Positions 1 through 64,000 of a stretch of DNA of 64,000 nt are shown here, in pieces (the stretch's first letter is position 1; the number at the start of each line of letters is the position of its first letter). Under the pieces are notes generated by a model that searched no databases, had not been told where the DNA came from, and worked only from the letters and a program-made list of their open reading frames with translations. Made by a program: the position numbers and the translations under genes. This DNA comes from Bacteroidales bacterium (lineage in GTDB: Bacteria; Bacteroidota; Bacteroidia; Bacteroidales; UBA3663): assembly GCA_045629225.1 (NCBI GenBank), contig JAZQQU010000023.1, forward strand, positions 14,257-78,256, in the 5' to 3' direction.

Positions 1-143
1 CCAACTCCAGGAAAAATGACTCGGTCGGCTTGACGTATCTCTGTTGGATCATCAGTGATTACTGCTTCGACTCCCAGACGCTGGCAAGCGCAGTAGACAC
101 TATAAATGTTGCCAGCGTTGTATTTGATTATTGCTACTTTCAT
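1..143 (-). CDS. hisH: Imidazole glycerol phosphate synthase glutaminase subunit (5' part; runs off window)
   Basis: Not in ORF track; reverse strand from ATG 143 reads MKVAIIKYNAGNIYSVYCACQRLGVEAVITDDPTEIRQADRVIFPGVG, the typical HisH N-terminus (YxAGN...IFPGVG). Confidence 0.9.
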   Translation of the reverse strand, partial: MKVAIIKYNAGNIYSVYCACQRLGVEAVITDDPTEIRQADRVIFPGV

Positions 144-146
144 GTA

Positions 147-3107
147 TTAATCGTTATACCAGTCAATCTTATTCGAGCGGCTGACACTCGTCTTCTCGTA
201 CTTAAGGTCAGAGAGCATTGAGCTCTTAACTGCAATATTCACGTTGAACGAAGCATACTGTCCCATAGGATTAAGCGAGGCAGTGAGAGCCCAACAGTGC
301 ATATCGCGCGTACAGTTGATATTCATGAAGGTGACTTCCCCAAGGTTAAAGTCATACGAAGCATTGAACGAGAAGTTCCAAGCCTCGGTAGGTTGAAAAG
401 TGCCTGACAGCGTAGCCGAATGTACTATCTTGTGAGGATATTCGCGCTTGTCCTTGTCGAATTTGCTTGTATCGTACTGATATCGCATCGAATATGAGAA
501 ATTGAGCGACCAAGGTAGTTTCCAGATCAAATAACCATCATCATCGTACTTACCTGTGCTCTGACTCTTCTCTTTTTTCTTTTTCTTCTTATCCTGATTA
601 CGCTGCATGCCTTCGATGCTTGTCGGATCGAGTTCCTCTTCGTCAGCAAATCCATCTTCGTCGAAGTCCAGGTCATTATCCAAGTCATCGTCATCATCAT
701 CACCCGAACCAGAACCTCGGCCAAAGAGCTTGGCCAACTTTTCATTATTCAACTGGTAACTCCAAGAGTAACCTGTATTCATGAGACGAGGCAACTTGCC
801 TGCCGACCATCGAGTCTTGTCGTAATACTTGCCCTTTGCGTCGTACATGTAGTTGTCGAACGTAGCATTCAGGTTCATCGTAGAGTTCTTGCCGAACTTG
901 AATGTAGCATTGACAGGCAATGTAGTGCTCCAGCGCATGGAGTCAGCGACGAGGTTGTAGGAGATACTTGTCGTAAGGTTATCGATGATTGATATCTTTT
1001 TATATCCCGACGAGTCCTTGTCTGTGCGAATCTTGGCTTCGATGTTGTTGGCTAAACCGAGGCTGATGCTTCCGCTGCGACCTTGCGAAGTAGTGCCGAA
1101 CTTGTATCCCTGGAAATAGGAGTACTTCACCTCCTTGCGACCGGTGACAGATGTTGAGTCAGGAACATAGTATTTGCCCCAGCTACCATACTTGGGGTCA
1201 GAGAAGTCTGGTGTATAATTGAATGAGATGGTAGGGGTCATCAAGTGTCGCACAGCCACAAGCTTTGAATTCTTCCACATTGGAGTATAGAAACCATAGA
1301 GTTTGGTATTGGCCGCCAGTGAAGAATTGAAGTTGTAAGCGTTGTAGAAGCCATAGATAGTATCTTTGGCCACACCACCCATGGTTCCATCATTGTTACG
1401 CATGCCTGGATCGTAGTACTGTTCGGTCTTGTGCGAATAAGTTCGATCAGTGAACGATAAGCTTGGTGTAATGTTGATGTACTTCAACGCAGTAAATGTA
1501 GCACTCAATGGGATGGAGTGCTGCATACCATTGTCCCAGTCTTTGATCAGACTCTTCTTCATGATCTGATCCTGCTTGCTGGTGATGTTGTTGCTGAAAC
1601 GTCCCTGATAGGTCATCGAGATCTTTTCGTACCAACGGTCTGCACCAGCCTTCACTTTGCGTTTGAAGGGGAACCATCGGCTCATCGAAAGCGAGAGATC
1701 GGGGAGCGAAACCACTAAAGTAGAGTCAGTGGTACGCTGAGTGATGCTTGTCGAAGCTGAGAGGCTCCAAAGAGAATTAGGAATCTTGTATGAAGCGTTG
1801 ATGGTCGATGACTTAGTGGACTGTGTCATCTCGGTGCTATACAACGATCGAGTGTTACTGCGCTCGAATCCAGAAGTAGTGTAGTTGACTGATGCAGAAA
1901 GAGTCAGATTCGGATTGAAACGACTGTCCTGTGAGTGGCTCCATACAACACGCATGTTATTCTGCTCGCTGTAGTCAGGCATACCCTTATCGCCAGTTTT
2001 CGAAACAAGGTAGCTGAATGAGAAATTGCCTTTGTACTTGTAGCGAACAGAGTAGCGGCTTTCGGCCGAGATGCCCCACGAACCCTTGGTGTAGAGCTCA
2101 CCCCTAAGAGACAAGTCCATGTAGTCGTTAAGAGCAAAGTAATAGCCTCCATCACGCAGATAGAGACCACGCTGCTGGTCAGCTCCATAGCTTGGCATGA
2201 GAATGCCCGAGGAATAGCTCTTGGTAAATGGGAAATAACCGAAAGGCACAGCAATAGGTAAAGGGACGTCAGCCACAACGAGGTAAGCTGGACCCGTGAC
2301 GATGTTCTTCTTTGGACGAACTCGAGCCTTCGTGAGCTGTATGTAGAAGTGCGGACACTCCACCTGGTCGCATGTTGTGTACTTGCCATTTTCGAGGAAG
2401 ATGTCGCTGTCTGGCATCTTTTTGGTGATGCCACCCGTCACGTATCCTTCGCCCTGCTGGGTCACAACGTCGCAGATATAACCCTTAGCAGTCTTGAAGT
2501 TATAGGACATGGTGCGGGTCTGGTACTCGCCAGATCGATCTTTGAAAACAGGTTTGCCCTGAAGATGACCCAATGAATCCTGTACACCATTGGCATGAAC
2601 GAGCGAGGAGTCGAGCGAAAGCTGGATGCGTTCAGCGTCAAGCTGGATGTCGTCATACGTAATTTGCGACTGGCCATAGAGCCAAGCAAGGTTGCCCATG
2701 GTGAAGACCACCGAATCCTTTGCCTTATAGTTTACGACAGCAGTCAGACCACCACCCTCCTTCTTCTTTCTTGCCGAATCGGTTGGCAGACTATCCGCAA
2801 GGGTGGCATCGGCAAGATTAGAAGTGTTCAGCACACTGTCCATCACAGCTTTGATACTGTCTGCAGGGTCATGCGAAACGTTTGAGGAATCGAAAGTGCT
2901 GACAAGACTGTCTGGCATAGCAATGCTGTCGTTCAAAGCCAAACTGTCAGCTCCGACAGGATTACTACCGAGGCCGAGGCTGTCAAGAAGTACTTGACGC
3001 ACAGATGCAGCAAAGGCTCCCCCACCGAACCATGATGGCAGCAGCAGGAGGGCCAGCAACATAGGCACGAAGCCTCGCTTAAAAATATATCTTATATGCG
3101 ATTGCAT
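147..3107 (-). CDS. lptD: Putative LPS assembly protein LptD (Bacteroidetes type)
   Basis: 986 aa; signal peptide, OstA-like N-region (YKAKDSVVF, GKYTTCD..CPHFY), beta-barrel C-region ending in DMHCW...SSMLSDLKYEK. Confidence 0.8.
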   Translation of the reverse strand: MQSHIRYIFKRGFVPMLLALLLLPSWFGGGAFAASVRQVLLDSLGLGSNPVGADSLALNDSIAMPDSLVSTFDSSNVSHDPADSIKAVMDSVLNTSNLADATLADSLPTDSARKKKEGGGLTAVVNYKAKDSVVFTMGNLAWLYGQSQITYDDIQLDAERIQLSLDSSLVHANGVQDSLGHLQGKPVFKDRSGEYQTRTMSYNFKTAKGYICDVVTQQGEGYVTGGITKKMPDSDIFLENGKYTTCDQVECPHFYIQLTKARVRPKKNIVTGPAYLVVADVPLPIAVPFGYFPFTKSYSSGILMPSYGADQQRGLYLRDGGYYFALNDYMDLSLRGELYTKGSWGISAESRYSVRYKYKGNFSFSYLVSKTGDKGMPDYSEQNNMRVVWSHSQDSRFNPNLTLSASVNYTTSGFERSNTRSLYSTEMTQSTKSSTINASYKIPNSLWSLSASTSITQRTTDSTLVVSLPDLSLSMSRWFPFKRKVKAGADRWYEKISMTYQGRFSNNITSKQDQIMKKSLIKDWDNGMQHSIPLSATFTALKYINITPSLSFTDRTYSHKTEQYYDPGMRNNDGTMGGVAKDTIYGFYNAYNFNSSLAANTKLYGFYTPMWKNSKLVAVRHLMTPTISFNYTPDFSDPKYGSWGKYYVPDSTSVTGRKEVKYSYFQGYKFGTTSQGRSGSISLGLANNIEAKIRTDKDSSGYKKISIIDNLTTSISYNLVADSMRWSTTLPVNATFKFGKNSTMNLNATFDNYMYDAKGKYYDKTRWSAGKLPRLMNTGYSWSYQLNNEKLAKLFGRGSGSGDDDDDDLDNDLDFDEDGFADEEELDPTSIEGMQRNQDKKKKKKEKSQSTGKYDDDGYLIWKLPWSLNFSYSMRYQYDTSKFDKDKREYPHKIVHSATLSGTFQPTEAWNFSFNASYDFNLGEVTFMNINCTRDMHCWALTASLNPMGQYASFNVNIAVKSSMLSDLKYEKTSVSRSNKIDWYND

Positions 3108-3225
3108 TAATTATCGTACGTAAAAACGGCGCAAAGATAGTTTTTTTTTCGCAAAATTCCAAATATTTTATATCTTTTTTGCGTTTTCGCGTTCAAATCA
3201 CATAATTTTAATACACACGTGACAC

Positions 3226-5343
3226 TTACAGATTATCAAAAGGTAGTCTCCAGGTACAACCTGTTTTCCAATTGGCGCATCCGTAAGCAGTTTTTCCTTG
3301 CAGCACCTGACCACCACACAAGGGGCATACTGCAGGAACTTGCTGCACTGTCTGATTGTCTGCTTTCGTTGTCTTGTCGTTTGCTGCAGGTTGTTTTTTC
3401 TTTCGGGATGCCCTTTTCGGTTTCTCAATACCGGCTGCAGCATCTGCTGCTCGTTTCTCAGCAGCTGCCGCTTTCTTTTCGGCTGCTATTCGCTTCTTTT
3501 CCTCTTCAGGATCCACATAGGCTACCTGACGGTTTGTATTGTCGCTCATCACACTACGTATGATTTCCATCACCATCTGCTTCAGCTCGTCGATGAATTG
3601 TGAGGCCTCGTATTGCCCCTTTTCAATCATACGAAGCTTCTTTTCCCACTGTCCTGTCAGCTCTGGACTCTTGAGCAGTTCTTCGTGGATCACTTGTATC
3701 ACGTCGATGCCTGTCTGCGTAGCAATGAGATTCTTCTTGTCGCGTCGTATGTAGCGACGTTTGATCAAGGTCTCGATGATTGCAGCACGCGTCGAAGGTC
3801 TGCCAATGCCATTCTCCTTCATAGCATCACGCAACTCCTCGTCTTCGCATTGTTTGCCAGCAGTTTCCATAGCACGAATCAGCAACGCCTCGTTATAAGG
3901 CTTTGGTGGTTGTGTCCACTTCTCAAGCAACGATGGTGTGTGCGGTCCTGTTTCGCCAATCGTGAAATCTGGCAACAGTGAGCCCCCCTCTTTTTCTTCG
4001 TCCTCATCCTTTTGGTCACTATAGATCACCCGCCATCCTGGATTGGTAATCAGTTTGCCAGTGGCCTTGAACTGAACCTTTGCTGCCTCGCCCAGAACGG
4101 TCGTGGTGTCGAACTGACAGTCAGGGTAGAACACAGAAATGAAGCGTCGTGTAATCAGATCAAATACCTGTCGCTCCATCTGAGTCAAAGCCATAGGAGG
4201 CACACCGGTTGGAATGATGGCGTGGTGGTCTGTGACTTTACTATTGTCAAACACGTTCTTTGACTTCAGCAGCTTCTTATTTGTGGTGAGCAATGGTTGA
4301 GTAAATACCTCGTAACCACGTAGTCCTTGCAGAATACTCGGACACTTCGGGTAGACGTCATCAGGAAGATAGGTTGTATCAACACGAGGGTAGGTTGCAA
4401 CCTTCTTTTCGTAGAGCGACTGTATCTGTTGCAGTGTCTGTTCGGCCGTGAATCCGAACTTGCGATTGCAATCGACCTGAAGTGAAGAGAGGTCGTACAG
4501 ACGTTTTGGTGACTCTTTGCCCGACTTCTTCTGCACATCGACAATGGTGAATGGCTCCTGGCTGATAGCCTCCATAGCTATCTGTGCCTCCTCAATCTTT
4601 TCGTAGCGACCCTTTGTGCTGCTGAAGGTTACGTCACGGTATAGTGTCTTCAACTCCCAATACTGCTGGGGCTGGAAGTTCACAATCTCAAAGTGACGCT
4701 TGACAATCATGGCAAGTGTCGGGGTCTGCACTCGACCAATGGAGATGACCTGACGAGCACTTGTCTGAGCATAACGAAGTGTGTAGAGACGAGTGGCGTT
4801 CATGCCCAACAACCAGTCGCCAATGGCACGGCTCAAGCCAGCCAGATAGAGGCGTTCATACTTCTGCTGAAGTTCAAGATGTGCAAAACCTTCGCGTATG
4901 GCATCGTCGGTCATCGAGTTGATCCATAGACGGTAGATGGGAATTTGTCCTGCACGTTCTCTGTCTGTGGCACCTGCTTTCTGCATCACCCAACGCTGTA
5001 TCAGCTCTCCCTCCTGGCCGGCATCACCACAGTTGATGATGCACTCTGCGTCATTATAGAGTCTCTGGATGACCTCGAATTGCTGCTTCACCATGTCATC
5101 TTCCTTGAGCGTGATGCCAAAACGCTGTGGCATGATAGGGAGCCAGACAAGGCTCCATGCCTTCCATCGCTGGTCATATTCCTCAGGATTCTTCAGCTCG
5201 CACAGGTGACCAAAGGTCCAGGTGACCTGATATCCGTTGCCTTCCCACCAGCCTACGGCACCGCGACCTTGTCGCTTATTTGCCCCCAAAATCTGGGCAA
5301 TGCTTTGGGCTACGCTGGGTTTCTCTGCAATACAGACTTTCAT
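3226..5343 (-). CDS. topB: DNA topoisomerase III (type IA)
   Basis: IAEKPSVA TOPRIM, DAGQEGELI, GRVQTPTL, catalytic TYPRVD, GIGRPSTRA, C-terminal Zn ribbon CPLC. Confidence 0.95.
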   Translation of the reverse strand: MKVCIAEKPSVAQSIAQILGANKRQGRGAVGWWEGNGYQVTWTFGHLCELKNPEEYDQRWKAWSLVWLPIMPQRFGITLKEDDMVKQQFEVIQRLYNDAECIINCGDAGQEGELIQRWVMQKAGATDRERAGQIPIYRLWINSMTDDAIREGFAHLELQQKYERLYLAGLSRAIGDWLLGMNATRLYTLRYAQTSARQVISIGRVQTPTLAMIVKRHFEIVNFQPQQYWELKTLYRDVTFSSTKGRYEKIEEAQIAMEAISQEPFTIVDVQKKSGKESPKRLYDLSSLQVDCNRKFGFTAEQTLQQIQSLYEKKVATYPRVDTTYLPDDVYPKCPSILQGLRGYEVFTQPLLTTNKKLLKSKNVFDNSKVTDHHAIIPTGVPPMALTQMERQVFDLITRRFISVFYPDCQFDTTTVLGEAAKVQFKATGKLITNPGWRVIYSDQKDEDEEKEGGSLLPDFTIGETGPHTPSLLEKWTQPPKPYNEALLIRAMETAGKQCEDEELRDAMKENGIGRPSTRAAIIETLIKRRYIRRDKKNLIATQTGIDVIQVIHEELLKSPELTGQWEKKLRMIEKGQYEASQFIDELKQMVMEIIRSVMSDNTNRQVAYVDPEEEKKRIAAEKKAAAAEKRAADAAAGIEKPKRASRKKKQPAANDKTTKADNQTVQQVPAVCPLCGGQVLQGKTAYGCANWKTGCTWRLPFDNL

Positions 5344-5465
5344 CTATTCAGTGTTATTTTATTTCAAGTATGGTGATAAGCTCCCATAGAGTATAGATTA
5401 TCTTCTTGATGTCAAAAATAATCTATTGTATCTGCTCAAACAGTTAGGCAGGAATAATAATAATT

Positions 5466-5690
5466 AATTGTGAACCCACAAAAACTTGCCAGAAACGCTG
5501 GCGAAAAATTGTGGACACACAAAGGTTTGCCAGAAACGCTGGTAAAGAATTGTGGACACACAAAGGTCTGCCATAAACGCTGGTCAAAGCATTGTGGATA
5601 CACAAAGGCCTGTCAGAAACGCTGGCTGAGATTTGTGGACACACAATGAGCTGACAGAAACTCTGGCAAGCAATTGTGGAAGAACAACGC
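5466..5690 (+). repeat. 41-bp-period tandem array 1 (about 5.4 units)
   Basis: Units start 5466, 5507, 5548, 5590, 5631, 5672; consensus AATTGTGGACACACAAAGGTyTGCCAGAAACGCTGGyaAAg with palindromes TTGTG-N4-CACAA and GCCAG-N5-CTGG. Confidence 0.9.
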
Positions 5691-5814
5691 ATCAACGAAG
5701 ACCTTTGGGGAACTAATCACCACGCAATACAATATATGACTTTGTGTAGATAGTTTTTAGATTATTTGCAAATGTGAAATGGCGTAAAAAGACCTCATTT
5801 CGCAAAAAATCGGG

Positions 5815-5876
5815 TGCAAAGATAAAGAATTTTTGGTAAAGTTGTACACTTTTGAGAAAAAATAATTATCTTTGCA
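5815..5876. promoter_or_regulatory. Divergent Bacteroidetes sigma-A -7 elements (topB / DUF4254 operon)
   Basis: TATCTTTGCA on minus strand at 5815-5824 and on plus strand at 5867-5876, matching TAnnTTTG. Confidence 0.65.
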
Positions 5877-5909
5877 CCAAATTTTGACTTTAACATATAA
5901 TTATATAAT

Positions 5910-6518
5910 ATGAAATTCACCGAACTTTGTGACGGCATCTTTAAGCAGTCGATTGCCGACTACCACAAGACTGATAACGTCGATACCCCTATCCAGAATC
6001 CCTTCGAGCAGGGTACCATTGAGTTCTTCCTTTACTTGAAGAACTGGATTGACACAGTGCAGTGGCACTTTGAGGACATTATTCGCGATCCAGAGATTGA
6101 TCCGTCTGCTGCCCTTGTGCTGAAACGCCGCATTGACAAGTCAAATCAGGATCGTACCGATCTGGTTGAGATGATCGATTCCTATTTCCTTGACACCTAT
6201 AAGAACGTTAAGGTGGCTGCAGGTGCTACCATCAATACCGAGTCGCCTGCTTGGGCTATCGATCGTTTGTCAATCCTCTATCTGAAGATCTATCACATGC
6301 AGGTTGAGGTGGATCGTACGGACGTTTCTGCTGAGCACCATGACAAGTGCCAACAGAAGCTTAATGTACTCCTCACCCAACATGAAGACCTCACCACAGC
6401 TATCAGCCAGCTTCTGGACGATATCGATGCAGGTCGTAAGTACATGAAAGTCTATAAGCAGATGAAGATGTACAACGATCCTAATCTCAATCCTGTGCTT
6501 TACGCCAACACTAAGTGA
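5910..6518 (+). CDS. DUF4254 domain protein
   Basis: WIDTVQWHFEDIIRDP...IDKSNQDRTDLVE...ESPAWAIDRLSIL motifs; adjacent to a GT9 gene. Confidence 0.85.
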   Translation: MKFTELCDGIFKQSIADYHKTDNVDTPIQNPFEQGTIEFFLYLKNWIDTVQWHFEDIIRDPEIDPSAALVLKRRIDKSNQDRTDLVEMIDSYFLDTYKNVKVAAGATINTESPAWAIDRLSILYLKIYHMQVEVDRTDVSAEHHDKCQQKLNVLLTQHEDLTTAISQLLDDIDAGRKYMKVYKQMKMYNDPNLNPVLYANTK

Positions 6519-7546
6519 TAGTCGGTCAGAACTCTATGGCAGGAATTCGCAAACTTCTGGTAATTCGCTTGAGTGCATTGGGCGACGTCTGTATGACGTT
6601 GCCCGTTCTTGATTCTCTGTGTAGGGCGTACCCTCAGATTGAAGTGACACTGCTCACCAGCAAGATAGCGACCCGTGTGGCTTCGACCATTATCCATTGC
6701 CCTAACCTGAAGCTTTTGGCTTTCAACAAGAATGACTACAAAGGCTTAAGTGGCTTGAATCGCTTGTATTATGAACTGCATTCCATGGGATTCGATGCTC
6801 TTGCCGACCTGCACGACGTGCTTCGTACCAAATGGGTAAGAACCCGTTTTCGCCTTGCAGGTACATTAGTCAAGGTCATTGACAAAGGCAGAGCCGAGAA
6901 GAAGGCACTGGTGGCTCATAAGACACAGCAGCAGCTCAAGAGTGGCTTTGAGCGTTATCAGCAAGTGTTTGCCGAATTGGGTTTGCCATTTGAACTTGAC
7001 TATGATGGCCGACGTGTAGCGCAGTCTCTCGAAGAGCCTGATATGTTTATACCAAAAGGTTCCATAGGCATTGCTCCCTTTGCTCAGCATCAGGGCAAGA
7101 TCTATCCTACTGTACAGATGTGCAGACTCATTGACTTGATCCTTGAGCGTTGCCCCGATCGTCATGTCTATCTGTTTGGAGGACACGAAGAGGCTTCAAC
7201 TCTCGAACAGTGGTGTCAGAAGTCGCCCGAACATGTTCATAATCTGGCTGGAACTCAAGGCATAGATATGGACTTGAGAGTGATGTCCCGATTACAGGTG
7301 ATGATCTCAATGGATTCGGCCAACATGCATCTGGCTTCGCTTGTCGGCCTGCGCTGCATCTCTGTGTGGGGGGCCACGCACCAATATGCAGGTTTTCTTG
7401 GTTATAGACAGCAGAAAGAGGATTGCATAGAGCTTCCACTTGCCTGTCGTCCCTGTTCGGTCTATGGAAATAAGCCCTGCAAATTTGGTGACTTCAGATG
7501 CATTGCTGGCATTGAACCGGAGATGATACTCCAGAGAATTCTCTGA
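6515..7546 (+). CDS. Glycosyltransferase family 9 (ADP-heptose:LPS heptosyltransferase-like)
   Basis: IRLSALGDV, DLH, MDSANMHLAS, WGAT, CRPCSVYGNKPC motifs. Confidence 0.9.
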   Translation: MIVGQNSMAGIRKLLVIRLSALGDVCMTLPVLDSLCRAYPQIEVTLLTSKIATRVASTIIHCPNLKLLAFNKNDYKGLSGLNRLYYELHSMGFDALADLHDVLRTKWVRTRFRLAGTLVKVIDKGRAEKKALVAHKTQQQLKSGFERYQQVFAELGLPFELDYDGRRVAQSLEEPDMFIPKGSIGIAPFAQHQGKIYPTVQMCRLIDLILERCPDRHVYLFGGHEEASTLEQWCQKSPEHVHNLAGTQGIDMDLRVMSRLQVMISMDSANMHLASLVGLRCISVWGATHQYAGFLGYRQQKEDCIELPLACRPCSVYGNKPCKFGDFRCIAGIEPEMILQRIL

Positions 7547-7600
7547 TCGAAGTCTTTAATAGGTTTCCCCCACTATTGTCCACAAATTAGTCACTGACAC

Positions 7601-8290
7601 ATGAAGATCTACATTGCCGAAGATGAACCGCTGGCATCTGCCAAACTTAAGTTATTCCTTGAGAAGGCAGGAGTCATTGCTGATATCTCCATCTACGGCG
7701 ATGGCATAAAACTCAAGCAGGCTATTGAGCAGCAGGGACTTCCGGACATTATCTTCCTCGATATACAGATGCCCAACCTCACGGGGTTGCAGTTCTTGCA
7801 GGATCTGCGCAAGCAGCAACTGTACTCTAATCATCACACTGACATCATCATTACCTCGGCTTACGACCAGTACGCTATTGATGGGTTCAACTTCGGTGTT
7901 ACAGATTATCTGCTCAAACCCTATACGCTCGATCGTTTGCGTCAGGCATTGGCTAAGGTTCGAGTTGAGCAAGCTGTGCTCAATATTCGAGCTGATGGCA
8001 GGAACGAGATAGTGAACATTGCTGACATAGTTTGCCTCGAGGCATTGAAGGACTATACCCGCCTCTCGTTAACTGATGGACGCATCATTACCACTTTGGG
8101 TACGTTGTCCAGCTTCGAACAGCAGTTGCCAAGTTCTCGGTTTACTCGCATTCAGCGATCTTATATTATTGGCATCGAGCACATACGCAGTTATAGTTCA
8201 CAATCAGTAGTTCTGACTACTGGAGCTGAAGTCCCCATTGGCAAGACATTTCGCGAATCATTTGAATCATCAATCAACCATAAACGATGA
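7601..8290 (+). CDS. LytR/AlgR-family response regulator (REC + LytTR)
   Basis: EDE, FLDIQMP, SAYDQYA, DYLLKP receiver motifs; FTRIQRSYII LytTR motif; no adjacent kinase. Confidence 0.92.
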   Translation: MKIYIAEDEPLASAKLKLFLEKAGVIADISIYGDGIKLKQAIEQQGLPDIIFLDIQMPNLTGLQFLQDLRKQQLYSNHHTDIIITSAYDQYAIDGFNFGVTDYLLKPYTLDRLRQALAKVRVEQAVLNIRADGRNEIVNIADIVCLEALKDYTRLSLTDGRIITTLGTLSSFEQQLPSSRFTRIQRSYIIGIEHIRSYSSQSVVLTTGAEVPIGKTFRESFESSINHKR

Positions 8291-9960
8291 ATATCCTGAC
8301 ACTCATTGGCTCCATTGGACTTTTTCTATTTGCCATGCAACTCATCAGCGAAAGCCTACAGAAGCTGGCAGGTGAACCCTTGCGCCATATTTTGTCGGCC
8401 ATAAAGGGCAATGTGCTCATGGGGATGCTGACGGGTCTTGGTGTCACGGCTTTGGTTCAGTCGTCGTCGGCAGTGACGGTCATGGCTGTTTCTTTTGTCA
8501 ACTCGGGACTGATCACGCTCTCGCAATCCATGGCTATGATTATGGGTGCCAACATTGGCACTACCATTACTGGCTGGATTATTGCTGGCATGGGTTTCAG
8601 TTTCGATGCACTCCATCTGGCCTTTCCGCTTGCTGCCTTTACGCTGCTGTTTTTTTCTTCTCGACGTAGCCGGGTATTATCGATTGGTGAACTTATCTTA
8701 GGCTTTTCGCTGCTCTTCATTAGTTTGTCAACTATGCAGACAGCATTTTTTGACCTTGACGGCCTGTGGTTACATCACCTGCTCTCTTCTGGTGGGCTGC
8801 TCCATTGGGTTTCAATATTTCTCGTGTTGCTCTGTGGCCTTATACTCACGTTGTTAGTCCGTTCGTCAAGCGCTGCCTTTGCACTATTCCTGCTCATGTG
8901 CACCAATGGTTGGATTTCTTTTGAACTTGCCTGTGCCCTGATAGTCATTGCCAACATAGGCACCTGCCTCCCTCCCATCCTTGCTTCACGCCAAGGCAAT
9001 GCAATGGCTCACCGTGCTGCATTCTGGCATCTGTTTTTCAACTGCTTTGGCATGGTATGGGCGCTGTTACTGCTTCTGTTCTGTGCTTCATTTTTGTCTG
9101 ACGTTTGTGTTAGCCTCGGTTTTGACGATCCTCATACTGCTTCCGGAGCACCCTTATCATTGGCATTATTCCACACATTGTTCAATCTCATTACTACTTG
9201 TCTGCTGCTTCCCTTTACACACCGTCTTGCAGAACATGCTGCAGGAAAGATAAACTTCAGTGATGTTGATGGGCAAAAAGCCTTCAATTTGCAATTTCTC
9301 TCGTCTGGACTTATATCTTCAGGCGAATTGGCTTTAGCACAAGTTCGCAAGGAGACTTCACGTTACAGCGAAGAGACGTACCAGATGTTTCTCAAGGTAC
9401 GCACCATGCTTGCTGAGCCATTGGGGTCTGAACGTCAACTCCAACTCAACGATGAGATCAGACAACTTGAAGAGGAGAGCGACCGTGCCGAAGTTGAGAT
9501 TGCTGATTTCCTCAATAAGATTTCGCCAAAATCATTGTCGCAACAAGGCGAAATGCTGAGTCGCAACCTCTATAAGATAGTCGATGAACTTGAATCGATT
9601 GCAGATTCGATCTATCATATCTCTGCCACGCTCTATGCAAAGAGCGAACAGCGTGTCCGCTTCAGTAATGAGCTGAACGCCAACGTCACCAAAATGTTTG
9701 ACCTCACTGACGATGCCCTTCAGCACATGGTCAAAGTGCTTTCCATGGAGGATGTACCACCCAATGCCCTCAACAAAGCTTATAACTTCGAGGACGAGAT
9801 CAATAATTTCCGCAATCTGTTTCGCAATACAGTGCTAGATCAGTTTGACCGTCAGGAAGTGGAATACCAACAGAGTACGTTCTTCATGATGCTGATCAAC
9901 GAATGCGAGAAGATTGGCGACTATGTGATCAATGTTGTCACTGCTGCATGCGAAAAATAA
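8287..9960 (+). CDS. Na/Pi cotransporter family protein with PhoU-like C-terminal domains
   Basis: QSSSAVT...GANIGTT repeat, multiple TM helices, ELESIAD/ECEKIGD PhoU-like motifs. Confidence 0.9.
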   Translation: MNILTLIGSIGLFLFAMQLISESLQKLAGEPLRHILSAIKGNVLMGMLTGLGVTALVQSSSAVTVMAVSFVNSGLITLSQSMAMIMGANIGTTITGWIIAGMGFSFDALHLAFPLAAFTLLFFSSRRSRVLSIGELILGFSLLFISLSTMQTAFFDLDGLWLHHLLSSGGLLHWVSIFLVLLCGLILTLLVRSSSAAFALFLLMCTNGWISFELACALIVIANIGTCLPPILASRQGNAMAHRAAFWHLFFNCFGMVWALLLLLFCASFLSDVCVSLGFDDPHTASGAPLSLALFHTLFNLITTCLLLPFTHRLAEHAAGKINFSDVDGQKAFNLQFLSSGLISSGELALAQVRKETSRYSEETYQMFLKVRTMLAEPLGSERQLQLNDEIRQLEEESDRAEVEIADFLNKISPKSLSQQGEMLSRNLYKIVDELESIADSIYHISATLYAKSEQRVRFSNELNANVTKMFDLTDDALQHMVKVLSMEDVPPNALNKAYNFEDEINNFRNLFRNTVLDQFDRQEVEYQQSTFFMMLINECEKIGDYVINVVTAACEK

Positions 9961-10152
9961 GAAATTGGATTATTAGGTTGTTGGGGTTTGAGGTCGATAG
10001 GACTTTTTTCATGTGGTCTCAAGGTTATGAGGATTTGAGTTCGAATTATATTAGTTTACCACTTAAACTTATATTCCATTTTAACCTGACGACCTCCGAA
10101 CCTACAACTATTCGCTAGTACGATAGATGAATAATGAATAAAAAACAATATA

Positions 10153-10749
10153 ATGTATTTAGAAAATAACTATTCCACCTTTAGCGAGAAACCAAGTGGA
10201 AGCATTGAGGTAATCTGCGGATCAATGTTCTCGGGCAAGACCGAGGAACTGATTCGTCGCATCAACCGAGTGAAGATTGCCCGTCAGAACATCATGATCT
10301 TCAAACCCACGCTCGACTATCGCTATAGTGCACACGACATAGTTTCGCATAGTCAGAATAGCATCGAAGCTATGCCTGTGCAGGCAGCTCGTGTCATATC
10401 GAATTTAGTCACTGACGAAGTGAAGGTAGTGGCTATAGACGAGGCCCAGTTCTTCGATGACAATCTTGTCGAAGTGGTTCATGAGCTGGCTTCGGCAGGC
10501 AAACGAGTGATTCTGGCAGGCCTTGACATGGACTACCTGGGTCAGCCATTTGGTCCCATGCCAGACCTCATGGCTATTGCCGACGATGTGTATAAGTGTC
10601 GTGCCATCTGTATGCGCTGTGGGCGTTTAGCCAACTTCTCTTATCGCATAGCCGATGCTTCTGAACGTGTCCTCATAGGTGAGAAAGAAGAGTATATGCC
10701 ACTTTGCCGCTCTTGTTACGAAGAACTCATGAAAGGAAAGAAAAAATAA
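10153..10749 (+). CDS. tdk: Thymidine kinase
   Basis: GSMFSGKTEELIRR, IDEAQFF, AGLDMDY, Zn-binding CxxC pairs. Confidence 0.97.
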   Translation: MYLENNYSTFSEKPSGSIEVICGSMFSGKTEELIRRINRVKIARQNIMIFKPTLDYRYSAHDIVSHSQNSIEAMPVQAARVISNLVTDEVKVVAIDEAQFFDDNLVEVVHELASAGKRVILAGLDMDYLGQPFGPMPDLMAIADDVYKCRAICMRCGRLANFSYRIADASERVLIGEKEEYMPLCRSCYEELMKGKKK

Positions 10750-10750
10750 T

Positions 10751-12727
10751 ATGATGAAACACTTGATCGTCTTCCTGAACTATTGCCAGTCTCGAATCCA
10801 GAATCCTGTATATAGACAATTCGCTAACATGTCTCTGGCTTCGCGCAATGCTTCGCTACTCTTCCTGAGCAAATCACTCGAAGAACGTGAATTATTGCAT
10901 GAGGTGAATGAACTGCGTCGTAAGGAAGAGGTAAAGAGTGACGTTTCGTTCCACATCTGCTGCTTGCTCGACCAGGAAGATCGTGGTCGCCAGATCATGC
11001 AGACTCTAACACTTATCCGTAAGTGTTTCCCTTCGAGTCAGGATTTGTCCTATCGTACTTTTGCTTATTGTCAGTTGCCAGACCTCAACCAGTGTTCAAC
11101 GGGTCAGCGCAATGCAGCCTGGAAGAGTCTGGTGAGCATTAATAATGCAGTCAACGACTACATCGATGTTAATCTGCTCAACGCCTGTTTTCTCTACAAT
11201 GATGACTCACAGCAAAGTTTAGCTCAGTTTCTTGTGAATATTACACAACACACCGATTTGTGTCAGCAGTTGTGCAAGCCATTAGTTGAAGGCAGCGATT
11301 TTCCTCCTGTTTTTGCCACTTTCAACGCAACAGGCATCAATTATCCAGACGATGAGGTCCGTTACCACTTACACCAGGCCTATCTGCATGCTCTTCTTTC
11401 ATATAGTCAGGTTGATAACAATCCTGTCGATATGGAGACCTGTAACCAACAAGCTGAGACACTCCTTTCGCTTGTACCGCTGGATAACAGTCGAGTCTGT
11501 TTTCAGGAGGACACCTTCATTGACATTAACTCAGATACATCTCGTCGCTGGGATGTACCATCATCGTATTGGGCTCAGGCCATAGACCTCTCAAGCCAAG
11601 GGTTGGCCGACCTGCCACGCGAGGAGTGGCTCCGTCAGATCAGCAATCGCGTTGAAGTTCTCTTCCAGAGTCGCTTCCGAGACTTGGGTGTGGAGTTTTT
11701 CTTTAACCTTGAGCTGAAGAAAACTACCGACTATGCACATGTGCTTTTTACAGTCATACAGCAAGAATTGGAGCAGACCATGCTGCGTTCTCCATATCCT
11801 CCATCAGTACTCAAAGACATTGTTCATGCTATAGTTAATCGTCTGCAGCAGAAGGTAATTGAGCTAAACCAACTGCATCAGCAGACCGAGACTCGGATTA
11901 GTGCTCTCATGAGCGAACTGAATGGTATGGTCAATCGTTGGAACAGTATGGGTATCTTCGACCGTCTGCGTGGACGCAACACGCAGCTCCTGGAACAATA
12001 TAAGCAACAGTTGCAACACTTGTTCGAACTGCGAACCCTCCTTCCTGGATGTCATTTCGCTACTAAGCTACTCAACGAGCTCATACCACAGGTTGCTGCC
12101 CTTTCAGATGGTAGTGACCGCTTGACGTCAGTCTGTCAGGAGGCTCTTGCCACGTTGCACCGCAATCTTGAGGAAAGCCAACCCGCTTCTCTCTCTGGCA
12201 TCTTCCCTATCGAACCCGTACGTCAGGCTGTCCAGGCCCTCACTCTGGACCGTGAGCATCTCTCACATCAGTATCTGCAGGTAGTCAACATTCTTTATGA
12301 CAAGAGTCGTATACTCGATGGCGAAGACCTGCTGCAACGTTTACGTACAAATTTGTCCGACCACATTGACCACTATCTCACCCATCGCATTCAGGATGGA
12401 ACATTGCCTGCTGTCATCGATGTCACTATTGTTGACAGACTGGCCAGTCTATACAACAACCGTGGCGGTCTTCCTTGTTTTATAGACGAACTGAAACAAT
12501 CAGCCGCCTTCACCCTTCTTTTGAAAGATGAAAGCGGCCAGATTGCAGACCCGTCGGCCACTGATGTCTATCAACTGGTAGCTCCAGAAAATGAGAACTT
12601 AGGTCCGCACATCAAGTCGCGAAATGGGTCGCAGCTTCAGATTCTGCATTTCAGACTTGGACTGAGTCTGCAGGATTTAGATGGCTTCACCGGCAAACGC
12701 ATGTTCGTCGAACCATCGCTTTTCTGA
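10751..12727 (+). CDS. Hypothetical protein; probable degenerate tubulin-like (Tubulin_2-type) domain plus helical/coiled-coil region
   Basis: 658 aa, begins 1 nt after the tdk stop; FHICC, LPD, NACFLY and FATF..INYPDDEV segments recall Tubulin_2 family but the glycine loops are absent. Confidence 0.45.
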   Translation: MMKHLIVFLNYCQSRIQNPVYRQFANMSLASRNASLLFLSKSLEERELLHEVNELRRKEEVKSDVSFHICCLLDQEDRGRQIMQTLTLIRKCFPSSQDLSYRTFAYCQLPDLNQCSTGQRNAAWKSLVSINNAVNDYIDVNLLNACFLYNDDSQQSLAQFLVNITQHTDLCQQLCKPLVEGSDFPPVFATFNATGINYPDDEVRYHLHQAYLHALLSYSQVDNNPVDMETCNQQAETLLSLVPLDNSRVCFQEDTFIDINSDTSRRWDVPSSYWAQAIDLSSQGLADLPREEWLRQISNRVEVLFQSRFRDLGVEFFFNLELKKTTDYAHVLFTVIQQELEQTMLRSPYPPSVLKDIVHAIVNRLQQKVIELNQLHQQTETRISALMSELNGMVNRWNSMGIFDRLRGRNTQLLEQYKQQLQHLFELRTLLPGCHFATKLLNELIPQVAALSDGSDRLTSVCQEALATLHRNLEESQPASLSGIFPIEPVRQAVQALTLDREHLSHQYLQVVNILYDKSRILDGEDLLQRLRTNLSDHIDHYLTHRIQDGTLPAVIDVTIVDRLASLYNNRGGLPCFIDELKQSAAFTLLLKDESGQIADPSATDVYQLVAPENENLGPHIKSRNGSQLQILHFRLGLSLQDLDGFTGKRMFVEPSLF

Positions 12728-13009
12728 TCCATCCATCGTAGCTTGCATAGCTTTTGGGGTAGTTTGTGCTGGAGTATAGGTTCTAGCCAATACTTGCAGT
12801 GCACAAATTGTTTCTGGTCGTGGACTTAAAGACTCCAACGACTCCTCTGTGACAGCAGGCATCATGCTTGCAAACATAAGTGATGAGATTGGTGAAGTAG
12901 TAGAGCTATGCTTCATAGGCAAACAAGATATTATTGGATTGTTATGTTCAATATTATAACGTAAATTCATGCGTTTTATTGTTTGATACATTATATTTTT
13001 TTGAATTCC

Positions 13010-15559
13010 ATGCATTACGCTATCCGAGGAGCAGAAACATTGCCAGCCATACAGATTGCTGACCAGGTGAACCAAGAACTTACCCGTCATGAAGCCTTGG
13101 TCATAACCGCTTCCCCGGGAGCTGGTAAGTCAACTTTGTTGCCTCTCACCATATTGCAGGGACTCGATGCATTATATCCACAGTTAACTTGCAAGATTCT
13201 GATGCTCGAACCCCGTCGTCTTGCTGCTCGTCAGATAGCAGAACGCATGGCGTGGATGCTGGGAGAACCTGTAGGACAAACCGTTGGTTATCGTGTTCGC
13301 TTTGAGAATAAGGTTTCTGCAAGAACTCGCATTGAAGTACTTACCGAAGGCATCCTGACACGTATGCTGATTGAAGATCCCACACTCGAAGGAGTCAATC
13401 TTGTCATATTCGACGAGTTTCACGAACGTAGTTTGAACTCGGATCTCGCCCTAGCTTTGACACGCGAATCTCATAATATCATACGTCCAGACTTACGATT
13501 GGTCATCATGTCTGCCACAATAGATGCCTCAAGTCTCTGTCAGTTGCTTCGTGCCCATCACATTGACTGTCCTGGTCGTATGTATCCAGTCAAGGTGCAA
13601 CACGTATCAGTAGAGCCCCCGATGCAGAACGTGCAGGAAATTGCCGAAGCTGTCTCGCACCAAGTGCGGTTGGCTTTGAAACAGAATGAAGGTGACATTC
13701 TTGCATTTCTCCCAGGCGAAGCTGAGATACGTCGCTGCCAAGAACTACTGCAAGGTGTCTCGCCTTCAGAACAAGATTTAGCTTCAGGCATTACTCAACT
13801 TCAAGTCTTTCCTCTCTATGGACAGTTATCATCGGAACTGCAGCACAAAGCCATTGCTCCTAGCACTTGGCAACAACGCAAAGTAGTGCTTGCCACCCCA
13901 ATTGCCGAGACTTCGCTTACCATCGAAGGTGTTCGTGTAGTGATTGATTCTGGATTGTGTCGAACTCTTGTATTTGACGCCCAACGTGGCCTCAGTCATC
14001 TGCAAACGGTTCGTATAAGTCATGACATGGCCCAACAGCGAAGCGGACGAGCAGGTCGTGTTGCCCCAGGTGTGTGCTATCGTCTTTGGAGCGTCGCCAC
14101 ACATCATAGGCTCTCTTCTTGTCGTCAGCCAGAAATTTTTGAGGCTGATCTGACATCTATGGTACTCGATGTTGCTGCCTGGGGCGAAAGTCAAGTAGAA
14201 CAGATTGCCTGGCTCACACCTCCTCCACCTGCCCATGTGGCGCAGGCAAGGCAGCTTCTGCGTTTGTTGAGCGCTCTTGACAACAATGATTTGATAACCT
14301 CGCATGGTCGTCATCTCGCCTCATTACCATGCCATCCACGTATTGCTCAGATGATGTTGCTGTCTGACTCTTCGATTCACAAGGCACTGGCTTCAGACAT
14401 CGCAGCCTTATTAGAAGAGAAAGATCCTTTGTCTGGTGATGCGCTGGCAGGTATAGATTTGAACGTACGCCTTGACAAGTTACGCCGGATGCGATCACAG
14501 CAAAGATATGCACGTGGATGGGATCGAATTGCACGAATCTCAGAACAATATTGTTCCATGGTTCATGTCAAACCCAACTGCCAATCTATTGAAGCAAATC
14601 AGGTAGGTCGATTATTGGCAGCTGCTTATCCAGAACGCGTAGCTCATGCTCTTCCTCAGAGTGTTGGCGATTACAGATTAGCTAATGGGGAGCAGGTTCA
14701 TATTGATTCAAACGATGTTCTCAACGCTTATGATTGGATAGCCATTGCCTCTCTACATGTGGCCAATGGATGTGTTGGCAGGGTATTTCTGGCTTCACCC
14801 GTATTGCAGGATGACCTTCGTTCTATTGCCTGGTCTCGCGATCATATAGCATGGGACAGTCACCGACTTTGCATCGTAGCACAGCACGAGGAGCGACTAG
14901 GCGGTCTGCTCATTGCGTCTCGACCACTTTCGAATCCTTCGCGCAAAATTATAAATAATGTATTATGCGAGGCTGCACTTCACGATGGACTCAGTATGTT
15001 CGACTTTAATGATTCTGTGCAGAACATGCAGCGCCGAATAGCCACTGTGGCTGAATGGCATCCTGAACTCGACTTACCAGACCTCTCGACCGACACTTTG
15101 CTGCATCGAGCCTATGAATGGCTACCTCTTTATTCTGGACGAGCCACCAGCGCTGACGAACTTCGTCGGATAGACCTCTGCCCTATCCTCTGGGGATTAC
15201 TCGACTACACACAACAACAAGCTGTGGACCGCCTGGCACCCACTCACATTCAAGTACCTACAGGCAGTCGCATTCGTGTGGAATATCGTCAAGGTGCCGA
15301 GCTACCAATTCTTCGCGTTCGACTACAAGAGTGTTTTGGTCTAACTGATACACCTAGGATTGATGACGGACAATGCGCAGTTTTGATGGAACTGCTCTCT
15401 CCGGGCTTCAAGCCAGTACAACTCACGCAGGATTTACGTAGTTTCTGGCAAGTCACCTATTTCGAGGTGCGCAAGGAACTTCGTCGTCGCTATCCCAAAC
15501 ACTCCTGGCCTGACAATCCGCTGCAAGCCCAAGCTGTGCGCGGTATTGCACGTAAATAG
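13010..15559 (+). CDS. hrpB: ATP-dependent RNA helicase HrpB
   Basis: PGAGKST, DEFHER, MSAT, QRSGRAGR, HrpB C-terminus (LLSPGFKPVQLTQDL..FW..RRRYPKHSWP); ATG 13010 preferred over TTG 12983. Confidence 0.95.
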   Translation: MHYAIRGAETLPAIQIADQVNQELTRHEALVITASPGAGKSTLLPLTILQGLDALYPQLTCKILMLEPRRLAARQIAERMAWMLGEPVGQTVGYRVRFENKVSARTRIEVLTEGILTRMLIEDPTLEGVNLVIFDEFHERSLNSDLALALTRESHNIIRPDLRLVIMSATIDASSLCQLLRAHHIDCPGRMYPVKVQHVSVEPPMQNVQEIAEAVSHQVRLALKQNEGDILAFLPGEAEIRRCQELLQGVSPSEQDLASGITQLQVFPLYGQLSSELQHKAIAPSTWQQRKVVLATPIAETSLTIEGVRVVIDSGLCRTLVFDAQRGLSHLQTVRISHDMAQQRSGRAGRVAPGVCYRLWSVATHHRLSSCRQPEIFEADLTSMVLDVAAWGESQVEQIAWLTPPPPAHVAQARQLLRLLSALDNNDLITSHGRHLASLPCHPRIAQMMLLSDSSIHKALASDIAALLEEKDPLSGDALAGIDLNVRLDKLRRMRSQQRYARGWDRIARISEQYCSMVHVKPNCQSIEANQVGRLLAAAYPERVAHALPQSVGDYRLANGEQVHIDSNDVLNAYDWIAIASLHVANGCVGRVFLASPVLQDDLRSIAWSRDHIAWDSHRLCIVAQHEERLGGLLIASRPLSNPSRKIINNVLCEAALHDGLSMFDFNDSVQNMQRRIATVAEWHPELDLPDLSTDTLLHRAYEWLPLYSGRATSADELRRIDLCPILWGLLDYTQQQAVDRLAPTHIQVPTGSRIRVEYRQGAELPILRVRLQECFGLTDTPRIDDGQCAVLMELLSPGFKPVQLTQDLRSFWQVTYFEVRKELRRRYPKHSWPDNPLQAQAVRGIARK

Positions 15560-16009
15560 TTTTACAACTAAAATTTTCAAATTTTGAAAATATGTTTAAT
15601 CCCTAATACTACGTCTTAGGTCTCATATATGTCATTGTACTCTTTATTATACTGTACCACGATTACAAACCGAAGCTTGTAGATGTTGTACATTTGCTTT
15701 CAGTTCCGTTCTCTCATCCATATGCAGATTATCCAAAACTGAAGACTATGCTGATGATTAAATGAGCTATACCTTTATGTCAAGGTTTTAAATTGATGAA
15801 AACATCATTTTATTTGCTCTGTTTTAACCATACTTTGAACATTTTGCTGCCAAATATACACTAAAAATGAATAAAACCATTGTTTGTTGCGATTTTTTTA
15901 GTATCTTTGCACCGTCTATCATTGCAAAATGTTATGGCAACGAACAAATTAATTGTTCAGTTTGAGTTCAAAACAAGTTTTACTATTTCTAATTATTAAT
16001 TTCTACATC

Positions 16010-17335
16010 ATGAAGAAAGTTTATGCTTCAGCATTCTTCTGCCTTTGTGCAGCAGTAATGTGCCTTAATGCCCAGACGCAATTCGTTCTCAGCCCACTTG
16101 AGTGTGATAACTTCGAGCTTAGTCTTTATGCAGAATCTATCTCGGAGAACCAGAACTTCGTAGCTGGTCAAGATCAGAGTTGCTCTTGCCCTGTCATTTG
16201 GAATACCATCACTGGCGATGTGGTTCGACTGACTGACAACGAGATGTTCTATGACGAAGAGTCTCAGACACCATATACAGAGAACTACACTGGAACATTC
16301 CACTCTGTTAACAGCAATGGCCTGGCTGTTGGAGAGTTCGGAGCACCAAGCGATTGCTCTCACGCTATTCTATGTGACATCAATAATCCAGAAGACTACA
16401 TTCTTCTTTATGAGGAGGACAGCGATGCTGGCAACTCAGCATACGCCATTAGTGAGGACGGCAGTACCATAGTAGGTTTCCACTTCGATGCCAACTGGGT
16501 GACCTATGGTTGCGTATGGACTAATGGCGGTCAGACTCGCACAGACCTGCCTTGGCCTACAGCCGAACAATGTGGTTTCGAAATAGACTATGCTTCAGCT
16601 CGTGGCATGTCTGCCGATGGCAGCATCATCATGGGCTATGTGCAAGACTATAATTATGGTTCATGGGTTTTCATTTGCTGGGAACGCCAGTCCGATGGTA
16701 CCTATGTTTGCAACACTGATGCTTGTCAGAAGTATTTTGAGTATGACTACCAGCTCGGCAAGCCTTATATGATGTTTGAACCACACAATATCAGCGGTAA
16801 TGGCGAATGGGTGACTCTCGAGGTTGAGGCTGAGTTCGATCCATGGGATTGGAGTTACACACCATCACAGCGTGCAGCTCGTCTTAACGTCAAGACCAAC
16901 GAATTACAGGTGCTCGATCAGGATGGAAGTGTCTTCGGAATAGCAAATAATGGCACTGCTGTAGGTCGTGTTATGGATGACTCTTGGTCTAATCAGGCTG
17001 TCATTTGGATGACTGGAGATACAGAATTGACATCGCTTGTTGAACTCCTGCCTGATGTAGTAGAACTCAATGATGCATTCGATACAACTCTCTGCAATAT
17101 CACTTCAGATGCATCGACTGTCACTGGTGTATGTATCAACGCTCTTGACGTAGAGCCTTACTATGCACAACAGTCGTTTATAGCTACATTGCCAGGTGGT
17201 CATGACAACCCTGTTGCAATCTCTCAACTCGAAAGCTCAGTAAATCGAGAAGTAGCTTATGACCTGCAGGGTCGTCGCACCTTCAACACCCGTGGACACC
17301 TCACCATCATCGATGGCAGAAAGATGATCAAGTAA
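16010..17335 (+). CDS. Secreted acidic beta-propeller-like protein with T9SS-like C-terminal tail
   Basis: Signal peptide from ATG 16010; repeated aISxDGsxivG blades; C-terminal YDLQGRR...IIDGRKMIK; TATCTTTGCA promoter near 15902. Confidence 0.7.
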   Translation: MKKVYASAFFCLCAAVMCLNAQTQFVLSPLECDNFELSLYAESISENQNFVAGQDQSCSCPVIWNTITGDVVRLTDNEMFYDEESQTPYTENYTGTFHSVNSNGLAVGEFGAPSDCSHAILCDINNPEDYILLYEEDSDAGNSAYAISEDGSTIVGFHFDANWVTYGCVWTNGGQTRTDLPWPTAEQCGFEIDYASARGMSADGSIIMGYVQDYNYGSWVFICWERQSDGTYVCNTDACQKYFEYDYQLGKPYMMFEPHNISGNGEWVTLEVEAEFDPWDWSYTPSQRAARLNVKTNELQVLDQDGSVFGIANNGTAVGRVMDDSWSNQAVIWMTGDTELTSLVELLPDVVELNDAFDTTLCNITSDASTVTGVCINALDVEPYYAQQSFIATLPGGHDNPVAISQLESSVNREVAYDLQGRRTFNTRGHLTIIDGRKMIK

Positions 17336-17363
17336 CGGGTAGAGTCTGTACAATTCTGATAAT

Positions 17364-18263
17364 ATGTTCCAACGTCCACTCTGGGTCACCCTGTTTGCCC
17401 TTATAGCCGCTGTGGCCTGGGGCTGGGCCTATCCGCTTATCAAATTAGGGTTTGAAGCCTTCCTTATTACACCGGACATGACAGGCAGCAAGATGCTCTT
17501 TGCTGGCATCCGCTTCTGCATGTCCGGAGTCATTATCTTGACTGTAGCGGCTCTATCCCATCGCTCTTTTAAAGTGAAGCGAACAAAAGACTGGTGGTTT
17601 GTTCTTCTCTTCTCGCTGGTAAACACTACATTGCATTATGCCTTTTTTTATCTAGGTCTCTCGCACAGCGAAGGCTCACGTGCAGCTATTCTCAATTCGC
17701 TAAGTGTATTCTCGGTGGTCATTCTTGCTTGCATCTTCTTCAAGAGCGATCGAATGAACCTTAACAAGGTCATTGGCTGCCTCTTCGGCTTTGCAGGCAT
17801 CCTGGCTCTCAACCTTCGTTCCTCATCAGCTGATGCTCAGTTCTCATGGATGGGCGATGGTATGATCATACTTAATGCACTCTGCAGCGCAGCTGCTTCT
17901 TTGCTCACCCGCGGTCTGAGCCAACGTGTCGATGTGTTTGTGGGAACCGGGTACAGTTTAGGCTTTGGAGGTGCATTACTTATATTGCCAGGGCTCTGCA
18001 TGGGTGGCACCTTGCCACAGGTCACATTTTGGGGTCTTATTATCCTACTCCTTCTTATCCTGATTTCCACACTCGGTTTCAGCCTGTACAACAAGCTAAT
18101 CAGCTGTAATCCTGTGGGCAAAGTAGCCATTTACAATTCGCTGATTCCTGTAGTTGGTGCTGTCACATCATGCATCTGCCTCCACGAAGCCTTTCAGTGG
18201 AAATATGTGCTGGCCGGAGCTCTCGCTGCCATTGGCATATACATTATCAATAAAAGTAAGTAA
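17364..18263 (+). CDS. DMT/EamA family transporter
   Basis: About 10 TM helices, WGWAYPLIK start, two EamA halves. Confidence 0.9.
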   Translation: MFQRPLWVTLFALIAAVAWGWAYPLIKLGFEAFLITPDMTGSKMLFAGIRFCMSGVIILTVAALSHRSFKVKRTKDWWFVLLFSLVNTTLHYAFFYLGLSHSEGSRAAILNSLSVFSVVILACIFFKSDRMNLNKVIGCLFGFAGILALNLRSSSADAQFSWMGDGMIILNALCSAAASLLTRGLSQRVDVFVGTGYSLGFGGALLILPGLCMGGTLPQVTFWGLIILLLLILISTLGFSLYNKLISCNPVGKVAIYNSLIPVVGAVTSCICLHEAFQWKYVLAGALAAIGIYIINKSK

Positions 18264-18268
18264 TCTTC

Positions 18269-18754
18269 ATGAGCAAGCCCATTCTTAAAGATCTTCGAAC
18301 AACCTACCGTGTTCTTTCGCGTCTTGACTGTGATGTGCCTCAAGCACTTCTTGTAACCTTGGCCAACAAGATCAAAGCCGAAGAGCAGTCACGAAAGTGT
18401 CGTAAGATAGCAAGTATGACAGAAGAGGATCTCATACGTTATCAAGCAGTCACTCATCGTAGGCTTCGCATCAACTTGCCCGACGGCCGCATTGTGCAAG
18501 AGAAGACCAACGAAGCAACTTTCTACTCAGCCTTGCGTGAGATAGATTTCCATTCGATATTATCACTACAGCTTACGCGACGCGGCACTCCACTCTTTGT
18601 GGGATTTGCCAAACCTCGCCAATTGCTTGTAGGGCACAAAATGCTTCATCCAGGATGTTTCGTTCTCCGCAATATCAAGTCTGATGAACGACTTAAACTA
18701 CTTCGGTATCTCGATTATACTTTACAACTTGGCTGGGACATTGTGTTGATGTAA
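18269..18754 (+). CDS. Hypothetical basic protein, possibly DNA-binding
   Basis: 161-aa ORF 5 nt after the EamA gene, followed by a terminator; LRINLPDGRIVQEK-type domain. Confidence 0.55.
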   Translation: MSKPILKDLRTTYRVLSRLDCDVPQALLVTLANKIKAEEQSRKCRKIASMTEEDLIRYQAVTHRRLRINLPDGRIVQEKTNEATFYSALREIDFHSILSLQLTRRGTPLFVGFAKPRQLLVGHKMLHPGCFVLRNIKSDERLKLLRYLDYTLQLGWDIVLM

Positions 18755-18797
18755 GTAAATTTGCAAAATACTGCGTTATATTACCAGATATAAATTT

Positions 18798-18846
18798 GAG
18801 GCGTCTGTTTTCTTGTCAGCATTTAAGTCAAGAAAACAGACGCCTC
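18798..18846. terminator. Bidirectional terminator-like inverted repeat
   Basis: Perfect 18-bp arms GAGGCGTCTGTTTTCTTG / CAAGAAAACAGACGCCTC between convergent genes. Confidence 0.75.
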
Positions 18847-18883
18847 GAAAGTTCGCCTAAGAAATAACCCGAAAGTTTTTGTA

Positions 18884-19555
18884 TCACTTACCTTTCTTAA
18901 TGCGTTGCACCATATTGTTGAATGTATCTTTGGTGGGTCGTTGGAATGGTATGGTCAGTTGAATTACATCATTGGGAGTTGTGGCTTTGATAGAGATAAA
19001 GTCTATGTTAGCGTTCTGGAGGCGTTTGAGAATGTACTTGTGGCGTGACTTGCTGCTGCTGCTAAGCTTCTGTGTAGAGCTCCAGAGCTGCTCGATTGGG
19101 AACATTATGTATGTGCGATAATCACCATTGTCACGATCGTAGGTGACGTGAATCAACTGACGCCACTCTCCTGTAGACCAATCGTGTATGGTGGAGGGGT
19201 CAAAATACAAACGCTCGCCTCCTGTCAGTTCAAGAGATAGTGATATCTCAGTGCTAGGTGTGTTCTTGAGCTCTTTGAGCACAGCCAAAGCCTCGTTTTT
19301 GATATTGACCGAAGTTGGATTGTCTGGATTCATGAGAAATTCGAAAAGAAGGGTACCCTCCTTCTTGCCACCACGATAGGGAGTGAAGACATAGGAACAG
19401 AAGACGGGTTCGCGCTCGTTGGTGATATTGAGGTTTGCCGTGCGACAGGATTTGGTCTTGGGACCATTGTCGAAGATCTGGAACTGCTCAGTGAAAGCCA
19501 TCGAAACACCCGCATAAGCCATGATCAGCAGAAAGGCAAAGATTAGTTTCTTCAT
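18884..19555 (-). CDS. Hypothetical exported protein
   Basis: MKKLIFAFLLIMAYAGVSMA signal peptide; 3 nt downstream of nrdG. Confidence 0.7.
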   Translation of the reverse strand: MKKLIFAFLLIMAYAGVSMAFTEQFQIFDNGPKTKSCRTANLNITNEREPVFCSYVFTPYRGGKKEGTLLFEFLMNPDNPTSVNIKNEALAVLKELKNTPSTEISLSLELTGGERLYFDPSTIHDWSTGEWRQLIHVTYDRDNGDYRTYIMFPIEQLWSSTQKLSSSSKSRHKYILKRLQNANIDFISIKATTPNDVIQLTIPFQRPTKDTFNNMVQRIKKGK

Positions 19556-19558
19556 AAA

Positions 19559-20071
19559 TCAAAATGTTGGATAAGGGTTGTATTCGTATATTACAACGCG
19601 TCTTGCTGCAAGCGAGCGCTGCACGTCGACAAGACGTTGATTGTCCGAACCACGAAATAAGAGATCGAGGCTCTTGCGATTTTCCTCGAAAGGGCCATCG
19701 ACAAGAACTTCTAGCCAAGGTAGCATTTGGTTCATAACTGGATCGGCGAGTACCTGATCGAAGGTGAAACCCGTGTAGCACCAAATGGTACGATGAAGCT
19801 CGCATACAATGCGACGGGCGAGCTCAGTGAATGCTTCGGCCTGGAACATGGGGTCTCCGCCACTAAAGGTGATGTTACCTTCGGTCTTCGACAATTTAGC
19901 CAAAATATCGTCAATACTGACTGACTCGCCAGCTTGAAAGGACCATGTCTCTGGATTATGACAGCCTGGGCATGCATGCCTGCATCCCGCACAATAAACA
20001 CTGGTGCGCCACCCTGGTCCATCGACTGTAGTATCGACCACTATGCGCATCAATTGGATATTCATAGCCAT
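19559..20071 (-). CDS. nrdG: Anaerobic ribonucleoside-triphosphate reductase activating protein
   Basis: DGPGWR, CxxxCxxC (CRHACPGC)HNP, SGGDP, LVDGPF, RGSDNQR. Confidence 0.93.
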   Translation of the reverse strand: MAMNIQLMRIVVDTTVDGPGWRTSVYCAGCRHACPGCHNPETWSFQAGESVSIDDILAKLSKTEGNITFSGGDPMFQAEAFTELARRIVCELHRTIWCYTGFTFDQVLADPVMNQMLPWLEVLVDGPFEENRKSLDLLFRGSDNQRLVDVQRSLAARRVVIYEYNPYPTF

Positions 20072-20222
20072 GTTTTTGGGTTCATTTTGCTTGCAAAGAT
20101 AAGCATTCTTTGCCTATTCTGTACATTTTGAGGCAAAATTTTCGGTTTTTCATCTGTTTTTTTCAATATTTGAGTAAAAATGCGTATATTCGCACAACTT
20201 TTTACGCTAAAAACAACATACA

Positions 20223-22706
20223 ATGCATATACTCAAATTCGGAGGCACCTCGGTAGGATCTATCGCTAGCATCAAGAACGTCAAGGAAATTGTGGAAGGT
20301 CGTAAGGAACCCTCAATTGTTGTGGTAAGCGCCTTGGGTGGCATCACCGACCGACTCATAGCCACAGCTAATAAGGCGGCCGCCGGCGACGAATCTTACA
20401 TGGAGGAATTCCGCTTTATACAGCAACGTCATTATGACGTGGTTGAAGGTCTGCTCGACGGTGAGAAACTCAGTGCAGTGAAGATGTTTGTCAGCAGTAC
20501 GCTCGACGAACTTTGCAACATCTTCCAGGGCATCTACCTGATACGCGAACTTTCGGCTCGAACTCTTTGCACGGTGGTAAGCTATGGTGAACGTATTTCG
20601 AGCCGCATCATTGCCAACGTCATCGAGGGTGCAAAATGGGTAGATAGTCGGGATGTCATCAAGACCCGCAAGGTGTTTGAGAAGAACGTGTGCGACTTCC
20701 AGCTGACCAACCCTCTCATTCGAGAGCGGCTGCTCCCATTGGTTTCTATTGCCAAGGAGTCTGCCTTTACTACTAAACCCACAACAGGCAGCTCCACCAT
20801 AGTCATGGGTGGTTTCATCAGTCGCGACGGTCAAACGGGTGAGGTGACGAACCTGGGACGTGGAGGCTCTGACTACACTGCTGCCATCGTTGCTGCAGCA
20901 CTCGACGCAGACATGCTCGAGATCTGGACGGATGTGGATGGATTCATGACAGCGGATCCGCGTGTGATCAATTCGGCCTACGTCATCAATGAGCTGTCAT
21001 TCATTGAGGCCATGGAGCTCTGTAACTTCGGTGCCAAAGTAATCTATCCACCAACGATCTTCCCAGTGTTCCATAAGAACATTCCGATCGTAATCAAGAA
21101 TACTTTTAATCCTACGGCTAAGGGCACACTGATTCATGCTAATCCAAGCCACGAGGATATGAAGATCATCAAGGGTATTTCGAGCATCAATGACACCTGT
21201 CTGGTGACCATCTCCGGTCTTGGAATGGTGGGTGTGATAGGTGTGAATAAGCGCATCTTCACAGCATTAGCCAACCATGGCATTTCGGTCTTCATCGTGA
21301 GTCAAGCATCGTCGGAGAGTACTACTACTATTGGTGTGCGCAACGACGAGGCCGACAAGACCATAGAGGTGCTTGAGGAGGAGTTCCGTTATGAAATACA
21401 AGCTGGTGAGATCAGCGCCATTACCGCCGAACATGAACTGGCCACTGTTGCCGTAGTGGGGGAAAAGATGAAATCGACCACAGGCATAGCAGGTAAGTTG
21501 TTCAGGATTATGGGATTGAACGGCATTAATATTATTGCTTGTGCCCAAGGTGCTTCGGAAACCAACATCTCGTTTGTGATCAAAAAGTCCTCGTTGCGAA
21601 AGGCTCTGAACGTGATACACGATTCATTCTTCCTTTCGGAAGTGTCAATTCTAAATGTTTTCCTCACGGGTGTGGGAGTAGTGGGTCGCAACCTGTTATA
21701 TCAGATTCGCAACCAACAGGCATACCTTCAACAGCACAAAAACCTGCAGTTGCGCATAGTAGGTCTGGCCAATAGCCGCCAGTGTATCTTCAATCGAGAG
21801 GGCATAGATCTGGACAATTGGGAGGCTGAGCTCAAAGCATCAAGTAACTCCAGCTCGCCTGAGATTCTGCGCGAAGCCATTATTGGAATGAATGTGTTCA
21901 ATGCCGTGTTTGTCGATTGTACCGCTTCGCCTGCCATTGCTGATATCTATCAGGACCTGTTGGCCCACAATGTCAGTGTGGTTTGCGCCAACAAGTATGC
22001 AGCCTCAGGTGACTACGACCGCTATTTGCAACTAAAACGCACTGCACGCATACGCGGTGTCAAGTATTTGTTTGAGACCAACGTCGGTGCTGGTCTGCCA
22101 ATCATCAATACGATCAACAATCTAATCAACTCTGGTGACGAGATTCTCAAGATCGAGGCTGTTGTCAGCGGAACGCTCAACTACATCTTTAATGTACTGT
22201 CAGAGGATGTCCCTATGTCAAAAGCTATTCACATGGCACGCGAAGCTGGCTATGCTGAGCCTGATCCACGTCAGGATCTCAATGCTTCAGACGTAATTCG
22301 CAAGATTACCATTCTTGCTCGCGAGTCAGGTTACCGCATTAGTCAAGAGGATGTAGAGAAGCACTTGTTCATCCCCGATGAGTACTTCGAAGGTCCGGTT
22401 GAAGCCTTCTGGGAGCGCATTTCAGAGCTCGATGACCACTTCGAGCAAATGCGTAAAGAGGCTGCCAAGAATAACGAAGCTTTCCGTTTTGTGGCTACAC
22501 TCGAAGATGGACATGCACGAGTAGAACTTCGCAAAGTAAGTCCAACTCATCCATTCTACCATTTGGAAGGTTCTAACAATATCATTCTGCTTACCACAGC
22601 ACGCTATAAGGAATTCCCAATGGAGATCAAGGGGTATGGTGCTGGTGCTGCCGTAACTGCTGCTGGTGTATTTGCCGATGTGATTGGCATTGCAAACATC
22701 CGATAA
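20223..22706 (+). CDS. thrA: Bifunctional aspartokinase / homoserine dehydrogenase I
   Basis: KFGGTSV, LGRGGSDYTA, WTDVDG, ACT domains, ETNVGAGLP, EPDPRQDL, GYGAGA. Confidence 0.97.
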   Translation: MHILKFGGTSVGSIASIKNVKEIVEGRKEPSIVVVSALGGITDRLIATANKAAAGDESYMEEFRFIQQRHYDVVEGLLDGEKLSAVKMFVSSTLDELCNIFQGIYLIRELSARTLCTVVSYGERISSRIIANVIEGAKWVDSRDVIKTRKVFEKNVCDFQLTNPLIRERLLPLVSIAKESAFTTKPTTGSSTIVMGGFISRDGQTGEVTNLGRGGSDYTAAIVAAALDADMLEIWTDVDGFMTADPRVINSAYVINELSFIEAMELCNFGAKVIYPPTIFPVFHKNIPIVIKNTFNPTAKGTLIHANPSHEDMKIIKGISSINDTCLVTISGLGMVGVIGVNKRIFTALANHGISVFIVSQASSESTTTIGVRNDEADKTIEVLEEEFRYEIQAGEISAITAEHELATVAVVGEKMKSTTGIAGKLFRIMGLNGINIIACAQGASETNISFVIKKSSLRKALNVIHDSFFLSEVSILNVFLTGVGVVGRNLLYQIRNQQAYLQQHKNLQLRIVGLANSRQCIFNREGIDLDNWEAELKASSNSSSPEILREAIIGMNVFNAVFVDCTASPAIADIYQDLLAHNVSVVCANKYAASGDYDRYLQLKRTARIRGVKYLFETNVGAGLPIINTINNLINSGDEILKIEAVVSGTLNYIFNVLSEDVPMSKAIHMAREAGYAEPDPRQDLNASDVIRKITILARESGYRISQEDVEKHLFIPDEYFEGPVEAFWERISELDDHFEQMRKEAAKNNEAFRFVATLEDGHARVELRKVSPTHPFYHLEGSNNIILLTTARYKEFPMEIKGYGAGAAVTAAGVFADVIGIANIR

Positions 22707-22743
22707 TGTATCAAATAGCCTGATTTGACTTATACATAAGAAG

Positions 22744-22789
22744 AAGGAAATCAACAAGCAAACTTCTATAGTACGCTGTTGATTTCCTT
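22744..22789. terminator. Inverted repeat between convergent thrA and rib operon
   Basis: 13-bp arms AAGGAAATCAACA / TGTTGATTTCCTT. Confidence 0.6.
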
Positions 22790-22793
22790 TATT

Positions 22794-23174
22794 TTATAGA
22801 GTAGTTTCGCGACATGCCTCTAAATCTGTGGCTAATTGGTGGCGTAGTTCGTCGAGCGAGCTCATCCGGCGTTCATCACGAATACGCCGTGTCAACGTAA
22901 GATGCAGGATTTGTCCATACAAGTCTCCCTCGTAATCCAAAAGATGAGCCTCGATGGAAAGACAGTGACTTAGATTATCGATCGTGGGACGAAAACCCAC
23001 ATTGACCATAGCTAACCAAGAGCTTCCGTCGGGTAACAAACATTGGGCAGCGTACACACCCGATGGCGGCACGTTGCCCTTCAATGTGTCGAGCCCTAAG
23101 TTAGCAGTGGGATAGCCTAACTTTCGACCTAATTGATGGCCGTGGACTACAATGCTTGACAGATTGTAAATCAT
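22794..23174 (-). CDS. Stand-alone riboflavin kinase (RibF C-terminal domain only)
   Basis: VVHGHQLGRKLGYPTAN, GVY, NVGFRPT, EAHLLD, IRDERR; 126 aa, no FAD synthetase domain. Confidence 0.88.
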   Translation of the reverse strand: MIYNLSSIVVHGHQLGRKLGYPTANLGLDTLKGNVPPSGVYAAQCLLPDGSSWLAMVNVGFRPTIDNLSHCLSIEAHLLDYEGDLYGQILHLTLTRRIRDERRMSSLDELRHQLATDLEACRETTL

Positions 23175-23181
23175 TTTAATA

Positions 23182-23643
23182 TTACAGCCCTTTCACAACA
23201 TTGACCATCTCGATAGCAGAAATCATGGCATCAGCACCCTTGTTGCCTGCCTTGGTTCCTGCACGTTCAATGGCCTGTTCGATGCTGTCAGTAGTGAGAA
23301 TGCCGTTTGTAACAGGCACGCCTGTCTTGAGGCTAGCCGTAGCGATACCCTTGGCACTCTCGTTGGCTACCATATCGAAGTGAGGAGTGGCTCCACGAAT
23401 GACAGCACCGAGACATACAACAGCGTCAAACTTGCCTGACTCTGCCATTCGCTGTGCAATCAGAGGAATTTCAAATGCACCAGGCACCATCACCAGCGTG
23501 AGGTCGTCAGTGTTTCCACCATGACGTACAAAACAATCTTCGGCTCCTCCTACCAGCTGGCTAACGATAAAATCATTGAAACGTGAGGCTACAATACCAA
23601 TCTTCTGACCTGTAGCGGTCAGTTGTCCTTCTACTTTCTTCAT
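23182..23643 (-). CDS. ribH: 6,7-dimethyl-8-ribityllumazine synthase
   Basis: [37 protein letters not shown]. Confidence 0.97.
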
Positions 23644-23653
23644 AATACTTTTT

Positions 23654-24874
23654 TTAATACTGTTTCTTCAAATCTTTTAAATGCAACAGATGTCCCATCT
23701 TACTATACTTTGTGTACATATAGAACTCATCCTTCTCGTTACATGTCATTTCAATTGGTTCTCTACTTACTACCTTAAGTCCAAACCCATCCAAGCCATC
23801 AATTTTGGCTGGATTGTTAGTCATGAGACAGAGCTCGTGTATGCCTAAGTCTGCAAGAATGGAGGCCCCCGTCCCATATTCACGCAAGTCAGCAGCAAAG
23901 CCTAAGGCAAGATTAGCCTCAACCGTGTCCATACCTTGATCCTGAAGGCTATAGGCACGTAGTTTGTTGATCAGACCAATGCCTCGTCCTTCCTGGCGCA
24001 AATAGAGTAGCACTCCTCTACCACGAGCCTCGATGCGACGTAATGCTTCGGCCAACTGTTCTCCACAGTCACAACGCAGGCTACCGAAGGCATCGCCTGT
24101 CAGACACTCGGAATGAACGCGACAAAGCACAGGCTCAGGAGTTGTAACATCGCCTTTGACCAAAGCTACATGATGCTCGCCCGTAACACTGTTCACGTAT
24201 CCATAAGCTTTGAAAGATCCATACTTTGTTGGCAGTTCTGCCACACTTACCTGATTGACCAGTTTTTCGGTTTTGCGTCGATAGGCAACCAAATCAGCGA
24301 TTGTGATGATGACCAACTGATGCTTGGATGCAAAGTCCTGAAGCTCTTGAGTACGCATCATGGTGCCGTCCTCGCGCATAATCTCGCAACAGAGACCACA
24401 CTCGCGGAGGCCAGCAAGACGGCACAAATCTACAGTGGCTTCGGTATGACCCGTACGTACCAACACACCACCATCGCGTGCCTGCAATGGGAACATATGA
24501 CCTGGACGGCGGAAATCTGAAGGCTTTGTTCCCTCAGCCACAATAGCGCGAGCTGTTACGCCACGTTCGACAGCCGAAATGCCTGTAGTAGTTGTAATGT
24601 GGTCTATGCTCACAGTGAAGGCTGTCAGATGGTTATCGCTATTGTTAGCACACATCTGAGGCAGATTCAAACGTTCACATATATTACGGCTCATTGGCAT
24701 GCAGATCAAGCCTTTGGCTTCTGATGCCATGAAGTTGACGTTCTCTGTGGTAGCGAACTCTGCAGCACAAATCAAATCGCCCTCGTTCTCTCGTTCAGGA
24801 TCGTCGAGCACAAGAATACACTTACCCTTGCGCAGGGCCTCAAGGGCCTCGTCTATAGTATTGAATTTATTCAT
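23654..24874 (-). CDS. ribBA: Bifunctional DHBP synthase / GTP cyclohydrolase II
   Basis: [23 protein letters not shown]; [25 protein letters not shown]. Confidence 0.97.
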
Positions 24875-24877
24875 TTT

Positions 24878-25510
24878 TCAAAATCCACAATTTTTCATTT
24901 TTTCTAAGAGACTGGCGTCAGGTGCATGACCTAACAGTCGCTCTACGTATTTTGCTATCACATCATTTTCGATGTTCACACTATCTCCCACTCGTGCCAC
25001 ATGGAGCGTAGTTGCGCTCTGTGTATGTGGAATAAGCGACACAGAGAAAGACCCTTCATCCACACGTGCTACCGTAAGTGACACTCCCTGCAAAGCCACA
25101 CTACCCTTCTCGATGACATAACGCAACATACGACTTTCACACTCCACCGTAAGCCACAATGCATTGTCATCCTGACTACGTTTAGAGATCCTGCCAGTGC
25201 CATCAATGTGGCCTGATACGATGTGTCCGCCCAATCGTGTCTGTAACTGCAAGGCTCGCTCCAAGTTTACAGGGCTGCCAGCAATCAGTTCGATCAGAGA
25301 CGTGCGACTGACGGTCTCTGGCATCACATCGGCAGAGAAACTATGCTTGGAGAGGCTCGTCACAGTGAGGCAGACACCATTGGTAGCAATACTATCACCA
25401 ACCTGTGTGCCTTCTAACACTTTATTAGCCTCGACTTCGAGGGTAAAGCTACGAGCACCACGGCGAAGGGAGAGCACGTGACCAACTTCTTCAATAATAC
25501 CTGTGAACAC
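24878..25510 (-). CDS. ribE: Riboflavin synthase alpha chain
   Basis: MFTGIIEE N-terminus, GDSIATNGVCLTV, GGHIVSGHIDG. Confidence 0.96.
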   Translation of the reverse strand: MFTGIIEEVGHVLSLRRGARSFTLEVEANKVLEGTQVGDSIATNGVCLTVTSLSKHSFSADVMPETVSRTSLIELIAGSPVNLERALQLQTRLGGHIVSGHIDGTGRISKRSQDDNALWLTVECESRMLRYVIEKGSVALQGVSLTVARVDEGSFSVSLIPHTQSATTLHVARVGDSVNIENDVIAKYVERLLGHAPDASLLEKMKNCGF

Positions 25511-25560
25511 TTGATTGATATTTTATTACAATTTTCTAATTTATAGATTGAGCAATGTTT

Positions 25561-26679
25561 TCAATACTGATTGTGCAAAGTGCCATGAATGAGGACATCG
25601 TCACCTACTAGTTCTGTTTTGACATTGTTAATCATCAAGGCGTTGCGCATAAGATCAATGCCTTGGCCTTCGACTGGAGTCTTTGCCTGAGAGCCACCTA
25701 CGATTTTGGGAGAAATGAAAGCATATACCTCATCGACCAATTGATCGCGGAGGAAAGCTTCTAGCAGGGTACCTCCTCCTTCTAGTAGTATGCAATCAAT
25801 GTGATTCTCACATGCTTTTTCGATAAGTGACTTAGCAGTGGTACAACACCAGGTTTCTACACCAGCATCGTGTAACATTTTAAGTTTGACAGCATCAATA
25901 TCATCACCATGGGCTACTATTGTATGCAATTGATGGGCAGATTGTACCAGTTGACTATCCAAAGGGATACGCAGATGACGATCAGCTACTATACGGATGG
26001 GATTGCGAGCTTGTGGCATAGCAGCTATGCGTGTGTTGAGCATTGGGTCGTCAGCAAGAACCGTGCCAATGCCACATAAGATGGCTGTAAGCTTGCGACG
26101 AAGCATGTGAACACGTTCTCGAGAGGCAGGACATGAAACCCAACGACTATCACCCGTATGTGTACAGATCTTGCCATCAAGCGTCATTGCATACTTAGCC
26201 AAAACCCATGGGCGACGAGTGGTAATATAGTGAAGAAACACTCGGTTCTGATAACGCAGTTCATGGGCAAGATCAGAAGAAGGATCGATCACTTCAACCT
26301 CAATTCCTGCCCTACGCAACAGTTCGACTCCCTTGCCACCCACCAGAGGGTTGGGATCAAGCAATCCAACAACTACTCGTGCAATGTGGTGTTCGATAAT
26401 GGCCTCCGTACATGGCGGTTGATGACCATGATGGCAACAGGGCTCGAGCGTGACATACATTGTGGCACCTTTACACAAAACACCTCGCAGTTGAGCATTA
26501 CGGAAGGCATTGCGTTCGGCATGGAGATCGCCATAACGTTCGTGATAGCCTTGAGCTATGATTGTATTCTGTCGCACAATCAATGCTCCGACCATGGGGT
26601 TCGGATTAACAGTACCTTCGCCCTGTTGTGCCAATAACATGGCTTGACGTATGAATTGTAAATCTTCGGTGGTTATCAA
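25561..26679 (-). CDS. ribD: Riboflavin-specific deaminase/reductase
   Basis: NPMVGA, HAE, TLEPCCH..PPC, TLDGKI, LEGGG. Confidence 0.96.
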   Translation of the reverse strand: MITTEDLQFIRQAMLLAQQGEGTVNPNPMVGALIVRQNTIIAQGYHERYGDLHAERNAFRNAQLRGVLCKGATMYVTLEPCCHHGHQPPCTEAIIEHHIARVVVGLLDPNPLVGGKGVELLRRAGIEVEVIDPSSDLAHELRYQNRVFLHYITTRRPWVLAKYAMTLDGKICTHTGDSRWVSCPASRERVHMLRRKLTAILCGIGTVLADDPMLNTRIAAMPQARNPIRIVADRHLRIPLDSQLVQSAHQLHTIVAHGDDIDAVKLKMLHDAGVETWCCTTAKSLIEKACENHIDCILLEGGGTLLEAFLRDQLVDEVYAFISPKIVGGSQAKTPVEGQGIDLMRNALMINNVKTELVGDDVLIHGTLHNQY

Positions 26680-26713
26680 GAGACGTAAAGTATTTAATTA
26701 CAAAGAAACTTGG

Positions 26714-27769
26714 TCATGCATGAGTAGTGAGCTCACCAGCCAGATTTGAGGACATTTGTTCCTCAACTGCATGCTGCGGAATACCTTGCCCCAAGAGAAA
26801 CATGAGCTTGACTATGGTTGCCTCAGTAGTCATGTCGCCAGAACTAATTACACCAGACTGTTGCAGACTATTGCCTGTCTCGTAGATGCCCATCTCGACG
26901 GAGCCACCCAGACATTGTGTGACGTTGACCAATACAAGACCACGATCAACAGCTTGACGCAGTTCGCGTAAGAACCAATCATAGGTCATAGCATTGCCTG
27001 CACCAAAAGTTTCGAGAACCACACCACGCAGCCCTGGTATGTTGAGCAGCGAATGTACAGTGAGTTCAGTGATGCCTGGGAATAGACGCAGCACCACGAT
27101 GTCGCAACACATACTATAATTGGGACGTAATGTGTGACGTGCATGGATACCATGCATGATGTGGTGATGTGCCCAAGTGATGTGTACACCTACACGAGCC
27201 AAAGGTGGATAGTTGGGAGAAGTGAAGGCATGAAACTCCTCACTAGAAAGTTTCTTGCTGCGATTTCCTCGCAATAGTGAGCCTTGGAAGTAAATACAAA
27301 CCTCAGGTACCATAGGAAGGCCAATACGGTCCTTTGAGGCAGCTATCTCGATGGCTGTAATCAGATTCTCTTTGCCATCCGTACGCAGCACACCAATGGG
27401 AAGTTGCGAACCTGTCAAAATGATTGGTTTGCCTAAGTTCTGCAGCATGTAGCTCAATGCGGAGGCAGTGTATGCCATGGTGTCTGTACCATGCAGCACA
27501 ACAAAACCATCGTAGCCAGCATAGTTATCGACAATAGTGACAGCCAGTTTCTTCCATAACTCAGGATTCATGTTGCTGGAGTCGAGTGGTGGGTCAAACT
27601 GGATGGTGTCGCAGCTGATCTTGACTTGCGAAAGCTCGGGAACATGACGCACCAAATGACTGAAGTCGAGCGGTTCATGGGCTCCAGTCACGGGGTTCTT
27701 CGTCATACCGATGGTTCCACCAGTGTAGATAATGAGGACGCGAGGCTGAGGTGGTGTGGTGATTGGCAT
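26714..27769 (-). CDS. ansA: L-asparaginase type I
   Basis: YTGGTIGM, DSSNM, HGTDTMAY, TGSQLP, GAGNA. Confidence 0.93.
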   Translation of the reverse strand: MPITTPPQPRVLIIYTGGTIGMTKNPVTGAHEPLDFSHLVRHVPELSQVKISCDTIQFDPPLDSSNMNPELWKKLAVTIVDNYAGYDGFVVLHGTDTMAYTASALSYMLQNLGKPIILTGSQLPIGVLRTDGKENLITAIEIAASKDRIGLPMVPEVCIYFQGSLLRGNRSKKLSSEEFHAFTSPNYPPLARVGVHITWAHHHIMHGIHARHTLRPNYSMCCDIVVLRLFPGITELTVHSLLNIPGLRGVVLETFGAGNAMTYDWFLRELRQAVDRGLVLVNVTQCLGGSVEMGIYETGNSLQQSGVISSGDMTTEATIVKLMFLLGQGIPQHAVEEQMSSNLAGELTTHA

Positions 27770-27791
27770 CAATCAACAGATTAGAAAAGGA

Positions 27792-28901
27792 TTATTTGCT
27801 GACCTCTACACGTTGTGTGCGAGGTTGTGTAGTGTTACGAATATGAGTCTGAGTGACTACAGCTTGCGCAAGTGAGAGGAACGACTGACCAACCATTGAA
27901 TCATAGTTGCGCACAATTGGCTCGCCCTGGTCGCCCTGCTCGCAGATACCCTGTACCACAGGAATCTGGGCAAGCAGTGGCAGTTTGAGTTTCTCGCTAA
28001 GCTGCTTGACGCCCTCACGACCAAAGAGGTAATAGCGATTATGTGGCAGTTCAGCAGGCGTAAACCATGCCATATTTTCTACCAAGCCAAGCACAGGTAC
28101 GTTGATCTTCTCGTTCTGGAACATGTCGATACCCTTACGACAATCTGCCAGTGCCACCTGTTGAGGTGTGCTGACTACTACGGCACCAGTTAGTGCAAGC
28201 GTCTGCACGATGGTGAGATGGATATCAGAAGTTCCGGGTGGAAGGTCGATGAGGAAGTAGTCAAGCTCTCCCCAATCTGCATCACCAATAAGCTGTTTAA
28301 GGGCGCTACCAGCCATAGAGCCACGCCACACGGTGGCAGAGTAGGAATCAACGAAGAACCCTACAGAGAGCACCTTGACGCCATACTTCTCTGCTGGAAT
28401 AAGAAGGTCGCGTCCGTCTTTATGCTGAGCCATGGCCTGATGATCCTCAAGGCCAAACATTTTAGGCATGGATGGACCAAATACGTCTGCATCGAGCAGA
28501 CCAACCTTATATCCAAGCATAGCCAGACCGCATGCCAAATTGGCAGCTACTGTACTCTTGCCTACACCACCTTTGCCCGAAGCTATGGCAATAATGTTCT
28601 TAACTTGAGGCAGCAACTTATCTGGCTCAGGACGAGGTGCCTGACGAGTTACAACTTTAATCTCAGGTTCAATATCCTCACCTACTTGTTGACAATAGTG
28701 TCTCAGATTAGCTTCGGCAGCTCGAAGTACAGACTTCATGAAGGGATCAGTCTGTTTGTCGAAGATAAGTGAGAATGATACATGAGAGCCATCTATGCGG
28801 ATATCATCGGCTACCATTTCGCTTTCAACAAGATTCTTCTTGGTGCCAGGATAAATAACCTGAGCAAGAGCGTCAGTTATAAGTTTCGGGTATAGGGCCA
28901 T
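27792..28901 (-). CDS. mrp: Mrp/NBP35 family Fe-S carrier ATPase
   Basis: SGKGGVGKST, DADVFGPS, DLPPGTSD, VENM. Confidence 0.93.
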   Translation of the reverse strand: MALYPKLITDALAQVIYPGTKKNLVESEMVADDIRIDGSHVSFSLIFDKQTDPFMKSVLRAAEANLRHYCQQVGEDIEPEIKVVTRQAPRPEPDKLLPQVKNIIAIASGKGGVGKSTVAANLACGLAMLGYKVGLLDADVFGPSMPKMFGLEDHQAMAQHKDGRDLLIPAEKYGVKVLSVGFFVDSYSATVWRGSMAGSALKQLIGDADWGELDYFLIDLPPGTSDIHLTIVQTLALTGAVVVSTPQQVALADCRKGIDMFQNEKINVPVLGLVENMAWFTPAELPHNRYYLFGREGVKQLSEKLKLPLLAQIPVVQGICEQGDQGEPIVRNYDSMVGQSFLSLAQAVVTQTHIRNTTQPRTQRVEVSK

Positions 28902-28955
28902 TTTTCTATTGTAGTAGTTTGAGAAGTTTTGAACTATATAAGTAAGAGGAGACAG

Positions 28956-29735
28956 TTAGGAATGAAGATTGAGCGAACTGCGTTTCTCTCGTCCAAAGGA
29001 ACGATATGAATCAAGTTCGATTTCAATCTCTGGTTCCTGCCATTCTGCTCTTGGCTGAGGCTGGAAGCAGAGGTACTTGATATCGAGACCACGAGCTATC
29101 CATTGCGACTCATAATAAGTGCGGATGCCACGCAGGGCTTCAATCGTTGGTGCTGGTGCAAAGTTCTCATCGCTGTAAAGATTGCGCGTGCTGGCCAATA
29201 TAGGAAGAGCATTGGCTCGAGCCATCTCCTCCGTGTATGTGAAGAGAAAGTTGGAGTCAGACTTTAGATGGACCAAACCATCAGACTGGAGAATATTGAG
29301 ATAACGTTGCATGAAGAGAGTACACGTCAGACGCTTATTAACCTTCTTCATTTGCGGATCAGCAAAGGTAATCCAGATCTCAGCCACTTCACCAGGAGCA
29401 AAAAAACGCTCGATAAACTCGATGTGTGTACGCACAAAGGCAACATTCGACATTTGTTGTTCCAGAGCCTCGGTGGCACCAGTCCACATGCGGGCACCCT
29501 TGATATCAAAACCGATGAAGTTCTTGTCCGGGTAGCGCTGTGCCAATCTCACAGTGTATTCACCTCGGCCACAGCCTAGTTCGATGACAATGGGGTTCTG
29601 GTTGTGAAAGTATTGTTCATGCCAACGTCCACGTAAAGGGAATGGTGTCTCTTCCAGTTGCTCGAAAGTGTACTGGAAGACGTTGGGATAGTCTGCCATG
29701 TCTGCAAACTTGGCAAGTTTATTCTTTTTAGCCAT
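28956..29735 (-). CDS. trmB: tRNA (guanine-N7)-methyltransferase
   Basis: [33 protein letters not shown]. Confidence 0.93.
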
Positions 29736-29828
29736 GATTGGTTTTACAGAATACTAATGGGATATTTGGGTTAATAGTGGAGTGAAAGAGATAGTAATGA
29801 TGAACGTCAAATACTTAACAGTTGGCTA

Positions 29829-31271
29829 TCACTTTACTGTTACAATCTCCTTAAGCAATGACCAGAATTGAACAACACTTTCTGACTCTACCGATTCCTG
29901 TGGAGAGTGTGGATGGTGAATCGTAGGGCCTATAGAAATGATCTGAAGGTGTGGATACTTTTCACTGATGACACCGCATTCAAGACCGCAATGTACTACA
30001 GACAAGGACAAAGGAATTTGTAATCGTTCAGCAGCCTTTTGAGCTAATTGCACAAGATGAGAATCGAGAGGTGTGTTCCATGCAGCGTAGGCTGATGAAA
30101 ATTCAACACGGGCACCAGACATTACAAATGCGGATTGTAGCGAAGAAGCCAGGGCACGTTTTCGCTCCTCATCCATGCTTCGAACCAGGACTATGACCTC
30201 AGCTTCACCATCAGCTGTTGTGCGGAAAGTGGCAAGGTTTGAAGACGTATCGACCTCGCGTTTATCCATATTGCTCCAACGCCAAACACCATCGTGACAT
30301 GCTTCAACAGCATTAAGCAAATCGTCTTGAATCTCCTCAGGCAACAGCGATTTAGGCAAATCGACCAGCTGTGCAGTGAATTTCAGGTCAGGATCTACAC
30401 CTGCATATTCATAGCGATAGAGTTCATCATAGTAGTGAACCTCTTCGATGATTTCGTCTGCAACTTCAGAAGGGACAGTGATTATGGCTTTGCCTTGTCG
30501 TGCTATAGCATTTCGGAGTGTGCCACAATCAATCGAGGCCACACGAGCTTCGAAATTGACTACTGCATGTTTCAGGAAACGTGTCATCAATTTGCATGCG
30601 TTGGCACGACCCAAGTGGATGTCCATGCCGCTGTGGCCACCTGCCAGCCCCGAAAGGTTGAGCAAAAGGGCCTGATCGCCTTCGGGCACTACATTATCGA
30701 CACGATATTTCAAAAGCGCACGCATGTTTACAGCACCTGCACAACCAGTCATCAATACTCCAGCCTGTTCGGTATCAAGATTGATCATATAAGGAGCTTT
30801 GATCCAGTCTGTGTGTAAAGAGCGAGCACCCGTCATGCCAGTCTCTTCGTCTGTGGTGAATAGCAGTTCTACTGCAGGACGATTCTCAACGGGCTGTTCA
30901 GCAGCCTCAATCATCAGTGCCAACATGGCAGCTACGCCAATGCCATTGTCGGCTCCCAATGTAGTACCTGTTGCCATCAAGCAATGAGGATGACCATCGG
31001 TGTCAGTTTCAACCTCCCGCAACTGAAGTGCATCAGTCAGGAAGTCAAATTTGACATTGTCAGCCACTTGAGGCACCATGTCAAGATGTGCCTGAAGTAC
31101 GTATTGAGGATTGTTTGCAATACGTACCATCAGGTTACCTGCTTCGTCCTGGAAGAAAGCGAAACCACAGCGTTGTGCTAGTTCACCAACATACTGACAG
31201 ATGGCATCGAGATGACCACTGGCATGCGGAATTGACGAGATGGCACGGAACTGTTGCCAAAGTGAATTCAT
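29829..31271 (-). CDS. pepD: Aminoacyl-histidine dipeptidase (M20)
   Basis: QAHLDMV, GADNGIG, DEETGM, NLDTE, HCGLECG, HSPQE. Confidence 0.9.
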   Translation of the reverse strand: MNSLWQQFRAISSIPHASGHLDAICQYVGELAQRCGFAFFQDEAGNLMVRIANNPQYVLQAHLDMVPQVADNVKFDFLTDALQLREVETDTDGHPHCLMATGTTLGADNGIGVAAMLALMIEAAEQPVENRPAVELLFTTDEETGMTGARSLHTDWIKAPYMINLDTEQAGVLMTGCAGAVNMRALLKYRVDNVVPEGDQALLLNLSGLAGGHSGMDIHLGRANACKLMTRFLKHAVVNFEARVASIDCGTLRNAIARQGKAIITVPSEVADEIIEEVHYYDELYRYEYAGVDPDLKFTAQLVDLPKSLLPEEIQDDLLNAVEACHDGVWRWSNMDKREVDTSSNLATFRTTADGEAEVIVLVRSMDEERKRALASSLQSAFVMSGARVEFSSAYAAWNTPLDSHLVQLAQKAAERLQIPLSLSVVHCGLECGVISEKYPHLQIISIGPTIHHPHSPQESVESESVVQFWSLLKEIVTVK

Positions 31272-31308
31272 ATTGCGTAGATAACAAATTACGAATTAAT
31301 AACTCAGA

Positions 31309-32301
31309 TTAAGGTGTGCCTTTCTGTTTCTTGATGGCCACGACAATCAGCGCATAAAGACCCATGATGAGCACAAAAAGTTGTTCGATGGTCCATGCTA
31401 CAACAGAAAAGATGCCTGCATCTGACTCACTGACTCCATAGAGCATCAGGGCAAAAATAACCATTACCTGCCAAGCTCCTAAGCCTCCCTGAATAGGAAG
31501 TATCTGAGCTAAACTGCCCATAACGAATACTGCTAGGCATGCATTGAGGCCCAGATGTTCGGTGAATCCGAAAAAATAGAATTGGGTAAGGGTGTTAAGA
31601 AAATAAAAGAACCAGATGAGCATAGACCAGCCTATGTAGCTCCAGATGCTCGGCAGATCGCGAAGAGAACGAAAGCCTATCCATACATTTGACATCACCT
31701 CTGTGACATAACGATAGGGTTTCCAGTTGCGACAATATCGCTTGAGCAAGACCCATGCTAAGAATCCTATAGTGATTGCCAAGAGTGCCCAGAGCCAAAG
31801 GCTATAACTTGTTTCGACCTCTACCCGAGAGCCATCTTCATCATCAAAAAAGAAACGGAGCAGCACATGACTCTCGAAAAGCAGACAGAGCACAAGATAG
31901 ACTAACATGCTAAGGACATCACAGAAGCGCTCGCTCAGAATCGTACCAGCTACAGTACTGAAAGGCTGACCATTGCTGTTGGCTATGAAGTTACACCTCC
32001 ACACCTCACCCAAACGAGGGAATACAAGATTCATGCCGTAGTTGCCAAAGAACGAAAGACTCATGTCGTGTAACGACGGATTGATGCCAACCGTACGCAA
32101 CTGCTGACGCCATCGTACACCTCTAAAAACATTTGCCAGCAATGCCAGAGCCCAGGAGATGACTACCCAAGTCCAGGAAATGCCGGACTGAATAGTGTCG
32201 ATGAGCTGTCGGGTATCGATCTTCTGTATGATAAACCAGACGATACCAAAACCAAAGGCCAGAGGCAGCAGCAGTTTGATTAGTTTCTGTATCTTGAGCA
32301 T
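31309..32301 (-). CDS. Lysylphosphatidylglycerol-synthase-TM (flippase-like) membrane protein
   Basis: RGVRW, PRLGEVWRC, GTILSER, PIQGGLGAW motifs; multiple TM helices. Confidence 0.8.
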   Translation of the reverse strand: MLKIQKLIKLLLPLAFGFGIVWFIIQKIDTRQLIDTIQSGISWTWVVISWALALLANVFRGVRWRQQLRTVGINPSLHDMSLSFFGNYGMNLVFPRLGEVWRCNFIANSNGQPFSTVAGTILSERFCDVLSMLVYLVLCLLFESHVLLRFFFDDEDGSRVEVETSYSLWLWALLAITIGFLAWVLLKRYCRNWKPYRYVTEVMSNVWIGFRSLRDLPSIWSYIGWSMLIWFFYFLNTLTQFYFFGFTEHLGLNACLAVFVMGSLAQILPIQGGLGAWQVMVIFALMLYGVSESDAGIFSVVAWTIEQLFVLIMGLYALIVVAIKKQKGTP

Positions 32302-32316
32302 GTAAAAGTGTAATAA

Positions 32317-33738
32317 TTATTCGAGAGGCACCTTGGAGCAGAACTCATCATAGACCGCAAGAACCTGCGAGATGTAATTAATAGTAAATGCTCCATTGAA
32401 GCGTCCTAGTCGTACCTTGGGGTAAGAATAATAATTGGGGTCAGCCTTCAGTCGTAGGCAATGCTCAACATTGTTAGGCCAGACATTGATTTCATAACCC
32501 AGTGTGTCAGCCAGATAGATAGCATCGAACACATGACCCAGGCCTGCATTATATCCTGCAAGAGTGAACTGTATGAGATCGCGTTCGTTTACATCAGTTA
32601 GTTTATTGCGAAGACTCTCCAGAATCTTGCCAATCAGGACACATGCCACTTCGACATTGAGGTCCGGATCGACAACCTCCTCTTCAGTGTATCCAAAGGC
32701 ACGTACAGTAGCTGGCATGAGCTGCATCAGACCAATGGGTCCTCTTGTCGAAATCTGTGTATGGTCGAGTTTGCTTTCGACAAAACCTATGGCAGCAAGC
32801 AGACGCCAGTCCCAACCAATGTTGTGAGCATGTTTGCGGAAGATGGCATCATAAGGAGACAAGGCTCCATCACGTAGTTTGTAATTGATGCGTGAAACAT
32901 GCCTGCCTCGCTGCTGTTCATACAATCGTTTCAACGAGACATCGTAATGCGGTTCTTCAACGCAATCCTTACAGAGCGAGTCAATGTACATGCGCAGAGT
33001 GTCTGCACCCATTGCTATAAGCCAAGAAACGCTGTCTGCACTATGCGACAAAGGTTCACTGAGTCGCAGCGTGGGGTAATAATCCTTGAGCAGACGTGCA
33101 ACGTTGGTGCGAAGCATCACCATATCAGTTCGACCCTCTATCAAAGCATCACAGAGTTGTGGAGTGGTGAGGCTGTCAGCTGGTATCGTGTCTAAAACGA
33201 ATGGTGTGAAGTCAAAACTAACACGAACAGAGTCATCGTGATAGGCTATCCACTGACGAGATTGAAGTAGCAACGACAACTTGTAATGAGTGACCGTATC
33301 GTCAGGCGCAATAGGTTTAAGTCGACGTGCCGAGACCATGACCTGACTGGATTTCCAGCGTGGTCCAGTTGGTAGAACCCATGAAACCGAATCGACAACA
33401 CTCTTCGAAGCCGGCCAGATTGCTAAGTCTGCTGAACCATTGTATAGACTATCACACATGGCATGTTCAGAGTTGACGTACATGATATGCAGCTTAATAC
33501 CCAGAGAGTCTGCAATACGACGGGCAATCTCATAATCATGACCATACCAGTTGTTCTTGTACTGGAAGGCCGTATAACAATCTTGAATCGTGACAACACT
33601 GAGTGTATCGCTTGCCAAGATCTGCGACCAGGAACGTGGCGTTGGCATTAGTATATCCTCCTGTTCCGGTTGTTGGAACAAGTGACACTGCGTAAAGAAA
33701 AACAGCAGAGAAACAAACAGGAGGATTGATTTTTTCAT
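32317..33738 (-). CDS. MltF-like lytic transglycosylase (SBP-like + SLT domain)
   Basis: WDWRLLAAIGFVES, GLMQLMP, AGYNAGLGH motifs; N-terminal lipoprotein-like signal. Confidence 0.85.
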   Translation of the reverse strand: MKKSILLFVSLLFFFTQCHLFQQPEQEDILMPTPRSWSQILASDTLSVVTIQDCYTAFQYKNNWYGHDYEIARRIADSLGIKLHIMYVNSEHAMCDSLYNGSADLAIWPASKSVVDSVSWVLPTGPRWKSSQVMVSARRLKPIAPDDTVTHYKLSLLLQSRQWIAYHDDSVRVSFDFTPFVLDTIPADSLTTPQLCDALIEGRTDMVMLRTNVARLLKDYYPTLRLSEPLSHSADSVSWLIAMGADTLRMYIDSLCKDCVEEPHYDVSLKRLYEQQRGRHVSRINYKLRDGALSPYDAIFRKHAHNIGWDWRLLAAIGFVESKLDHTQISTRGPIGLMQLMPATVRAFGYTEEEVVDPDLNVEVACVLIGKILESLRNKLTDVNERDLIQFTLAGYNAGLGHVFDAIYLADTLGYEINVWPNNVEHCLRLKADPNYYSYPKVRLGRFNGAFTINYISQVLAVYDEFCSKVPLE

Positions 33739-33800
33739 GAACAGGCTAAATGCTGAACTAATGAAGCAGATAAATGGTCCACTATGCGATTATCAAGAAC

Positions 33801-34424
33801 CTACTTCTGAAGCAGTGTGATGATATACTCCTTGAGCACAGAGATTGCAACCGAGTTGCTGCCACCCTGAGGAACGATAAGGTCAGCGTATGCCTTTGTA
33901 GGCTCAATGTGCATATTGTGCATTGGCTTTATGATGTTCTGATAACGCTGAACCAGATCGTCGATGGTTCGTCCACGTTCCACCACATCGCGACGTAGCA
34001 CGCGAATCAGACGCTCATCACTGTCAGCATCGACAAAAACTTTCATGTCGAGAATGGCACGAATGGAGGGATCGACCAACGCCATAATGCCTTCAAGGAT
34101 GATGACAGGTCGGGGCTCTATGTGTGTGCTCTGGCCTTTCAGACGAGAACAGGTAGCATAGTCATAGACTGGTTCATCGATGGCCTGACCTTCACGCAGA
34201 AGAATAAGATGACGATAGAGAAGTTCCCAGTCGAATGCACGCGGTTCATCAAAATTCTGTGCACGTCTTTCGTCCCAAGGCAGGTGACTACTGTCCTTGT
34301 AATAGCTGTCTTGCGAAACAACAGCAACACTGCCCTCTGGCAGACTCTCTATGATTTTGCGTACTACAGTAGTCTTGCCCGATCCTGTGCCGCCAGCGAT
34401 TCCTATGATCATTTTTTGGGTCAT
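33801..34424 (-). CDS. udk: Uridine kinase
   Basis: GIAGGTGSGKTT, QDSYY, NFDEP, RRDVVERGR, IEPTK. Confidence 0.96.
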   Translation of the reverse strand: MTQKMIIGIAGGTGSGKTTVVRKIIESLPEGSVAVVSQDSYYKDSSHLPWDERRAQNFDEPRAFDWELLYRHLILLREGQAIDEPVYDYATCSRLKGQSTHIEPRPVIILEGIMALVDPSIRAILDMKVFVDADSDERLIRVLRRDVVERGRTIDDLVQRYQNIIKPMHNMHIEPTKAYADLIVPQGGSNSVAISVLKEYIITLLQK

Positions 34425-34565
34425 TAAATATAAACTTATGCCGCAAATTTACACATTTTTTGTCAAACAATCCCTATTTTGGTCCTAAAAAATGCATCTT
34501 CGGGCTTAAATCCTTGCTGAAACGCGATTTTTTACCTATTTTTGCACTCAAATAATCATGTAACT

Positions 34566-35351
34566 ATGCTTACGCTTACGAAGAATATCATCAAAGAGAT
34601 ACGTGCTCTAGAGCAGCGCAAGGGTCGTCGCGAACAACAAGCTTGGCTCGTTGAGGGCAACAAATCGGTGGGCGACATGCTTGAAGCTGGAGCCTTCGAC
34701 TGCTTACGACTTGTGGCTACTGAGGACTGGTGGCACAATCATCCAAGAGCCCATGCTAAGGAATGTTACTCTGCCACACGTGGCGAGATGGAAAGGACTT
34801 CACTCCTCCCCTCACCGCAGGACGTGTTAGCAGTGTTTGCCTTGCCTGGTTATAGTGCACCATCAATGCAGAAATCCAGTGGTAAGACCTCAGACGAAAG
34901 ATTATGCATTGCTCTTGACGAAGTGCAGGACCCAGGGAATCTTGGCACCATCATCCGAACAGCTGACTGGTTCGGTGTGCGTCATATCTACTGTGCCCCT
35001 GGTACTGCCGACTGCTTTGCTCCCAAGGTAGTGCAGGCCACTATGAGTGCACTGGCCCGTGTGAGGGTTCATTATTTCGAAACACGTGAACAGATGTACT
35101 CATGGCTTAACTCCTACACTGGCGAAGTGTATGGAACCTTCCTCGAGGGTGAGAACATCTATGGTTCTACGCTCAAGCCTGATGGTGTGTTGCTGATGGG
35201 TAACGAGGGACGAGGCATAGGAGAAGATCTGGCACAATGTGTGACAAAAAAACTGCTCATCCCCGACTTTGCCAAGGATGGGCAGCATGTAGAGTCTCTC
35301 AATGTGGGTGTGGCAACAGCTATCTGTCTGAGTGAGATCAGGAGAAGATAA
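34566..35351 (+). CDS. TrmH/SpoU family RNA methyltransferase
   Basis: QDPGNLGTIIR, MGNEGRG, ESLNVGVA; ATG 34566. Confidence 0.92.
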   Translation: MLTLTKNIIKEIRALEQRKGRREQQAWLVEGNKSVGDMLEAGAFDCLRLVATEDWWHNHPRAHAKECYSATRGEMERTSLLPSPQDVLAVFALPGYSAPSMQKSSGKTSDERLCIALDEVQDPGNLGTIIRTADWFGVRHIYCAPGTADCFAPKVVQATMSALARVRVHYFETREQMYSWLNSYTGEVYGTFLEGENIYGSTLKPDGVLLMGNEGRGIGEDLAQCVTKKLLIPDFAKDGQHVESLNVGVATAICLSEIRRR

Positions 35352-36462
35352 AAGTCTTGCGACCACGTATGTAATACTCCCAGAGGATGCTTCGACTTTC
35401 TTCTGGGAATTTTTGTGCCTGGCCAAAGCCAATCAGCTCAGACGCTTTGTATTGTGTTTTAATCATCTTTGAGGCTTGACGATGAGCTTGGAAGATGGCC
35501 CAACAGTTGCCCCATTGGCCATGGAGCAGGAAGTTTAGTGCAGCCACACCATCGAGCAACTTACGACGGAAAATGAGCTGACGGCATTTTTCAGCTGGTA
35601 GGTTCTTCCACATCATTACCAGACTATTACGGAAGTTCAGCAACGTCTTCCGAGGATTACCTTGCGGCAGGCTGGCACCACCTTTATGATAGACGTGCGA
35701 CTGTGGAACACAAACTATCTGATAACCCATGCGTCGCAGTCGCCAACAGAGGTCAATCTCCTCCATGTGGGCAAAGAAACGCGCATCGAGTCCACCTGCT
35801 TGTCGATAGAGTTCCGTACGAACCATAAGACAGGCTCCTGTAGCCCACATTACAGGCCAGGCCTCTCCCTCAGGCAAGTCGTATTGGCCATGATCATCCT
35901 CCACAGTATCAAAAATTCGACCACGACAGAAGGGATAGCACAACTTGTCGAGGTATCCTCCACAAGCACCTGCGTATTCGAAAGTTTGAGGAGATTGAAG
36001 TGTTTGAGAAGCTTGAGGGGTTTGAGAGGATTGAAGGGTGTGGGCAAACACATTATTCCATGCACCATGTTTTTGGTCAAAAGACCAATCCTTGAGCAAC
36101 TTAGGTTGTAAGGCTGCACAATTTCTATTGGCTGACATGTAGTCAATCATCGGATTGAGCCATCCTTCAGTGACACGAACATCATCATTGAGCAACACTA
36201 CAAGATCATACCCCTCACGACTCATCGTGGCTATGGCTCGGTTGTATCCCTCGGCAAAACCGAGGTTTGAACCTAACTCCAGAACACGGACTGTTGGGAA
36301 GAATTCCTTCAGCATTTGTACGCTATCATCGTCAGAACCATTGTCTGCCACAATGACATCAGCCTTCCCTGATGGTGTGTATTGCACTACTGAGGGTAAA
36401 TAATGACGAAGAAGCCCATTCTTAGCTCCATTCCAGTTTAATATGATGACTGCAGAACGCAT
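35338..36462 (-). CDS. Glycosyltransferase family 2
   Basis: ILNWNG, DNGSDD, GFAEGYN, LLNDD, GACLM, HMEEIDLCWR. Confidence 0.92.
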   Translation of the reverse strand: MRSAVIILNWNGAKNGLLRHYLPSVVQYTPSGKADVIVADNGSDDDSVQMLKEFFPTVRVLELGSNLGFAEGYNRAIATMSREGYDLVVLLNDDVRVTEGWLNPMIDYMSANRNCAALQPKLLKDWSFDQKHGAWNNVFAHTLQSSQTPQASQTLQSPQTFEYAGACGGYLDKLCYPFCRGRIFDTVEDDHGQYDLPEGEAWPVMWATGACLMVRTELYRQAGGLDARFFAHMEEIDLCWRLRRMGYQIVCVPQSHVYHKGGASLPQGNPRKTLLNFRNSLVMMWKNLPAEKCRQLIFRRKLLDGVAALNFLLHGQWGNCWAIFQAHRQASKMIKTQYKASELIGFGQAQKFPEESRSILWEYYIRGRKTFIFS

Positions 36463-36519
36463 AGGGATATTTTTGTATAGTTTTCTTTACTACATTGTGT
36501 ACCTAATTATCTGGTTTAG

Positions 36520-36775
36520 CCGATGTGGCTACACAAAAGTCTGCCAGAAATACTGGCAAAATAATGTGGACTCACAATTCTTTGCCAGAACTGCTGGCAA
36601 AGAATTGTGGAGGCACAAAAGTCAGCCAGAGCTGCTGGCAGAAAATTGTGGACGAACAAAAGACTAGCCAGGACTGCTGACACACAATTGTGGATGCACA
36701 AAAGGTTGTCTGGACTCTTGGCAGAGAATTGTGGATGCACAATTGCCATCACAGAACTTTGGCAAACAATTGTTA
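36520..36775 (+). repeat. 41-bp-period tandem array 2 (about 6 units, same family as array 1)
   Basis: TGTGG at 36524, 36565, 36606, 36647, 36689, 36730 (TGTT at 36771); TTGTG-N4-CACAA and GCCAG-N5-CTGGC per unit. Confidence 0.9.
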
Positions 36776-36783
36776 AGACTCAG

Positions 36784-39417
36784 TTAGAATCCTACAGCCA
36801 CAGCGATCTGAATGCCATGCTTGTTGACTCCAGGATGATCAAGATAATTAAGACGGCGGATATACTCCACTCTCAGTACCTTGAAGATATTGTCGATGCC
36901 AAATACAGCTTCCATATAGGGCGTATTGCTCAGACGATAAACAGTGCCATTGGTTGGGAAGGCAAAAAGGTCAGGATTGCGAGGCGAACCATCAGCAAGA
37001 AGTATGTCTGGATCATTCTGCTGACTTAGCTTGCCATATACTCCTCTGAAACATAGAATTTCTCGTAGTCGAAGTCTGCGGATGAATGGCAGATTGTTGA
37101 AGATGAGTCCATTCATCTTGTAGGTGATGTCCCACGAGGCATACTGGTCATAGATAAACTCCATGGACTGCAGCTGTGAGAATGAACCATGCTGAATAGT
37201 GAAGCCAGTGTTAGCACTAGGCATGGAAAGCAGCGAATAAGGTGCTTGCGTCCAAACTTTACCCAAATCGAGCGTAACATCGGCATAGCCAAGCACATTA
37301 AGCCAGAAACGTTTTAAGAACTTGAAGTCGGTGCGTTGGTAGTTGAAGTCTGATCCAAGGAAATCCTTTGACGCAAACTGATGTGTGAGCTCAAATACCG
37401 GGTGAAGGTCATCGACACGGATACGTGTGGTTCGCATCTGGACGAAGGTCTCCTTGGGTGCCCATCGTAAGGCCAGAGTTCCCATGGCCAGATTGTAATG
37501 CGACTGCTGCATTCCGGTACCGATCTGGCGGAATTCTCCAAGTCGGGAACTATATTCACTCATCAGTTCTCCTTTCAACTTGAGACTGAAATGGTTCCAT
37601 AGTTCGAGGGTATAAAGCAGAGAATTGGAACGCACATAGGTATACTTTGGATCAGCGTCACGACGCAATGACGTGACGAAATTATCACGATTTGTGCTCA
37701 GTTTCAGTCCAAGTTCTTTCGAATCGTATGTACTCTCTAACTTCAGCGAATGGATAGGGAATTCATTGGCATACATCTTTTTGGGTCGAAAAGAGTATTC
37801 CAATACTGCATCGTACTTCCATTTATGATCTTCCACACCATAGGCTGCATAGCCACTAGCAAATAAATGTGGGTTGACATTGGCTGTGGTGATGCCTCCC
37901 ACTCGAAGACGGAGGTGTTCGAGTTTGTTCCACGAAGCCAAGGCATTGATAGGGCCGAACATGACATGTGACTGCTCGTCAATCGGATTATCCAGAGGCA
38001 GGAACCCCTTAAAGAACCAACCAAGAACGCGTTCGGCATACTTATAAAAAGGCACCTTACGCATACGGGTCATCATGGCCTGCACGGAATGCTCAGGATC
38101 ATAGTCGTCAGTGAGTCGATGTTGCTGCCAAAAAGCTAAGTCAGACGTCTGCTTGGCCAGATCGGGGCTGGTGAACTTGGGTGGACGACGGAAGATCTGC
38201 TCTTCAAGTTCTGGTTTCTCGCTATCAAAACCTGAATATCGAACAAGACGATGAGCATAGAAACCAAGCGATGATGCCGTGACATTAATCTCTGAGTCGA
38301 AACGTTTGCGGATTACAACTCGTGTGCTGTCAGGGAGTCGTCCATTATCGAAAGTTACACGCAGATTGCGTACAAAATTGAGATTGATGTCAGGTGGCAG
38401 ATTGAGTTCTGCTCGACGCACAAAGTAGGTACTATCTGTCGAGATATATAGATGCCCTACAAAACCGAATGACTGAGGCATAAGCGGAGCAAAGCCCAGA
38501 TCGACATATCGTTGGCCATCATCGAGCTTAAGTGTATCGAGGATGTAGTATTTATAGAAAGTAATGCCAAAGTCAGAGATAGGTGACACAAACTTCTTGC
38601 GATAAAGGAAGATGTTGTCATCAAGCAAATCCATCTCTGGGAAGACTTCGGTTTTGAGCACCGCAATCATTTCGTCGGGCAACATGTCATCAAGGCCAGC
38701 ATGTTGTTCGGCTTCGGTAACAACTCGACGTGAGTTGTTATGACGACGATAGTAGTGGGTCTCGATCCTTTCGTCAGTGGTGACTGGAAGGATAGGACCA
38801 CCTGAGATCAGTGCTGTATCTACAAACTCCTCAATGAAGGGAAATCTCTTCTGCCACTGTTTTACATAGCCTTCATCAAAATTATTGAATGAATAGGTCA
38901 TATTATCATAACGCTCCTGTCGGAAATAGTCATGCAGATCAGGATGATGATCCATCTTGTGTGCTATGACATTACGCATCAGCTCAACAGCAGGGTTTTC
39001 TTTACGACGATATCGCTCACGCTTCGGTTTTACAACCACCTCTGACAACTGGATGTCATTAGGCACCATGCGGATATTAAGCTGCAGTTTGCGGGTTCCT
39101 ACCTTTATCGAGTAGTCATTGTAGCCCAAGTAAGTGATGGTTACTGTGCTTCCTGGTTTTGCCAACATCGAGAAGTTGCCATTGGCGTCAGTGATGGTGC
39201 CATTGGTTGTGCCCTGCTCTACGATATTGGCAAAGTCAATGGGATCACCTGTAATGCTATCGACCACTTGACCTTGCAGCGTAACACGATTGACAATGCG
39301 TGATGAATTGTTCTTGTTACCTCCATCTCTATTACTTTGTGCATTAACAGAGAGTAAAGGTAGCATCATTGCTATCAACCAGAGGGTGAAGACTATTATT
39401 ATTTTATCAATTTTCAT
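36784..39417 (-). CDS. Outer-membrane protein with carboxypeptidase-like regulatory domain + DUF5686
   Basis: Signal peptide from ATG 39417; GQVVDSITGDPI..GTITDANGNF domain; ENPAVELMR; barrel ending in F; TATATTTGCA promoter at 39480-39489. Confidence 0.85.
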   Translation of the reverse strand: MKIDKIIIVFTLWLIAMMLPLLSVNAQSNRDGGNKNNSSRIVNRVTLQGQVVDSITGDPIDFANIVEQGTTNGTITDANGNFSMLAKPGSTVTITYLGYNDYSIKVGTRKLQLNIRMVPNDIQLSEVVVKPKRERYRRKENPAVELMRNVIAHKMDHHPDLHDYFRQERYDNMTYSFNNFDEGYVKQWQKRFPFIEEFVDTALISGGPILPVTTDERIETHYYRRHNNSRRVVTEAEQHAGLDDMLPDEMIAVLKTEVFPEMDLLDDNIFLYRKKFVSPISDFGITFYKYYILDTLKLDDGQRYVDLGFAPLMPQSFGFVGHLYISTDSTYFVRRAELNLPPDINLNFVRNLRVTFDNGRLPDSTRVVIRKRFDSEINVTASSLGFYAHRLVRYSGFDSEKPELEEQIFRRPPKFTSPDLAKQTSDLAFWQQHRLTDDYDPEHSVQAMMTRMRKVPFYKYAERVLGWFFKGFLPLDNPIDEQSHVMFGPINALASWNKLEHLRLRVGGITTANVNPHLFASGYAAYGVEDHKWKYDAVLEYSFRPKKMYANEFPIHSLKLESTYDSKELGLKLSTNRDNFVTSLRRDADPKYTYVRSNSLLYTLELWNHFSLKLKGELMSEYSSRLGEFRQIGTGMQQSHYNLAMGTLALRWAPKETFVQMRTTRIRVDDLHPVFELTHQFASKDFLGSDFNYQRTDFKFLKRFWLNVLGYADVTLDLGKVWTQAPYSLLSMPSANTGFTIQHGSFSQLQSMEFIYDQYASWDITYKMNGLIFNNLPFIRRLRLREILCFRGVYGKLSQQNDPDILLADGSPRNPDLFAFPTNGTVYRLSNTPYMEAVFGIDNIFKVLRVEYIRRLNYLDHPGVNKHGIQIAVAVGF

Positions 39418-39596
39418 GATTACTAATCTTTGTAGCACCTGTTTCAAAGAAATTGAAATTAGCAGAATGCAGAAAACTCTGCAAATATACGCATTTTTAA
39501 TCAATGATGATGCATGTCATCAGGCTTAATTACATTTTTTTCACTCAAAGACTCCTTTTTGTATCACAATTGTAATGACGAGTTATTGAAATTGGC

Positions 39597-39745
39597 AAAA
39601 ATTAAGGTTAAGTCATCTGACCTAACCTATACATAATTACATAAAGTAAATGTCCCTAATCACGTTTTTCTGGTATTAGATTTAAGGTTAATAATAAAAA
39701 TAGTGTTTATTTTAAGGTATCGTGTTATGGTTATGTTATTTAAGG
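39597..39745 (-). ncRNA. Candidate ~150-nt small RNA antisense to the 47.3-kb sRNA (putative sponge)
   Basis: TTTG(39779-82)-N20-TATCTTTG(39751-58) promoter; 3' hairpin AGGUUAGGUC-AGAU-GACUUAACCU + UAAUUUUU; no ORF of note. Confidence 0.5.
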
Positions 39746-39928
39746 TGGTGCAAAGATAAGGCCTTTTTCTGACCTGACCAAATTATTTCTTATTAAATTT
39801 TTTGTGCAATCTATTGTATAGATGATAATTTAACATTCATTTACACAAATTCTAGCATTTTTGATGCAAAAATGAGAATTTTGTTGCACAATTGTACCAT
39901 ATTTTGCAAAGTAGAGATTACTGAGGGA

Positions 39929-41413
39929 TTATTTGTTGCGGAAAGTCTTGTAACCTGCTATCTCTGCTATCTTGACAGGAATGTCGGCATTGTCGTTATG
40001 GCCAGCGAAACGCTCTGCTCCCACACCAATGGCAAAAACATTGACCAGTCCTGCTGTATGCGCTCCACTTGTCCAGCCTACATGGGCACGACTGTTCATG
40101 ATGCGAACAGCAGCTGCTGCCATAGGTTCGTTTGCACTATACAGATTCTCCTCATTAGGCATCTGTCCAACGAAGCTCTTGGCATATAGTTCCTTGAGCA
40201 GATCCTCTTCGTTCTTGCTTAATTCCACTTTGCTCCAGAAGCCCAAATCCTTGCCCAAGGTTTCCTTGACCTGCTCCCAGCTCACACGGTTATGGGTCTC
40301 TGAACGAAGTATCTGGAAGTGGCGGGTAATCTCGTCCACCGAACAGGTTTGATGCTGCAAGAGCTGTAAGTTGTTAGAATAGCCTCCTGCATTGTTTCCT
40401 ACAGAGAAACCGCCGGTCTCATGATCAGAAGTCACGACGATAAGTGTCTCATCGGGATGTTGCAGGTAGAAGTCGTAAGCCACACGAACACAGCTGTCAG
40501 CCAGGAAAAGCTCACTGATAGCGGTGGCAGCATCATTGGCATGACATGCCATATCGACTTTACCTCCAATCTCGTTCATGAGGAAGAAACCCTTGCCTCC
40601 CTTCTGTTCCGAACGTCGGTAGAGGAAATCGGTCTCAGCCTTCATCACATCGAGCACACTGAGCATTCCAGGTTTTGCATCGATGTTATATGGAAATGCA
40701 TAGGCACCGCCATTGTTGACAACCTCCATGTCTTGAAACAACAACATCTTCTGTGCTCCATCATTTGCTTTCTGTTCGTAGTCTGCATACGATCCACGAG
40801 AGATGACGTAGCCACTATCAGCAAAAACTTTATAGAGTTCCTCGCGTACCTCTAGAGTATTCTTCGAGTGCTGCAGATTGATATCCGAACCACCAAAAAA
40901 GTCGAAACCAGTGGTTGGAAGCTGGCATGCAATCTCATAGTACTGATTGCGATCAGCAGCATGTCCATAGAAAGCTCCAGGAGTGGCATGGTTGACATTT
41001 ACACTGGTAGCCACACCTACGGGGTAATCCATGGCATGAGCCCATTCCGCAATACTATAGACGGGGACGGTATCAGGATCGACACCAAGTGCACCATTAT
41101 AAGTCTTGACACCTGTGGCCAATGCTGTGCCCGAGGCTGCTGAGTCGGTAATGCCACTTGAGTAACTATAGGTAGAGGCAACACCAGCAACAGGAAACGA
41201 AGACATACATGTGGCCGTGCGTCCCCAGCGACCTTCAAGCTCCGCTTTGTACATCTCAGCACCAAGCACTACATTGATTCCTGTACCATCATTGATGAGA
41301 TAGAATACGTATTTTGGTTGTTTTGCTTTCTCTTGCTGCTGGCATGATGAGAGAACAGCTCCCGACATGATTACTAGCGATGCTGCAGCTATCAAGAATA
41401 ATGACTTTTTCAT
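39929..41413 (-). CDS. Alkaline phosphatase (lipoprotein)
   Basis: LSSC lipobox; NDGTG, TDSAASGTA (catalytic Ser), HATP, DMACHAND, SDHETGG, HT. Confidence 0.92.
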   Translation of the reverse strand: MKKSLFLIAAASLVIMSGAVLSSCQQQEKAKQPKYVFYLINDGTGINVVLGAEMYKAELEGRWGRTATCMSSFPVAGVASTYSYSSGITDSAASGTALATGVKTYNGALGVDPDTVPVYSIAEWAHAMDYPVGVATSVNVNHATPGAFYGHAADRNQYYEIACQLPTTGFDFFGGSDINLQHSKNTLEVREELYKVFADSGYVISRGSYADYEQKANDGAQKMLLFQDMEVVNNGGAYAFPYNIDAKPGMLSVLDVMKAETDFLYRRSEQKGGKGFFLMNEIGGKVDMACHANDAATAISELFLADSCVRVAYDFYLQHPDETLIVVTSDHETGGFSVGNNAGGYSNNLQLLQHQTCSVDEITRHFQILRSETHNRVSWEQVKETLGKDLGFWSKVELSKNEEDLLKELYAKSFVGQMPNEENLYSANEPMAAAAVRIMNSRAHVGWTSGAHTAGLVNVFAIGVGAERFAGHNDNADIPVKIAEIAGYKTFRNK

Positions 41414-41520
41414 AGAGTATACATTATAATATTATTTATAATTTGATTCGGCAAGTGTAACTGGTTTAAGAGATATCACAAGTGGAGACAATCTTCATTG
41501 ACCGCATATAGTCAGCGCGA

Positions 41521-42108
41521 TTATTTCTTATACGGATTGTTCACTCGGTCAGCATTTCTTGCAATGAAGTCCTTCCAAGACTTGGCTCCGCCTCCACCAA
41601 TACCTGTTGGACGCGAAGTAATGTAGTGATGCGTCAACGCGATTGCAAGTGCATCCGAGGCATCGAGTTTCTGACCCGTAAACATCTCTTCGGGCAAGTG
41701 AAGCTGACGTTTCACCATCTCTGCCACCTGTTCCTTGGCTGCATTACCATTGCCAACAATCGAAATCTTGACCTTAGCAGGTGGGTATTCAAACACGGGC
41801 AGGTCACGTTCAACTGCTGCAGCCATCACTACCCCCTGTGCTCGACAAAGTTTAATCATAGAGTTAGGATTGATGCCGACAAAGGGTGACTCGATGGCCA
41901 GTTCGTCAGGATGATACTCATTGATCAACTGCAAGACTCGCTCGTGAATGCGTTTCAAGCGGAGGTAATGACTCTCGACCTTAGCCAACGTGAGCACACC
42001 CATAACAATGAGCTCGGGCTTTTTTTGCTCTATTTTGAGCAAAGCATAACCCATTACGTTGGTTCCAGGATCGATGCCCAATATGATTTTTTCTACCTCC
42101 ATGTCCAA
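41521..42108 (-). CDS. ruvC: Holliday junction resolvase
   Basis: ILGIDPGT, LAIESPF, GNGNAAKEQV, DASDALAIA. Confidence 0.96.
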   Translation of the reverse strand: MDMEVEKIILGIDPGTNVMGYALLKIEQKKPELIVMGVLTLAKVESHYLRLKRIHERVLQLINEYHPDELAIESPFVGINPNSMIKLCRAQGVVMAAAVERDLPVFEYPPAKVKISIVGNGNAAKEQVAEMVKRQLHLPEEMFTGQKLDASDALAIALTHHYITSRPTGIGGGGAKSWKDFIARNADRVNNPYKK

Positions 42109-42111
42109 CTC

Positions 42112-42882
42112 TTATTCGTTTGGGACAAGCTGCAACTGAGTGGTATCAGAGACCTGCTCTTCCTGGAACATCTTCATGTATGCCTCCATCTGACGCATAT
42201 AGTCAAGGCGGCTGCGGAATAGCTGGCTGTTGCGGATCTCCTCTGGATATTCTTCCAGAATCTCGAGCAGTTCGTCAGACGTCTGCACCTGCGATGTGAT
42301 ATAATTGACTACATACTGAGCTCCAAAAGTACCTTCATTGGCGGTGTAGAACGAGTCGAGCAGCTGAGTGGTCTGGCTCATGAAGTCCATATAGATAGGC
42401 ATCATGATGCTATCTGCAAGTTGTTCACCTCCGTTCTGCTCTGTGAGTTCTGCCAAATAGTTATAGACATCCTCCTGAAGGTTCTGTATGGTTACATCGA
42501 GGTCGGTCATCAGATCGTTGGTCGATGTTCCTGAAGCGGTAAGCGAAGAGGCATCTATCGTTACCTGAATATCGCCTGGTTCTACCGCAATCATTCCTAC
42601 GCAGATATCGTTGGCCAGATAGACATAGAAGGGGTTTCGGTCATCGATATTGCCTGTAAAGACGAACTGATTGTCCGATATTTCTACCGAATCAAGAGGT
42701 GTACCGTCAAGATCGAGCATATAAACTTGCCAGCCCTCGAACGAAGGGGTTGCAATCATAGTGTCGCCTAACTGCAGGGAGTCAGGCATATCGATAGTTC
42801 CGCTAATCGTGTAGGGCTTATCGTGTGAACAAGAAGCTACCAATGCCAAGGTGGCAACAAGAGCTAAGGGAGTTTTTCGCAT
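42112..42882 (-). CDS. DUF4369-like lipoprotein
   Basis: VASC lipobox, YTISG, DSVEI...F.FTG, EPGDI, SGT..ND. Confidence 0.65.
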   Translation of the reverse strand: MRKTPLALVATLALVASCSHDKPYTISGTIDMPDSLQLGDTMIATPSFEGWQVYMLDLDGTPLDSVEISDNQFVFTGNIDDRNPFYVYLANDICVGMIAVEPGDIQVTIDASSLTASGTSTNDLMTDLDVTIQNLQEDVYNYLAELTEQNGGEQLADSIMMPIYMDFMSQTTQLLDSFYTANEGTFGAQYVVNYITSQVQTSDELLEILEEYPEEIRNSQLFRSRLDYMRQMEAYMKMFQEEQVSDTTQLQLVPNE

Positions 42883-42996
42883 TGGGTGAAATTTTATTCA
42901 AGTATCGTTGAAGATTACTTAAAGGATAATAGTATATGTTAAAACTATAAGGATTTATGTCTTATCGCAGTGTTTGGAGATTTGATTCGAAGGTTT

Positions 42997-43563
42997 CTAC
43001 ACCTTCAATTTCTGTAGTTGTGCATAGACTTTCTGCACAGGCAGCCCCATCACATTAAAGTATGATCCTTCCAGACGTTCAACGCCAACATAACCGATCC
43101 ATTCCTGAATGCCATAGGCACCGGCTTTGTCGAATGGACGATAGTGCTCAATGTAATAATCGATCTGTTCGTCTGAAAGAATAGAGAATGTGACATCTGT
43201 GCCACACACAAACTCGATGTGGTCAATAGCACTGCGAAGACACACAGCAGTATAGACCTGATGGGTTCGTCCACTCAGTGCCCGAAGCATACGATGAGCA
43301 TCAGCAGCGTCATGGGGTTTGCCCATCTCTTCGCCATTGCACCAAACAATTGTGTCCGATGTCACCAACACTTCGCCTGGTTTCAGCTCCAAGTCGTAAG
43401 CACTCATTTTGAGTTTAGCAATGTGCATCGGAATGTCTGCACCCTGCAGATGAAGGGGATGCGTTTCGTCGATTTCACGCAACTTTACTACCTCCATGGG
43501 GATATCCAAGCCAGCTAGTAGTTCTCGACGTCGTGGGCTGTTGCTTGCTAACAGTAATTTCAT
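42997..43563 (-). CDS. maf: Maf family nucleotide pyrophosphatase
   Basis: LASNSPRRRELL, SDTIV, GKP, DKAGAYGIQ, NVMGLP. Confidence 0.95.
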   Translation of the reverse strand: MKLLLASNSPRRRELLAGLDIPMEVVKLREIDETHPLHLQGADIPMHIAKLKMSAYDLELKPGEVLVTSDTIVWCNGEEMGKPHDAADAHRMLRALSGRTHQVYTAVCLRSAIDHIEFVCGTDVTFSILSDEQIDYYIEHYRPFDKAGAYGIQEWIGYVGVERLEGSYFNVMGLPVQKVYAQLQKLKV

Positions 43564-43578
43564 GATCCTATTTTCTGT

Positions 43579-44097
43579 TTACCAGCCAAAAGCTTTGGCA
43601 TTTGACATCCACTTACCTTGAGCTTTCAGCACCTGCTCTATAACGTCACGGGCTGCACCATAGCCACCATCAAAGGGACTCACGTACAAACTGATTTCCT
43701 TGATTTCAGGAGCTGCATCTGCAGGACACACTGGCAGACCTACCTCTTGCATCACCTCAAAGTCTGGAATGTCATCACCCATGTACAATACCTCATCGGG
43801 ATTGACGCCTGTACGATTCATCAGATCATGCAGGTCATGAATCTTGATTGCAGAACCTATGTAGATATGCTGCACATGCAGGTATTCGTAACGCTTGCGT
43901 ACCTGTTCGCCCTTGCCGCCTGTGATGATACCCATTTGGAGTCCCATCTTCACAGCCAGTTGCATGGCATAGCCGTCCTTGATATTCAAAGTACGCAAGG
44001 GCTGGCCTTCGGCGTCCATGGGTATCGTATTGGCCGACAACACACCATCAACGTCAAAGACCAGCGCCTTTATTTTGGTTAAGTCGTAATTAATCAA
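43579..44097 (-). CDS. kdsC: KDO 8-phosphate phosphatase-like HAD enzyme
   Basis: [29 protein letters not shown]. Confidence 0.88.
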
Positions 44098-44202
44098 TTT
44101 ACGATTAAAGATTTATTAATGTAAAATCTCCGTCTACGAATGCAGTATACTGTTTTGCTGCATAATATTCTATTCGAAAATTCTTACATTCTATATTTAC
44201 AT

Positions 44203-45225
44203 TTAATCGATCACGGTCACCCAACCATGGATATCTTCAATGTCACCATACTGGATGCCACGAAGGTGGTTGTAGAGCTGGGTGCAGATAGGACCTGGCT
44301 TCGAATCCTCCAGGATATTGTAGGTCTTATTCTCGTCGAGGTCGTCGATCTTGTAGATTGGAGCAATGACTGCTGCTGTGCCACACATGGCAGCCTCGTC
44401 GAGATAAGAGAGTTCCTCCACTGGCATGGGGCGAACCTCAACCTTATATCCGAGATCACGGCAGACCTGCTGGATAGACATGTTTGTGATTGAAGGCAGG
44501 ATTGATTCCGAATCAGGGGTTACGTATGTATTGCCCTTGAAGCCGAAGAAGTTAGCAGGACCACACTCGTCAATAAACTTCTTGCTACGTGCATCCAGGT
44601 AGATTACAGCAGCATAACCCTTCTCATGAGCCAGTACACCCGAAGCGAGCGATGCAGCATAGTTGCCACCCACCTTCACACGGCCAGTGCCGAGTGGAGC
44701 TGCACGGTCATAACCACGCATAATGCAGCATGGAGTAGCCTTGAAGCCATCCTTGAAGTAGGGACCTACTGGCATGACAAAGATGATGAATTCATACTGG
44801 TCGGCTGGCGACACACCTACCTGTGGGCCTGTACCGAACAGCACAGGACGAATATACATTGAGCAGCCGGTCTCGTAAGGAGGAACCAGATCCTCGTTGA
44901 GCTTCACGACCTTTTTCACAGCCTCCTCAAAAAGTCCGTCAGGCAATGGCTGCATCAAAATGGTACGACAAGTATTCTGCATACGCTTGGCGTTTTCATC
45001 GATGCGGAACACACGAATCTTGCCATCCTTGCCTCTAAAAGCCTTCAGACCCTCAAAGCCAGCCTGACCATAATGGAGCACAGTGGCAGCCATGTGCATG
45101 GTTACCTCTTCGCTCTCCGATACTCTCAATTCACCCCAAGCACCATCTTTATAGGTGCAACGCACATTGTAAGGAGCCTTGCGATAGCCAAAGCCAAGTG
45201 AGCTCCAATCGATCTGTTCTGCCAT
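44203..45225 (-). CDS. ilvE: Branched-chain amino acid aminotransferase
   Basis: LHYGQ..FEGLKA, YIRP, KVGGNYA, ILPSIT, CGTAAVIAP; ATG 45225 downstream of a TAACTTTGCA promoter. Confidence 0.95.
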   Translation of the reverse strand: MAEQIDWSSLGFGYRKAPYNVRCTYKDGAWGELRVSESEEVTMHMAATVLHYGQAGFEGLKAFRGKDGKIRVFRIDENAKRMQNTCRTILMQPLPDGLFEEAVKKVVKLNEDLVPPYETGCSMYIRPVLFGTGPQVGVSPADQYEFIIFVMPVGPYFKDGFKATPCCIMRGYDRAAPLGTGRVKVGGNYAASLASGVLAHEKGYAAVIYLDARSKKFIDECGPANFFGFKGNTYVTPDSESILPSITNMSIQQVCRDLGYKVEVRPMPVEELSYLDEAAMCGTAAVIAPIYKIDDLDENKTYNILEDSKPGPICTQLYNHLRGIQYGDIEDIHGWVTVID

Positions 45226-45357
45226 AGTTATTATGAGTTTCTTTAGTTTAAATCGCTGCAAAGTTAATGAAAATATCTTTATGTTGCTCATTTTTGATGG
45301 CAAAAAATGTCTTTATAGCCCAAAAAAAATGTTTTTGGACAAAAAATGACAAGAAAA

Positions 45358-45572
45358 TTTGGTCGATATGCAAATAAATATTATCTTTGCACCCGCTTTT
45401 TGAAATTAACATCTAAAAGTCCGAACGCAATAACTGGGAGTAAGACTCCAATACAAGGTGAGCATTCAGCAAGCAGTTGCCGCAAGGTTTCAGGCAAGCA
45501 AGGACTGTGCGATGGTAGATTGCCAAAAGCAATTAGAGTAACACATTATTAATTTACAAAAAACAAAACAAC
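45358..45572 (+). promoter_or_regulatory. rplY promoter and ~175-nt structured leader with 5S rRNA loop E-like hairpin
   Basis: TTTG 45358-61, N20, TATCTTTG 45382-89; hairpin TGTG-C-GATGGTAG-ATTGC-CAAAA-GCAAT-T-AGAGTA-A-CACA at 45506-45545. Confidence 0.6.
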
Positions 45573-46130
45573 ATGAAGGAGTATTCACTCTGCGGCACCA
45601 AGCGTGCCGAGTCAGGCAAGAAGGCTGCTAAGCAGCTTCGTGCTCAGGGCCTCATCCCATGCAACCTCATCTCTAAGGAGGGTGCTGTTTCTTTCACCGT
45701 TAAGGCTACTGACGTTCGTAACCTTATCTACACTTCTCAGGTCTATGCCGTAAACCTCAACATCGATGGTGCTGAGTGCAAGGCTATCATCAAGGAGTCT
45801 CAGTTCGGTCCAGTCAACGAGGAGTTGCTGCACCTTGACTTCCTCAAGTTCAATGCTGAGGAGCCAATCACTGTTGCTATCCCTGTTAAGCTTGAGGGTT
45901 TTGCTGAGGGTGTTAAGGCTGGTGGTAAGTTGGTTAAGCAGGTTCGTAACCTTACCGTCAAGGGTCTCTACACCAACATCCCTGAGCGTCTCGTTGTTGA
46001 CGTTACCCCAATCGAGCTCGGCAAGACCATGAACGTGGCTGCTCTGAGTTACGAGAACCTCGAGATTCTCAATGCCAAGAGCGTAATCGTTGCTGGTGTT
46101 AAGGCTACTCGTGCTTCACGCAACAAGTAA
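45573..46130 (+). CDS. rplY: 50S ribosomal protein L25/Ctc
   Basis: GKKAAKQLRAQGLIP, LLHLDF, GVKAGG; strongly biased codon usage. Confidence 0.96.
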   Translation: MKEYSLCGTKRAESGKKAAKQLRAQGLIPCNLISKEGAVSFTVKATDVRNLIYTSQVYAVNLNIDGAECKAIIKESQFGPVNEELLHLDFLKFNAEEPITVAIPVKLEGFAEGVKAGGKLVKQVRNLTVKGLYTNIPERLVVDVTPIELGKTMNVAALSYENLEILNAKSVIVAGVKATRASRNK

Positions 46131-46174
46131 TCGAGCCTCTGATTCCCTCACTGGGGGTCATTCATTCGAAACAG

Positions 46175-46211
46175 TCCTCTTCCCTCCCATTGAGGGAGGA
46201 GGATTTTTTTT
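46175..46211 (+). terminator. Intrinsic terminator after rplY
   Basis: TCCTCTTCCCTC-CCATT-GAGGGAGGAGGA followed by T8. Confidence 0.8.
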
Positions 46212-46225
46212 AATTTTTCGATCTT

Positions 46226-46789
46226 ATGAAATTCCTTATCGTTGGCCTCGGCAACATTGGCGAAGAGTACTGGGGCACACGTCACAACATAGGCTTCCGT
46301 GTGGTTAATGCCTTGGCAGAAGCTCACGATGCCCGCTTTGAAGATAACCGTTATGGTGCCACCTGCGAGTTCCGCGTCAAGAATCAGCAGCTCTTGCTTC
46401 TCAAGCCAAGCACCTACATGAACCTTTCGGGCAATGCTGTTCGCTATTGGATGCAAGAGGAGAAAATTGCCCTCGACCACGTACTCATCATCTGCGATGA
46501 GATCAACCTTCCTTTTGGTGCCTTACGTATGCGTCAGAAAGGCTCAGATGGCGGACACAATGGTCTCAAGGACATCATCGCTAAGTGTGGAGGTCAGAAC
46601 TTTGCCCGACTACGATTTGGCGTAGGTGGTGACTTTCCTAAGGGGGCTCAGGTCAACTGGGTACTCGGCCATTTCCCTCAGGAGGAGGAAGACAAGATGC
46701 CCGAACGTCTCGAAGTCAGCACCAAGTTCATCGAGGAGTTCTGCCTGGGTGGTGTGGTTAATGCAATGAACAGATACAACGGCAAATAA
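46226..46789 (+). CDS. pth: Peptidyl-tRNA hydrolase
   Basis: [30 protein letters not shown]. Confidence 0.97.
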
Positions 46790-46824
46790 TGTCCACTATT
46801 ATTAATATTAAGTAAATACTTCGC

Positions 46825-47280
46825 ATGAACGAAGTCCGTATAGATAAATGGCTTTGGGCTGTGCGTATCTTCAAGACACGCACCATTGCCTCAGATGCCT
46901 GTAAGCTGGGCCGTGTCACCATCGGCGGTCAGCGTATCAAACCCTCAAAGATGGTAAAGGTTGGCGAAGTGATCGATGTGAAAAAGCCACCTATCACCTA
47001 TTCGTTTAAGGTTTTGGCACTCTCTGAGAACCGCATGGGAGCTAAGCTGGTGCCTGGTTTTATGGAGAACGTCACTAAGCAGGAGCAGCTCGATCTGCTG
47101 GAGATGAACCGTATTTCAGGTTTCATCGATCGTGCAAAAGGCATGGGACGACCCACCAAGAAAGACCGTCGCGATATGGACGATTTCTCAACGCCCGAAT
47201 ATGTTGATGAATTTGATTTCAGCCTCGAGGATTTGGACGAATTCGATGCAGAAGACTGGAATGAAATCATGAACAAATAA
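46825..47280 (+). CDS. hslR: Ribosome-associated heat shock protein Hsp15 (S4 domain)
   Basis: RIDKWLWAVRIFKTR, GRPTKKDRR. Confidence 0.9.
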   Translation: MNEVRIDKWLWAVRIFKTRTIASDACKLGRVTIGGQRIKPSKMVKVGEVIDVKKPPITYSFKVLALSENRMGAKLVPGFMENVTKQEQLDLLEMNRISGFIDRAKGMGRPTKKDRRDMDDFSTPEYVDEFDFSLEDLDEFDAEDWNEIMNK

Positions 47281-47342
47281 AAAAGAAGGTCGTCTCACGA
47301 CGACCATCTTCACTAACCTTAAATCTTATACCATGAAAAACA
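47279..47342 (-). ncRNA. Candidate ~64-nt small RNA (resembles Bacteroides paralogous FopS-like sRNAs, from memory)
   Basis: TTTG(47376-79)-N20-TATCTTTG(47348-55); body GUUUUUCAUGGUAUAAGAUUUAAGGUUAG; terminator GGUCGUC-GUGA-GACGACC + U-tract. Confidence 0.7.
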
Positions 47343-47396
47343 CGATGCAAAGATAGGGCCTTTTTCCTATATTTGCAAATTTATACATATAATTTA

Positions 47397-49016
47397 ATGA
47401 CAATGATCCAAAAACAAACCCAAGAATCACTCATTTGCCATTTAGAACTACCAATCTTTGAGGTAAAAGATGTTGTAAAACATAAAAAATCAATCTTCCG
47501 CATCATTGGTGAAGAGGCAGACAAACTCGGACGCGAATGTTATGTGATCGGAGGCTTCGTTCGTGACATTTTCCTGGGCCGACCCTCAAAGGACATTGAC
47601 TGCGTGACCGTGGGCAGTGGTATCGAATTGGCTGAGGCACTGACTGAACGCTTGGGCAGACGTTATACTCATCTGGCTGTCTATCGCAACTTTGGCACAG
47701 CACAGGTCAAGCACACGGAACGTAACAATCATACGGGTGAAGTGACTGAGATGGAGATTGAGTTTGTTGGTGCGCGTCGTGAATCATACAGCCATGACAG
47801 CCGTAAGCCTGTGGTCGAAGATGGCACACTCGAAGACGATCAGAATCGTCGTGACCTCACAATCAACGATCTTGCCATCTGTCTGAACCACGACCGCTTT
47901 GGCGAACTCATCGACCCTTTCCATGGTGTTGACGATCTTCAAGCTGGCTTGGTACGTACTCCTCTCGATCCGGACATCACCTTTAGCGACGATCCCCTTC
48001 GCATGTTACGTGCCATTCGCTTTGCCTGTCGTTTCGACTTCAAGATTGTGCCCGAGACGTTTGAAGCCATCGCACGAAACCGTGATCGTATCAAGATCAT
48101 CTCCGGTGAACGCATCATCGATGAACTCAATAAGATCATGCTCTGCGATCATCCCTCCACGGGTTGGACTCTCCTGCAGCGTTGTGGATTGCTCCAGATT
48201 ATATTCCCCGAACTGCAAGCCCTCAGTGGCATCGAGAATCGCGAGGGCCGAGGCCATAAGGACAACTTCGTCCACACGCTCACTGTTCTCGACAATGTCT
48301 GTCGGGCTCAGAGCAACGCAAATGTGCAATCCAAAAATGAGGAATCCGCAATCTCAGAGGAGGCTGATGAAAACAATTTCTCATGCCAAGATGCACAATC
48401 CTCTTCCGCTGAACAAACCTTCGACAAGAGACTCTATCTGCGTTGGGCTGCCATCTTCCACGACCTCGGCAAGGCCAAAGTGAAGCTCTATGACGAGAAG
48501 CTCGGCTGGACTTTCCATAATCATGACTACGTTGGCATGCGCATGGTTCTCCCCATTTTCCGACGTCTCAAACTCCCCCTGGGAGCCGAGGAGAAGTACG
48601 TAGAGAAGCTCGTAGGCATGCACATGCGTCCCATCCATCTGGCCGACGAAGGCATCACAGACTCAGCCATTCGTCGTGTTATGTTCGAAGCCGGAGACGA
48701 TACGGACGACCTCATGACACTCTGCGAAGCCGACATCACCTCAAAGATTCCTGAGAAAGTGCGTCGTTTTCTTGACAACTTCAAGATTGTGCGCCAGAAG
48801 ATGGAAGAGATCCAGGCCAAGGATGACTATCGCAACTGGACTCCTCCCGTTGATGGCAACGAGATCATGGAGCGCTACAACCTTCGCCCATCACGTGAAG
48901 TGGGACTATTGCGCGAAGCCCAGAAGGATGCCATCCTCGACGGCCTTTGCGAAAACACACGCGATGCTGCTCTTGCCTTCCTCGATGCCAAAGCACGGGA
49001 ATTAAACATTTTTTAA
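47397..49016 (+). CDS. cca: CCA tRNA nucleotidyltransferase / poly(A) polymerase family with HD domain
   Basis: GGFVRD, DID, RRDLTIN, DDPLRMLRAIRF, HDLGK. Confidence 0.9.
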   Translation: MTMIQKQTQESLICHLELPIFEVKDVVKHKKSIFRIIGEEADKLGRECYVIGGFVRDIFLGRPSKDIDCVTVGSGIELAEALTERLGRRYTHLAVYRNFGTAQVKHTERNNHTGEVTEMEIEFVGARRESYSHDSRKPVVEDGTLEDDQNRRDLTINDLAICLNHDRFGELIDPFHGVDDLQAGLVRTPLDPDITFSDDPLRMLRAIRFACRFDFKIVPETFEAIARNRDRIKIISGERIIDELNKIMLCDHPSTGWTLLQRCGLLQIIFPELQALSGIENREGRGHKDNFVHTLTVLDNVCRAQSNANVQSKNEESAISEEADENNFSCQDAQSSSAEQTFDKRLYLRWAAIFHDLGKAKVKLYDEKLGWTFHNHDYVGMRMVLPIFRRLKLPLGAEEKYVEKLVGMHMRPIHLADEGITDSAIRRVMFEAGDDTDDLMTLCEADITSKIPEKVRRFLDNFKIVRQKMEEIQAKDDYRNWTPPVDGNEIMERYNLRPSREVGLLREAQKDAILDGLCENTRDAALAFLDAKARELNIF

Positions 49017-49071
49017 TATACAAAAGAATAAAAGAACTCCATGTGAGTTCAACATTTGTTTTATTTCTCCT

Positions 49072-50151
49072 ATGGACCAGCAAGTTCTCTTCACCAACGA
49101 TATCTGTCAGGCCCTCACAGACTTCACTACACAGATTGCTCACGACCGCCTGTTCATCCTGTTCGACACCACTACACTCAAGTATTGTCTGCCAGTCATT
49201 GCACCCTTCATGAATCAGTATGAGGTGGAACATCCTGGCCGCAAGGTCGAAACTATCATCATTGAGGCTACCGACCAGGCCAAGACCATACAGTCGCTCA
49301 CCGAAGTGTGGCAGTCGCTTAGTGATCATCATGCTACGCGTCACTCCCTACTTATCAATGTCGGAGGTGGCATGATTACCGACTTGGGTGGCTTCGCAGC
49401 AGCCACTTTCAAGCGTGGCATCAAGTTCATCAATGTCACCACCACCCTGCTTGGTGCTGTCGATGCCGCTGTTGGTGGTAAGACGGGAATCAACCTCGGC
49501 TCGCTCAAGAACGAAGTTGGTGCCTTTGCTCCTGCCCAAGCTGTGTTAATCTCTACTCGTTTCTTTGAGACCCTCGACCGCGAGAACCTCCTCTCTGGCT
49601 ATGCTGAGATGCTCAAGCATGGTCTTCTTTCCGACCGTCAGCATCTCTCCGCTCTCTTGGCCTACGACATTCAGCATTGGGACAACCCCACACTCCTCCC
49701 TCTGCTTGAGACCTCGGTCAACGTGAAACGTCAGGTGGTTCGTCAGGACCCTTACGAACAGGGTCTTCGCAAGGCTCTTAATCTCGGCCACACATTTGGC
49801 CATGCTTTTGAGACTTGGTGCATGCGTCAGGGTCATCCCGTACTCCATGGCTATGCTGTAGCCTGGGGTTTGGTCTGTGAACTCATCATGAGTCAGCAGC
49901 AGGTAGGCTTCCCCAGCCAGACACTGCACACCATTGCACAGTATGTTCGTGACAACTATGGCCCTCTCCAGTTCACCTGCGATGACTACGATGACCTCTA
50001 TGAGCTCATGACCCATGACAAGAAGAACGAGGGAGGTGACATCAACTTCACCCTCATGCTCAACACTGGCGATGTAGCCCTCAACCACACTGCCAATCGT
50101 GAACAGATAGCTATCACCCTCGACATCTATCGTGACCTGATGGGCATCTGA
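49072..50151 (+). CDS. aroB: 3-dehydroquinate synthase
   Basis: GGGMITDLGGF, DAAVGGKTG, LNLGHTFGHA, HGYAV, DKK. Confidence 0.96.
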   Translation: MDQQVLFTNDICQALTDFTTQIAHDRLFILFDTTTLKYCLPVIAPFMNQYEVEHPGRKVETIIIEATDQAKTIQSLTEVWQSLSDHHATRHSLLINVGGGMITDLGGFAAATFKRGIKFINVTTTLLGAVDAAVGGKTGINLGSLKNEVGAFAPAQAVLISTRFFETLDRENLLSGYAEMLKHGLLSDRQHLSALLAYDIQHWDNPTLLPLLETSVNVKRQVVRQDPYEQGLRKALNLGHTFGHAFETWCMRQGHPVLHGYAVAWGLVCELIMSQQQVGFPSQTLHTIAQYVRDNYGPLQFTCDDYDDLYELMTHDKKNEGGDINFTLMLNTGDVALNHTANREQIAITLDIYRDLMGI

Positions 50152-50169
50152 CGAAATCTCGACACTACT

Positions 50170-52341
50170 ATGGAGCAGAACAACCTTGATTTAGCCTACA
50201 ATTATGCACAATATACCCGCAGGAACATCTTCCTTACGGGCAAGGCTGGTACGGGCAAGACCACCTTTTTGCGACGACTGCAGAACGAGACCAGCAAGCG
50301 TATGATCGTGGTAGCTCCTACGGGTGTGGCTGCCATTAATGCGGGTGGTGTCACGATTCACTCGTTCTTCCAGCTGGCCCCGGGCTTGTATCTGCCAGGG
50401 CAGACCATTGGCGGCAGGGATCAAAAGTCAAAGTATTCGTTCTCAAAGCATAAGCTCAACATTCTTCGTTCTCTGGATCTGCTGGTAATCGACGAGGTTT
50501 CGATGGTGCGTTGCGACCTGCTCGATGCCATCGACGAGGTGCTGCGTCGTTACCAGAACCGCAATCTGCCTTTCGGTGGAGTTCAGCTGCTACTGATAGG
50601 CGATCTCCAGCAGCTGGCCCCCGTGGCTAAGGAGGACGAATGGTTGCTCTTGCGTAATGCCGGTTACCAGACGCCCTACTTCTTCGGCTCACAGGCACTC
50701 AACCGTACCAACTACACGACCATTGAGCTGACCAAAGTCTTTCGCCAGTCCGACCCTACTTTCGTCAATATGCTCAACCAGGTGCGCGACAACCGCATTG
50801 ATGCCCGTACTTTCGAGCTGCTCAACAGCCGCTATCTACCTGGTTTCAAACCGAAAGACAAGGACGGCTACATCACGCTGACCACCCACAACTATCAGGC
50901 ACAGGACATCAATCGCATGGAGCTGATGCTGCTGCCTTCACCTCCGATGACCTATAGTGCAGAGGTCAAGGGTGAGTTCCCCGAAATGTCGTACCCCACC
51001 GACGAGCAACTGGAGCTGAAGGTGGGGGCACAGGTGATGTTCTGCAAGAACGACCCTGGCAGACAATACTATAACGGCAAGATTGGCCAAGTGGTGAAGT
51101 GCGACGACGAACGTGTCTGGGTACGTTGCAACCCCGACTCGCTCGACCCCAACGGTTCGGAAGAAAAGATCATCGAGGTGACGCCTCAGGAATGGACCAA
51201 CGCCAAATACAAGACCGACACTTCGACCGGAGAGATCAGCGAAGAGGTTGTAGGTTCCTTCACCCAGATCCCCCTCAAGACCGCTTGGGCCATCACCATA
51301 CACAAGAGTCAGGGTCTCACCTTCGACCGTGCAATCATCAACGCAGGTCAGGCATTCAGCCCTGGTCAGGTGTATGTTGCTTTGTCACGTTGCCGCACGT
51401 TGGAGGGGCTGGTGCTGAGCACACCCATCCCACCTGGGGTAATTTCGGTCGATCCGCAGGTGCTGCAGTTCAACCAGATGCAAGTGGCTCCTACGGCCGA
51501 GGATCTGCGTCGTGATCGTCAGCAGTTCGTACTCGACATCCTTTGTCAGGTGTTCAACTTCGACCAGTTGCAGATGCGACTCAACTATGTGGTACGACTG
51601 ATGGACGAACACCTCTCACGTCAATATCCGCACAAGGTCAATTCGGCCAAGCAGATCTGCACAGCGGTCAACGAGCAACTGACGCTGGTAGGCCACACCT
51701 TCCAGAACCAGATACGTCAGCTCATGCCACAAGCCGAGGACTATGAGCACAACCTTGTTCTGCAAGAACGATTCTCCAAGGGCAACACCTACTATCTGAA
51801 CCACACAGCCGACCTGCTCCAGGACTTCATCGAGAATGGTTTGCCCGAGATAGACAACCAGACACATCGCGAACAGTTGGAACGTGAGTTCCAGATGCTG
51901 GAGAGCGACTACACGCTCAAAATCACCCTCTTCACCCGATTCAGCACCAAGGGCTTCTCACTCAACGACTACTGGGATGCCAAAGCCATAGCCACCATGG
52001 ACCCCGAAGCCAAGAAGGAACAGCGAGAGAAGGCCGAACGTGCCGCAGCTCGCAAGAAGAAACGTGAGGAGAAGAAGGCCGAAGCCAAGGTCAGCGTTTC
52101 GGAGGATGACGACATCCAGAACCAGGCACTCTTCGATGCACTCAAGGCTTGGCGCATCAAGAAGTCCATCATCCTGAAGGTACCACCCCCCTATATCATG
52201 CACAACGCCACCATGATTGCCATAGCCAACAACAAGCCCATGAACGAGAAAGAACTCCTCCGAATGCCAGGAGTAGGCAAGAAGGTGCTCGAAGCCTTCG
52301 GCAAGGAAATCCTCGAAATAGTTGGACGAGCAATCAAATAA
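50170..52341 (+). CDS. Pif1/RecD-like SF1B helicase with C-terminal HRDC domain
   Basis: TGKAGTGKT, APTGVAA, IDEVSM, GDLQQL, AITIHKSQGLT, YVALSR; HRDC LFDALKAWR...PGVG. Confidence 0.92.
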   Translation: MEQNNLDLAYNYAQYTRRNIFLTGKAGTGKTTFLRRLQNETSKRMIVVAPTGVAAINAGGVTIHSFFQLAPGLYLPGQTIGGRDQKSKYSFSKHKLNILRSLDLLVIDEVSMVRCDLLDAIDEVLRRYQNRNLPFGGVQLLLIGDLQQLAPVAKEDEWLLLRNAGYQTPYFFGSQALNRTNYTTIELTKVFRQSDPTFVNMLNQVRDNRIDARTFELLNSRYLPGFKPKDKDGYITLTTHNYQAQDINRMELMLLPSPPMTYSAEVKGEFPEMSYPTDEQLELKVGAQVMFCKNDPGRQYYNGKIGQVVKCDDERVWVRCNPDSLDPNGSEEKIIEVTPQEWTNAKYKTDTSTGEISEEVVGSFTQIPLKTAWAITIHKSQGLTFDRAIINAGQAFSPGQVYVALSRCRTLEGLVLSTPIPPGVISVDPQVLQFNQMQVAPTAEDLRRDRQQFVLDILCQVFNFDQLQMRLNYVVRLMDEHLSRQYPHKVNSAKQICTAVNEQLTLVGHTFQNQIRQLMPQAEDYEHNLVLQERFSKGNTYYLNHTADLLQDFIENGLPEIDNQTHREQLEREFQMLESDYTLKITLFTRFSTKGFSLNDYWDAKAIATMDPEAKKEQREKAERAAARKKKREEKKAEAKVSVSEDDDIQNQALFDALKAWRIKKSIILKVPPPYIMHNATMIAIANNKPMNEKELLRMPGVGKKVLEAFGKEILEIVGRAIK

Positions 52342-52437
52342 CCGAATCATCGAGCCATCGAACCATCAAGCCATCGAACCATCGAATTCTCGAAACATCG
52401 ATTTCTCGATTTCTCGAATCCTCGATTCATCGACCAT
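52342..52437 (+). repeat. Intergenic 8-bp-period repeat with phased TCGA
   Basis: TCGA at 52350, 52358, (TCAA 52366), 52374, 52382, 52390, 52398, 52406, 52414, 52422, 52430. Confidence 0.85.
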
Positions 52438-52483
52438 CACCCTTCCCTCCCACCACAAACAATCGCAAATCAAAACAAAATCA

Positions 52484-54766
52484 ATGAAACACCACATCCC
52501 CATGGCAACCTTAGCCACTATGACCCTGGCCACCGCCTGTGCACCAGCCACTAAGGAGAGCGAGGCAGACAATGCCCAAATCATCGGCCAAAGCACCATT
52601 CAGGCCGACCACCTCACACCCGAACTTCTGCAGGAGCTGGGCAAGATCAGCGACCTTCAGGCATCGCCCGATGGCTCACGTGTACTCTATGGTGTTGGCT
52701 ACACCAGCATCGCTCTCAACAAGGGCAATCGTGAACTCTTCGTAATGAATGCTGACGGCTCGGACAATCATGCCATCACCCATACCGCCTCGTCAGAGCA
52801 GAACGCCGTATGGAGTCTCGATGGCCAGAAGATCTTCTTCCTCAGTGCCGAGAGCGGTTCGATGCAGATGTGGCAGATGAATGCCGATGGCACCGGCCGC
52901 AAGCAGATCTCTGACTTCGACCGCGACATCGAGGGCTTCGTCCTGAGTCCCGACCAGCGTCAGGTGCTGGCTATCATGTCATTACCAATCGAGCGCATCG
53001 ACGACTCGCTCTTCGAGGGCCTCGACAAGACCACCGGTCGCCTGTGGGACGAGATGAACTACCGCCATTGGGACAACTTCGTTGACGACTGTCCTCACCC
53101 CTACCTTGCCCAACTCAACGATGACGGTTTGGTCAACAAAGAGAGCCTCAAGGACATTATGGAGGGCGAACCCTACGAGTGCCCGATGCGTCCGTTCGGT
53201 GGCGCGGAGTCTTTCGCATGGAGTCCTGACGGCAAGAAGCTCGTCTATGTGAGCCGCAAGGAGACGGGAACCGAATATGCCTTCTCTACCCGCTCTTCGC
53301 TCTATCTCTATGATGTAGAGAGTGGCCAGACCATCGACCTGCACCCTGGCGACCACGGCTACGACACCAACCCCAAGTTCAACGCCGATGGCTCACTCCT
53401 TGCCTTCCAGAGCATGGCTCGTAATGGCTACGAGAGCGACAAGAACCGCCTCTGTATCATCGACATGGCCCTAAAAGATCAAACCAACGAGGCAACCCCG
53501 GAACCCAATCAACCAATTAACGAAACAGCAAAACAACAGCCCAACGCCATCCTCGACCTGACCGCCAGCTACGACAACAACTGCGACGACTACACCTGGG
53601 CACCCGACCAGCAGTCGATCACCTTCATCAGCTACTCGTATGGTACCGCGCAGGTATTCAACGTCAACCTCCAGGGCGAGGTCAAGCAGCTGAGTGACGG
53701 TTCGGATCATGACTTTGGTGGCTTGTGCTATTGTGGCGACAAGCTGCTCACCCTGCGTCACGACTGGCACTCGCCCAACGAGATCTTTGCGCTCAACGCT
53801 GACCGAAGCGCCACACAGCTCACTCACGAGAACGATGCCCTGCTGGCTCAGCTCGGCGACATGGGCAAGTTCGAGCGTCGCTGGATGAAGTGTACAAATG
53901 GCGATTCGATGCTCGTCTGGGTAGCCTATCCCGTTGGCTTCGACCCACAGAACTACACAACCTCAAAACCTCAAAACCCCACAACCTCAAAACCTCAAAA
54001 CCCCACAACCTCAAAACCTCAAAGCAAAATACCCACCCTCCTCTACTGCCAAGGTGGCCCTGAAAGTGCTGTCAGTCAGTTCTGGAGCACACGCTGGAAC
54101 ATTGCCATCATGCAGGCCAACGGCTATGCCATCGTGCTGCCTAACCGCCATGGTGTCCCTGGATTCGGCCAGAAGTTCAACGAGCAGATCGCAGGTGACT
54201 TTGCTGGTCAATGCATGCGCGACTACTTCACAGCCATCGACAACATCGCCAAGGAACCTTGGTGCGACACCGATCGTCTGGGTGCTGTCGGAGCCTCGTT
54301 TGGCGGCTACTCGGTCTATTGGCTGGCTGGGCATCATCAGCAGCGATTCAAGTGCTTCATCGCCCATTGCGGCATCTTCAACTGCGAGTCGATGTATGGC
54401 GAAACCGAGGAGATGTGGTTTGCCGACTGGGATTACGGTGGAGCCTACTTCGGTCAGGACGGCCTCAAGGAGGGTCTTTGCCACACTCCCAGACGTGGAA
54501 ATGGTGGCGTCAATGCCTGCTATACCGATTCGCCTCACAAGTCCGTCACCAAGTGGGACACTCCAATCCTCGTGATCCACAACGAGCATGACTACCGCAT
54601 CCCTGTCACTCAGGGTATGCAGGCATTCAACCTTGCCCGTATGCGTGGAATCCCAGCCGAGTTCCTCTATTTCCCCGACGAATGCCATTGGGTAACCAAG
54701 CCACAGAACGCCGTGCTCTGGCAACGCGTCTATTTCAACTGGCTCGATAAGTGGCTGAAGAAATGA
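52484..54766 (+). CDS. S9 family prolyl oligopeptidase / dipeptidyl peptidase (DPP5-like)
   Basis: Signal ending ATAC; WD40-like WSPDG blades; GGPE, GASFGG nucleophile, DYRIP, DECHW; ATG 52484. Confidence 0.92.
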   Translation: MKHHIPMATLATMTLATACAPATKESEADNAQIIGQSTIQADHLTPELLQELGKISDLQASPDGSRVLYGVGYTSIALNKGNRELFVMNADGSDNHAITHTASSEQNAVWSLDGQKIFFLSAESGSMQMWQMNADGTGRKQISDFDRDIEGFVLSPDQRQVLAIMSLPIERIDDSLFEGLDKTTGRLWDEMNYRHWDNFVDDCPHPYLAQLNDDGLVNKESLKDIMEGEPYECPMRPFGGAESFAWSPDGKKLVYVSRKETGTEYAFSTRSSLYLYDVESGQTIDLHPGDHGYDTNPKFNADGSLLAFQSMARNGYESDKNRLCIIDMALKDQTNEATPEPNQPINETAKQQPNAILDLTASYDNNCDDYTWAPDQQSITFISYSYGTAQVFNVNLQGEVKQLSDGSDHDFGGLCYCGDKLLTLRHDWHSPNEIFALNADRSATQLTHENDALLAQLGDMGKFERRWMKCTNGDSMLVWVAYPVGFDPQNYTTSKPQNPTTSKPQNPTTSKPQSKIPTLLYCQGGPESAVSQFWSTRWNIAIMQANGYAIVLPNRHGVPGFGQKFNEQIAGDFAGQCMRDYFTAIDNIAKEPWCDTDRLGAVGASFGGYSVYWLAGHHQQRFKCFIAHCGIFNCESMYGETEEMWFADWDYGGAYFGQDGLKEGLCHTPRRGNGGVNACYTDSPHKSVTKWDTPILVIHNEHDYRIPVTQGMQAFNLARMRGIPAEFLYFPDECHWVTKPQNAVLWQRVYFNWLDKWLKK
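53956..54023 (+). repeat. In-frame 24-bp (3x8) tandem repeat encoding (TTSKPQNP)n
   Basis: CACAACCTCAAAACCTCAAAACCC about 2.8 times within the peptidase gene. Confidence 0.9.
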
Positions 54767-55875
54767 TAACCATCGATACCCGCAAACTCCTACATATCCT
54801 CTCCGTGACCCCTGCCAGCCAGAACATCATGCTGGTAGGGCGTCATGGCATCGGCAAGTCTGAGATCCTGACCGAATACTACCAGCAGCAGGGCATGCGT
54901 GTCGTCCCCCTCTTCCTCGGGCAGATGTCCGACCCCGGTGACCTCATCGGCCTCCCCCTCCTGACCTCACTTGAGCAAAGCAACGCAACCACCAGAATTC
55001 ATCAGACCACCTTCGCACCACCCACTTGGTTCCCTGTCGATGGTCAGCCCATCGTCCTCTTCCTTGACGAACTCAACCGTGCCCGTCCTGAGATACTCCA
55101 AACGGTGATGGATCTGGCCCTGAACCGTCGACTAGCTGGTCACACCCTGCCCAAGGGGTCACGCATCATCTCGGCTGTGAACGATGGCGAAGCCTATCAG
55201 CTTACCCAGCTCGACCCCGCCCTGGTCAGCCGCTTCAACGTCTATCAGTTCTGCCCCACGGTCGAAGAATGGCTGCTGTGGGCCTCACGTCACAAGCTCG
55301 ACCAGCGTGTCATCGACTTCATACAGTCCTTGCCTTCTATGCTCGATGGTGAGACGAACAACGACATTGACCAAGGCCTTGAGAAGAGTCCTGACCGACG
55401 TGCATGGGGGCGTGTGAGCGAGGTGATTGACGGCCGTAGCACATTAGGTGACGATGACCTTGACCTCATAGCGGGCATCGTGGGTGCAGCTGCTGCCAGC
55501 CGCTTCTATGCCTTCACACAGGGACGTCAGATGCTGACCGGTGTGCAGGTGCTCAACGACTTTGCTGCCTGCGAACAGACGTTGCGTCAGTACCGGCTGC
55601 ATCAGATTGCCATCGTGAGCGAGGGCATCTTCCGTCAGCTCGAAGTGACCTACACCTTCGGACAGACTGACGAACTGCATTCGGCTCTCTACGAACGCTA
55701 TGCACAGAATTTCAACGCCTACTTCGACTTCCTCGAATCCACCGAACAACGCGAATCCATAGCCTTCATCACCAACCTCTTCGAGAGCGGCAGTTACCAG
55801 AATGCCATCCTCTTCATCTCCAACTGCTGCCCCATGCTCTACACCAAGATGGCTCAGTTTATTGCCGAAATGTAA
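54763..55875 (+). CDS. MoxR/dynein-related AAA+ ATPase
   Basis: GRHGIGKS Walker A, LFLDELNRA Walker B, DPALVSRF; ATGA overlap with peptidase stop. Confidence 0.88.
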   Translation: MITIDTRKLLHILSVTPASQNIMLVGRHGIGKSEILTEYYQQQGMRVVPLFLGQMSDPGDLIGLPLLTSLEQSNATTRIHQTTFAPPTWFPVDGQPIVLFLDELNRARPEILQTVMDLALNRRLAGHTLPKGSRIISAVNDGEAYQLTQLDPALVSRFNVYQFCPTVEEWLLWASRHKLDQRVIDFIQSLPSMLDGETNNDIDQGLEKSPDRRAWGRVSEVIDGRSTLGDDDLDLIAGIVGAAAASRFYAFTQGRQMLTGVQVLNDFAACEQTLRQYRLHQIAIVSEGIFRQLEVTYTFGQTDELHSALYERYAQNFNAYFDFLESTEQRESIAFITNLFESGSYQNAILFISNCCPMLYTKMAQFIAEM

Positions 55876-55878
55876 TCC

Positions 55879-57078
55879 ATGTTCAAAGCCCTTTCAGACC
55901 ATTGGTTCCTGACCGAACCTGCCCTCTTCGCGCTCTATTGCCAGCAGCAGCTGGAGGAGAACGTGAGGATGGATTGTGCCGTACGTTGTGGCCAGGGGCG
56001 TGTGGAATACAACCCTTTGATCCTCGCGCACAAGAACTTCATGGAGGTAGAGCAGCTGGTGCGCATCGAGCTGATACGCCTCTTCCTGAAACATCCCTAC
56101 GAACGTGAGCCCGATGGCTGTTCGCGCGAAGCCATGACCCTGGGCAGCAACATCACCATAGCCGATGGCTACTGCCTCCTGCATAAGGATAAGCTGCCTC
56201 TGCACGACCCTGCCTACTATCATCTGCCTTTGGGTCAATATTACGAATGGTACGTGAAGGCTGTGAGTCAGCAAGGAGAGGATAACCGTAACGATAACGC
56301 TAACGATAACCCAAACCAAAACGATAACGATAACCTAAACCAAAACGATAACCCAAACCCAAACCATAACGATAACCCCAGCAACAACCCGAACACTAAC
56401 GAACAGCAAAACAACGCCTTAGCCTCACAATCGCAGCTGTGGCATGACGACTCCCTGCGCCGCCAGCAGATCAACGAGCTCATTGAGCGCACCTCCGACT
56501 GGGGCACCCTGCCCACCGACATCGTGGAGCACATCAAAGCCTCGACCCACGCCCGCATCGACAACCGCCTGATCTGGCAAGGGTTCCGAAGTGCTGTACT
56601 GAGCGAACATCGCAAGCTGACCCGTATGCGTCCGAATCGTCGCACAGGCTTCCTGCAGATGGGTAGCACACGCCGCTTCAACACCCGTCTGCTCGTAGCC
56701 ATCGATGTGAGTGGCAGCATCAACAAAGCCATGCTCAGCGACTTCTTCTCGGCCGTGAACCGACTGGTTCGCTATGGAATAGCCCAGACCGATGTCTGCC
56801 AGTTCGATGCACAGATTGGCGAGGTCAAGCCCTTGCTCCAAGCCCGCACCCAAGTCGAGATACATGGCCGTGGAGGTACTAACTATCAGCCCGTTATCGA
56901 CTACGCAAGCAGCTGCCATGAAGCCTACGATGGTCTCATCATCCTGACCGATGGACAAGCCCCTGCCCCCGCCACTCAACACCTGCACATCCCTCTGCTC
57001 TGGGTTTGCTCCGATCGCCAAGCCTACGAATCCACGCACGAATGGATGCTGCGAAGTGGCCGTTGCTGTCATTTATAG
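55879..57078 (+). CDS. DUF2201-type protein: degenerate metallopeptidase-like domain + vWA domain
   Basis: DVSGS MIDAS, GRGGT, ILTDG; N-region IELIRLFLKH where HExxH is expected; Asn-rich linker. Confidence 0.85.
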   Translation: MFKALSDHWFLTEPALFALYCQQQLEENVRMDCAVRCGQGRVEYNPLILAHKNFMEVEQLVRIELIRLFLKHPYEREPDGCSREAMTLGSNITIADGYCLLHKDKLPLHDPAYYHLPLGQYYEWYVKAVSQQGEDNRNDNANDNPNQNDNDNLNQNDNPNPNHNDNPSNNPNTNEQQNNALASQSQLWHDDSLRRQQINELIERTSDWGTLPTDIVEHIKASTHARIDNRLIWQGFRSAVLSEHRKLTRMRPNRRTGFLQMGSTRRFNTRLLVAIDVSGSINKAMLSDFFSAVNRLVRYGIAQTDVCQFDAQIGEVKPLLQARTQVEIHGRGGTNYQPVIDYASSCHEAYDGLIILTDGQAPAPATQHLHIPLLWVCSDRQAYESTHEWMLRSGRCCHL

Positions 57079-57258
57079 CTTCGCAATCTTACAAACCTCT
57101 GCCCACGTAAAAAGCTGCCATTTTGTTACGACCTCCGTTCTCTCCCAGATACACCAAGGGCTGCCAGCAGCTTTTTGTTGCCACTCGCAGCCCTCAGTCA
57201 TTTATCTCTTAGGAAGTTGTGATGACGTTGTGTATATGCTTACCAGCCATCGCTGTCG

Positions 57259-58734
57259 TTATTCATATTCAAATTCCATGTGACTATCATTCCATCCGGT
57301 ACCATCTTGTAATGCATTCCGTAGATCCGAACCAGAAACGCCATATACGTGGCACTTCCCTTCTGCTGCCTCTGTTCCACAGCCAGTGAACATATCGTTC
57401 TTGAGAACAACTAACTTCATGGAAAAATTCTCACCGAAGGTCAGGGATCTTAGTTTTTTACATCCTTCGAACATGTGGTTCGTTCTTGTTACTTTTTGGG
57501 TATTGAAGCTAGAAAGGTCAAGCTCTTCAAGATTTTCACAATTTGAGAACATATTGGTCAGCCATACCGTGTAGTTCATTTCCAGGTTGTTAAGACCAGT
57601 AATAGACGTCACTTTTGTATAGTCCGCAAAAAGATTTGTTGCTTCAGTTGGAGCTTTAGCCTTGGCTTCAGAGGTCTGGATTCTCAGCACCTGATCATCA
57701 AGCACTTGCCACAGTGTCTTTTGGTCATTAAGTATCTTGTGAGTTTCATCGGAGGTGTATGAGCTGACATTAACGCCTGTCTCAATCACAATGCTGGTGG
57801 CCGTAGATTTGCCCAACGTCAGAGCGTAACGCCATGAGGCTGCTGGCACACGATCATACATCACCTTATACACCTTGCCCGGAGTGACGTTCTCTTTAGG
57901 TGCGGCTATGGTTATGTCGTTGGTGAAGTCATACAAGCCATACATCGTTCCGTCTGCACTCTTCGGAGGAATCACGAAATATGCTTTACTCCCGGCAGGA
58001 ACAGTGATTTTAAGGGCTTCGCTGGCAATATCACTAAGAGTTGACTTAAATTCGAAAGAACCTTCTTCGATAAGAGTATAGCAGAGTTTCTTAGTCAGGA
58101 ACTGTCCATTCTGAGTCACTTGTCCGACCTCAATAGCTGAATTAGTATTATTGTGGAAGCAAGCCAAGGCGTATGGTGCTGACAGATCTGCACTAATGGA
58201 TGACTCGCCATCAATCGTCACATTACCGAACAGGAAACAGTCTTCAGGGTTTGTGAAGGCGATCGGCACTTTAATAAAAATTCTCAACGTCGGAGGATCT
58301 GTGTGAAAAAAACCTGCATTACGCTCATCAGTACAACAGCCAACATAGGCGTACTTAAGATGCTCGAGCTTATACCTATTTGTATTCAATTTGCCTGTGA
58401 ATTCCTTTGTGTTTTCGTTGTAGGTGAAGAGTGTTTCTGTCCAATAATCAGATTGCAGGAACCAGTAGGTCATCACGTTCACCACATCGCCATCCTTCCA
58501 GCCAGTGATGCGGAAAGCATCCTCTTTGTCCTTTACGCCTTCTGTGGAAATGCGTGTCTCATCACCCAGAGTGGTCGAAGCCTTGAGGGTAACGGTGCGT
58601 GTGTCCTCGGCTGGCTGCTCAGGCACAACGGGGTGTTGGTCAATCACGTGGTCACTATCACTTGAGCAGGCAGTCGTCATCGCCATGCTCAGGGCCAGTA
58701 GCAGGGTGCTGGCTGCGGTATAGAACTTCTTCAT
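57259..58734 (-). CDS. Lipoprotein with fimbrillin-like N-domain and BspA/DUF285 leucine-rich repeats
   Basis: TACS lipobox, ETR, WKDGDVVNV, PGKVYKV; MFxxCxxLxxLDLSSFNT repeats. Confidence 0.8.
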   Translation of the reverse strand: MKKFYTAASTLLLALSMAMTTACSSDSDHVIDQHPVVPEQPAEDTRTVTLKASTTLGDETRISTEGVKDKEDAFRITGWKDGDVVNVMTYWFLQSDYWTETLFTYNENTKEFTGKLNTNRYKLEHLKYAYVGCCTDERNAGFFHTDPPTLRIFIKVPIAFTNPEDCFLFGNVTIDGESSISADLSAPYALACFHNNTNSAIEVGQVTQNGQFLTKKLCYTLIEEGSFEFKSTLSDIASEALKITVPAGSKAYFVIPPKSADGTMYGLYDFTNDITIAAPKENVTPGKVYKVMYDRVPAASWRYALTLGKSTATSIVIETGVNVSSYTSDETHKILNDQKTLWQVLDDQVLRIQTSEAKAKAPTEATNLFADYTKVTSITGLNNLEMNYTVWLTNMFSNCENLEELDLSSFNTQKVTRTNHMFEGCKKLRSLTFGENFSMKLVVLKNDMFTGCGTEAAEGKCHVYGVSGSDLRNALQDGTGWNDSHMEFEYE

Positions 58735-58782
58735 TTTCTGTTGTGTTTGGCAAGTTATAAATCCTCATCTTTTTTCGAATTA

Positions 58783-58947
58783 TTACCAATCCTCTTCGTC
58801 TTCGAAGTTATTGCCACTCACAGTGAATAGAGGTTTTTCACTCGTGCAGATAACATCCGCACCCTTAATTTCTGCCACCTTGATCTGTGGCTTTGCATAC
58901 GCCTTCAGCTGGCAACCAGAAGCACATGCGTTAGTCGTTTTGTTCAT
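58783..58947 (-). CDS. Small unannotated 54-aa peptide (YxKP...ICTS motif, acidic tail ending W)
   Basis: MNKTTNACASGCQLKAYAKPQIKVAEIKGADVICTSEKPLFTVSGNNFEDEEDW*, A-rich upstream region, double stop; below ORF-track cutoff. Confidence 0.7.
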   Translation of the reverse strand: MNKTTNACASGCQLKAYAKPQIKVAEIKGADVICTSEKPLFTVSGNNFEDEEDW

Positions 58948-59055
58948 GAATGATAAAAATTTTTATAGGTTTTGGTTTGTTGCTACTACCTTCATTTCGG
59001 CAATTGTAGCCTCGCTAACAAGGGCAATTTTCTACACCTGCCCGCAGAAAAATGA

Positions 59056-61581
59056 TTATTCGTCTTCAGCAAACTTCATGCGGCTTGAATCCCAGCCGTA
59101 AGAAGATGGGGCCTCCTCAACAGCCTTTCGGAATTGTTCACTTGTGCCATACACCGTTAGCCAATCACCAGCGGCATTTGATCCACAACCATTGCCGAAC
59201 ATAGAGGTCCCTGGCAGAAAGTCTTTGTTTAGAGTTATTTTTTTAAGAACCGAACATCCTGAAAACATAGAGCTCATATCTTTCTCATATCTTGTGTCCC
59301 ATGACGCGAGGTCAAGTTCCACCAAAGCCGAACAACCTGAGAACATGCCACTCATATTCGACACACCACCCACGTCAAGATGCTCAAGACCGCTGATTTC
59401 GGTTAACGAATTGAAATCCTTGAAGTAGTCGGAACAATCAGTTGGGGCAATGATTTTGCTTGCTGGAGTCTGGATTTTTAACTTATTGTCAGTAGTCACA
59501 GCCCAAAGTGTGCCGTTTGCATCTAGTATAGTGCAATCCATGCTAGGTTCATAGGAGCTGACATCAACGCTTGTCTCGAACGAAATGGAAGATACAATCC
59601 ATCCAAATGTCGACAACTGAGATTTCGTCAAAACAGGCGGCACACCTTCAGGAAATTTCATGCGTGATGAATCCCAGCCAGTATCAGAATACTTAATGAC
59701 ACTCTCCCTGAATTCTTCACTTGTACCGTACACCGTTAGCCAACCATCAGCGGCATTTAATCCACAATTATCGCCGAAAAAACCAATACCAGGCCAAAAG
59801 TCTTCGTTGAGTGTCAGTTTTTTAAGAACCAAACATCCCGAAAAGACGGCATCCATCTGAACTACGTCATTTGAAATAACGAAATGGGATAAGTCAAGCT
59901 CCGTCAGAGAAGCACAATCCTTGAACATCGAAGAAAAGTTCCTCACTTTCTCGGTTTTGAATTTGCTAACGAAATCAAAGTTCGTCAACAATTTGCAACC
60001 ATCAAACATTAATGCCATCATCTCCACTTTATCGGTCGTAAACGATGAAGGAAGGGTGAGGCTGGTCAATTTTGCACAACCTGAGAACAACCCGACCATA
60101 TTTGTAACGTTAGCTGTGTTGAACGACGAAAGGTTAAGTTCGTTCAAGTTGGCACATCCTGAGAACATTGCAGCAATATTTTCCGCGTTATCGGTCTTAA
60201 ACGAAGAAGGAAAGGTGAGGCTGGTCAAACTGCCACATCCTGCGAACATGCCGCTCATATCCGTAACTTTAGCAGTATTGAACGAGCTGATGTTGAGCGT
60301 CCGCAAAGCCGAACAATCGTAGAACATGTTGCTCATATCTTCAACATTGCTTGTGTTCCACGACGAAAGATCGAGTACCTCCAAATCCGAACATGCTGAG
60401 AACATGCCACTCATATTCGTCACGCCACTCACGTCAAGATGTTCAAGACCGCTGATTTGGGTTACCGAAAAATCCCTGAAGAGATCAGAACAATCCGTTG
60501 GAGCGATTATTTTGCTTGCAGATGTCTGGATTTTTATGCTATTCGAGCCATCACTCACCTCCCACAACTTACCAGTCTCATTAAGAGGATGGTGTCCCTC
60601 GTCTTCCTGATACGAGCTGACATCAATGCCAGTCTCAAATGTAATGGTGGAAGTTTTCCAGTCGGCCAGCTGCAGTGGGTATTCCCACGCCATTGGGTTT
60701 ATGCTTACCTGCACCTTGTACACCTTGCCCAGGATGATGTTCTCCTTGGGTTCGGCGATGATTTTACTGTGGGAGAAGTCGTAGAGACCATAATATATAA
60801 AATAGTCATCTCCCTCATCAAACTTTGGAGGAATAACGAAATATGCTTTGCTATTGGCTGCAATGGTGTGTGTTTGAGCAGACTCAGCATATAACTCCGT
60901 TGGACGTGAAAAAACAAATACATCATTTTGGGAGGATGACAGGTTTTCATACTCAATATCACCTTCAAAGTATTCTCCGTAATTATCAATTTGACATACT
61001 TCAATATCCCTATCCGTATTATTGTGTACGCAAGCCAAGGCGTATGGAGCAGTCAGGACAGCACTTAATTCCCATCTGTCTTCATCCACATTTACATTGC
61101 CGAACAGGAAGCAGTCCTCAGGGTTTGAAATGGCAATCGGAAGGCTGATTACAACTTGCCCTGGATCTAGGTTATTCTCTCTATTTAACTTGCCACCTAC
61201 ATAGGCGTAGACAAATTTACCACCATTGTCTAAAAAGTCATCCTGCACTTCGCTGGTAAATTCACCTTTGCTTACATTGTAGGTGAATGGGAATTCATAG
61301 TATTGGCCGGACTTAGTGGCTAACACCGTCACCACATCGCCATTATTCCAGCCGGTGATGCGGAAAGCATCTTCCTTCCCATCTACGTCCTCAACGGAAA
61401 CGCGTGTCTCGTCACCCAGCTCGGCCGAAGCCTTGAGCGTTATGGTGCGTGTACCCACAGCTGGCTGCTCAGGCACTATGGGCTGTTCGTCAATCACGGG
61501 ATCACTATCACTTGAGCAGGCGGTCATCATCGTCATGCTCAGGGCCAGCAGGGTGCTGGCTGCGGTATAGAACTGCTTCAT
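59056..61581 (-). CDS. Lipoprotein with fimbrillin-like N-domain and two BspA/DUF285 LRR modules
   Basis: Paralog of 57259..58734; many MFxGCxxLxxL...FxT repeats; duplicated KIIAPTDCS N-cap and WLTVYGTSE..GWDSSRMKF C-cap; TATCTTTGCA promoter at 61713-61722. Confidence 0.85.
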   Translation of the reverse strand: MKQFYTAASTLLALSMTMMTACSSDSDPVIDEQPIVPEQPAVGTRTITLKASAELGDETRVSVEDVDGKEDAFRITGWNNGDVVTVLATKSGQYYEFPFTYNVSKGEFTSEVQDDFLDNGGKFVYAYVGGKLNRENNLDPGQVVISLPIAISNPEDCFLFGNVNVDEDRWELSAVLTAPYALACVHNNTDRDIEVCQIDNYGEYFEGDIEYENLSSSQNDVFVFSRPTELYAESAQTHTIAANSKAYFVIPPKFDEGDDYFIYYGLYDFSHSKIIAEPKENIILGKVYKVQVSINPMAWEYPLQLADWKTSTITFETGIDVSSYQEDEGHHPLNETGKLWEVSDGSNSIKIQTSASKIIAPTDCSDLFRDFSVTQISGLEHLDVSGVTNMSGMFSACSDLEVLDLSSWNTSNVEDMSNMFYDCSALRTLNISSFNTAKVTDMSGMFAGCGSLTSLTFPSSFKTDNAENIAAMFSGCANLNELNLSSFNTANVTNMVGLFSGCAKLTSLTLPSSFTTDKVEMMALMFDGCKLLTNFDFVSKFKTEKVRNFSSMFKDCASLTELDLSHFVISNDVVQMDAVFSGCLVLKKLTLNEDFWPGIGFFGDNCGLNAADGWLTVYGTSEEFRESVIKYSDTGWDSSRMKFPEGVPPVLTKSQLSTFGWIVSSISFETSVDVSSYEPSMDCTILDANGTLWAVTTDNKLKIQTPASKIIAPTDCSDYFKDFNSLTEISGLEHLDVGGVSNMSGMFSGCSALVELDLASWDTRYEKDMSSMFSGCSVLKKITLNKDFLPGTSMFGNGCGSNAAGDWLTVYGTSEQFRKAVEEAPSSYGWDSSRMKFAEDE

Positions 61582-61874
61582 TATTTCTTCTGTTTTTATG
61601 TTTGGCAGGTTATAAATCCTCTTCGTTTTTGAATTATTACCAATTCAAGTTTCTCGCAAGCTCCACTTGACTGGGGAAGTTAGAGGGCGTTAGCTCAACT
61701 CAATTTTCACGCTGCAAAGATACGCGTATTTTTGCACATTTCCAAAATTTTAGTCAACTATTTTTCGGCATACAGCGTTTTTTTGAAAAACGCCGGGGGT
61801 CTTGTCAAAGTTGTCATTGTCATCTTGTCAATATAGTAGAGTGACTTTTCCTGCCGGCAGTAGACTCATTAGCT

Positions 61875-62096
61875 TGCCCGAGTTGCTGGCAAGAAATCCG
61901 ACAGCTCGAAAAGCCCGCCAGAGTTGCTGGCAAAAAAATCGACAGCTCGAAAAGCCCGCCAGAGTTGCTGACAAGGAATCCGACAGCTCGAAAAGCCCGC
62001 CAGAGTTGCTGACAAAAAAATCGACAGCTCGAAAAGCCCGCCAGAGTTGCTGGCAAGGAATCCGACAGCTCGAAAAGCCTGCCAGAGTTTGCTGAC
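61875..62096 (+). repeat. 41-bp-period tandem array 3 (about 5.3 near-identical units)
   Basis: GAGTT at 61880, 61921, 61962, 62003, 62044, 62085; unit GAGTTGCTGrCAArrAAwyCGACAGCTCGAAAAGCCCGCCA. Confidence 0.95.
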
Positions 62097-62383
62097 GTAA
62101 GATGCTATGCTCATGAGCGGTTTTCGCTCATCGGGAGTAAGCTCTGAGCGACATGACGAGGCTGAGTATTGCGAATTTGTGTGTTCACTATGGCTCAAAA
62201 CAGAATCAAATCGCCGAAAAATGGGTCATTTATTGACTACTTGCGCATTTCTGCTTTTTTATCACTGAATTTTTGCACGATAAATTTGGAAGTTTGGAAA
62301 AAAATCATTAATTTTGCAGCGCAATTCAGTATAGTGCAATTACTATCACACACATTAATAATCTTACAAAAACAAAACTTAAA

Positions 62384-64000
62384 ATGAATTTTAAACTACT
62401 GGTTGGCACCCTTGTGGCAAGTTGCTTGCAGAGCGTGTCGGCATGGGCGGCACATAATCCTGCGATGAATGTGGAGTATGTGGTGGAGGATTTTCAGTTT
62501 GGTTCCTGGAGTAAAGCCCAAATTCCTGGTGACTGCTTCCTCCCTGATGCAACAAAAGCCATTGTTAAAGTTTACAAAGCTCATTACATAGAGTTCTATT
62601 ACAGCGAGGATCAATGGGGCAATAGTGCGACTAAACTTGACCAAGTACCATATAAAGATCTTGATTTTACATACACTTATACGATTGAGGGCACTGAGAA
62701 TATAACGGCTGCTTGCAATGGCTATTATTGGGTTCATACTGACGATAATGCAGGTAAGATCCTCTCCATCACCAACTGCGATGCCAACTACGTAGATCCC
62801 ACCCCCGACAGCGGCGATGGTGGAGGTTCTGGAACAGGTGGAGGCGACATCAATCCCCCCGGCTATGAGCCCGACTACACGGGTCAGAACGATACAGACG
62901 ACAATGGTGTGCTCGAACCAGATGATACGAATCCTGCCTTCGGCGCCAAGGTGGATTATAAGAAGTTCCCACAGCTGACCGATGTCCCTTCGATGTACAT
63001 CACCGTCTATAAGACCACGGCAACTCCCGATGGACAGGGCGGTTACACCTACACCTACGATGTCAACCAGACCGAGGACATCTCGACTACGAAGCATGAC
63101 TGGTACTACCAGTGCCGCATCGTGATTGCCGACAAATATGGCAACATGAAGCAGCGCGACGAGCTGGTTGGCCTTCGTGGCCGTGGCAACTCTACCTGGA
63201 CGTGGGTACAGAGTGGCAAACGTGCGTTCCGACTGAAGTTCCCATCTAAGACCAAGCTGCTGGCCGAACAGGATGCTGAGCACAACGAGGTGAACAGCTT
63301 CGCCGATGCCAAGAGCTGGACCTTGATGGCCAACGCCTTCGACAAGACTCTTATCCACAACGCCTTCACCTACGAACTGGGCAAGGGCAAACTCACTAAC
63401 CTGCCTTTCTGTCCCGCCTATCGCTTCGTGGATCTCTTCGTCAATGGCACGTATTACGGCACCTATCAGGTCAGCGATCAGGTACAGGTCGATAAGAAGC
63501 GCGTCAACGTGAATAGCCAGACGGGCTGGTTCCTGGAGATGACGGCATCCAAGGGTGGCGACTTCCTGGAGGCTCCGTATGTCAACGTAGACAATGGTAA
63601 GCTGTACGCCAACGTGAAGAACCCTGAGGATGCTGTTGAAGGCACAGATACCTATAATGCGATGAAGGACTATCTGACCTCACTCTACAGCAAGCTCTCA
63701 AGCACATACGATTACGGTCACGACTTCTCGTTCAAGACCGGCTATCGCACTTTAGTTGACATGCCTTCGCTGATTGACTGGTTCATCGGAGAAGAGATTT
63801 CGGCCAACTATGATGGCACCTTCGGCAACATCTACACTTATCGTGAGGCAGAGAACGACAAGCTGCACTTCGGCCCTATGTGGGACCTCGACATCGCTTA
63901 CGGTGGACACGAGGGAGCGGCTATGAAAGAGATTCACATCTGGGATAACTCTGCACACCAATGGGAGGGCGTGAGCAATATGATGCGTACTCTCTATAGT
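62384..64000 (+). CDS. Secreted CotH kinase family protein (3' end beyond window)
   Basis: Not in ORF track; ATG 62384 MNFKLLVGTLVASCLQSVSAWA signal; in-frame RGRGNSTW, WTLMANAFDKTLIHN, YYGTYQVSD, FGPMWDLDIAYG; TAATTTTG promoter near 62308. Confidence 0.88.
   Translation, partial: MNFKLLVGTLVASCLQSVSAWAAHNPAMNVEYVVEDFQFGSWSKAQIPGDCFLPDATKAIVKVYKAHYIEFYYSEDQWGNSATKLDQVPYKDLDFTYTYTIEGTENITAACNGYYWVHTDDNAGKILSITNCDANYVDPTPDSGDGGGSGTGGGDINPPGYEPDYTGQNDTDDNGVLEPDDTNPAFGAKVDYKKFPQLTDVPSMYITVYKTTATPDGQGGYTYTYDVNQTEDISTTKHDWYYQCRIVIADKYGNMKQRDELVGLRGRGNSTWTWVQSGKRAFRLKFPSKTKLLAEQDAEHNEVNSFADAKSWTLMANAFDKTLIHNAFTYELGKGKLTNLPFCPAYRFVDLFVNGTYYGTYQVSDQVQVDKKRVNVNSQTGWFLEMTASKGGDFLEAPYVNVDNGKLYANVKNPEDAVEGTDTYNAMKDYLTSLYSKLSSTYDYGHDFSFKTGYRTLVDMPSLIDWFIGEEISANYDGTFGNIYTYREAENDKLHFGPMWDLDIAYGGHEGAAMKEIHIWDNSAHQWEGVSNMMRTLYS

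Follow-up and report, generated by a model that had tools for sequence, protein, structure and literature searches.

The pneumococcal BOX elements, with their tandem boxB modules, and the mycobacterial MIRUs are intergenic modular repeats with tandem 40–50-bp modules and possible stem-loops, and are often found in operons. BOX has fixed boxA and boxC ends, MIRUs are 46–101 bp long with small ORFs, and neither is known to combine a fixed lattice with unrelated palindromes that replace one another. REPs are described as carrying an unpaired GTAG or CGTC tag and pairing head-to-head or tail-to-tail, with head-to-tail dimers absent or negligible (PMC3733652), and CGTC REPs are reported without a dedicated transposase in some families (PMC3733652; PMC2817692). 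BrickBuilt, a MITE/minisatellite of Porphyromonas gingivalis, is a 23-nt unit family described with 19 copies that make up ~0.44% of the genome, a conserved leader and tail bearing terminal inverted repeats, and no BLASTn match outside P. gingivalis (PMC4596501). In the sopC locus of the F plasmid, 12 repeats of 43 bp are described in direct orientation, and SopB binds the 16-bp inverted repeat that each of them contains (PMC3177203).

The DNA analysed here, a 64-kb stretch referred to as the window, comes from a draft MAG (3.56 Mb, 86% complete) of an uncultured gut Bacteroidales bacterium and contains three plus-strand arrays whose units combine a palindrome P1 (GCCAG-N5-CTGGC) with a second palindrome, P2. 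Array 1 (5466–5690; ~5.5 units of 41 bp with one 42-bp step) was detected by Tandem Repeats Finder (TRF) at 5466–5680 with a period of 41, 5.2 copies and 81% matches. Its P2 copies (TGTG-N4-CACA) lie at 5469, 5510, 5551, 5593 and 5634, with a decayed copy near 5675, and its P1 copies at 5488, 5529, ~5570 (decayed), 5612 and 5653. The array lies in a ~440-bp spacer (5344–5783), flanked by a divergent topoisomerase gene (3226–5343, minus) and a DUF4254 gene (5910–6518, plus). Array 2 (36520–36775; ~6 units of 41 bp with one 42-bp step), which TRF detected from 36524 or 36532 to 36773 (period 41, 5.9 copies, 73% matches), has P2 copies at 36524, 36565, 36606, ~36648 (decayed), 36689 and 36730 and P1 copies at 36543, 36584, 36625 and 36667, with only decayed P1 copies beyond. 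It sits in the 321-bp stop-to-start spacer (36463–36783) between the stop of a DUF5686/CarboxypepD_reg gene (36784–39504, minus) and the start of a GT2 gene (35338–36462, minus). Array 3 (61875–62096; 5.4 units of 41 bp) has a clear 82-bp higher order, with TRF reporting 61876–62096, 5.3 copies and 88% matches at period 41 and 94% at period 82. Its P1 copies lie at 61876, 61917, 61958, 61999 and 62040, followed by an indel-bearing copy near 62081, and (T/C)CGA-CAGC-TCGA occupies the position held by TGTG-N4-CACA in arrays 1 and 2. The flanking genes are a BspA-type LRR/DUF285 gene (59056–61581, minus) and a CotH gene (62384 onward, plus).

With up to one mismatch allowed, the window holds 16 copies of GCCAG-N5-CTGGC, whereas 100 shuffles gave 1.97 ± 1.35 and never reached 16; 13 of the 16 sites fall in the three arrays and the others are at 10560, 16418 and 63516. 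The steps between P1 copies in the arrays are 41 bp, apart from the single 42-bp steps in arrays 1 and 2. Exact TGTG-N4-CACA was found 11 times (2.15 ± 1.2 expected; no shuffle reached 11), 10 times in arrays 1 and 2 and never in array 3. TRF and these counts confirmed the three 41-bp arrays of the original prediction, including the one 42-bp step in each of the first two. All three are non-coding, between ORFs, and their neighbours are unrelated housekeeping genes. Among the 14 neighbouring proteins scanned, no transposase or cas-like domain was found, as had been claimed, and neither partition genes (parA/parB) nor a rep gene was found beside the arrays.

The three arrays are genuine and belong to a large set of non-coding tandem repeats that changes fast. 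In whole-genome TRF (at least 3 copies), periods 41 (49 rows) and 42 (38 rows) stood out sharply, and the neighbouring periods were nearly empty. Of 116 merged arrays with periods of 40–43 or 81–86, 105 formed one linked cluster of 19,853 bp, from which 104 were kept; these ~104 intergenic arrays with periods of 41, 42 or 84 bp amount to 19.9 kb, or 0.56% of the genome. The P1/P2 family accounts for 46 of them, which bears out the expectation of many genome-wide copies. TRF shows every array to consist of direct repeats arranged head-to-tail; the arrays start and end at arbitrary points within the unit without terminal inverted repeats, and in the window arrays the units abut directly without unique spacers. 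A crude ORF caller run with the arrays unmasked placed 47 of the 104 mostly within ORFs of at least 100 aa; for 38 of these arrays, under 150 codons of the ORF are left once the array is excluded, and the remaining 9 look like N-terminal over-extensions. When the 200-bp flanks of all 104 arrays were compared with one another by BLAST, those of the three window arrays matched no other array flank, and many of the other flank matches were neighbouring repeat units. A five-locus subgroup (C48, C52, C69, C77 and C81) has 150–620 bp in common beside its arrays.

The arrays match no described repeat family, and in this respect the original prediction, which could name none, holds. They resemble REP/BIME-2 in being short extragenic palindromes with a high copy number and species-specific families, in their mosaic clusters, regular spacing, several families per genome and location mostly at gene 3′ ends, and in that some families have no dedicated transposase (PMC3733652; PMC2817692). 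They differ in the 21/42-bp lattice and in the two palindromes of the unit, which are unrelated and not inverted copies of each other. Membership in REP, REPIN or BIME proper, which had been suggested in a looser form, was rejected on three features: neither the unit logo nor the consensus lists show the unpaired GTAG/CGTC end tag, and GACG, the opposite-strand form of CGTC, occurs only as a P2 loop at 41 of 196 sites; the arrays are all head-to-tail instead of alternating in orientation; and no repeat-flanked RAYT gene was found in the genome. The likeness to BrickBuilt covers the occurrence in Bacteroidales, the strictly intergenic location, tandem short units without spacers, predicted stem-loops, species restriction by BLAST and the genome share (~0.44% there versus 0.56% here), and the 23-nt unit is close to one lattice step (PMC4596501). 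However, the units here have a period of 41–42 bp, contain two dyads each and draw on at least seven module families in ~104 arrays; a BrickBuilt-type MITE was rejected on the unit length and on the conserved leader and tail with terminal inverted repeats, which were not found at the window arrays. The arrays share with sopC direct tandem repeats that each contain a short inverted repeat, and thus the same array geometry, but sopC is a single plasmid locus beside sopAB with one binding motif (PMC3177203), against ~104 chromosomal loci and several motifs here. A partition centromere of the sopC/parS type and plasmid iterons were discarded given this number of loci and the lack of a parA, parB or rep neighbour at the window arrays, and a CRISPR array given the abutting units there and the 14 neighbouring proteins without a cas-like domain. 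A known RNA family was likewise rejected with no Rfam 15 match at gathering score on the arrays; the sole window match was FopS at 47276–47343, away from them. We give about an even chance to the arrays being a superfamily of extragenic palindromic minisatellites, specific to this lineage, that spreads through local duplication and inter-array exchange; this superfamily would be akin to REP/BIME-2 and BrickBuilt and a member of neither.

The unit is a pair of dyad-symmetric modules with centres 20.5–21 bp apart, which gives a unit of 41–42 bp. The module pool comprises P1, P2 (TTGTG-N4-CACAA or TCGA-N4-TCGA) and long hairpins of at least five unrelated kinds. Unlike modules are adjacent in one register, and such mixed arrays are directly readable. 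Exact TGTG-N4-CACA occurred 279 times genome-wide versus 49 in shuffles, and successive copies within 130 bp were spaced only by 41 (128), 42 (20), 82–84 (16) or 123–125 bp (5). The distance between centres of unlike modules is almost exclusively 20.5, 21, 42, 63 or 84 bp: 20.5 bp in 66 of 77 P1–P2 pairs, 42 bp in 17 and 84 bp in 5 of 22 B–E pairs, 42 bp in 13 of 15 B–F2 pairs and 21 bp in all 12 B–P2 pairs. Perfect hairpins with a stem of at least 7 showed neighbour spacing peaks at 21 (97), 42 (112) and 84 bp (23) over a background of at most 10 per bin. The dyads had been placed about 20 bp apart, and 92 of the 131 scored intervals measured 20.5 bp. The exchange of the second palindrome at a fixed position was also borne out, with 63 TGTG-N4, ~18 TGTGC/GCACA variants and 11 (T)CGA-N4 among 137 P1–P1 intervals and other or no palindromes in the rest. 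The claim of a conserved shared core holds for the three window arrays, all of which carry GCCAG-N5-CTGGC; elsewhere this core is itself exchanged for long hairpins that are unrelated in sequence and keep to the 42-bp register.

Such a strict dyad lattice, kept regardless of module sequence, would also be expected of phased binding sites, where one or more dimeric proteins contact one helix face every two turns and assemble a higher-order nucleoprotein complex for nucleoid organisation, insulation or silencing; we hold this to be rather unlikely. The short stems (4–5 bp) are conserved as sequence without covariation, and the loops are free in sequence and fixed in length. Stem identity was 0.79 within and 0.77 between arrays, the P2 stem figure being inflated because units were chosen by P2 matches, and non-stem identity was 0.55 and 0.43, respectively; the similar stem values suggest selection or conversion acting on the stems. 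Array 3 has little hairpin potential (z −0.7), so structure alone would be a poor reason for its conservation, and the geometry resembles that of sopC (PMC3177203). On the other hand, no candidate protein was found, the adjoining genes are the unrelated housekeeping genes noted above, and at least seven unrelated modules in one genome would call for several proteins or for a protein that reads structure.

Conserved hairpin apices raise another explanation. The apex tetranucleotide is GTAC in 38 of 39 C, 21 of 32 F and 20 of 28 F2 hairpins and TGCA in 72 of 75 B hairpins, all of them long hairpins unrelated to one another, and such tetranucleotides are reminiscent of loop-specific nicking sites. 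The 41–42-nt unit could be a minimal two-hairpin transposable element, recognised as a single-strand hairpin and inserted head-to-tail by a trans-acting structure-specific enzyme, with insertion next to a motif in existing units preserving the register. This would suit the exact register of unlike units in mixed arrays, the arbitrary array ends and the near-identical units found at many loci, but we consider it quite improbable. P1 and P2 have neither apex, units resemble each other more within an array than across arrays, and the 82–84-bp higher order points to local duplication. Moreover, no Y1/HUH transposase (RAYT, PF01797) was found in this 86% complete genome or in the array-carrying G051, G017, G021 and G045, and no transposase was found among 19 multi-copy proteins scanned. 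Across 39 genomes (38 congeners and this one), PF01797 matched in 14 with no relation to array content, so the co-occurrence with RAYT/HUH genes that had been proposed as a check did not emerge.

The co-orientation of the three window arrays did not extend to the genome, as the 46 P1/P2-family arrays followed no orientation rule with respect to transcription or GC skew, and three arrays alike therefore have a chance of 1 in 4. The absence of a rule is as expected for near-symmetric DNA elements. The orientation–GC skew trend (26 of 40), which would slightly favour transposable units, was weak and not significant (p = 0.09). In tandem gene contexts, 14 arrays had the same and 15 the opposite orientation to transcription, which speaks against repeated-hairpin RNAs as originally proposed. 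Transcribed hairpin arrays, acting as terminators, 3′-end stabilisers, 5′-UTR elements or processed small RNAs, nevertheless agree with the gene context: the 87 array-bearing spacers were 52 tandem, 23 convergent and 12 divergent against 64.9, 11.0 and 11.1 expected by spacer count (p = 0.0004; the convergent enrichment being weak per base of spacer, p = 0.09), and the median distance of arrays to genes was 94 bp at the 3′ end and 163 bp at the 5′ end. This REP-like placement also counts for the minisatellite explanation. Array 2 lies inside a tight two-gene operon of relatives and is thus probably transcribed, and one array has a promoter-like TAnnTTTG box on one side and a DUF6261 gene on the other. 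Array 1 (RNA z −5.4) and array 2 (DNA z −8.0) fold better than shuffles, but array 3 does not. G–T mismatches were not in excess over A–C on either strand (125 versus 160), the covariation looked for in P1, P2 and the E hairpin was absent, and Rfam was silent at the arrays; an RNA role seems very doubtful.

Comparison with congeners returned the short or empty sites that had been proposed as a check. At the array 1 locus, the unaligned stretch was 9–62 bp at the 12 congener loci with two alignable flanks, TRF found no 41-bp array in any of the 13 matching loci, and the ~440-bp spacer has no counterpart in congeners. The array 2 stop-to-start spacer is 44, 23 and 18 bp in G051, G017 and G021 versus 321 bp here, with aligned-flank gaps of 38–87 bp in all five congeners searched; the array 3 flanks were not conserved in five congeners. 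Judging from filled versus short or empty spacers, arrays 1 and 2 appear to be recent gains. Gain and loss between close species, with arrays absent from orthologous spacers, argue against a conserved local function and hence against phased binding. At one orthologous spacer, both this genome and G051 have an array with the P1-like half in common and different short palindromes. This speaks for exchange under the minisatellite explanation and, as a swap in concert, also for phased binding, under which protein and site would co-evolve and so account for the sequence turnover between species.

Under the minisatellite explanation, arrays would grow in place as blocks of one or two units are duplicated by strand slippage or unequal exchange, which the 82–84-bp higher order fits. 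Inter-array recombination or gene conversion through shared short palindromes would seed new spacers and swap modules without an element-encoded transposase, the period would be kept because only in-register exchange survives, and arrays would be tolerated mainly within operons and beside the 3′ ends of genes, since palindromes cause little damage there. Spread between loci is read only from the near-identical units of families B and C at several loci and the filled versus empty sites, and neither a mobilising enzyme nor an exchange event was seen. More tentatively, the palindromes may also be read by putative host DNA-binding proteins, on one helix face every two turns, given that stems are as conserved between as within arrays and loops and linkers drift. 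Period inheritance alone does not easily explain unrelated long hairpins in one 42-bp frame, nor the retention of stems at the sequence level.

The P1–P2 pattern had 66 matches in this genome and none in 40 other genomes, no match in genome_contigs and 2 chance matches in metagenome_contigs; neither the 38 other species of the genus nor two large public collections yielded family-A sequences, absences that are provisional as all compared genomes are draft MAGs. Ten of 13 sampled congeners carry their own arrays with periods of 40–43 or 82–86 and different sequences, and none was found in 147 kb from four genomes of other families. The array sequence thus appears lineage-restricted and the geometry more widely spread in the genus. 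It is an unlikely extension that the genus keeps a ruler-constrained lattice of dyad sites two helical turns apart (21 bp; units of 41–42 bp) on which unrelated palindromes are swappable and sequence is fully turned over between sister species with the geometry retained. This would imply a dedicated trans-acting machine, either a DNA-binding protein that reads structure or spacing or a recombinase, and would make the arrays a bacterial counterpart of satellite chromatin or a new miniature mobile element. As a minor observation, at most 0.07 of the sampled words were present in public runs, where the matches were short contig fragments only.

All three intergenic arrays of the original prediction were present as described, at 5466–5690, 36520–36775 and 61875–62096 (arrays 1, 2 and 3), and TRF assigned a period of 41 to each. 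Array 1 was covered at 5466–5680 (5.2 copies, 81% matches), array 2 from 36524 or 36532 to 36773 (5.9 copies, 73% matches) and array 3 at 61876–62096 (5.3 copies, 88% matches, and 94% at period 82). With at most one mismatch allowed, the window contained 16 sites of the palindrome GCCAG-N5-CTGGC (P1), compared with 1.97 ± 1.35 in shuffles, and 13 of these sites were inside the arrays. The second palindrome of the unit (P2), queried as TGTG-N4-CACA, was found 11 times against 2.15 ± 1.2, 10 of them inside arrays 1 and 2, and in array 3 its slot was filled by (T/C)CGA-CAGC-TCGA. The neighboring genes were a topoisomerase gene and a DUF4254 gene for array 1 (divergent), a DUF5686 gene and a GT2 gene for array 2 (same strand), and a BspA-like LRR gene and a CotH gene for array 3 (divergent). 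Coding is excluded by the 41-bp period, and the ORFs crossing the arrays consist of the array sequence itself. From four public DNA runs, which yielded only short low-depth contigs, a 172-nt contig matched 5585–5756 with one difference. To the left of array 3 and upstream of the BspA-like gene, at 61704–61873, two short stretches (about 61704–61833 and 61841–61873) had copies at several loci in three genomes of the genus (G051, G045 and G021) with 77–97% identity, and may be a leader or promoter region common to a family of surface-protein genes.

The host draft genome (G000), assigned to the Bacteroidales in line with the FopS small RNA of the window, comprises 3.56 Mb in 105 contigs with 50.7% GC and 86% completeness. 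Its TRF period histogram contained one large spike: among repeats of at least three copies, 49 rows had a period of 41 and 38 a period of 42, with 3 rows at 36 and 1 each at 43 and 48. Merging the rows gave 116 arrays with periods of 40–43 or 81–86, of which 105 were connected by common 9-mers and together occupied 19 853 bp (0.56% of the genome). One of the 105, an 81-bp array that looked coding, was dropped and 104 were kept. The expectation of many copies genome-wide was thus confirmed, with 46 arrays in the 41-bp family and 104 in the wider set. An nhmmer search with the unit returned matches that broke up onto half-units on both strands. When the arrays were masked, all 104 were located between ORFs of at least 100 aa. 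When they were unmasked, 47 lay mostly within crude ORFs, 38 of which had fewer than 150 codons beyond the array and 9 of which resembled start-codon over-extension of the adjacent gene. In practice, the arrays generate spurious ORFs and break short-read assemblies, many of them reaching contig ends in the whole-genome TRF analysis.

The arrays are real, non-coding and numerous, and their interchangeable modules are placed on a strict dyad lattice of 20.5–21 bp. The consensus units fell into two groups, the 41-bp family and several 42-bp families. The 41-bp unit consists of P1, often lengthened to CTTGCCAG-N5-CTGGCAAG, and P2 (TTGTG-N4-CACAA). In the 42-bp families, one slot is a long hairpin of unrelated sequence and the other is a P2-like or P1-like short palindrome. 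The long hairpins were grouped into families B (AGGGGCAAAA-N8-TTTTGCCCCT), C (GTCTTAT-N12-ATAAGAC), E (AGTCCGAC-N10-GTCGGACT), F and F2 (TCAACA.../TTGACAC...) and G (CTTCATCAC...), and further families exist besides. Units of unlike families adjoin within a single 42-bp register, as in the order E-E-B-F2-E-E-E seen at C10:58707–58980.

Exact P2 was found 279 times genome-wide against 49 in shuffles, and successive copies at most 130 bp apart had spacings of only 41 (128), 42 (20), 82–84 (16) and 123–125 bp (5). The centre-to-centre distances of unlike modules were nearly all on the lattice: 20.5 bp in 66 of 77 P1–P2 pairs; 42 bp in 17 and 84 bp in 5 of 22 B–E pairs; 42 bp in 13 of 15 B–F2 pairs; 21 bp in all 12 B–P2 pairs and all 9 F2–P2 pairs; and 21 bp in 6 and 63 bp in 3 of 9 E–P2 pairs. 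Neighbor spacings of perfect hairpins with a stem of at least 7 peaked at 21 (97), 42 (112) and 84 bp (23) over a background of at most 10 per bin. From these module and hairpin spacings, the basic step is therefore one dyad per two helical turns. Dyads about 20 bp apart had been predicted, and the dyad-to-dyad distance was 20.5 bp in 92 of 131 cases. The second palindrome also proved exchangeable as predicted, the 137 P1–P1 intervals including 63 with TGTG-N4, about 18 with TGTGC/GCACA variants and 11 with (T)CGA-N4, and the GCCAG core is no less exchangeable. A DnaA-box likeness of TGTGGA(T/C) was dropped, fitting only some P2 loops and not the TCGA-type P2.

The 82–84-bp higher order suggests that the arrays would grow by local duplication. 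Modules may be swapped between arrays by recombination via their common short palindromes, and the period would persist because only in-register exchange is stable. We give this joint reading of local duplication, recombinational module exchange and in-register stability of the period about an even chance of being correct. The inner segment of the E hairpin was found in two mirror orientations in about equal numbers (14 versus 13), and the loop of hairpin C was also flipped between subfamilies; such flipped segments would be the expected outcome of recombination within a hairpin or cruciform. Unrelated long hairpins had a common palindromic tetranucleotide at their centres: GTAC in families C (38 of 39 hairpins), F (21 of 32) and F2 (20 of 28), and TGCA in family B (72 of 75). 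Genome-wide, GTAC was under-represented, with 9023 occurrences against about 13 961 expected from base composition.

Conservation was compared for 164 units from 34 arrays, the units being selected by P2 so that the P2 figure is inflated. Identity at stem positions was 0.79 within and 0.77 between arrays, and that at loop and linker positions was 0.55 and 0.43, respectively. The stems are kept as sequence, with alternative Watson–Crick pairs nearly absent in P1 and P2. Proteins reading the palindrome sites would better explain why very short stems are conserved as sequence, why loops keep a fixed length and why the spacing is two turns; we regard such predicted binding as a tentative and rather unlikely alternative. 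An RNA role of the arrays is the reading most at odds with the data and seems improbable. The folding z-score was −5.4 for array 1 as RNA, −8.0 for array 2 as DNA and −0.7 for array 3 as RNA, and the mismatches had no strand bias (160 A–C versus 125 G–T). Compensatory changes were not found in the E hairpin, where 0.53 of the inner pairs were Watson–Crick versus 0.61 with shuffled partners.

The array sequences are private to the species, and the geometry is common to most of the genus. The P1–P2 pattern had 66 matches in G000; the 24 congeners and the 16 genomes from other families of the order that were scanned had none. The two-unit pattern had no match in genome_contigs, and two matches in metagenome_contigs were dismissed as chance, neither having a tandem repeat. 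P2–P2 at the unit spacing had 148 matches in G000 and one in 38 congeners; this lone match, in G051, was not an array but a terminator-like hairpin followed by a T run. The E hairpin was common to two close congeners, with 36 sites in G000, 41 in G049, 35 in G051, 1–2 in three other genomes and 0 in 33, and E–E at 42-bp spacing was limited in genome_contigs to two Bacteroidales records and a lone chance match.

Congener arrays were counted by TRF (period 40–43 or 82–86) in samples of 79–360 kb per genome, where some arrays are possibly coding. We detected 15 arrays in G051 (360 kb), 6 in G049 (164 kb from regions picked around E matches and therefore biased), 5 in G017 and 4 in G021 (120 kb each), 3 in G045 (176 kb), 2 each in G005 and G013 (100 kb each) and G018 (86 kb), 1 in G043 (81 kb) and 1 weak array in G050 (85 kb). 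None was detected in G042 (100 kb), G048 (96 kb), G046 (79 kb) or four genomes of other families (147 kb in total, 100 kb of which came from one genome). The unit sequences of the congener arrays varied from species to species.

Two of the three sites in the window acquired their arrays recently. The empty sites for which the original prediction had looked to relatives were found at arrays 1 and 2, whose spacers are short in congeners. The array 1 spacer was about 440 bp in G000 versus 9–62 bp in the 12 congeners with both flanks aligned, and none of 13 congener loci had an array. The array 2 spacer was 321 bp versus 44, 23 and 18 bp in G051, G017 and G021, respectively, with alignment gaps of 38–87 bp at this locus in all five congeners searched. 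Around array 3, the flanking sequence was not conserved in the five congeners examined. In the reverse comparison, 5 of 14 arrays of the G051 sample had both flanks on one G000 contig, and the counterpart spacers contained an array in two cases and none in three. In one of these two cases (C18:31321–31508 of G000 and L043:17050–17192 of G051), the P1-like half was similar, whereas the short palindrome of every unit was TTGTG-N4-CACAA in G000 and TTCGAG-N2-CTCGAA in G051. Another stretch of G051 (L042, contig C11) contained, at 400–11072, a CRISPR-like array whose 37-bp repeat recurs with a period of 72–74 bp; it has no relation to the 42-bp arrays.

The 87 array-bearing spacers were tandem in 52, convergent in 23 and divergent in 12 cases, against 64.9, 11.0 and 11.1 expected by spacer count (p = 0.0004) and 54.0, 15.9 and 17.1 expected by spacer length (p = 0.09). 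The median array distance was 94 bp to gene 3′ ends and 163 bp to 5′ ends. With the orientation of the 41-bp family defined by its A-rich or T-rich linkers, 14 arrays in tandem contexts were co-directional and 15 anti-directional with the flanking genes, and the others were in 10 convergent contexts, 3 divergent contexts and 4 contexts with one flank missing. No rule was found relative to local GC skew (26/40 versus 14/40, Fisher p = 0.09). The three window arrays are indeed oriented alike as predicted, but given no rule relative to genes or GC skew, co-orientation is not a property of the family. DUF6261 was the only gene family in G000 to have four copies of at least 70% identity (C43:5709–6707 on the minus strand, C18:67717, C19:37114 and C83:2). 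The C43 copy had a P1/P2 array 67 bp upstream (C43:6774–6952) behind a TAnnTTTG-like box; one other copy was without an array, and two were cut at the 5′ side by contig ends.

For candidate machinery, the co-occurrence with RAYT/HUH genes raised by the original prediction was not observed, the Y1 transposase (PF01797) being absent from G000 and from four of the five array-rich congeners. No transposase was found among 19 multi-copy proteins scanned from 18 of 25 listed paralogue groups, several of which were duplicated housekeeping genes. Unit-wise insertion by a structure-specific enzyme is an alternative that we consider improbable. Genes in two copies at 70% identity or more included those for ATP synthase gamma subunit, glutamine synthetase III, adenylosuccinate lyase and cytochrome c552, and the housekeeping duplicates suggest that the draft assembly contains mixed strains or contaminating sequence (2.9% contamination reported). 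The flanks of the three window arrays matched no other array flank, and these arrays are therefore without a leader or tail; a subgroup of five loci had 150–620 bp in common beside the arrays. A non-array sequence of ∼290 bp at C52:2158–2450 was found at at least seven loci, with copies on C66, C104, C86, C85, C87 and C28 at 72–86% identity.

Bacterial genomes are generally considered to have little tolerance for repetitive non-coding DNA, and the well-studied repeat families are few (REP/REPIN, BOX, MIRU and Correia), each defined by sequence. The arrays described here are extragenic palindromic tandem repeats, a known kind; their unusual and unexplained property is that the geometry is kept while the sequence is exchangeable, the 21/42-bp dyad lattice being conserved with sequences that can stand in for one another in a genome and are replaced from one sister species to the next. 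Should a protein or enzyme with a ruler underlie the lattice, it would provide an entry point to nucleoid organisation or to a new mechanism of mobilisation in the Bacteroidales, which are dominant in the gut; should the lattice be only inherited satellite geometry, it would still be a clean bacterial case of concerted satellite evolution.

Among known families, REP/BIME was the closest in behaviour, and the predicted likeness held to this extent: both are extragenic, palindromic, mosaic and species-specific with a 3′-end bias. However, all three defining features tested were absent, namely the end tag, alternating orientation and RAYT gene (PMC3733652). BrickBuilt of P. gingivalis likewise belongs to the Bacteroidales, is intergenic and tandem and has a unit of roughly one lattice step, but the arrays have neither its organisation with leader, tail and TIRs nor its 23-nt repeat unit (PMC4596501). 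For sopC, array geometry was the sole likeness (PMC3177203). The original prediction could name no described family, and in agreement no published description of 41–42-bp arrays in Bacteroidales or Prevotella was found in the paper collection searched, supplementary files aside.

The window also contained an Rfam match to the Bacteroidetes FopS small-RNA family at 47276–47343 on the minus strand (70 bits versus a gathering score of 56). Within the GT2 gene (35338–36462, minus strand), a 9/18-bp tandem repeat with the unit GTTTGAGAAGATTGAAGG was found at 35984–36039. Similar 9/27-bp GTTYGARGG-type repeats, which occurred in more than 40 places in G051 and were recurrent in its TRF output, make up another dispersed family of short repeats. 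Long ORFs of the window (52322–54766, 55879–57078 and 59056–61581) contained further tandem repeats, of 8/24 bp and 159 bp, at 52343–52433, 53956–54023, 56281–56389 and 60029–60327, which are probably coding repeats of surface proteins.

Follow-up and report, generated by a model that had tools for sequence, protein, structure and literature searches.

A conserved family of predicted small RNAs complementary to the FopS seed in one Bacteroidales genus, with features of an RNA sponge

FopS is at present the best-understood regulator in the post-transcriptional control of glycan uptake by gut Bacteroides, and sponge RNAs such as SroC, the chbBC decoy and RosA are known from Proteobacteria and Firmicutes. 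To our knowledge, RbpB, a protein, is the sole antagonist of FopS, and we know of no Hfq-based system described for Bacteroidales-type hosts like that of the RNA considered here. FopS is a family of paralogous small RNAs (sRNAs) in Bacteroides that represses translation of SusC-like proteins through a 5' seed; in B. thetaiotaomicron its targets are the translation-initiation regions (TIRs) of SusC-like transporters, RbpB antagonises it, and RbpB CLIP peaks fall on the 5' parts of FopS (Ruttiger et al., 2025, PMC11697453). Sponge RNAs, or anti-sRNAs, include AgvB (anti-GcvB) and 3'ETS-leuZ (PMC12205990). The words "sponge" and "decoy" are absent from the FopS paper (PMC11697453) and from a 2026 review of sRNAs in gut commensals (PMC13750123), and the literature searched, partly as titles and abstracts, describes no RNA sponge for FopS or in Bacteroidota. 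Here, we describe a predicted small RNA gene in a 64,000-nucleotide stretch of Bacteroidales DNA (the window) whose transcript would be complementary to the FopS seed, together with the RNA family to which it belongs (features in Table 1).

The sRNA gene near 47.3 kb is a true FopS gene, scoring 70 bits against RF04319 (gathering score 56) in an alignment that spans the full length of the model (1-71), and it is one of four FopS genes above the Rfam cut-off in the source genome. At 39.6 kb, the plus strand reads GTTTTTC-TGGTATTAGATTTAAGGTTA (39664-39690), and nt 3-30 of the 47.3-kb FopS read GTTTTTCATGGTATAAGATTTAAGGTTA on the minus strand; the match of 26 out of 28 positions reported by the first-pass annotation was reproduced, with one gap and one mismatch. 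A 20-nt core pattern, with up to 3 mismatches allowed, occurs at two places only in the window, the 39.6-kb and 47.3-kb loci, and 0 occurrences are expected from 100 shuffles. The plus strand at 39.6 kb (39662-39716) scores 33.2 bits against RF04319, below the gathering score of 56, and 25.3 bits against GibS, with 20 hairpin positions of RF04319 replaced by 4 nt; it has neither promoter nor terminator, and the minus strand of the region gives no RF04319 match. The candidate RNA is thus not a FopS paralogue, in agreement with the earlier reading.

Table 1. Features of the candidate RNA locus, its proposed partner gene and related loci (window positions unless a locus is named)
Feature	Coordinates	Strand	Basis or detail
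-33 box TTTG (in AATTTGG)	39779..39782	-	20 nt 5' of -7 box
-7 box TATCTTTG, canonical Bacteroidota element	39751..39758	-	pattern TAnnTTTG
Predicted ~150-nt small RNA	39597..39746	-	promoter, terminator, family model R1 73.8 bits
5' module (RNA nt 1-40)	39707..39746	-	CA-rich, predicted unpaired; site 1 39740-46, site 2 39712-18
Site 3, predicted high-affinity complement of ~FopS nt 2-31	39662..39692	-	UUAACCUUAAAUCUAAUACC-A-GAAAAACGU
Terminator hairpin (predicted)	39605..39628	-	10 bp, one G-U, 4 G-C, 4-nt loop
FopS-like sequence mirroring site 3, without being a FopS gene	39662..39716	+	RF04319 33.2 bits
CarboxypepD_reg + DUF5686 outer-membrane-type protein, 877 aa (ATG 39417)	36784..39417	-	Pfam
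FopS sRNA gene (proposed partner)	47276..47343	-	RF04319; -7 box 47348-47355
Fold-back orthologues	L015:1408-1588; equivalents L016, L017, L018; plus L082, L045	-	21-bp hairpin

Several observations concern FopS genes themselves. In the stretch 47281-47343, the terminator hairpin of the 47.3-kb gene (GGTCGTC..GACGACC) lies directly 3' of the stop codon of a convergent S4-domain gene (46825-47280, plus strand) and could serve both genes, and its promoter stands back-to-back with the TATATTTG box (47368-75, plus strand) of a gene of the poly(A) polymerase/CCA-adding type. Elsewhere in the source genome (G000), a FopS-like gene on the minus strand (L005; C79:5566-5645) scores a sub-threshold 35.9 bits and has a 5' seed seemingly in tandem duplicate, GTTTTTCATGGTATT and then GTGTTTTTCATAAGGTAAG... 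This gene could represent either a variant of FopS or a copy in decay.

Between 38,884 and 42,324, only two canonical -7 boxes (TAnnTTTG) were found, at 39751-58 and 39482-89; both lie on the minus strand and none on the plus strand, which bears out the claim that the sole nearby promoter would fire on the minus strand. This -33/-7 promoter type has been described in the FopS paper (PMC11697453) and in a Segatella copri preprint, and a TTTG(G)-N~20-TAnnTTTG arrangement recurs in members of the RNA family. The 5' end of the RNA (39746) was set by analogy with FopS at the fifth nucleotide past the -7 box, where it coincides with the A of the first ACCUUAA, and the 3' end was set at the U-tract. 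As had been proposed, a hairpin of 10 pairs including a G-U (39628-39605), with ACCUUAA site 4 in its 3' arm, is directly followed by a U-tract at 39597-39601 (UAAUUUUU) and would end a unit of ~150 nt. The terminator of the window copy is modest (-13 kcal/mol, U5) and species-specific, and blastn against 40 relatives found no homologue of the 3' part of the RNA, the best matches ending at query position 133.

The promoter segments 39749-69 and 47346-66 are indeed identical at 20 of 21 positions, but the co-regulation of an sRNA/anti-sRNA pair that had been drawn from this identity was rejected, as the 21-mer is close to a generic strong-promoter consensus. The source genome has 4 sites with at most 1 mismatch to it, 19 with at most 3 and 55 with at most 4, which mostly precede unrelated sequences. 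TAnnTTTGC occurs at 1150 sites there, with TTTG at N19-21 in 346; AAAA stands 4-6 nt 5' of the -7 box in 145 of these 346 promoters, and an A-run plus TATCTTTGCA is a general promoter consensus of this genome.

The further ACCUUAA sites that had been described are present, with ACCTTAA on the minus strand at 39740-46, 39712-18, 39682-88 and 39602-08. Both strands of the 64-kb window together hold 11 such heptamers (5.1 ± 2.5 expected), four of them clustered in 145 nt of the candidate RNA strand. All features that recur in the family are found on one strand of the window copy: the -7 box, the 5' module and its pair of ACCUUAA motifs, a third stretch that complements FopS, and the terminator. 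The stretch from 39746 to 39597 on the minus strand is accordingly predicted, from these signals, to be a stand-alone small RNA gene of ~150 nt.

Pairing was modelled with RNAduplex, in which 34 nt from the 5' end of each of the four FopS paralogues were set against candidate RNAs; the resulting duplex energies leave out proteins such as RbpB. Against the four paralogues, the window RNA gives duplexes of -33.9 to -36.5 kcal/mol (z about -7.6 to -8.2), and a second copy of the RNA in the source genome, on contig C50, gives -31.3 to -35.4 kcal/mol. Shuffle means were about -15 ± 2.6 kcal/mol, which places the two RNAs at z -6.1 to -8.2, and 0 of 300 shuffles reached any pair. A third, divergent copy on contig C11 gives -22 to -30 kcal/mol. 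Full-length cofolding gains -27.4 to -32.2 kcal/mol over the monomers with both terminators intact, compared with -10.5 to -11.2 ± 2.5-3.0 kcal/mol for shuffles (100 each; best shuffle -23.7). A genome-wide scan covered 6585 segments pre-filtered by a 7-mer shared with the seed complement (mean -13.8, sd 3.2 kcal/mol). The four FopS antisense strands ranked first (-41.5 to -48.3 kcal/mol), followed by the window RNA in fifth place (-36.5) and the C50 RNA (-35.4), after which there was a gap to -28.6 kcal/mol. Among the start-codon regions of 3209 ORFs of at least 150 aa, the best duplex with FopS reached -24.6 kcal/mol, so the extended seed complementarity of the two RNAs (-31 to -36.5 kcal/mol) exceeds both chance and mRNA start regions. 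No clear FopS mRNA target was found among these 3209 start regions of the source genome. A 1250-aa ORF on contig C18, considered as a decoy-like FopS target candidate, was rejected as an Omp28/Big_5 protein that is not SusC-like.

The complementary site also appears to be accessible. RNAalifold places 0 pairs in the 95-nt core of the family, the first ~90 nt of the window RNA are predicted to be single-stranded, and centroid folding of the window and C50 RNAs leaves the binding site free of pairs. Site 3 fits the consensus of the FopS family, beyond the neighbouring 47.3-kb copy alone. The complementarity to the FopS seed that had first been noticed is therefore matched in these models by an accessible, near-perfect complement that 0 of 300 shuffles equal and that supplies the top non-self sites genome-wide, and we think it probable that the RNA pairs with FopS in the cell. 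FopS seeds are almost invariant within the genus, and variants with 3 U and 4 U coexist in most genomes; sites with 3 or 4 A are not matched genome by genome to FopS with 3 or 4 U, a comparison made uninformative by that coexistence.

The other heptamers contribute less. Site 1 is moderate (-13.4 to -17.6 kcal/mol; reached by 2-3 of 500 shuffles), site 2 is weak (-11.5 kcal/mol; 36 of 500), and site 4, which lies inside the terminator stem, does no better than chance (99 of 500). The picture of several ACCUUAA binding sites thus holds strongly for site 3 and moderately for site 1, and sites 2 and 4 drop out as strong binders. The 5' module as a whole (nt 1-50) gives -17.6 kcal/mol with FopS, which 2 of 500 shuffles reach, and reads as a degenerate FopS complement. 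The first-pass annotation had further described a decoy deprived of its start codon. In site 3 of the window copy, a single nucleotide does stand in place of the AU(G) of the FopS complement, and the AUG that would face the CAU of FopS is absent in 28 of the 33 family members with a strong site; it is kept in the other five, to which the description does not extend. These five have ORFs of only 1-14 codons that are not conserved, and a small-ORF reading was rejected on this ground.

The source genome holds three copies of the RNA family: those of the window and contig C50 and the more divergent one on C11. The C50 paralogue shares the promoter, the 5' module and site 3, again with one nucleotide for the AU of the FopS complement, and has a strong G+C hairpin and U terminator on the anti-FopS strand; orthologues likewise combine promoter, 5' module and site 3 with strong G+C hairpin/U terminators on that strand. 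It is this shared orientation of promoter and terminator that assigns the family to the anti-FopS strand, and the same signals, kept on one strand in paralogues and orthologues, speak for the minus-strand transcription unit first proposed for the window.

Searches with blastn using the unit matched 24 of 24 same-genus genomes in a sample of 41. From the 23 blastn-found sequences (alignment A1), a covariance model, R1, was built over 95 positions; it is sequence-only because RNAalifold gives no pairs in the core. The window copy is the best R1 match in the source genome (73.8 bits). Conservation in Bacteroidales, to which the earlier reading had looked, takes the following form: R1 matches 36 of 39 genomes of the genus, at 1-5 copies each, where the 39 are all genomes considered for the genus and the genus is the whole of its taxonomic family, and it matches 1 of 149 genomes outside the genus in an order-wide sample searched with stricter filters. 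The three genomes of the genus without a match are 63, 75 and 83% complete. A search of 397 genomes from other genera recovered no site with the one-nucleotide linker. Within the genomes searched, the members of the family come from a single uncultured gut/rumen genus of Bacteroidales and from one genome of another genus.

An exact 21-mer from the 5' module was found in 72 stretches of a species-representative collection. By their titles, nearly all are metagenome-assembled genomes (MAGs) labelled Bacteroidales or Prevotellaceae, several of them named for ruminant gut compartments, and Candidatus Liminaster caballi is also present. The 21-mer has 0 matches in viral contigs, and a phage origin of the family was rejected accordingly. 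Pooling and deduplication left 73 unique loci with the 5' module. A -7 box stands at a fixed offset in 71 of them; the remaining two loci are on Flavobacteriales and Pirellulales contigs and are apparently chance matches. By a heuristic search, a hairpin and U-tract follow 105-216 nt past the predicted start in 68 of the 71. Invariance of the module in the 72 loci picked by 21-mer is by construction, and related genomes are not independent of one another. In A1, the 5' module is the most conserved part and nearly invariant, and site 3 is less so; of the 73 unique loci, 33 have a near-perfect site 3 (-30 kcal/mol or lower), and in the other 40 it is degenerate, with gradual decay. Since site 3 is less conserved than the 5' module, the core function of the family may lie elsewhere. 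At one locus on a relative's contig (L079:1078-1173, plus strand), a partial 5' module is directly followed by a full one, which suggests a local duplication of the element. Two other loci, L125 and L126, were left out of the analysis.

The family and FopS co-occur in every family-bearing genome tested, with FopS found in 38 of 39 by exact pattern, in G011 by covariance model, and in G124, which belongs to another genus, too. Searches of Rfam 15 gave no family match on the minus strand of the window region (E <= 10) and none above threshold at 13 relatives' loci (E <= 1), and the sub-threshold matches there were to FopS, GibS and BTnc231 only, all in FopS-like segments. In the syntenic orthologues, promoter and core are 87-88% identical at the nucleotide level, and the flanks are no longer alignable. 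A minus-strand sRNA gene of a new family is very probably real and conserved. Three RNA-sequencing runs were found in which 4-6% of sampled words are present in each; their 12 assembled contig pieces, partial and from relatives, cover 39657-39783. This includes the untranscribed promoter, so the contigs speak neither for nor against a transcript.

From the sequence features, their conservation and orientation, and the predicted thermodynamics, we infer the following course of events. The RNA would be made from its -33/-7 promoter and would end at the intrinsic terminator; site 3 would then pair with almost the whole single-stranded 5' seed of FopS (about nt 2-31), with the 5' module as a weaker site. 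The long duplex would compete with the mRNA targets of FopS, and captured FopS would be titrated away, possibly marked for degradation, so that FopS repression would be relieved by an RNA sponge or anti-sRNA. That the candidate is an anti-sRNA which titrates FopS, with titration as its main role, has in our judgement an even chance of being right. The earlier interpretation thus keeps its strand, its decoy logic and its predicted pairing, and loses co-regulation, a universal loss of the AUG and the several strong sites.

Other readings were weighed against FopS titration. An ordinary trans-acting sRNA, with the 5' module as a seed for mRNAs of its own and the FopS complement as a relic of an inverted duplication or a site of cross-talk, would have the usual sRNA build of an unstructured 5' seed followed by a terminator, and would account for a module that is nearly invariant in A1 when site 3 decays in many members. 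The module is also complementary over 17-19 nt to two start-codon regions (-28.7 and -26.6 kcal/mol). We nevertheless consider this reading unlikely: the module pairs best with simple (GAGGTTWT)n arrays and not with mRNAs, it can itself be read as a FopS complement in degenerate form (-17.6 kcal/mol; 2 of 500 shuffles), and in members of two spacer types, 33 of 73 unique loci in all, site 3 has stayed near-perfect, which disfavours a neutral relic. If the RNA also acts in trans, the two start regions (G000:C97:11640-11719, plus strand, and G000:C16:35360-35439, minus strand; ATGAAAAAG...) are possible mRNA targets by complementarity. A protein could instead be the ligand: as CsrB/RsmZ or CrcZ do, the single-stranded ACCUUAA(A) repeats would soak up a protein that binds RNA, perhaps an RRM protein resembling RbpB. 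A heptamer repeated three to four times within 145 nt, with two of its copies conserved in A1 in a predicted unpaired region, and the multicopy family would suit such a role, which is very unlikely all the same, as the 27-31-nt complementarity of site 3 would be needless for it and there is no known protein partner or motif. Moreover, the RbpB CLIP peaks lie on the 5' parts of FopS, the complementary sequence (PMC11697453). Almost no credence is due to a functionless, decayed plus-strand FopS pseudogene beside an unrelated minus-strand promoter; the matches of that strand to RF04319 (33.2 bits) and GibS (25.3 bits), which would favour it, are below the gathering scores of 56 and 115, the plus strand lacks a -7 box and a terminator, and the opposite-strand arrangement of promoter and terminator is kept across 36 of 39 genomes as well as in paralogues.

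The RNA could also be a cis-acting 5' leader or attenuator of the co-oriented DUF5686 gene downstream, in which FopS binding would set read-through or stability and early termination would yield the short RNA as a by-product. This subtype of the RNA gene is syntenic with the DUF5686 gene in 9 other species (64-78% amino acid identity of the protein), and at least 5 of the 9 have no more than about 40 nt between the terminator and the ATG and, by inspection, no canonical -7 box in that gap; the ATG is there too close for a separate promoter, which suggests a leader rather than a free sRNA in these species. Outer-membrane transporters are, moreover, regulated by FopS (PMC11697453). For the window copy, however, the first-pass annotation was right that the downstream gene has a promoter of its own, a -7 box at 39482-39489, and a TAnnTTTG promoter past the terminator is likewise found at L087 and L068. 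The DUF5686 TIR pairs with FopS at -12.3 kcal/mol, the genome average, and inspection alone revealed no alternative antiterminator fold. Of the 33 loci with a strong site, 17 are followed by a co-oriented ORF and 16 by a convergent one, and for this reason the family as a whole is taken to be free-standing. As an account of the RNA, a leader is therefore distinctly improbable.

The (GAGGTTWT)n octamer arrays are the best non-self complements of the 5' module, at -25 to -32 kcal/mol with G-U pairs. They often lie near contig ends (G000:C87:18181-18308, C98:1819-1970, C68:4620-4771, C29:3886-3965 and others), and similar AATTGTTA-type arrays were seen just 3' of several family members in relatives (L022-L024, L027).

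In six of the syntenic orthologues, a 21-bp intramolecular hairpin (MFE -43.4 kcal/mol, z -6.1) ties up half of site 3. A FopS-5'-like segment, GGUUUUUCCGGUAUU, stands right after site 3 in these orthologues and folds back on it; L015, L016, L017 and L018 among them are the same loci as L060, L058, L085 and L064. In these folding models, the segment would act as a built-in FopS mimic that masks the FopS site and that was lost in the window copy. Such masking in some species hints at a regulated, switchable sponge. Taken at its fullest, FopS titration would mean that a multicopy anti-sRNA family has evolved opposite multicopy FopS, with a ~30-nt decoy, usually without the AUG, and a weaker second site, and that it buffers free FopS and hence the translation of outer-membrane transporters in rumen/hindgut Bacteroidales, one subtype serving also as a DUF5686 leader with its site masked in some species. 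We offer this fuller scenario tentatively, as one that is somewhat less likely than not.

If FopS titration is correct, the FopS/RbpB circuit of glycan uptake would gain a further layer in the form of an RNA antagonist, which would be the first RNA sponge or anti-sRNA described in Bacteroidota and a rare instance of sponge paralogues set opposite sRNA paralogues. Because the FopS seed is identical in B. thetaiotaomicron, a direct test by heterologous expression is possible there, and the candidate RNA could serve as a tool for the knock-down of all 14 FopS copies at once. Whatever its function, the RNA gives the annotation of rumen/hindgut Bacteroidales genomes a new and well-conserved sRNA family (model R1).

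Compared with described RNAs, the candidate shares with FopS (RF04319) ~27 nt as reverse complement, the promoter type, the multicopy habit and the genomes in which it occurs, but it would be made from the opposite strand, is ~150 rather than ~70 nt long and has a different 5' module; from its sequence it is a proposed partner of FopS and not a member of that family. GibS (RF04182; 25.3 bits on the window plus strand, gathering score 115) and BTnc231 (RF04180; 30.6 bits in the 3' part of the divergent relative L031, gathering score 80.4, and no match in the window) differ in architecture, and their weak matches are due to the FopS-like segments present there. Identity with SrcF of Segatella copri was ruled out by its description as an RNA of 272 nt with a structured 5' end (S. 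copri preprint). Protein-sponge RNAs of the CsrB/RsmZ/CrcZ kind have many motif copies and a cognate protein, whereas the candidate has 3-4 heptamers. With RbpB of B. thetaiotaomicron it would share the proposed net effect, that FopS is kept from silencing its targets; unlike RbpB, it is an RNA that would recognise FopS by base pairing, and it belongs to one genus only, while FopS is widespread. Its likeness to the sponges and anti-sRNAs lies in an exposed segment that mimics or exceeds a target site and is predicted to pair with an sRNA seed, and with AgvB it has in common a promoter and terminator of its own, both predicted. It differs from the sponges of Proteobacteria and Firmicutes in its phylum, in setting a multicopy sponge family against a multicopy sRNA family, in a predicted pairing that spans almost the whole single-stranded part of the sRNA (about 30 nt), and in being known from sequence alone. 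By analogy of function, its closest kinds would be anti-sRNAs with their own promoter, such as AgvB, and sponges such as 3'ETS-leuZ.

Follow-up and report, generated by a model that had tools for sequence, protein, structure and literature searches.

Genomic context and promoter of rplY

The window analyzed here, a stretch of 64,000 nucleotides from a Bacteroidales contig, carries the ribosomal protein gene rplY (ctc) on its forward strand, preceded by an untranslated leader in which a small hairpin lies shortly before the start codon. The product of the gene contains the Pfam domains Ribosomal_L25p (1.1e-20) and Ribosomal_TL5_C (1.3e-18) and aligns along its entire length with bL25 chains from solved ribosomes (9i5t_Y, 5.6e-51; 7jil_V, 1.1e-31); the gene behind the leader is a bona fide bL25 gene. 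The features of the locus are as follows.

Ending near 45226 (− strand): coding region of an aminotransferase-like ORF, 5′ of the rplY leader
45358–45361 (+): TTTG, possible −33 element of a Bacteroides-type promoter, 20 nt 5′ of the −7 box (from sequence)
45382–45389 (+): TATCTTTG, −7 promoter box of the form TAnnTTTG (from sequence)
45395–45572 (+): rplY 5′ untranslated leader, about 180 nt, with a presumed start (from sequence)
45397–45409 (+): UUUUUGAAAUUAA, 5′ strand of a possible, weakly supported outer helix P1 (RNAduplex)
45418–45506 (+): inserted domain particular to the genus, with a closing stem AGUCC/GGACU and two hairpins
45506–45509 (+): UGUG, 5′ strand of P2, pairing with 45542–45545
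45510–45518 (+): 5′ strand of the internal loop, composed of C, GAUGG (45511–45515), U, A and G
45519–45533 (+): P3, AUUGC/GCAAU, with the terminal loop CAAAA
45534–45541 (+): 3′ strand of the internal loop, composed of U, A, GAGUA (45536–45540) and A
45542–45545 (+): CACA, 3′ strand of P2
45546–45572 (+): A/U-rich spacer between hairpin and AUG, of which 45549–45562 could pair with 45397–45409
45573–46130 (+): rplY/ctc, two-domain bL25 of 185 aa (Pfam and match to bL25 chains of solved ribosomes)
46173–46205 (+): terminator-like hairpin and U run, 3′ of rplY
46226–46789: pth, beyond the terminator-like hairpin of rplY

The −7 box and the TTTG before it fit the Bacteroides promoter consensus, and the rplY transcript probably starts near 45394–45397. 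Of 96 distinct rplY leaders, 84 have a TAnnTT[TC]G box 5′ of the hairpin. The letters GCUUUU that follow the −7 box (45395–45401) are kept in 55 of 84 rplY leaders across genera, and they also follow the promoters of rplS (L19) and rpsO (S15) in the same genome (contigs C30 and C65). Genome-wide, GCUUUU is not enriched after −7 boxes (49 matches versus 47 for the control). Rather than the strand of a helix, it may represent a signal in the promoter or initial transcript of some ribosomal protein genes.

Several minor features were observed around the locus. A 68-aa ORF (45346–45552, + strand) overlaps the rplY leader and starts before the promoter box, and it is most likely spurious. The sole Rfam match at gathering score within the 64-kb window belongs to RF04319, the Bacteroidetes FopS sRNA family (47276–47343, − strand; 70 bits versus a gathering score of 56). 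A tRNA-like sequence stands between the promoter box and the rplY hairpin in several records from Paludibacteraceae-like and other Bacteroidales (L084, L173, L182, L186 and L192), which suggests a tRNA–rplY co-transcript in those records.

Structure of the rplY leader

The hairpin at 45506–45545 consists of two helices separated by an internal loop, with the P3 strands AUUGC (45519–45523) and GCAAU (45529–45533) closed by CAAAA (45524–45528). The letters, the two helices and the internal loop that the original prediction had placed before rplY are present exactly as drawn, and the short spacer that it described also exists, although the distance to the AUG at 45573 is 27 nt and not 28. Across 96 distinct leaders the spacer between hairpin and AUG has a median length of 15 nt (interquartile range 13–17) and is 87% A+U.

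Both of the additional stems that had been reported farther upstream were found, and they belong to the 89-nt inserted domain. Its closing stem pairs AGUCC (45418–45422) with GGACU (45502–45506), and it encloses the hairpins GGAGU-AAG-ACUCC (45437–45449, in which GGAGU at 45437–45441 pairs with ACUCC at 45445–45449) and UUGCC/GGCAA (45477–45497). The domain is found in part of the genus only, and neither relatives with short leaders nor most other genera have it; within the genus, its small hairpin (GGGAG-loop-ACUCC type) covaries (alignment pairs 48–63 to 51–60). The stretch UCCGAAC at 45420–45426, inside this domain, is identical to a stretch of the organism's own 5S rRNA; that likeness is probably due to chance because the closest relatives do not keep it.

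Thermodynamic folding gave no significant signal, with z scores of −0.53 for the leader and −0.89 for the hairpin, values to be read with the fact that nearest-neighbour energy rules cannot score a loop E.

Resemblance of the hairpin to loop E of 5S rRNA

L25 is known to bind 5S rRNA at loop E. In this organism the 5S rRNA reads ...GCCGAUGGUACUGCGAAAGCGGGAGAGUAGGU..., and the hairpin has both CGAUGGUA and AGAGUA in common with the loop E of this RNA, in the same orientation. The E. coli loop E strands given in the original prediction agree with the 1DFU RNA printed in PMC1920249, and as in that loop the strands GAUGG and GAGUA of the leader oppose each other between two helices, with the hairpin end located on the helix IV/loop D side. 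Comparison with the organism's own 5S rRNA also bore out the statement that a G is missing from the 3′ strand. Aligned globally with the hairpin, the own 5S arm (L001:394–427) scores 22, whereas shuffled sequences score 7.2 ± 4.5 and 5 of 2000 shuffles reach 22. The apex of the hairpin, UGC-CAAAA-GC, resembles UGC-GAAA-GC of the own 5S rRNA, so that the whole 5S arm is nearly copied in the window.

How far does this likeness extend beyond the window? The longer match, GAUGGUAG/AGAGUA, is particular to the window's clade and a Bacteroidaceae-type variant. The likeness amounts to 8+6 loop letters in the clade, and the letters that are invariant order-wide number 5+5. The resemblance to 5S rRNA rests on 10 to 14 letters. 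In E. coli numbering, the invariant leader letters correspond to G72–G76 and G100–A104, that is, the helix V side and the center of the loop. Five of the seven loop E pairs are reproduced order-wide and six of seven in the window. The A that faces U77 (in AGAGUA) is kept in the window's clade and in the Bacteroidaceae-type variant, and the U itself is kept in the window, where U45516 and A45535 are both present. The pair nearest helix IV is never reproduced in the leaders; in the window A45517 has no G partner, owing to the G that the 3′ strand lacks, and the A-G pair bordering helix IV is lost with it. The majority form of the leader also has G-U and A-U pairs in place of the U-A pair, which leaves two loop E pairs missing. 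A complete, symmetric seven-pair loop E that includes the U-A and A-G pairs by helix IV was thus not found in the leader. L25 presumably touches the loop E/helix IV junction as well. The non-canonical geometry of loop E is assumed for the hairpin.

The likeness also has limits outside the loop. P2 is near-invariant as GUGU/ACAC and differs from helix V of 5S rRNA, which points to some further constraint on the leader. When the order-wide covariance model of the leader (R2, described below) was searched against the genome's own 5S loci with filters off, the loop E arm was absent among 13 matches at E ≤ 10. In three genomes in which both loops were readable, no co-variation was seen between the 5S loop E of the lineage and the leader loop: a lineage-specific change from G to A in the first letter of the leader loop has no counterpart in the 5S rRNA of the genome concerned. 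One 5S rRNA (in G137) shows the same first-position G-to-A change. The mimicry is partial, with GAUGG/GAGUA alone kept across the order.

The leader is distinct from the 5S genes themselves. The 5S rRNA model RF00001 matches neither a gene nor a fragment in the window, and the seven 5S matches in the genome all lie on contigs other than that of the window. The short contig C93 contains two 5S copies (102–210 and 329–437) that are 118 nt apart and differ in their helix I letters, and the remaining five matches are located near contig ends.

Occurrence in the genus and the order

A single module of this type in one genome is unremarkable. A loose whole-genome scan for GAUGG/GAGUA loops between 4-bp helices returned 5 matches, against a mean of 5.6 for 30 permuted-word controls, and the expectation of one module inside a 180-nt leader is about 1.4e-4. 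Because the modules are as frequent as permuted controls, the case for the element rests on its position and its conservation.

A blastn search with the leader against 61 relatives matched 19 genomes, and the best-kept part was exactly the hairpin (query positions 115–160). The match lies directly before the L25 orthologue in 18 of these 19; the exception, L025, belongs to a different family. The window's family comprises a single genus; in 32 of its 39 genomes the element was located by a covariance model built from the 19 close-relative hairpins (R1), at one match per genome except for one genome with matches on two contigs. Of 30 loci examined around R1 matches, 29 adjoin L25 and the last one stops at a contig end. 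Within the genus, AUUGC/GCAAU is exchanged for UUUUGC/GCAAAA in variants, and others, with GAUGGGA.../...UUGAGUA, have their distal loop positions joined as G-U, A-U and G-U pairs. R1 was too narrow for the order, where it gave weak matches only, 4 of 6 of them away from L25.

L25 itself is present in 392 of 401 Bacteroidales genomes, and the upstream regions of its genes extend the element across the order. Among the 30 best-scoring L25 loci of the order, which span identities of 47 to 100% and many genera, 29 have the full motif GUG(U/C)-GAUGG-[variable stem-loop]-(U)UGAGUA-ACAC close ahead of the start codon, and the last one, truncated where its contig ends, retains the 3′ half. A regular expression matched 76 of 80 named Bacteroidales records with an L25 alignment; of the four misses, two have the motif after all, in one case at the end of a contig and in the other with an extended spacer, and two are degenerate forms. 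Carriers include Phocaeicola plebeius, P. coprophilus, Porphyromonas pasteri and P. loveana as well as metagenome-assembled genomes of Paludibacter, Alloprevotella and Prevotella.

A covariance model of 29 diverse hairpins (R2), applied with strict filters, matched once in each of 55 Bacteroidales genomes out of the 151 sampled, and these represent 53 of 148 genera. Where an L25 position was listed, 37 of 38 matches lie just upstream on the same strand, the weak match in G089 being located elsewhere, and L25 directly follows the match in all 29 further loci. A model of 94 instances (R3) gave 54 of 151 and did not raise the tally. Both models under-count, because model-negative genomes hold variants that are recognizable by eye. 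Such variants were seen in 11 of 16 model-negative genomes with a known L25 position (nothing in 5) and in 3 of 15 further ones taken in handle order (nothing in 12), which gives 14 variants and 17 genomes without the element among 31 model-negative genomes of the order. The variants have the form GUGU-(G/A)AUG(G/A)...(G/A/U)AGUA-GCAC, some with GCGU/GCGC or GGGU/GCCC as P2. As a rough estimate, about half of the sampled Bacteroidales genera carry the element.

Outside the order the element was not seen. R2 gave no match in 146 genomes of other Bacteroidota orders and classes, and inspection of rplY upstream regions by eye found the motif in none of 25 from other orders of the class and none of 20 from other classes. 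Since 17 of the 31 model-negative genomes of the order and all 45 outside regions are without it, L25 synthesis does not generally need the element. In those 45 outside genomes rplY follows a prs-like gene (ending ...SIS..F) after a short spacer, and order genomes without the motif mostly have the same prs–rplY arrangement. It seems that the leader emerged in lineages with a separate rplY promoter, its gain following the loss of the prs–rplY linkage.

Conservation and covariation

The conserved core of the element reads GUGU-GAUGG-[variable stem-loop]-GAGUA-ACAC. The original prediction would have fallen had the loop strands not been conserved in relatives, and they are near-invariant in 91 distinct instances: the consensus letters occur in the columns G86 A90 U91 G91 G89 of the 5′ strand and G77 A88 G89 U89 A89 of the 3′ strand, each out of 91 sequences. 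Alignment A5, fitted to the model, comprises 94 instances, of which 91 are distinct; 94.8% of its cells pair, P2 is nearly invariant, and both sides vary in five of the six P3 pairs. In total 43 cells are changed on both sides, a number that none of 500 shuffles reached (8.8 ± 2.4) and that exceeds those of slid controls (3 to 14). Alignment A7, made with MAFFT from 26 diverse instances that were hand-picked for carrying the motif, gave a similar result, with 93.2% of cells pairing, 29 changed on both sides versus 7.6 ± 2.7, and all four P3 pairs changing on both sides. It also contains compensatory changes in P2, where one pair occurs as UA 22, CG 3 and GC 1 and another as GC 25 and AU 1.

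RNAalifold applied to the MAFFT alignment A3 recovered P2 and P3 together with A-U and U-G pairs in the loop E register. With full-length leaders of the genus, for which the MAFFT alignment was poor, RNAalifold did not recover P2/P3 and proposed instead that the 5′ GCUUU pairs with AAAGC atop P3. Conservation is the decisive evidence for the hairpin. An order-wide rplY leader that was previously uncatalogued is real, and its conserved loop copies the L25 site of 5S rRNA.

Comparison with known ribosomal protein leaders

The element shares with ribosomal protein leaders in general that it is a conserved structured RNA directly 5′ of a ribosomal protein gene, and its resemblance to the rRNA site of the protein is partial (the 5+5 letters order-wide and 8+6 in the window). 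With those leaders that imitate rRNA it shares that mimicry is the argument for the ligand. The statement in the original prediction that an L25 leader is known from Gammaproteobacteria only agrees with Rfam 15, which contains RF03131, and with the literature consulted. The Bacteroidales hairpin resembles this L25-Gammaproteobacteria leader (RF03131; PMC4408793) in being a hairpin operator candidate in the 5′ UTR of a monocistronic rplY, the location that defines RF03131, and in its proposed ligand, L25, which would repress translation in competition with the 30S subunit. It differs in that neither sequence nor structure match. A search of the leader (window 45200–45700) against Rfam 15 gave no match at E ≤ 10, RF03131 included, so the element stays below the 34.1 bits required for membership, while the rplY leader of E. 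coli K-12 used as a control scored 46.9 bits.

According to Aseev, Bylinkina & Boni 2015 (PMC4408793), the enterobacterial hairpin is unlike loop E, and enterobacterial L25 control needs a weak GAGA Shine-Dalgarno element. The A/U-rich spacer at 45546–45572 has no GAGA before the AUG. The L25 regulatory features are described, in the 2024 review PMC10931766, as confined to species with a short one-domain L25. The Bacteroidales case differs from the enterobacterial one on both counts, with a two-domain L25 and a host without Shine-Dalgarno pairing.

Within the Bacteroidia, Table 1 of Eckert & Weinberg 2020 (PMC7247131) includes leaders for S4 and L13, and the Bacteroidales element is like these in being a lineage-restricted structured leader before a ribosomal protein gene that emerged from comparative analysis. 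The same table has no L25 leader for Bacteroidia, and the enterobacterial one was re-found in that study. Neither rplY nor L25 appears in the main text of the transcriptome study of B. thetaiotaomicron (PMC7366714). Full-text searches of the literature, which for PMC7366714 and PMC7247131 covered the main article, found no Bacteroidales L25 leader.

A proposed model for autogenous control of L25

How would such a leader act? We consider it likely that the hairpin is an autogenous translational operator of bL25 that works by partial rRNA mimicry in a large part of the Bacteroidales, and the interpretation put forward in the original prediction is supported to that extent by the comparative sequence data. 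L25 in excess of free 5S rRNA would bind the copy of loop E on its own mRNA. The L25-loaded hairpin near the AUG would then prevent loading of the 30S subunit, either competitively or by steric exclusion, and translation would fall; 5S rRNA would compete for L25 and thereby relieve repression. In the window's genus the weak outer helix formed by 45397–45409 with 45549–45562 may add masking of the start region. Bacteroidia ribosomes depend on an open, A-rich start region. Initiation in this class is described as Shine-Dalgarno-independent and tuned by mRNA structure in PMC6847099 and PMC7797042.

An alternative hypothesis is that L25 does bind but that control is chiefly a structural switch, in which stabilization of P2/P3 is followed by sequestration of the pre-AUG region in P1. 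In all leaders of the genus the 5′ end and the spacer can be joined by 6 to 13 A/U-rich pairs, sub-clades have different yet matching strands, and the minimum-free-energy fold of the window contains the P1 helix (13 pairs, 45397–45409 with 45549–45562, −6.8 kcal/mol by RNAduplex). However, cognate partners are barely better than non-cognate ones (−5.1 versus −4.0 kcal/mol), and forcing the hairpin leaves the predicted accessibility of −15 to +3 unchanged (0.77 versus 0.80 in 79 leaders; 0.745 versus 0.712 in the window). The 5′ segment in most genera is moreover about 22 nt long, and its possible pairing is that of a U run with an A run. Masking by P1 as the main mechanism is not backed by these computational tests; it may add some effect, and we regard a switch of this kind as improbable. 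Far less probable still, to the point of being nearly negligible, is a chance resemblance or a functionless relic of a 5S gene fragment. The folding energies are those of an unremarkable sequence and similar modules occur about five times per genome by chance, yet the element is conserved across the order with covarying helices, which already contradicts this explanation, the window contains no match to the 5S model, and the likeness to 5S rRNA stops at the arm.

The remaining explanation accepts a conserved leader structure but gives it another role, as a stabilizer against RNases, a standby or enhancer site for Shine-Dalgarno-independent initiation, or the site of another protein, with the loop E letters serving as a common stable way to close an internal loop. 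This would account for the conservation of P2 (GUGU/ACAC) and of the 5′ GCUUU, neither of which has a 5S counterpart, and it fits with the promoter-proximal GCUUUU at rplS and rpsO, with the failure of the leader model to find 5S rRNA, and with the fact that GAUGG/GAGUA modules are not rare in the genome. It is less easily reconciled with the occurrence of one element per genome, always ahead of the gene whose product is the only protein known to bind loop E, with the ten loop letters being the most conserved while the helices drift, or with the extension of the likeness in the window's clade to 8+6 letters and the apical UGC-loop-GC. We therefore judge another role unlikely, and an operator read by L25 remains the preferred reading.

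If the hairpin is such an operator, what would it add to what is known of L25? Autogenous L25 control is known only in enterobacteria with a short protein, where no 5S likeness is visible, and the Bacteroidales element would extend L25 feedback to a two-domain (CTC-type) protein and provide a case of rRNA mimicry of textbook quality. The leaders form a series that runs from the 5×5 core GAUGG/GAGUA through the Bacteroidaceae form with AGAGUA to the near copy of the helix IV/loop D/loop E arm in the window's clade, and under the operator reading this series would show which part of loop E is read by L25 and how the mimic improved stepwise. Tentatively, and with slightly more doubt than confidence, we propose that this is the first L25 operator by evident rRNA mimicry and the first ribosomal protein feedback element characterized in the Shine-Dalgarno-blind translation of the Bacteroidia, that repression would consist in keeping the 30S subunit off an open A-rich start and not in masking a Shine-Dalgarno sequence, and that the variants represent a graded series of mimics. 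To our knowledge very few cis-regulatory RNAs are known in gut Bacteroidales, and the L25–leader pair would, if the operator is real, offer a small and defined protein–RNA system for translational control in these organisms. RNA family libraries would gain a missing family, which the models R2 and R3 and the alignments A3, A5 and A7 could seed. A further observation concerns the apical part of P3, which at many loci, as judged by eye, contains Shine-Dalgarno-like GGAAGC or GGAGCA in organisms that avoid such sequences.
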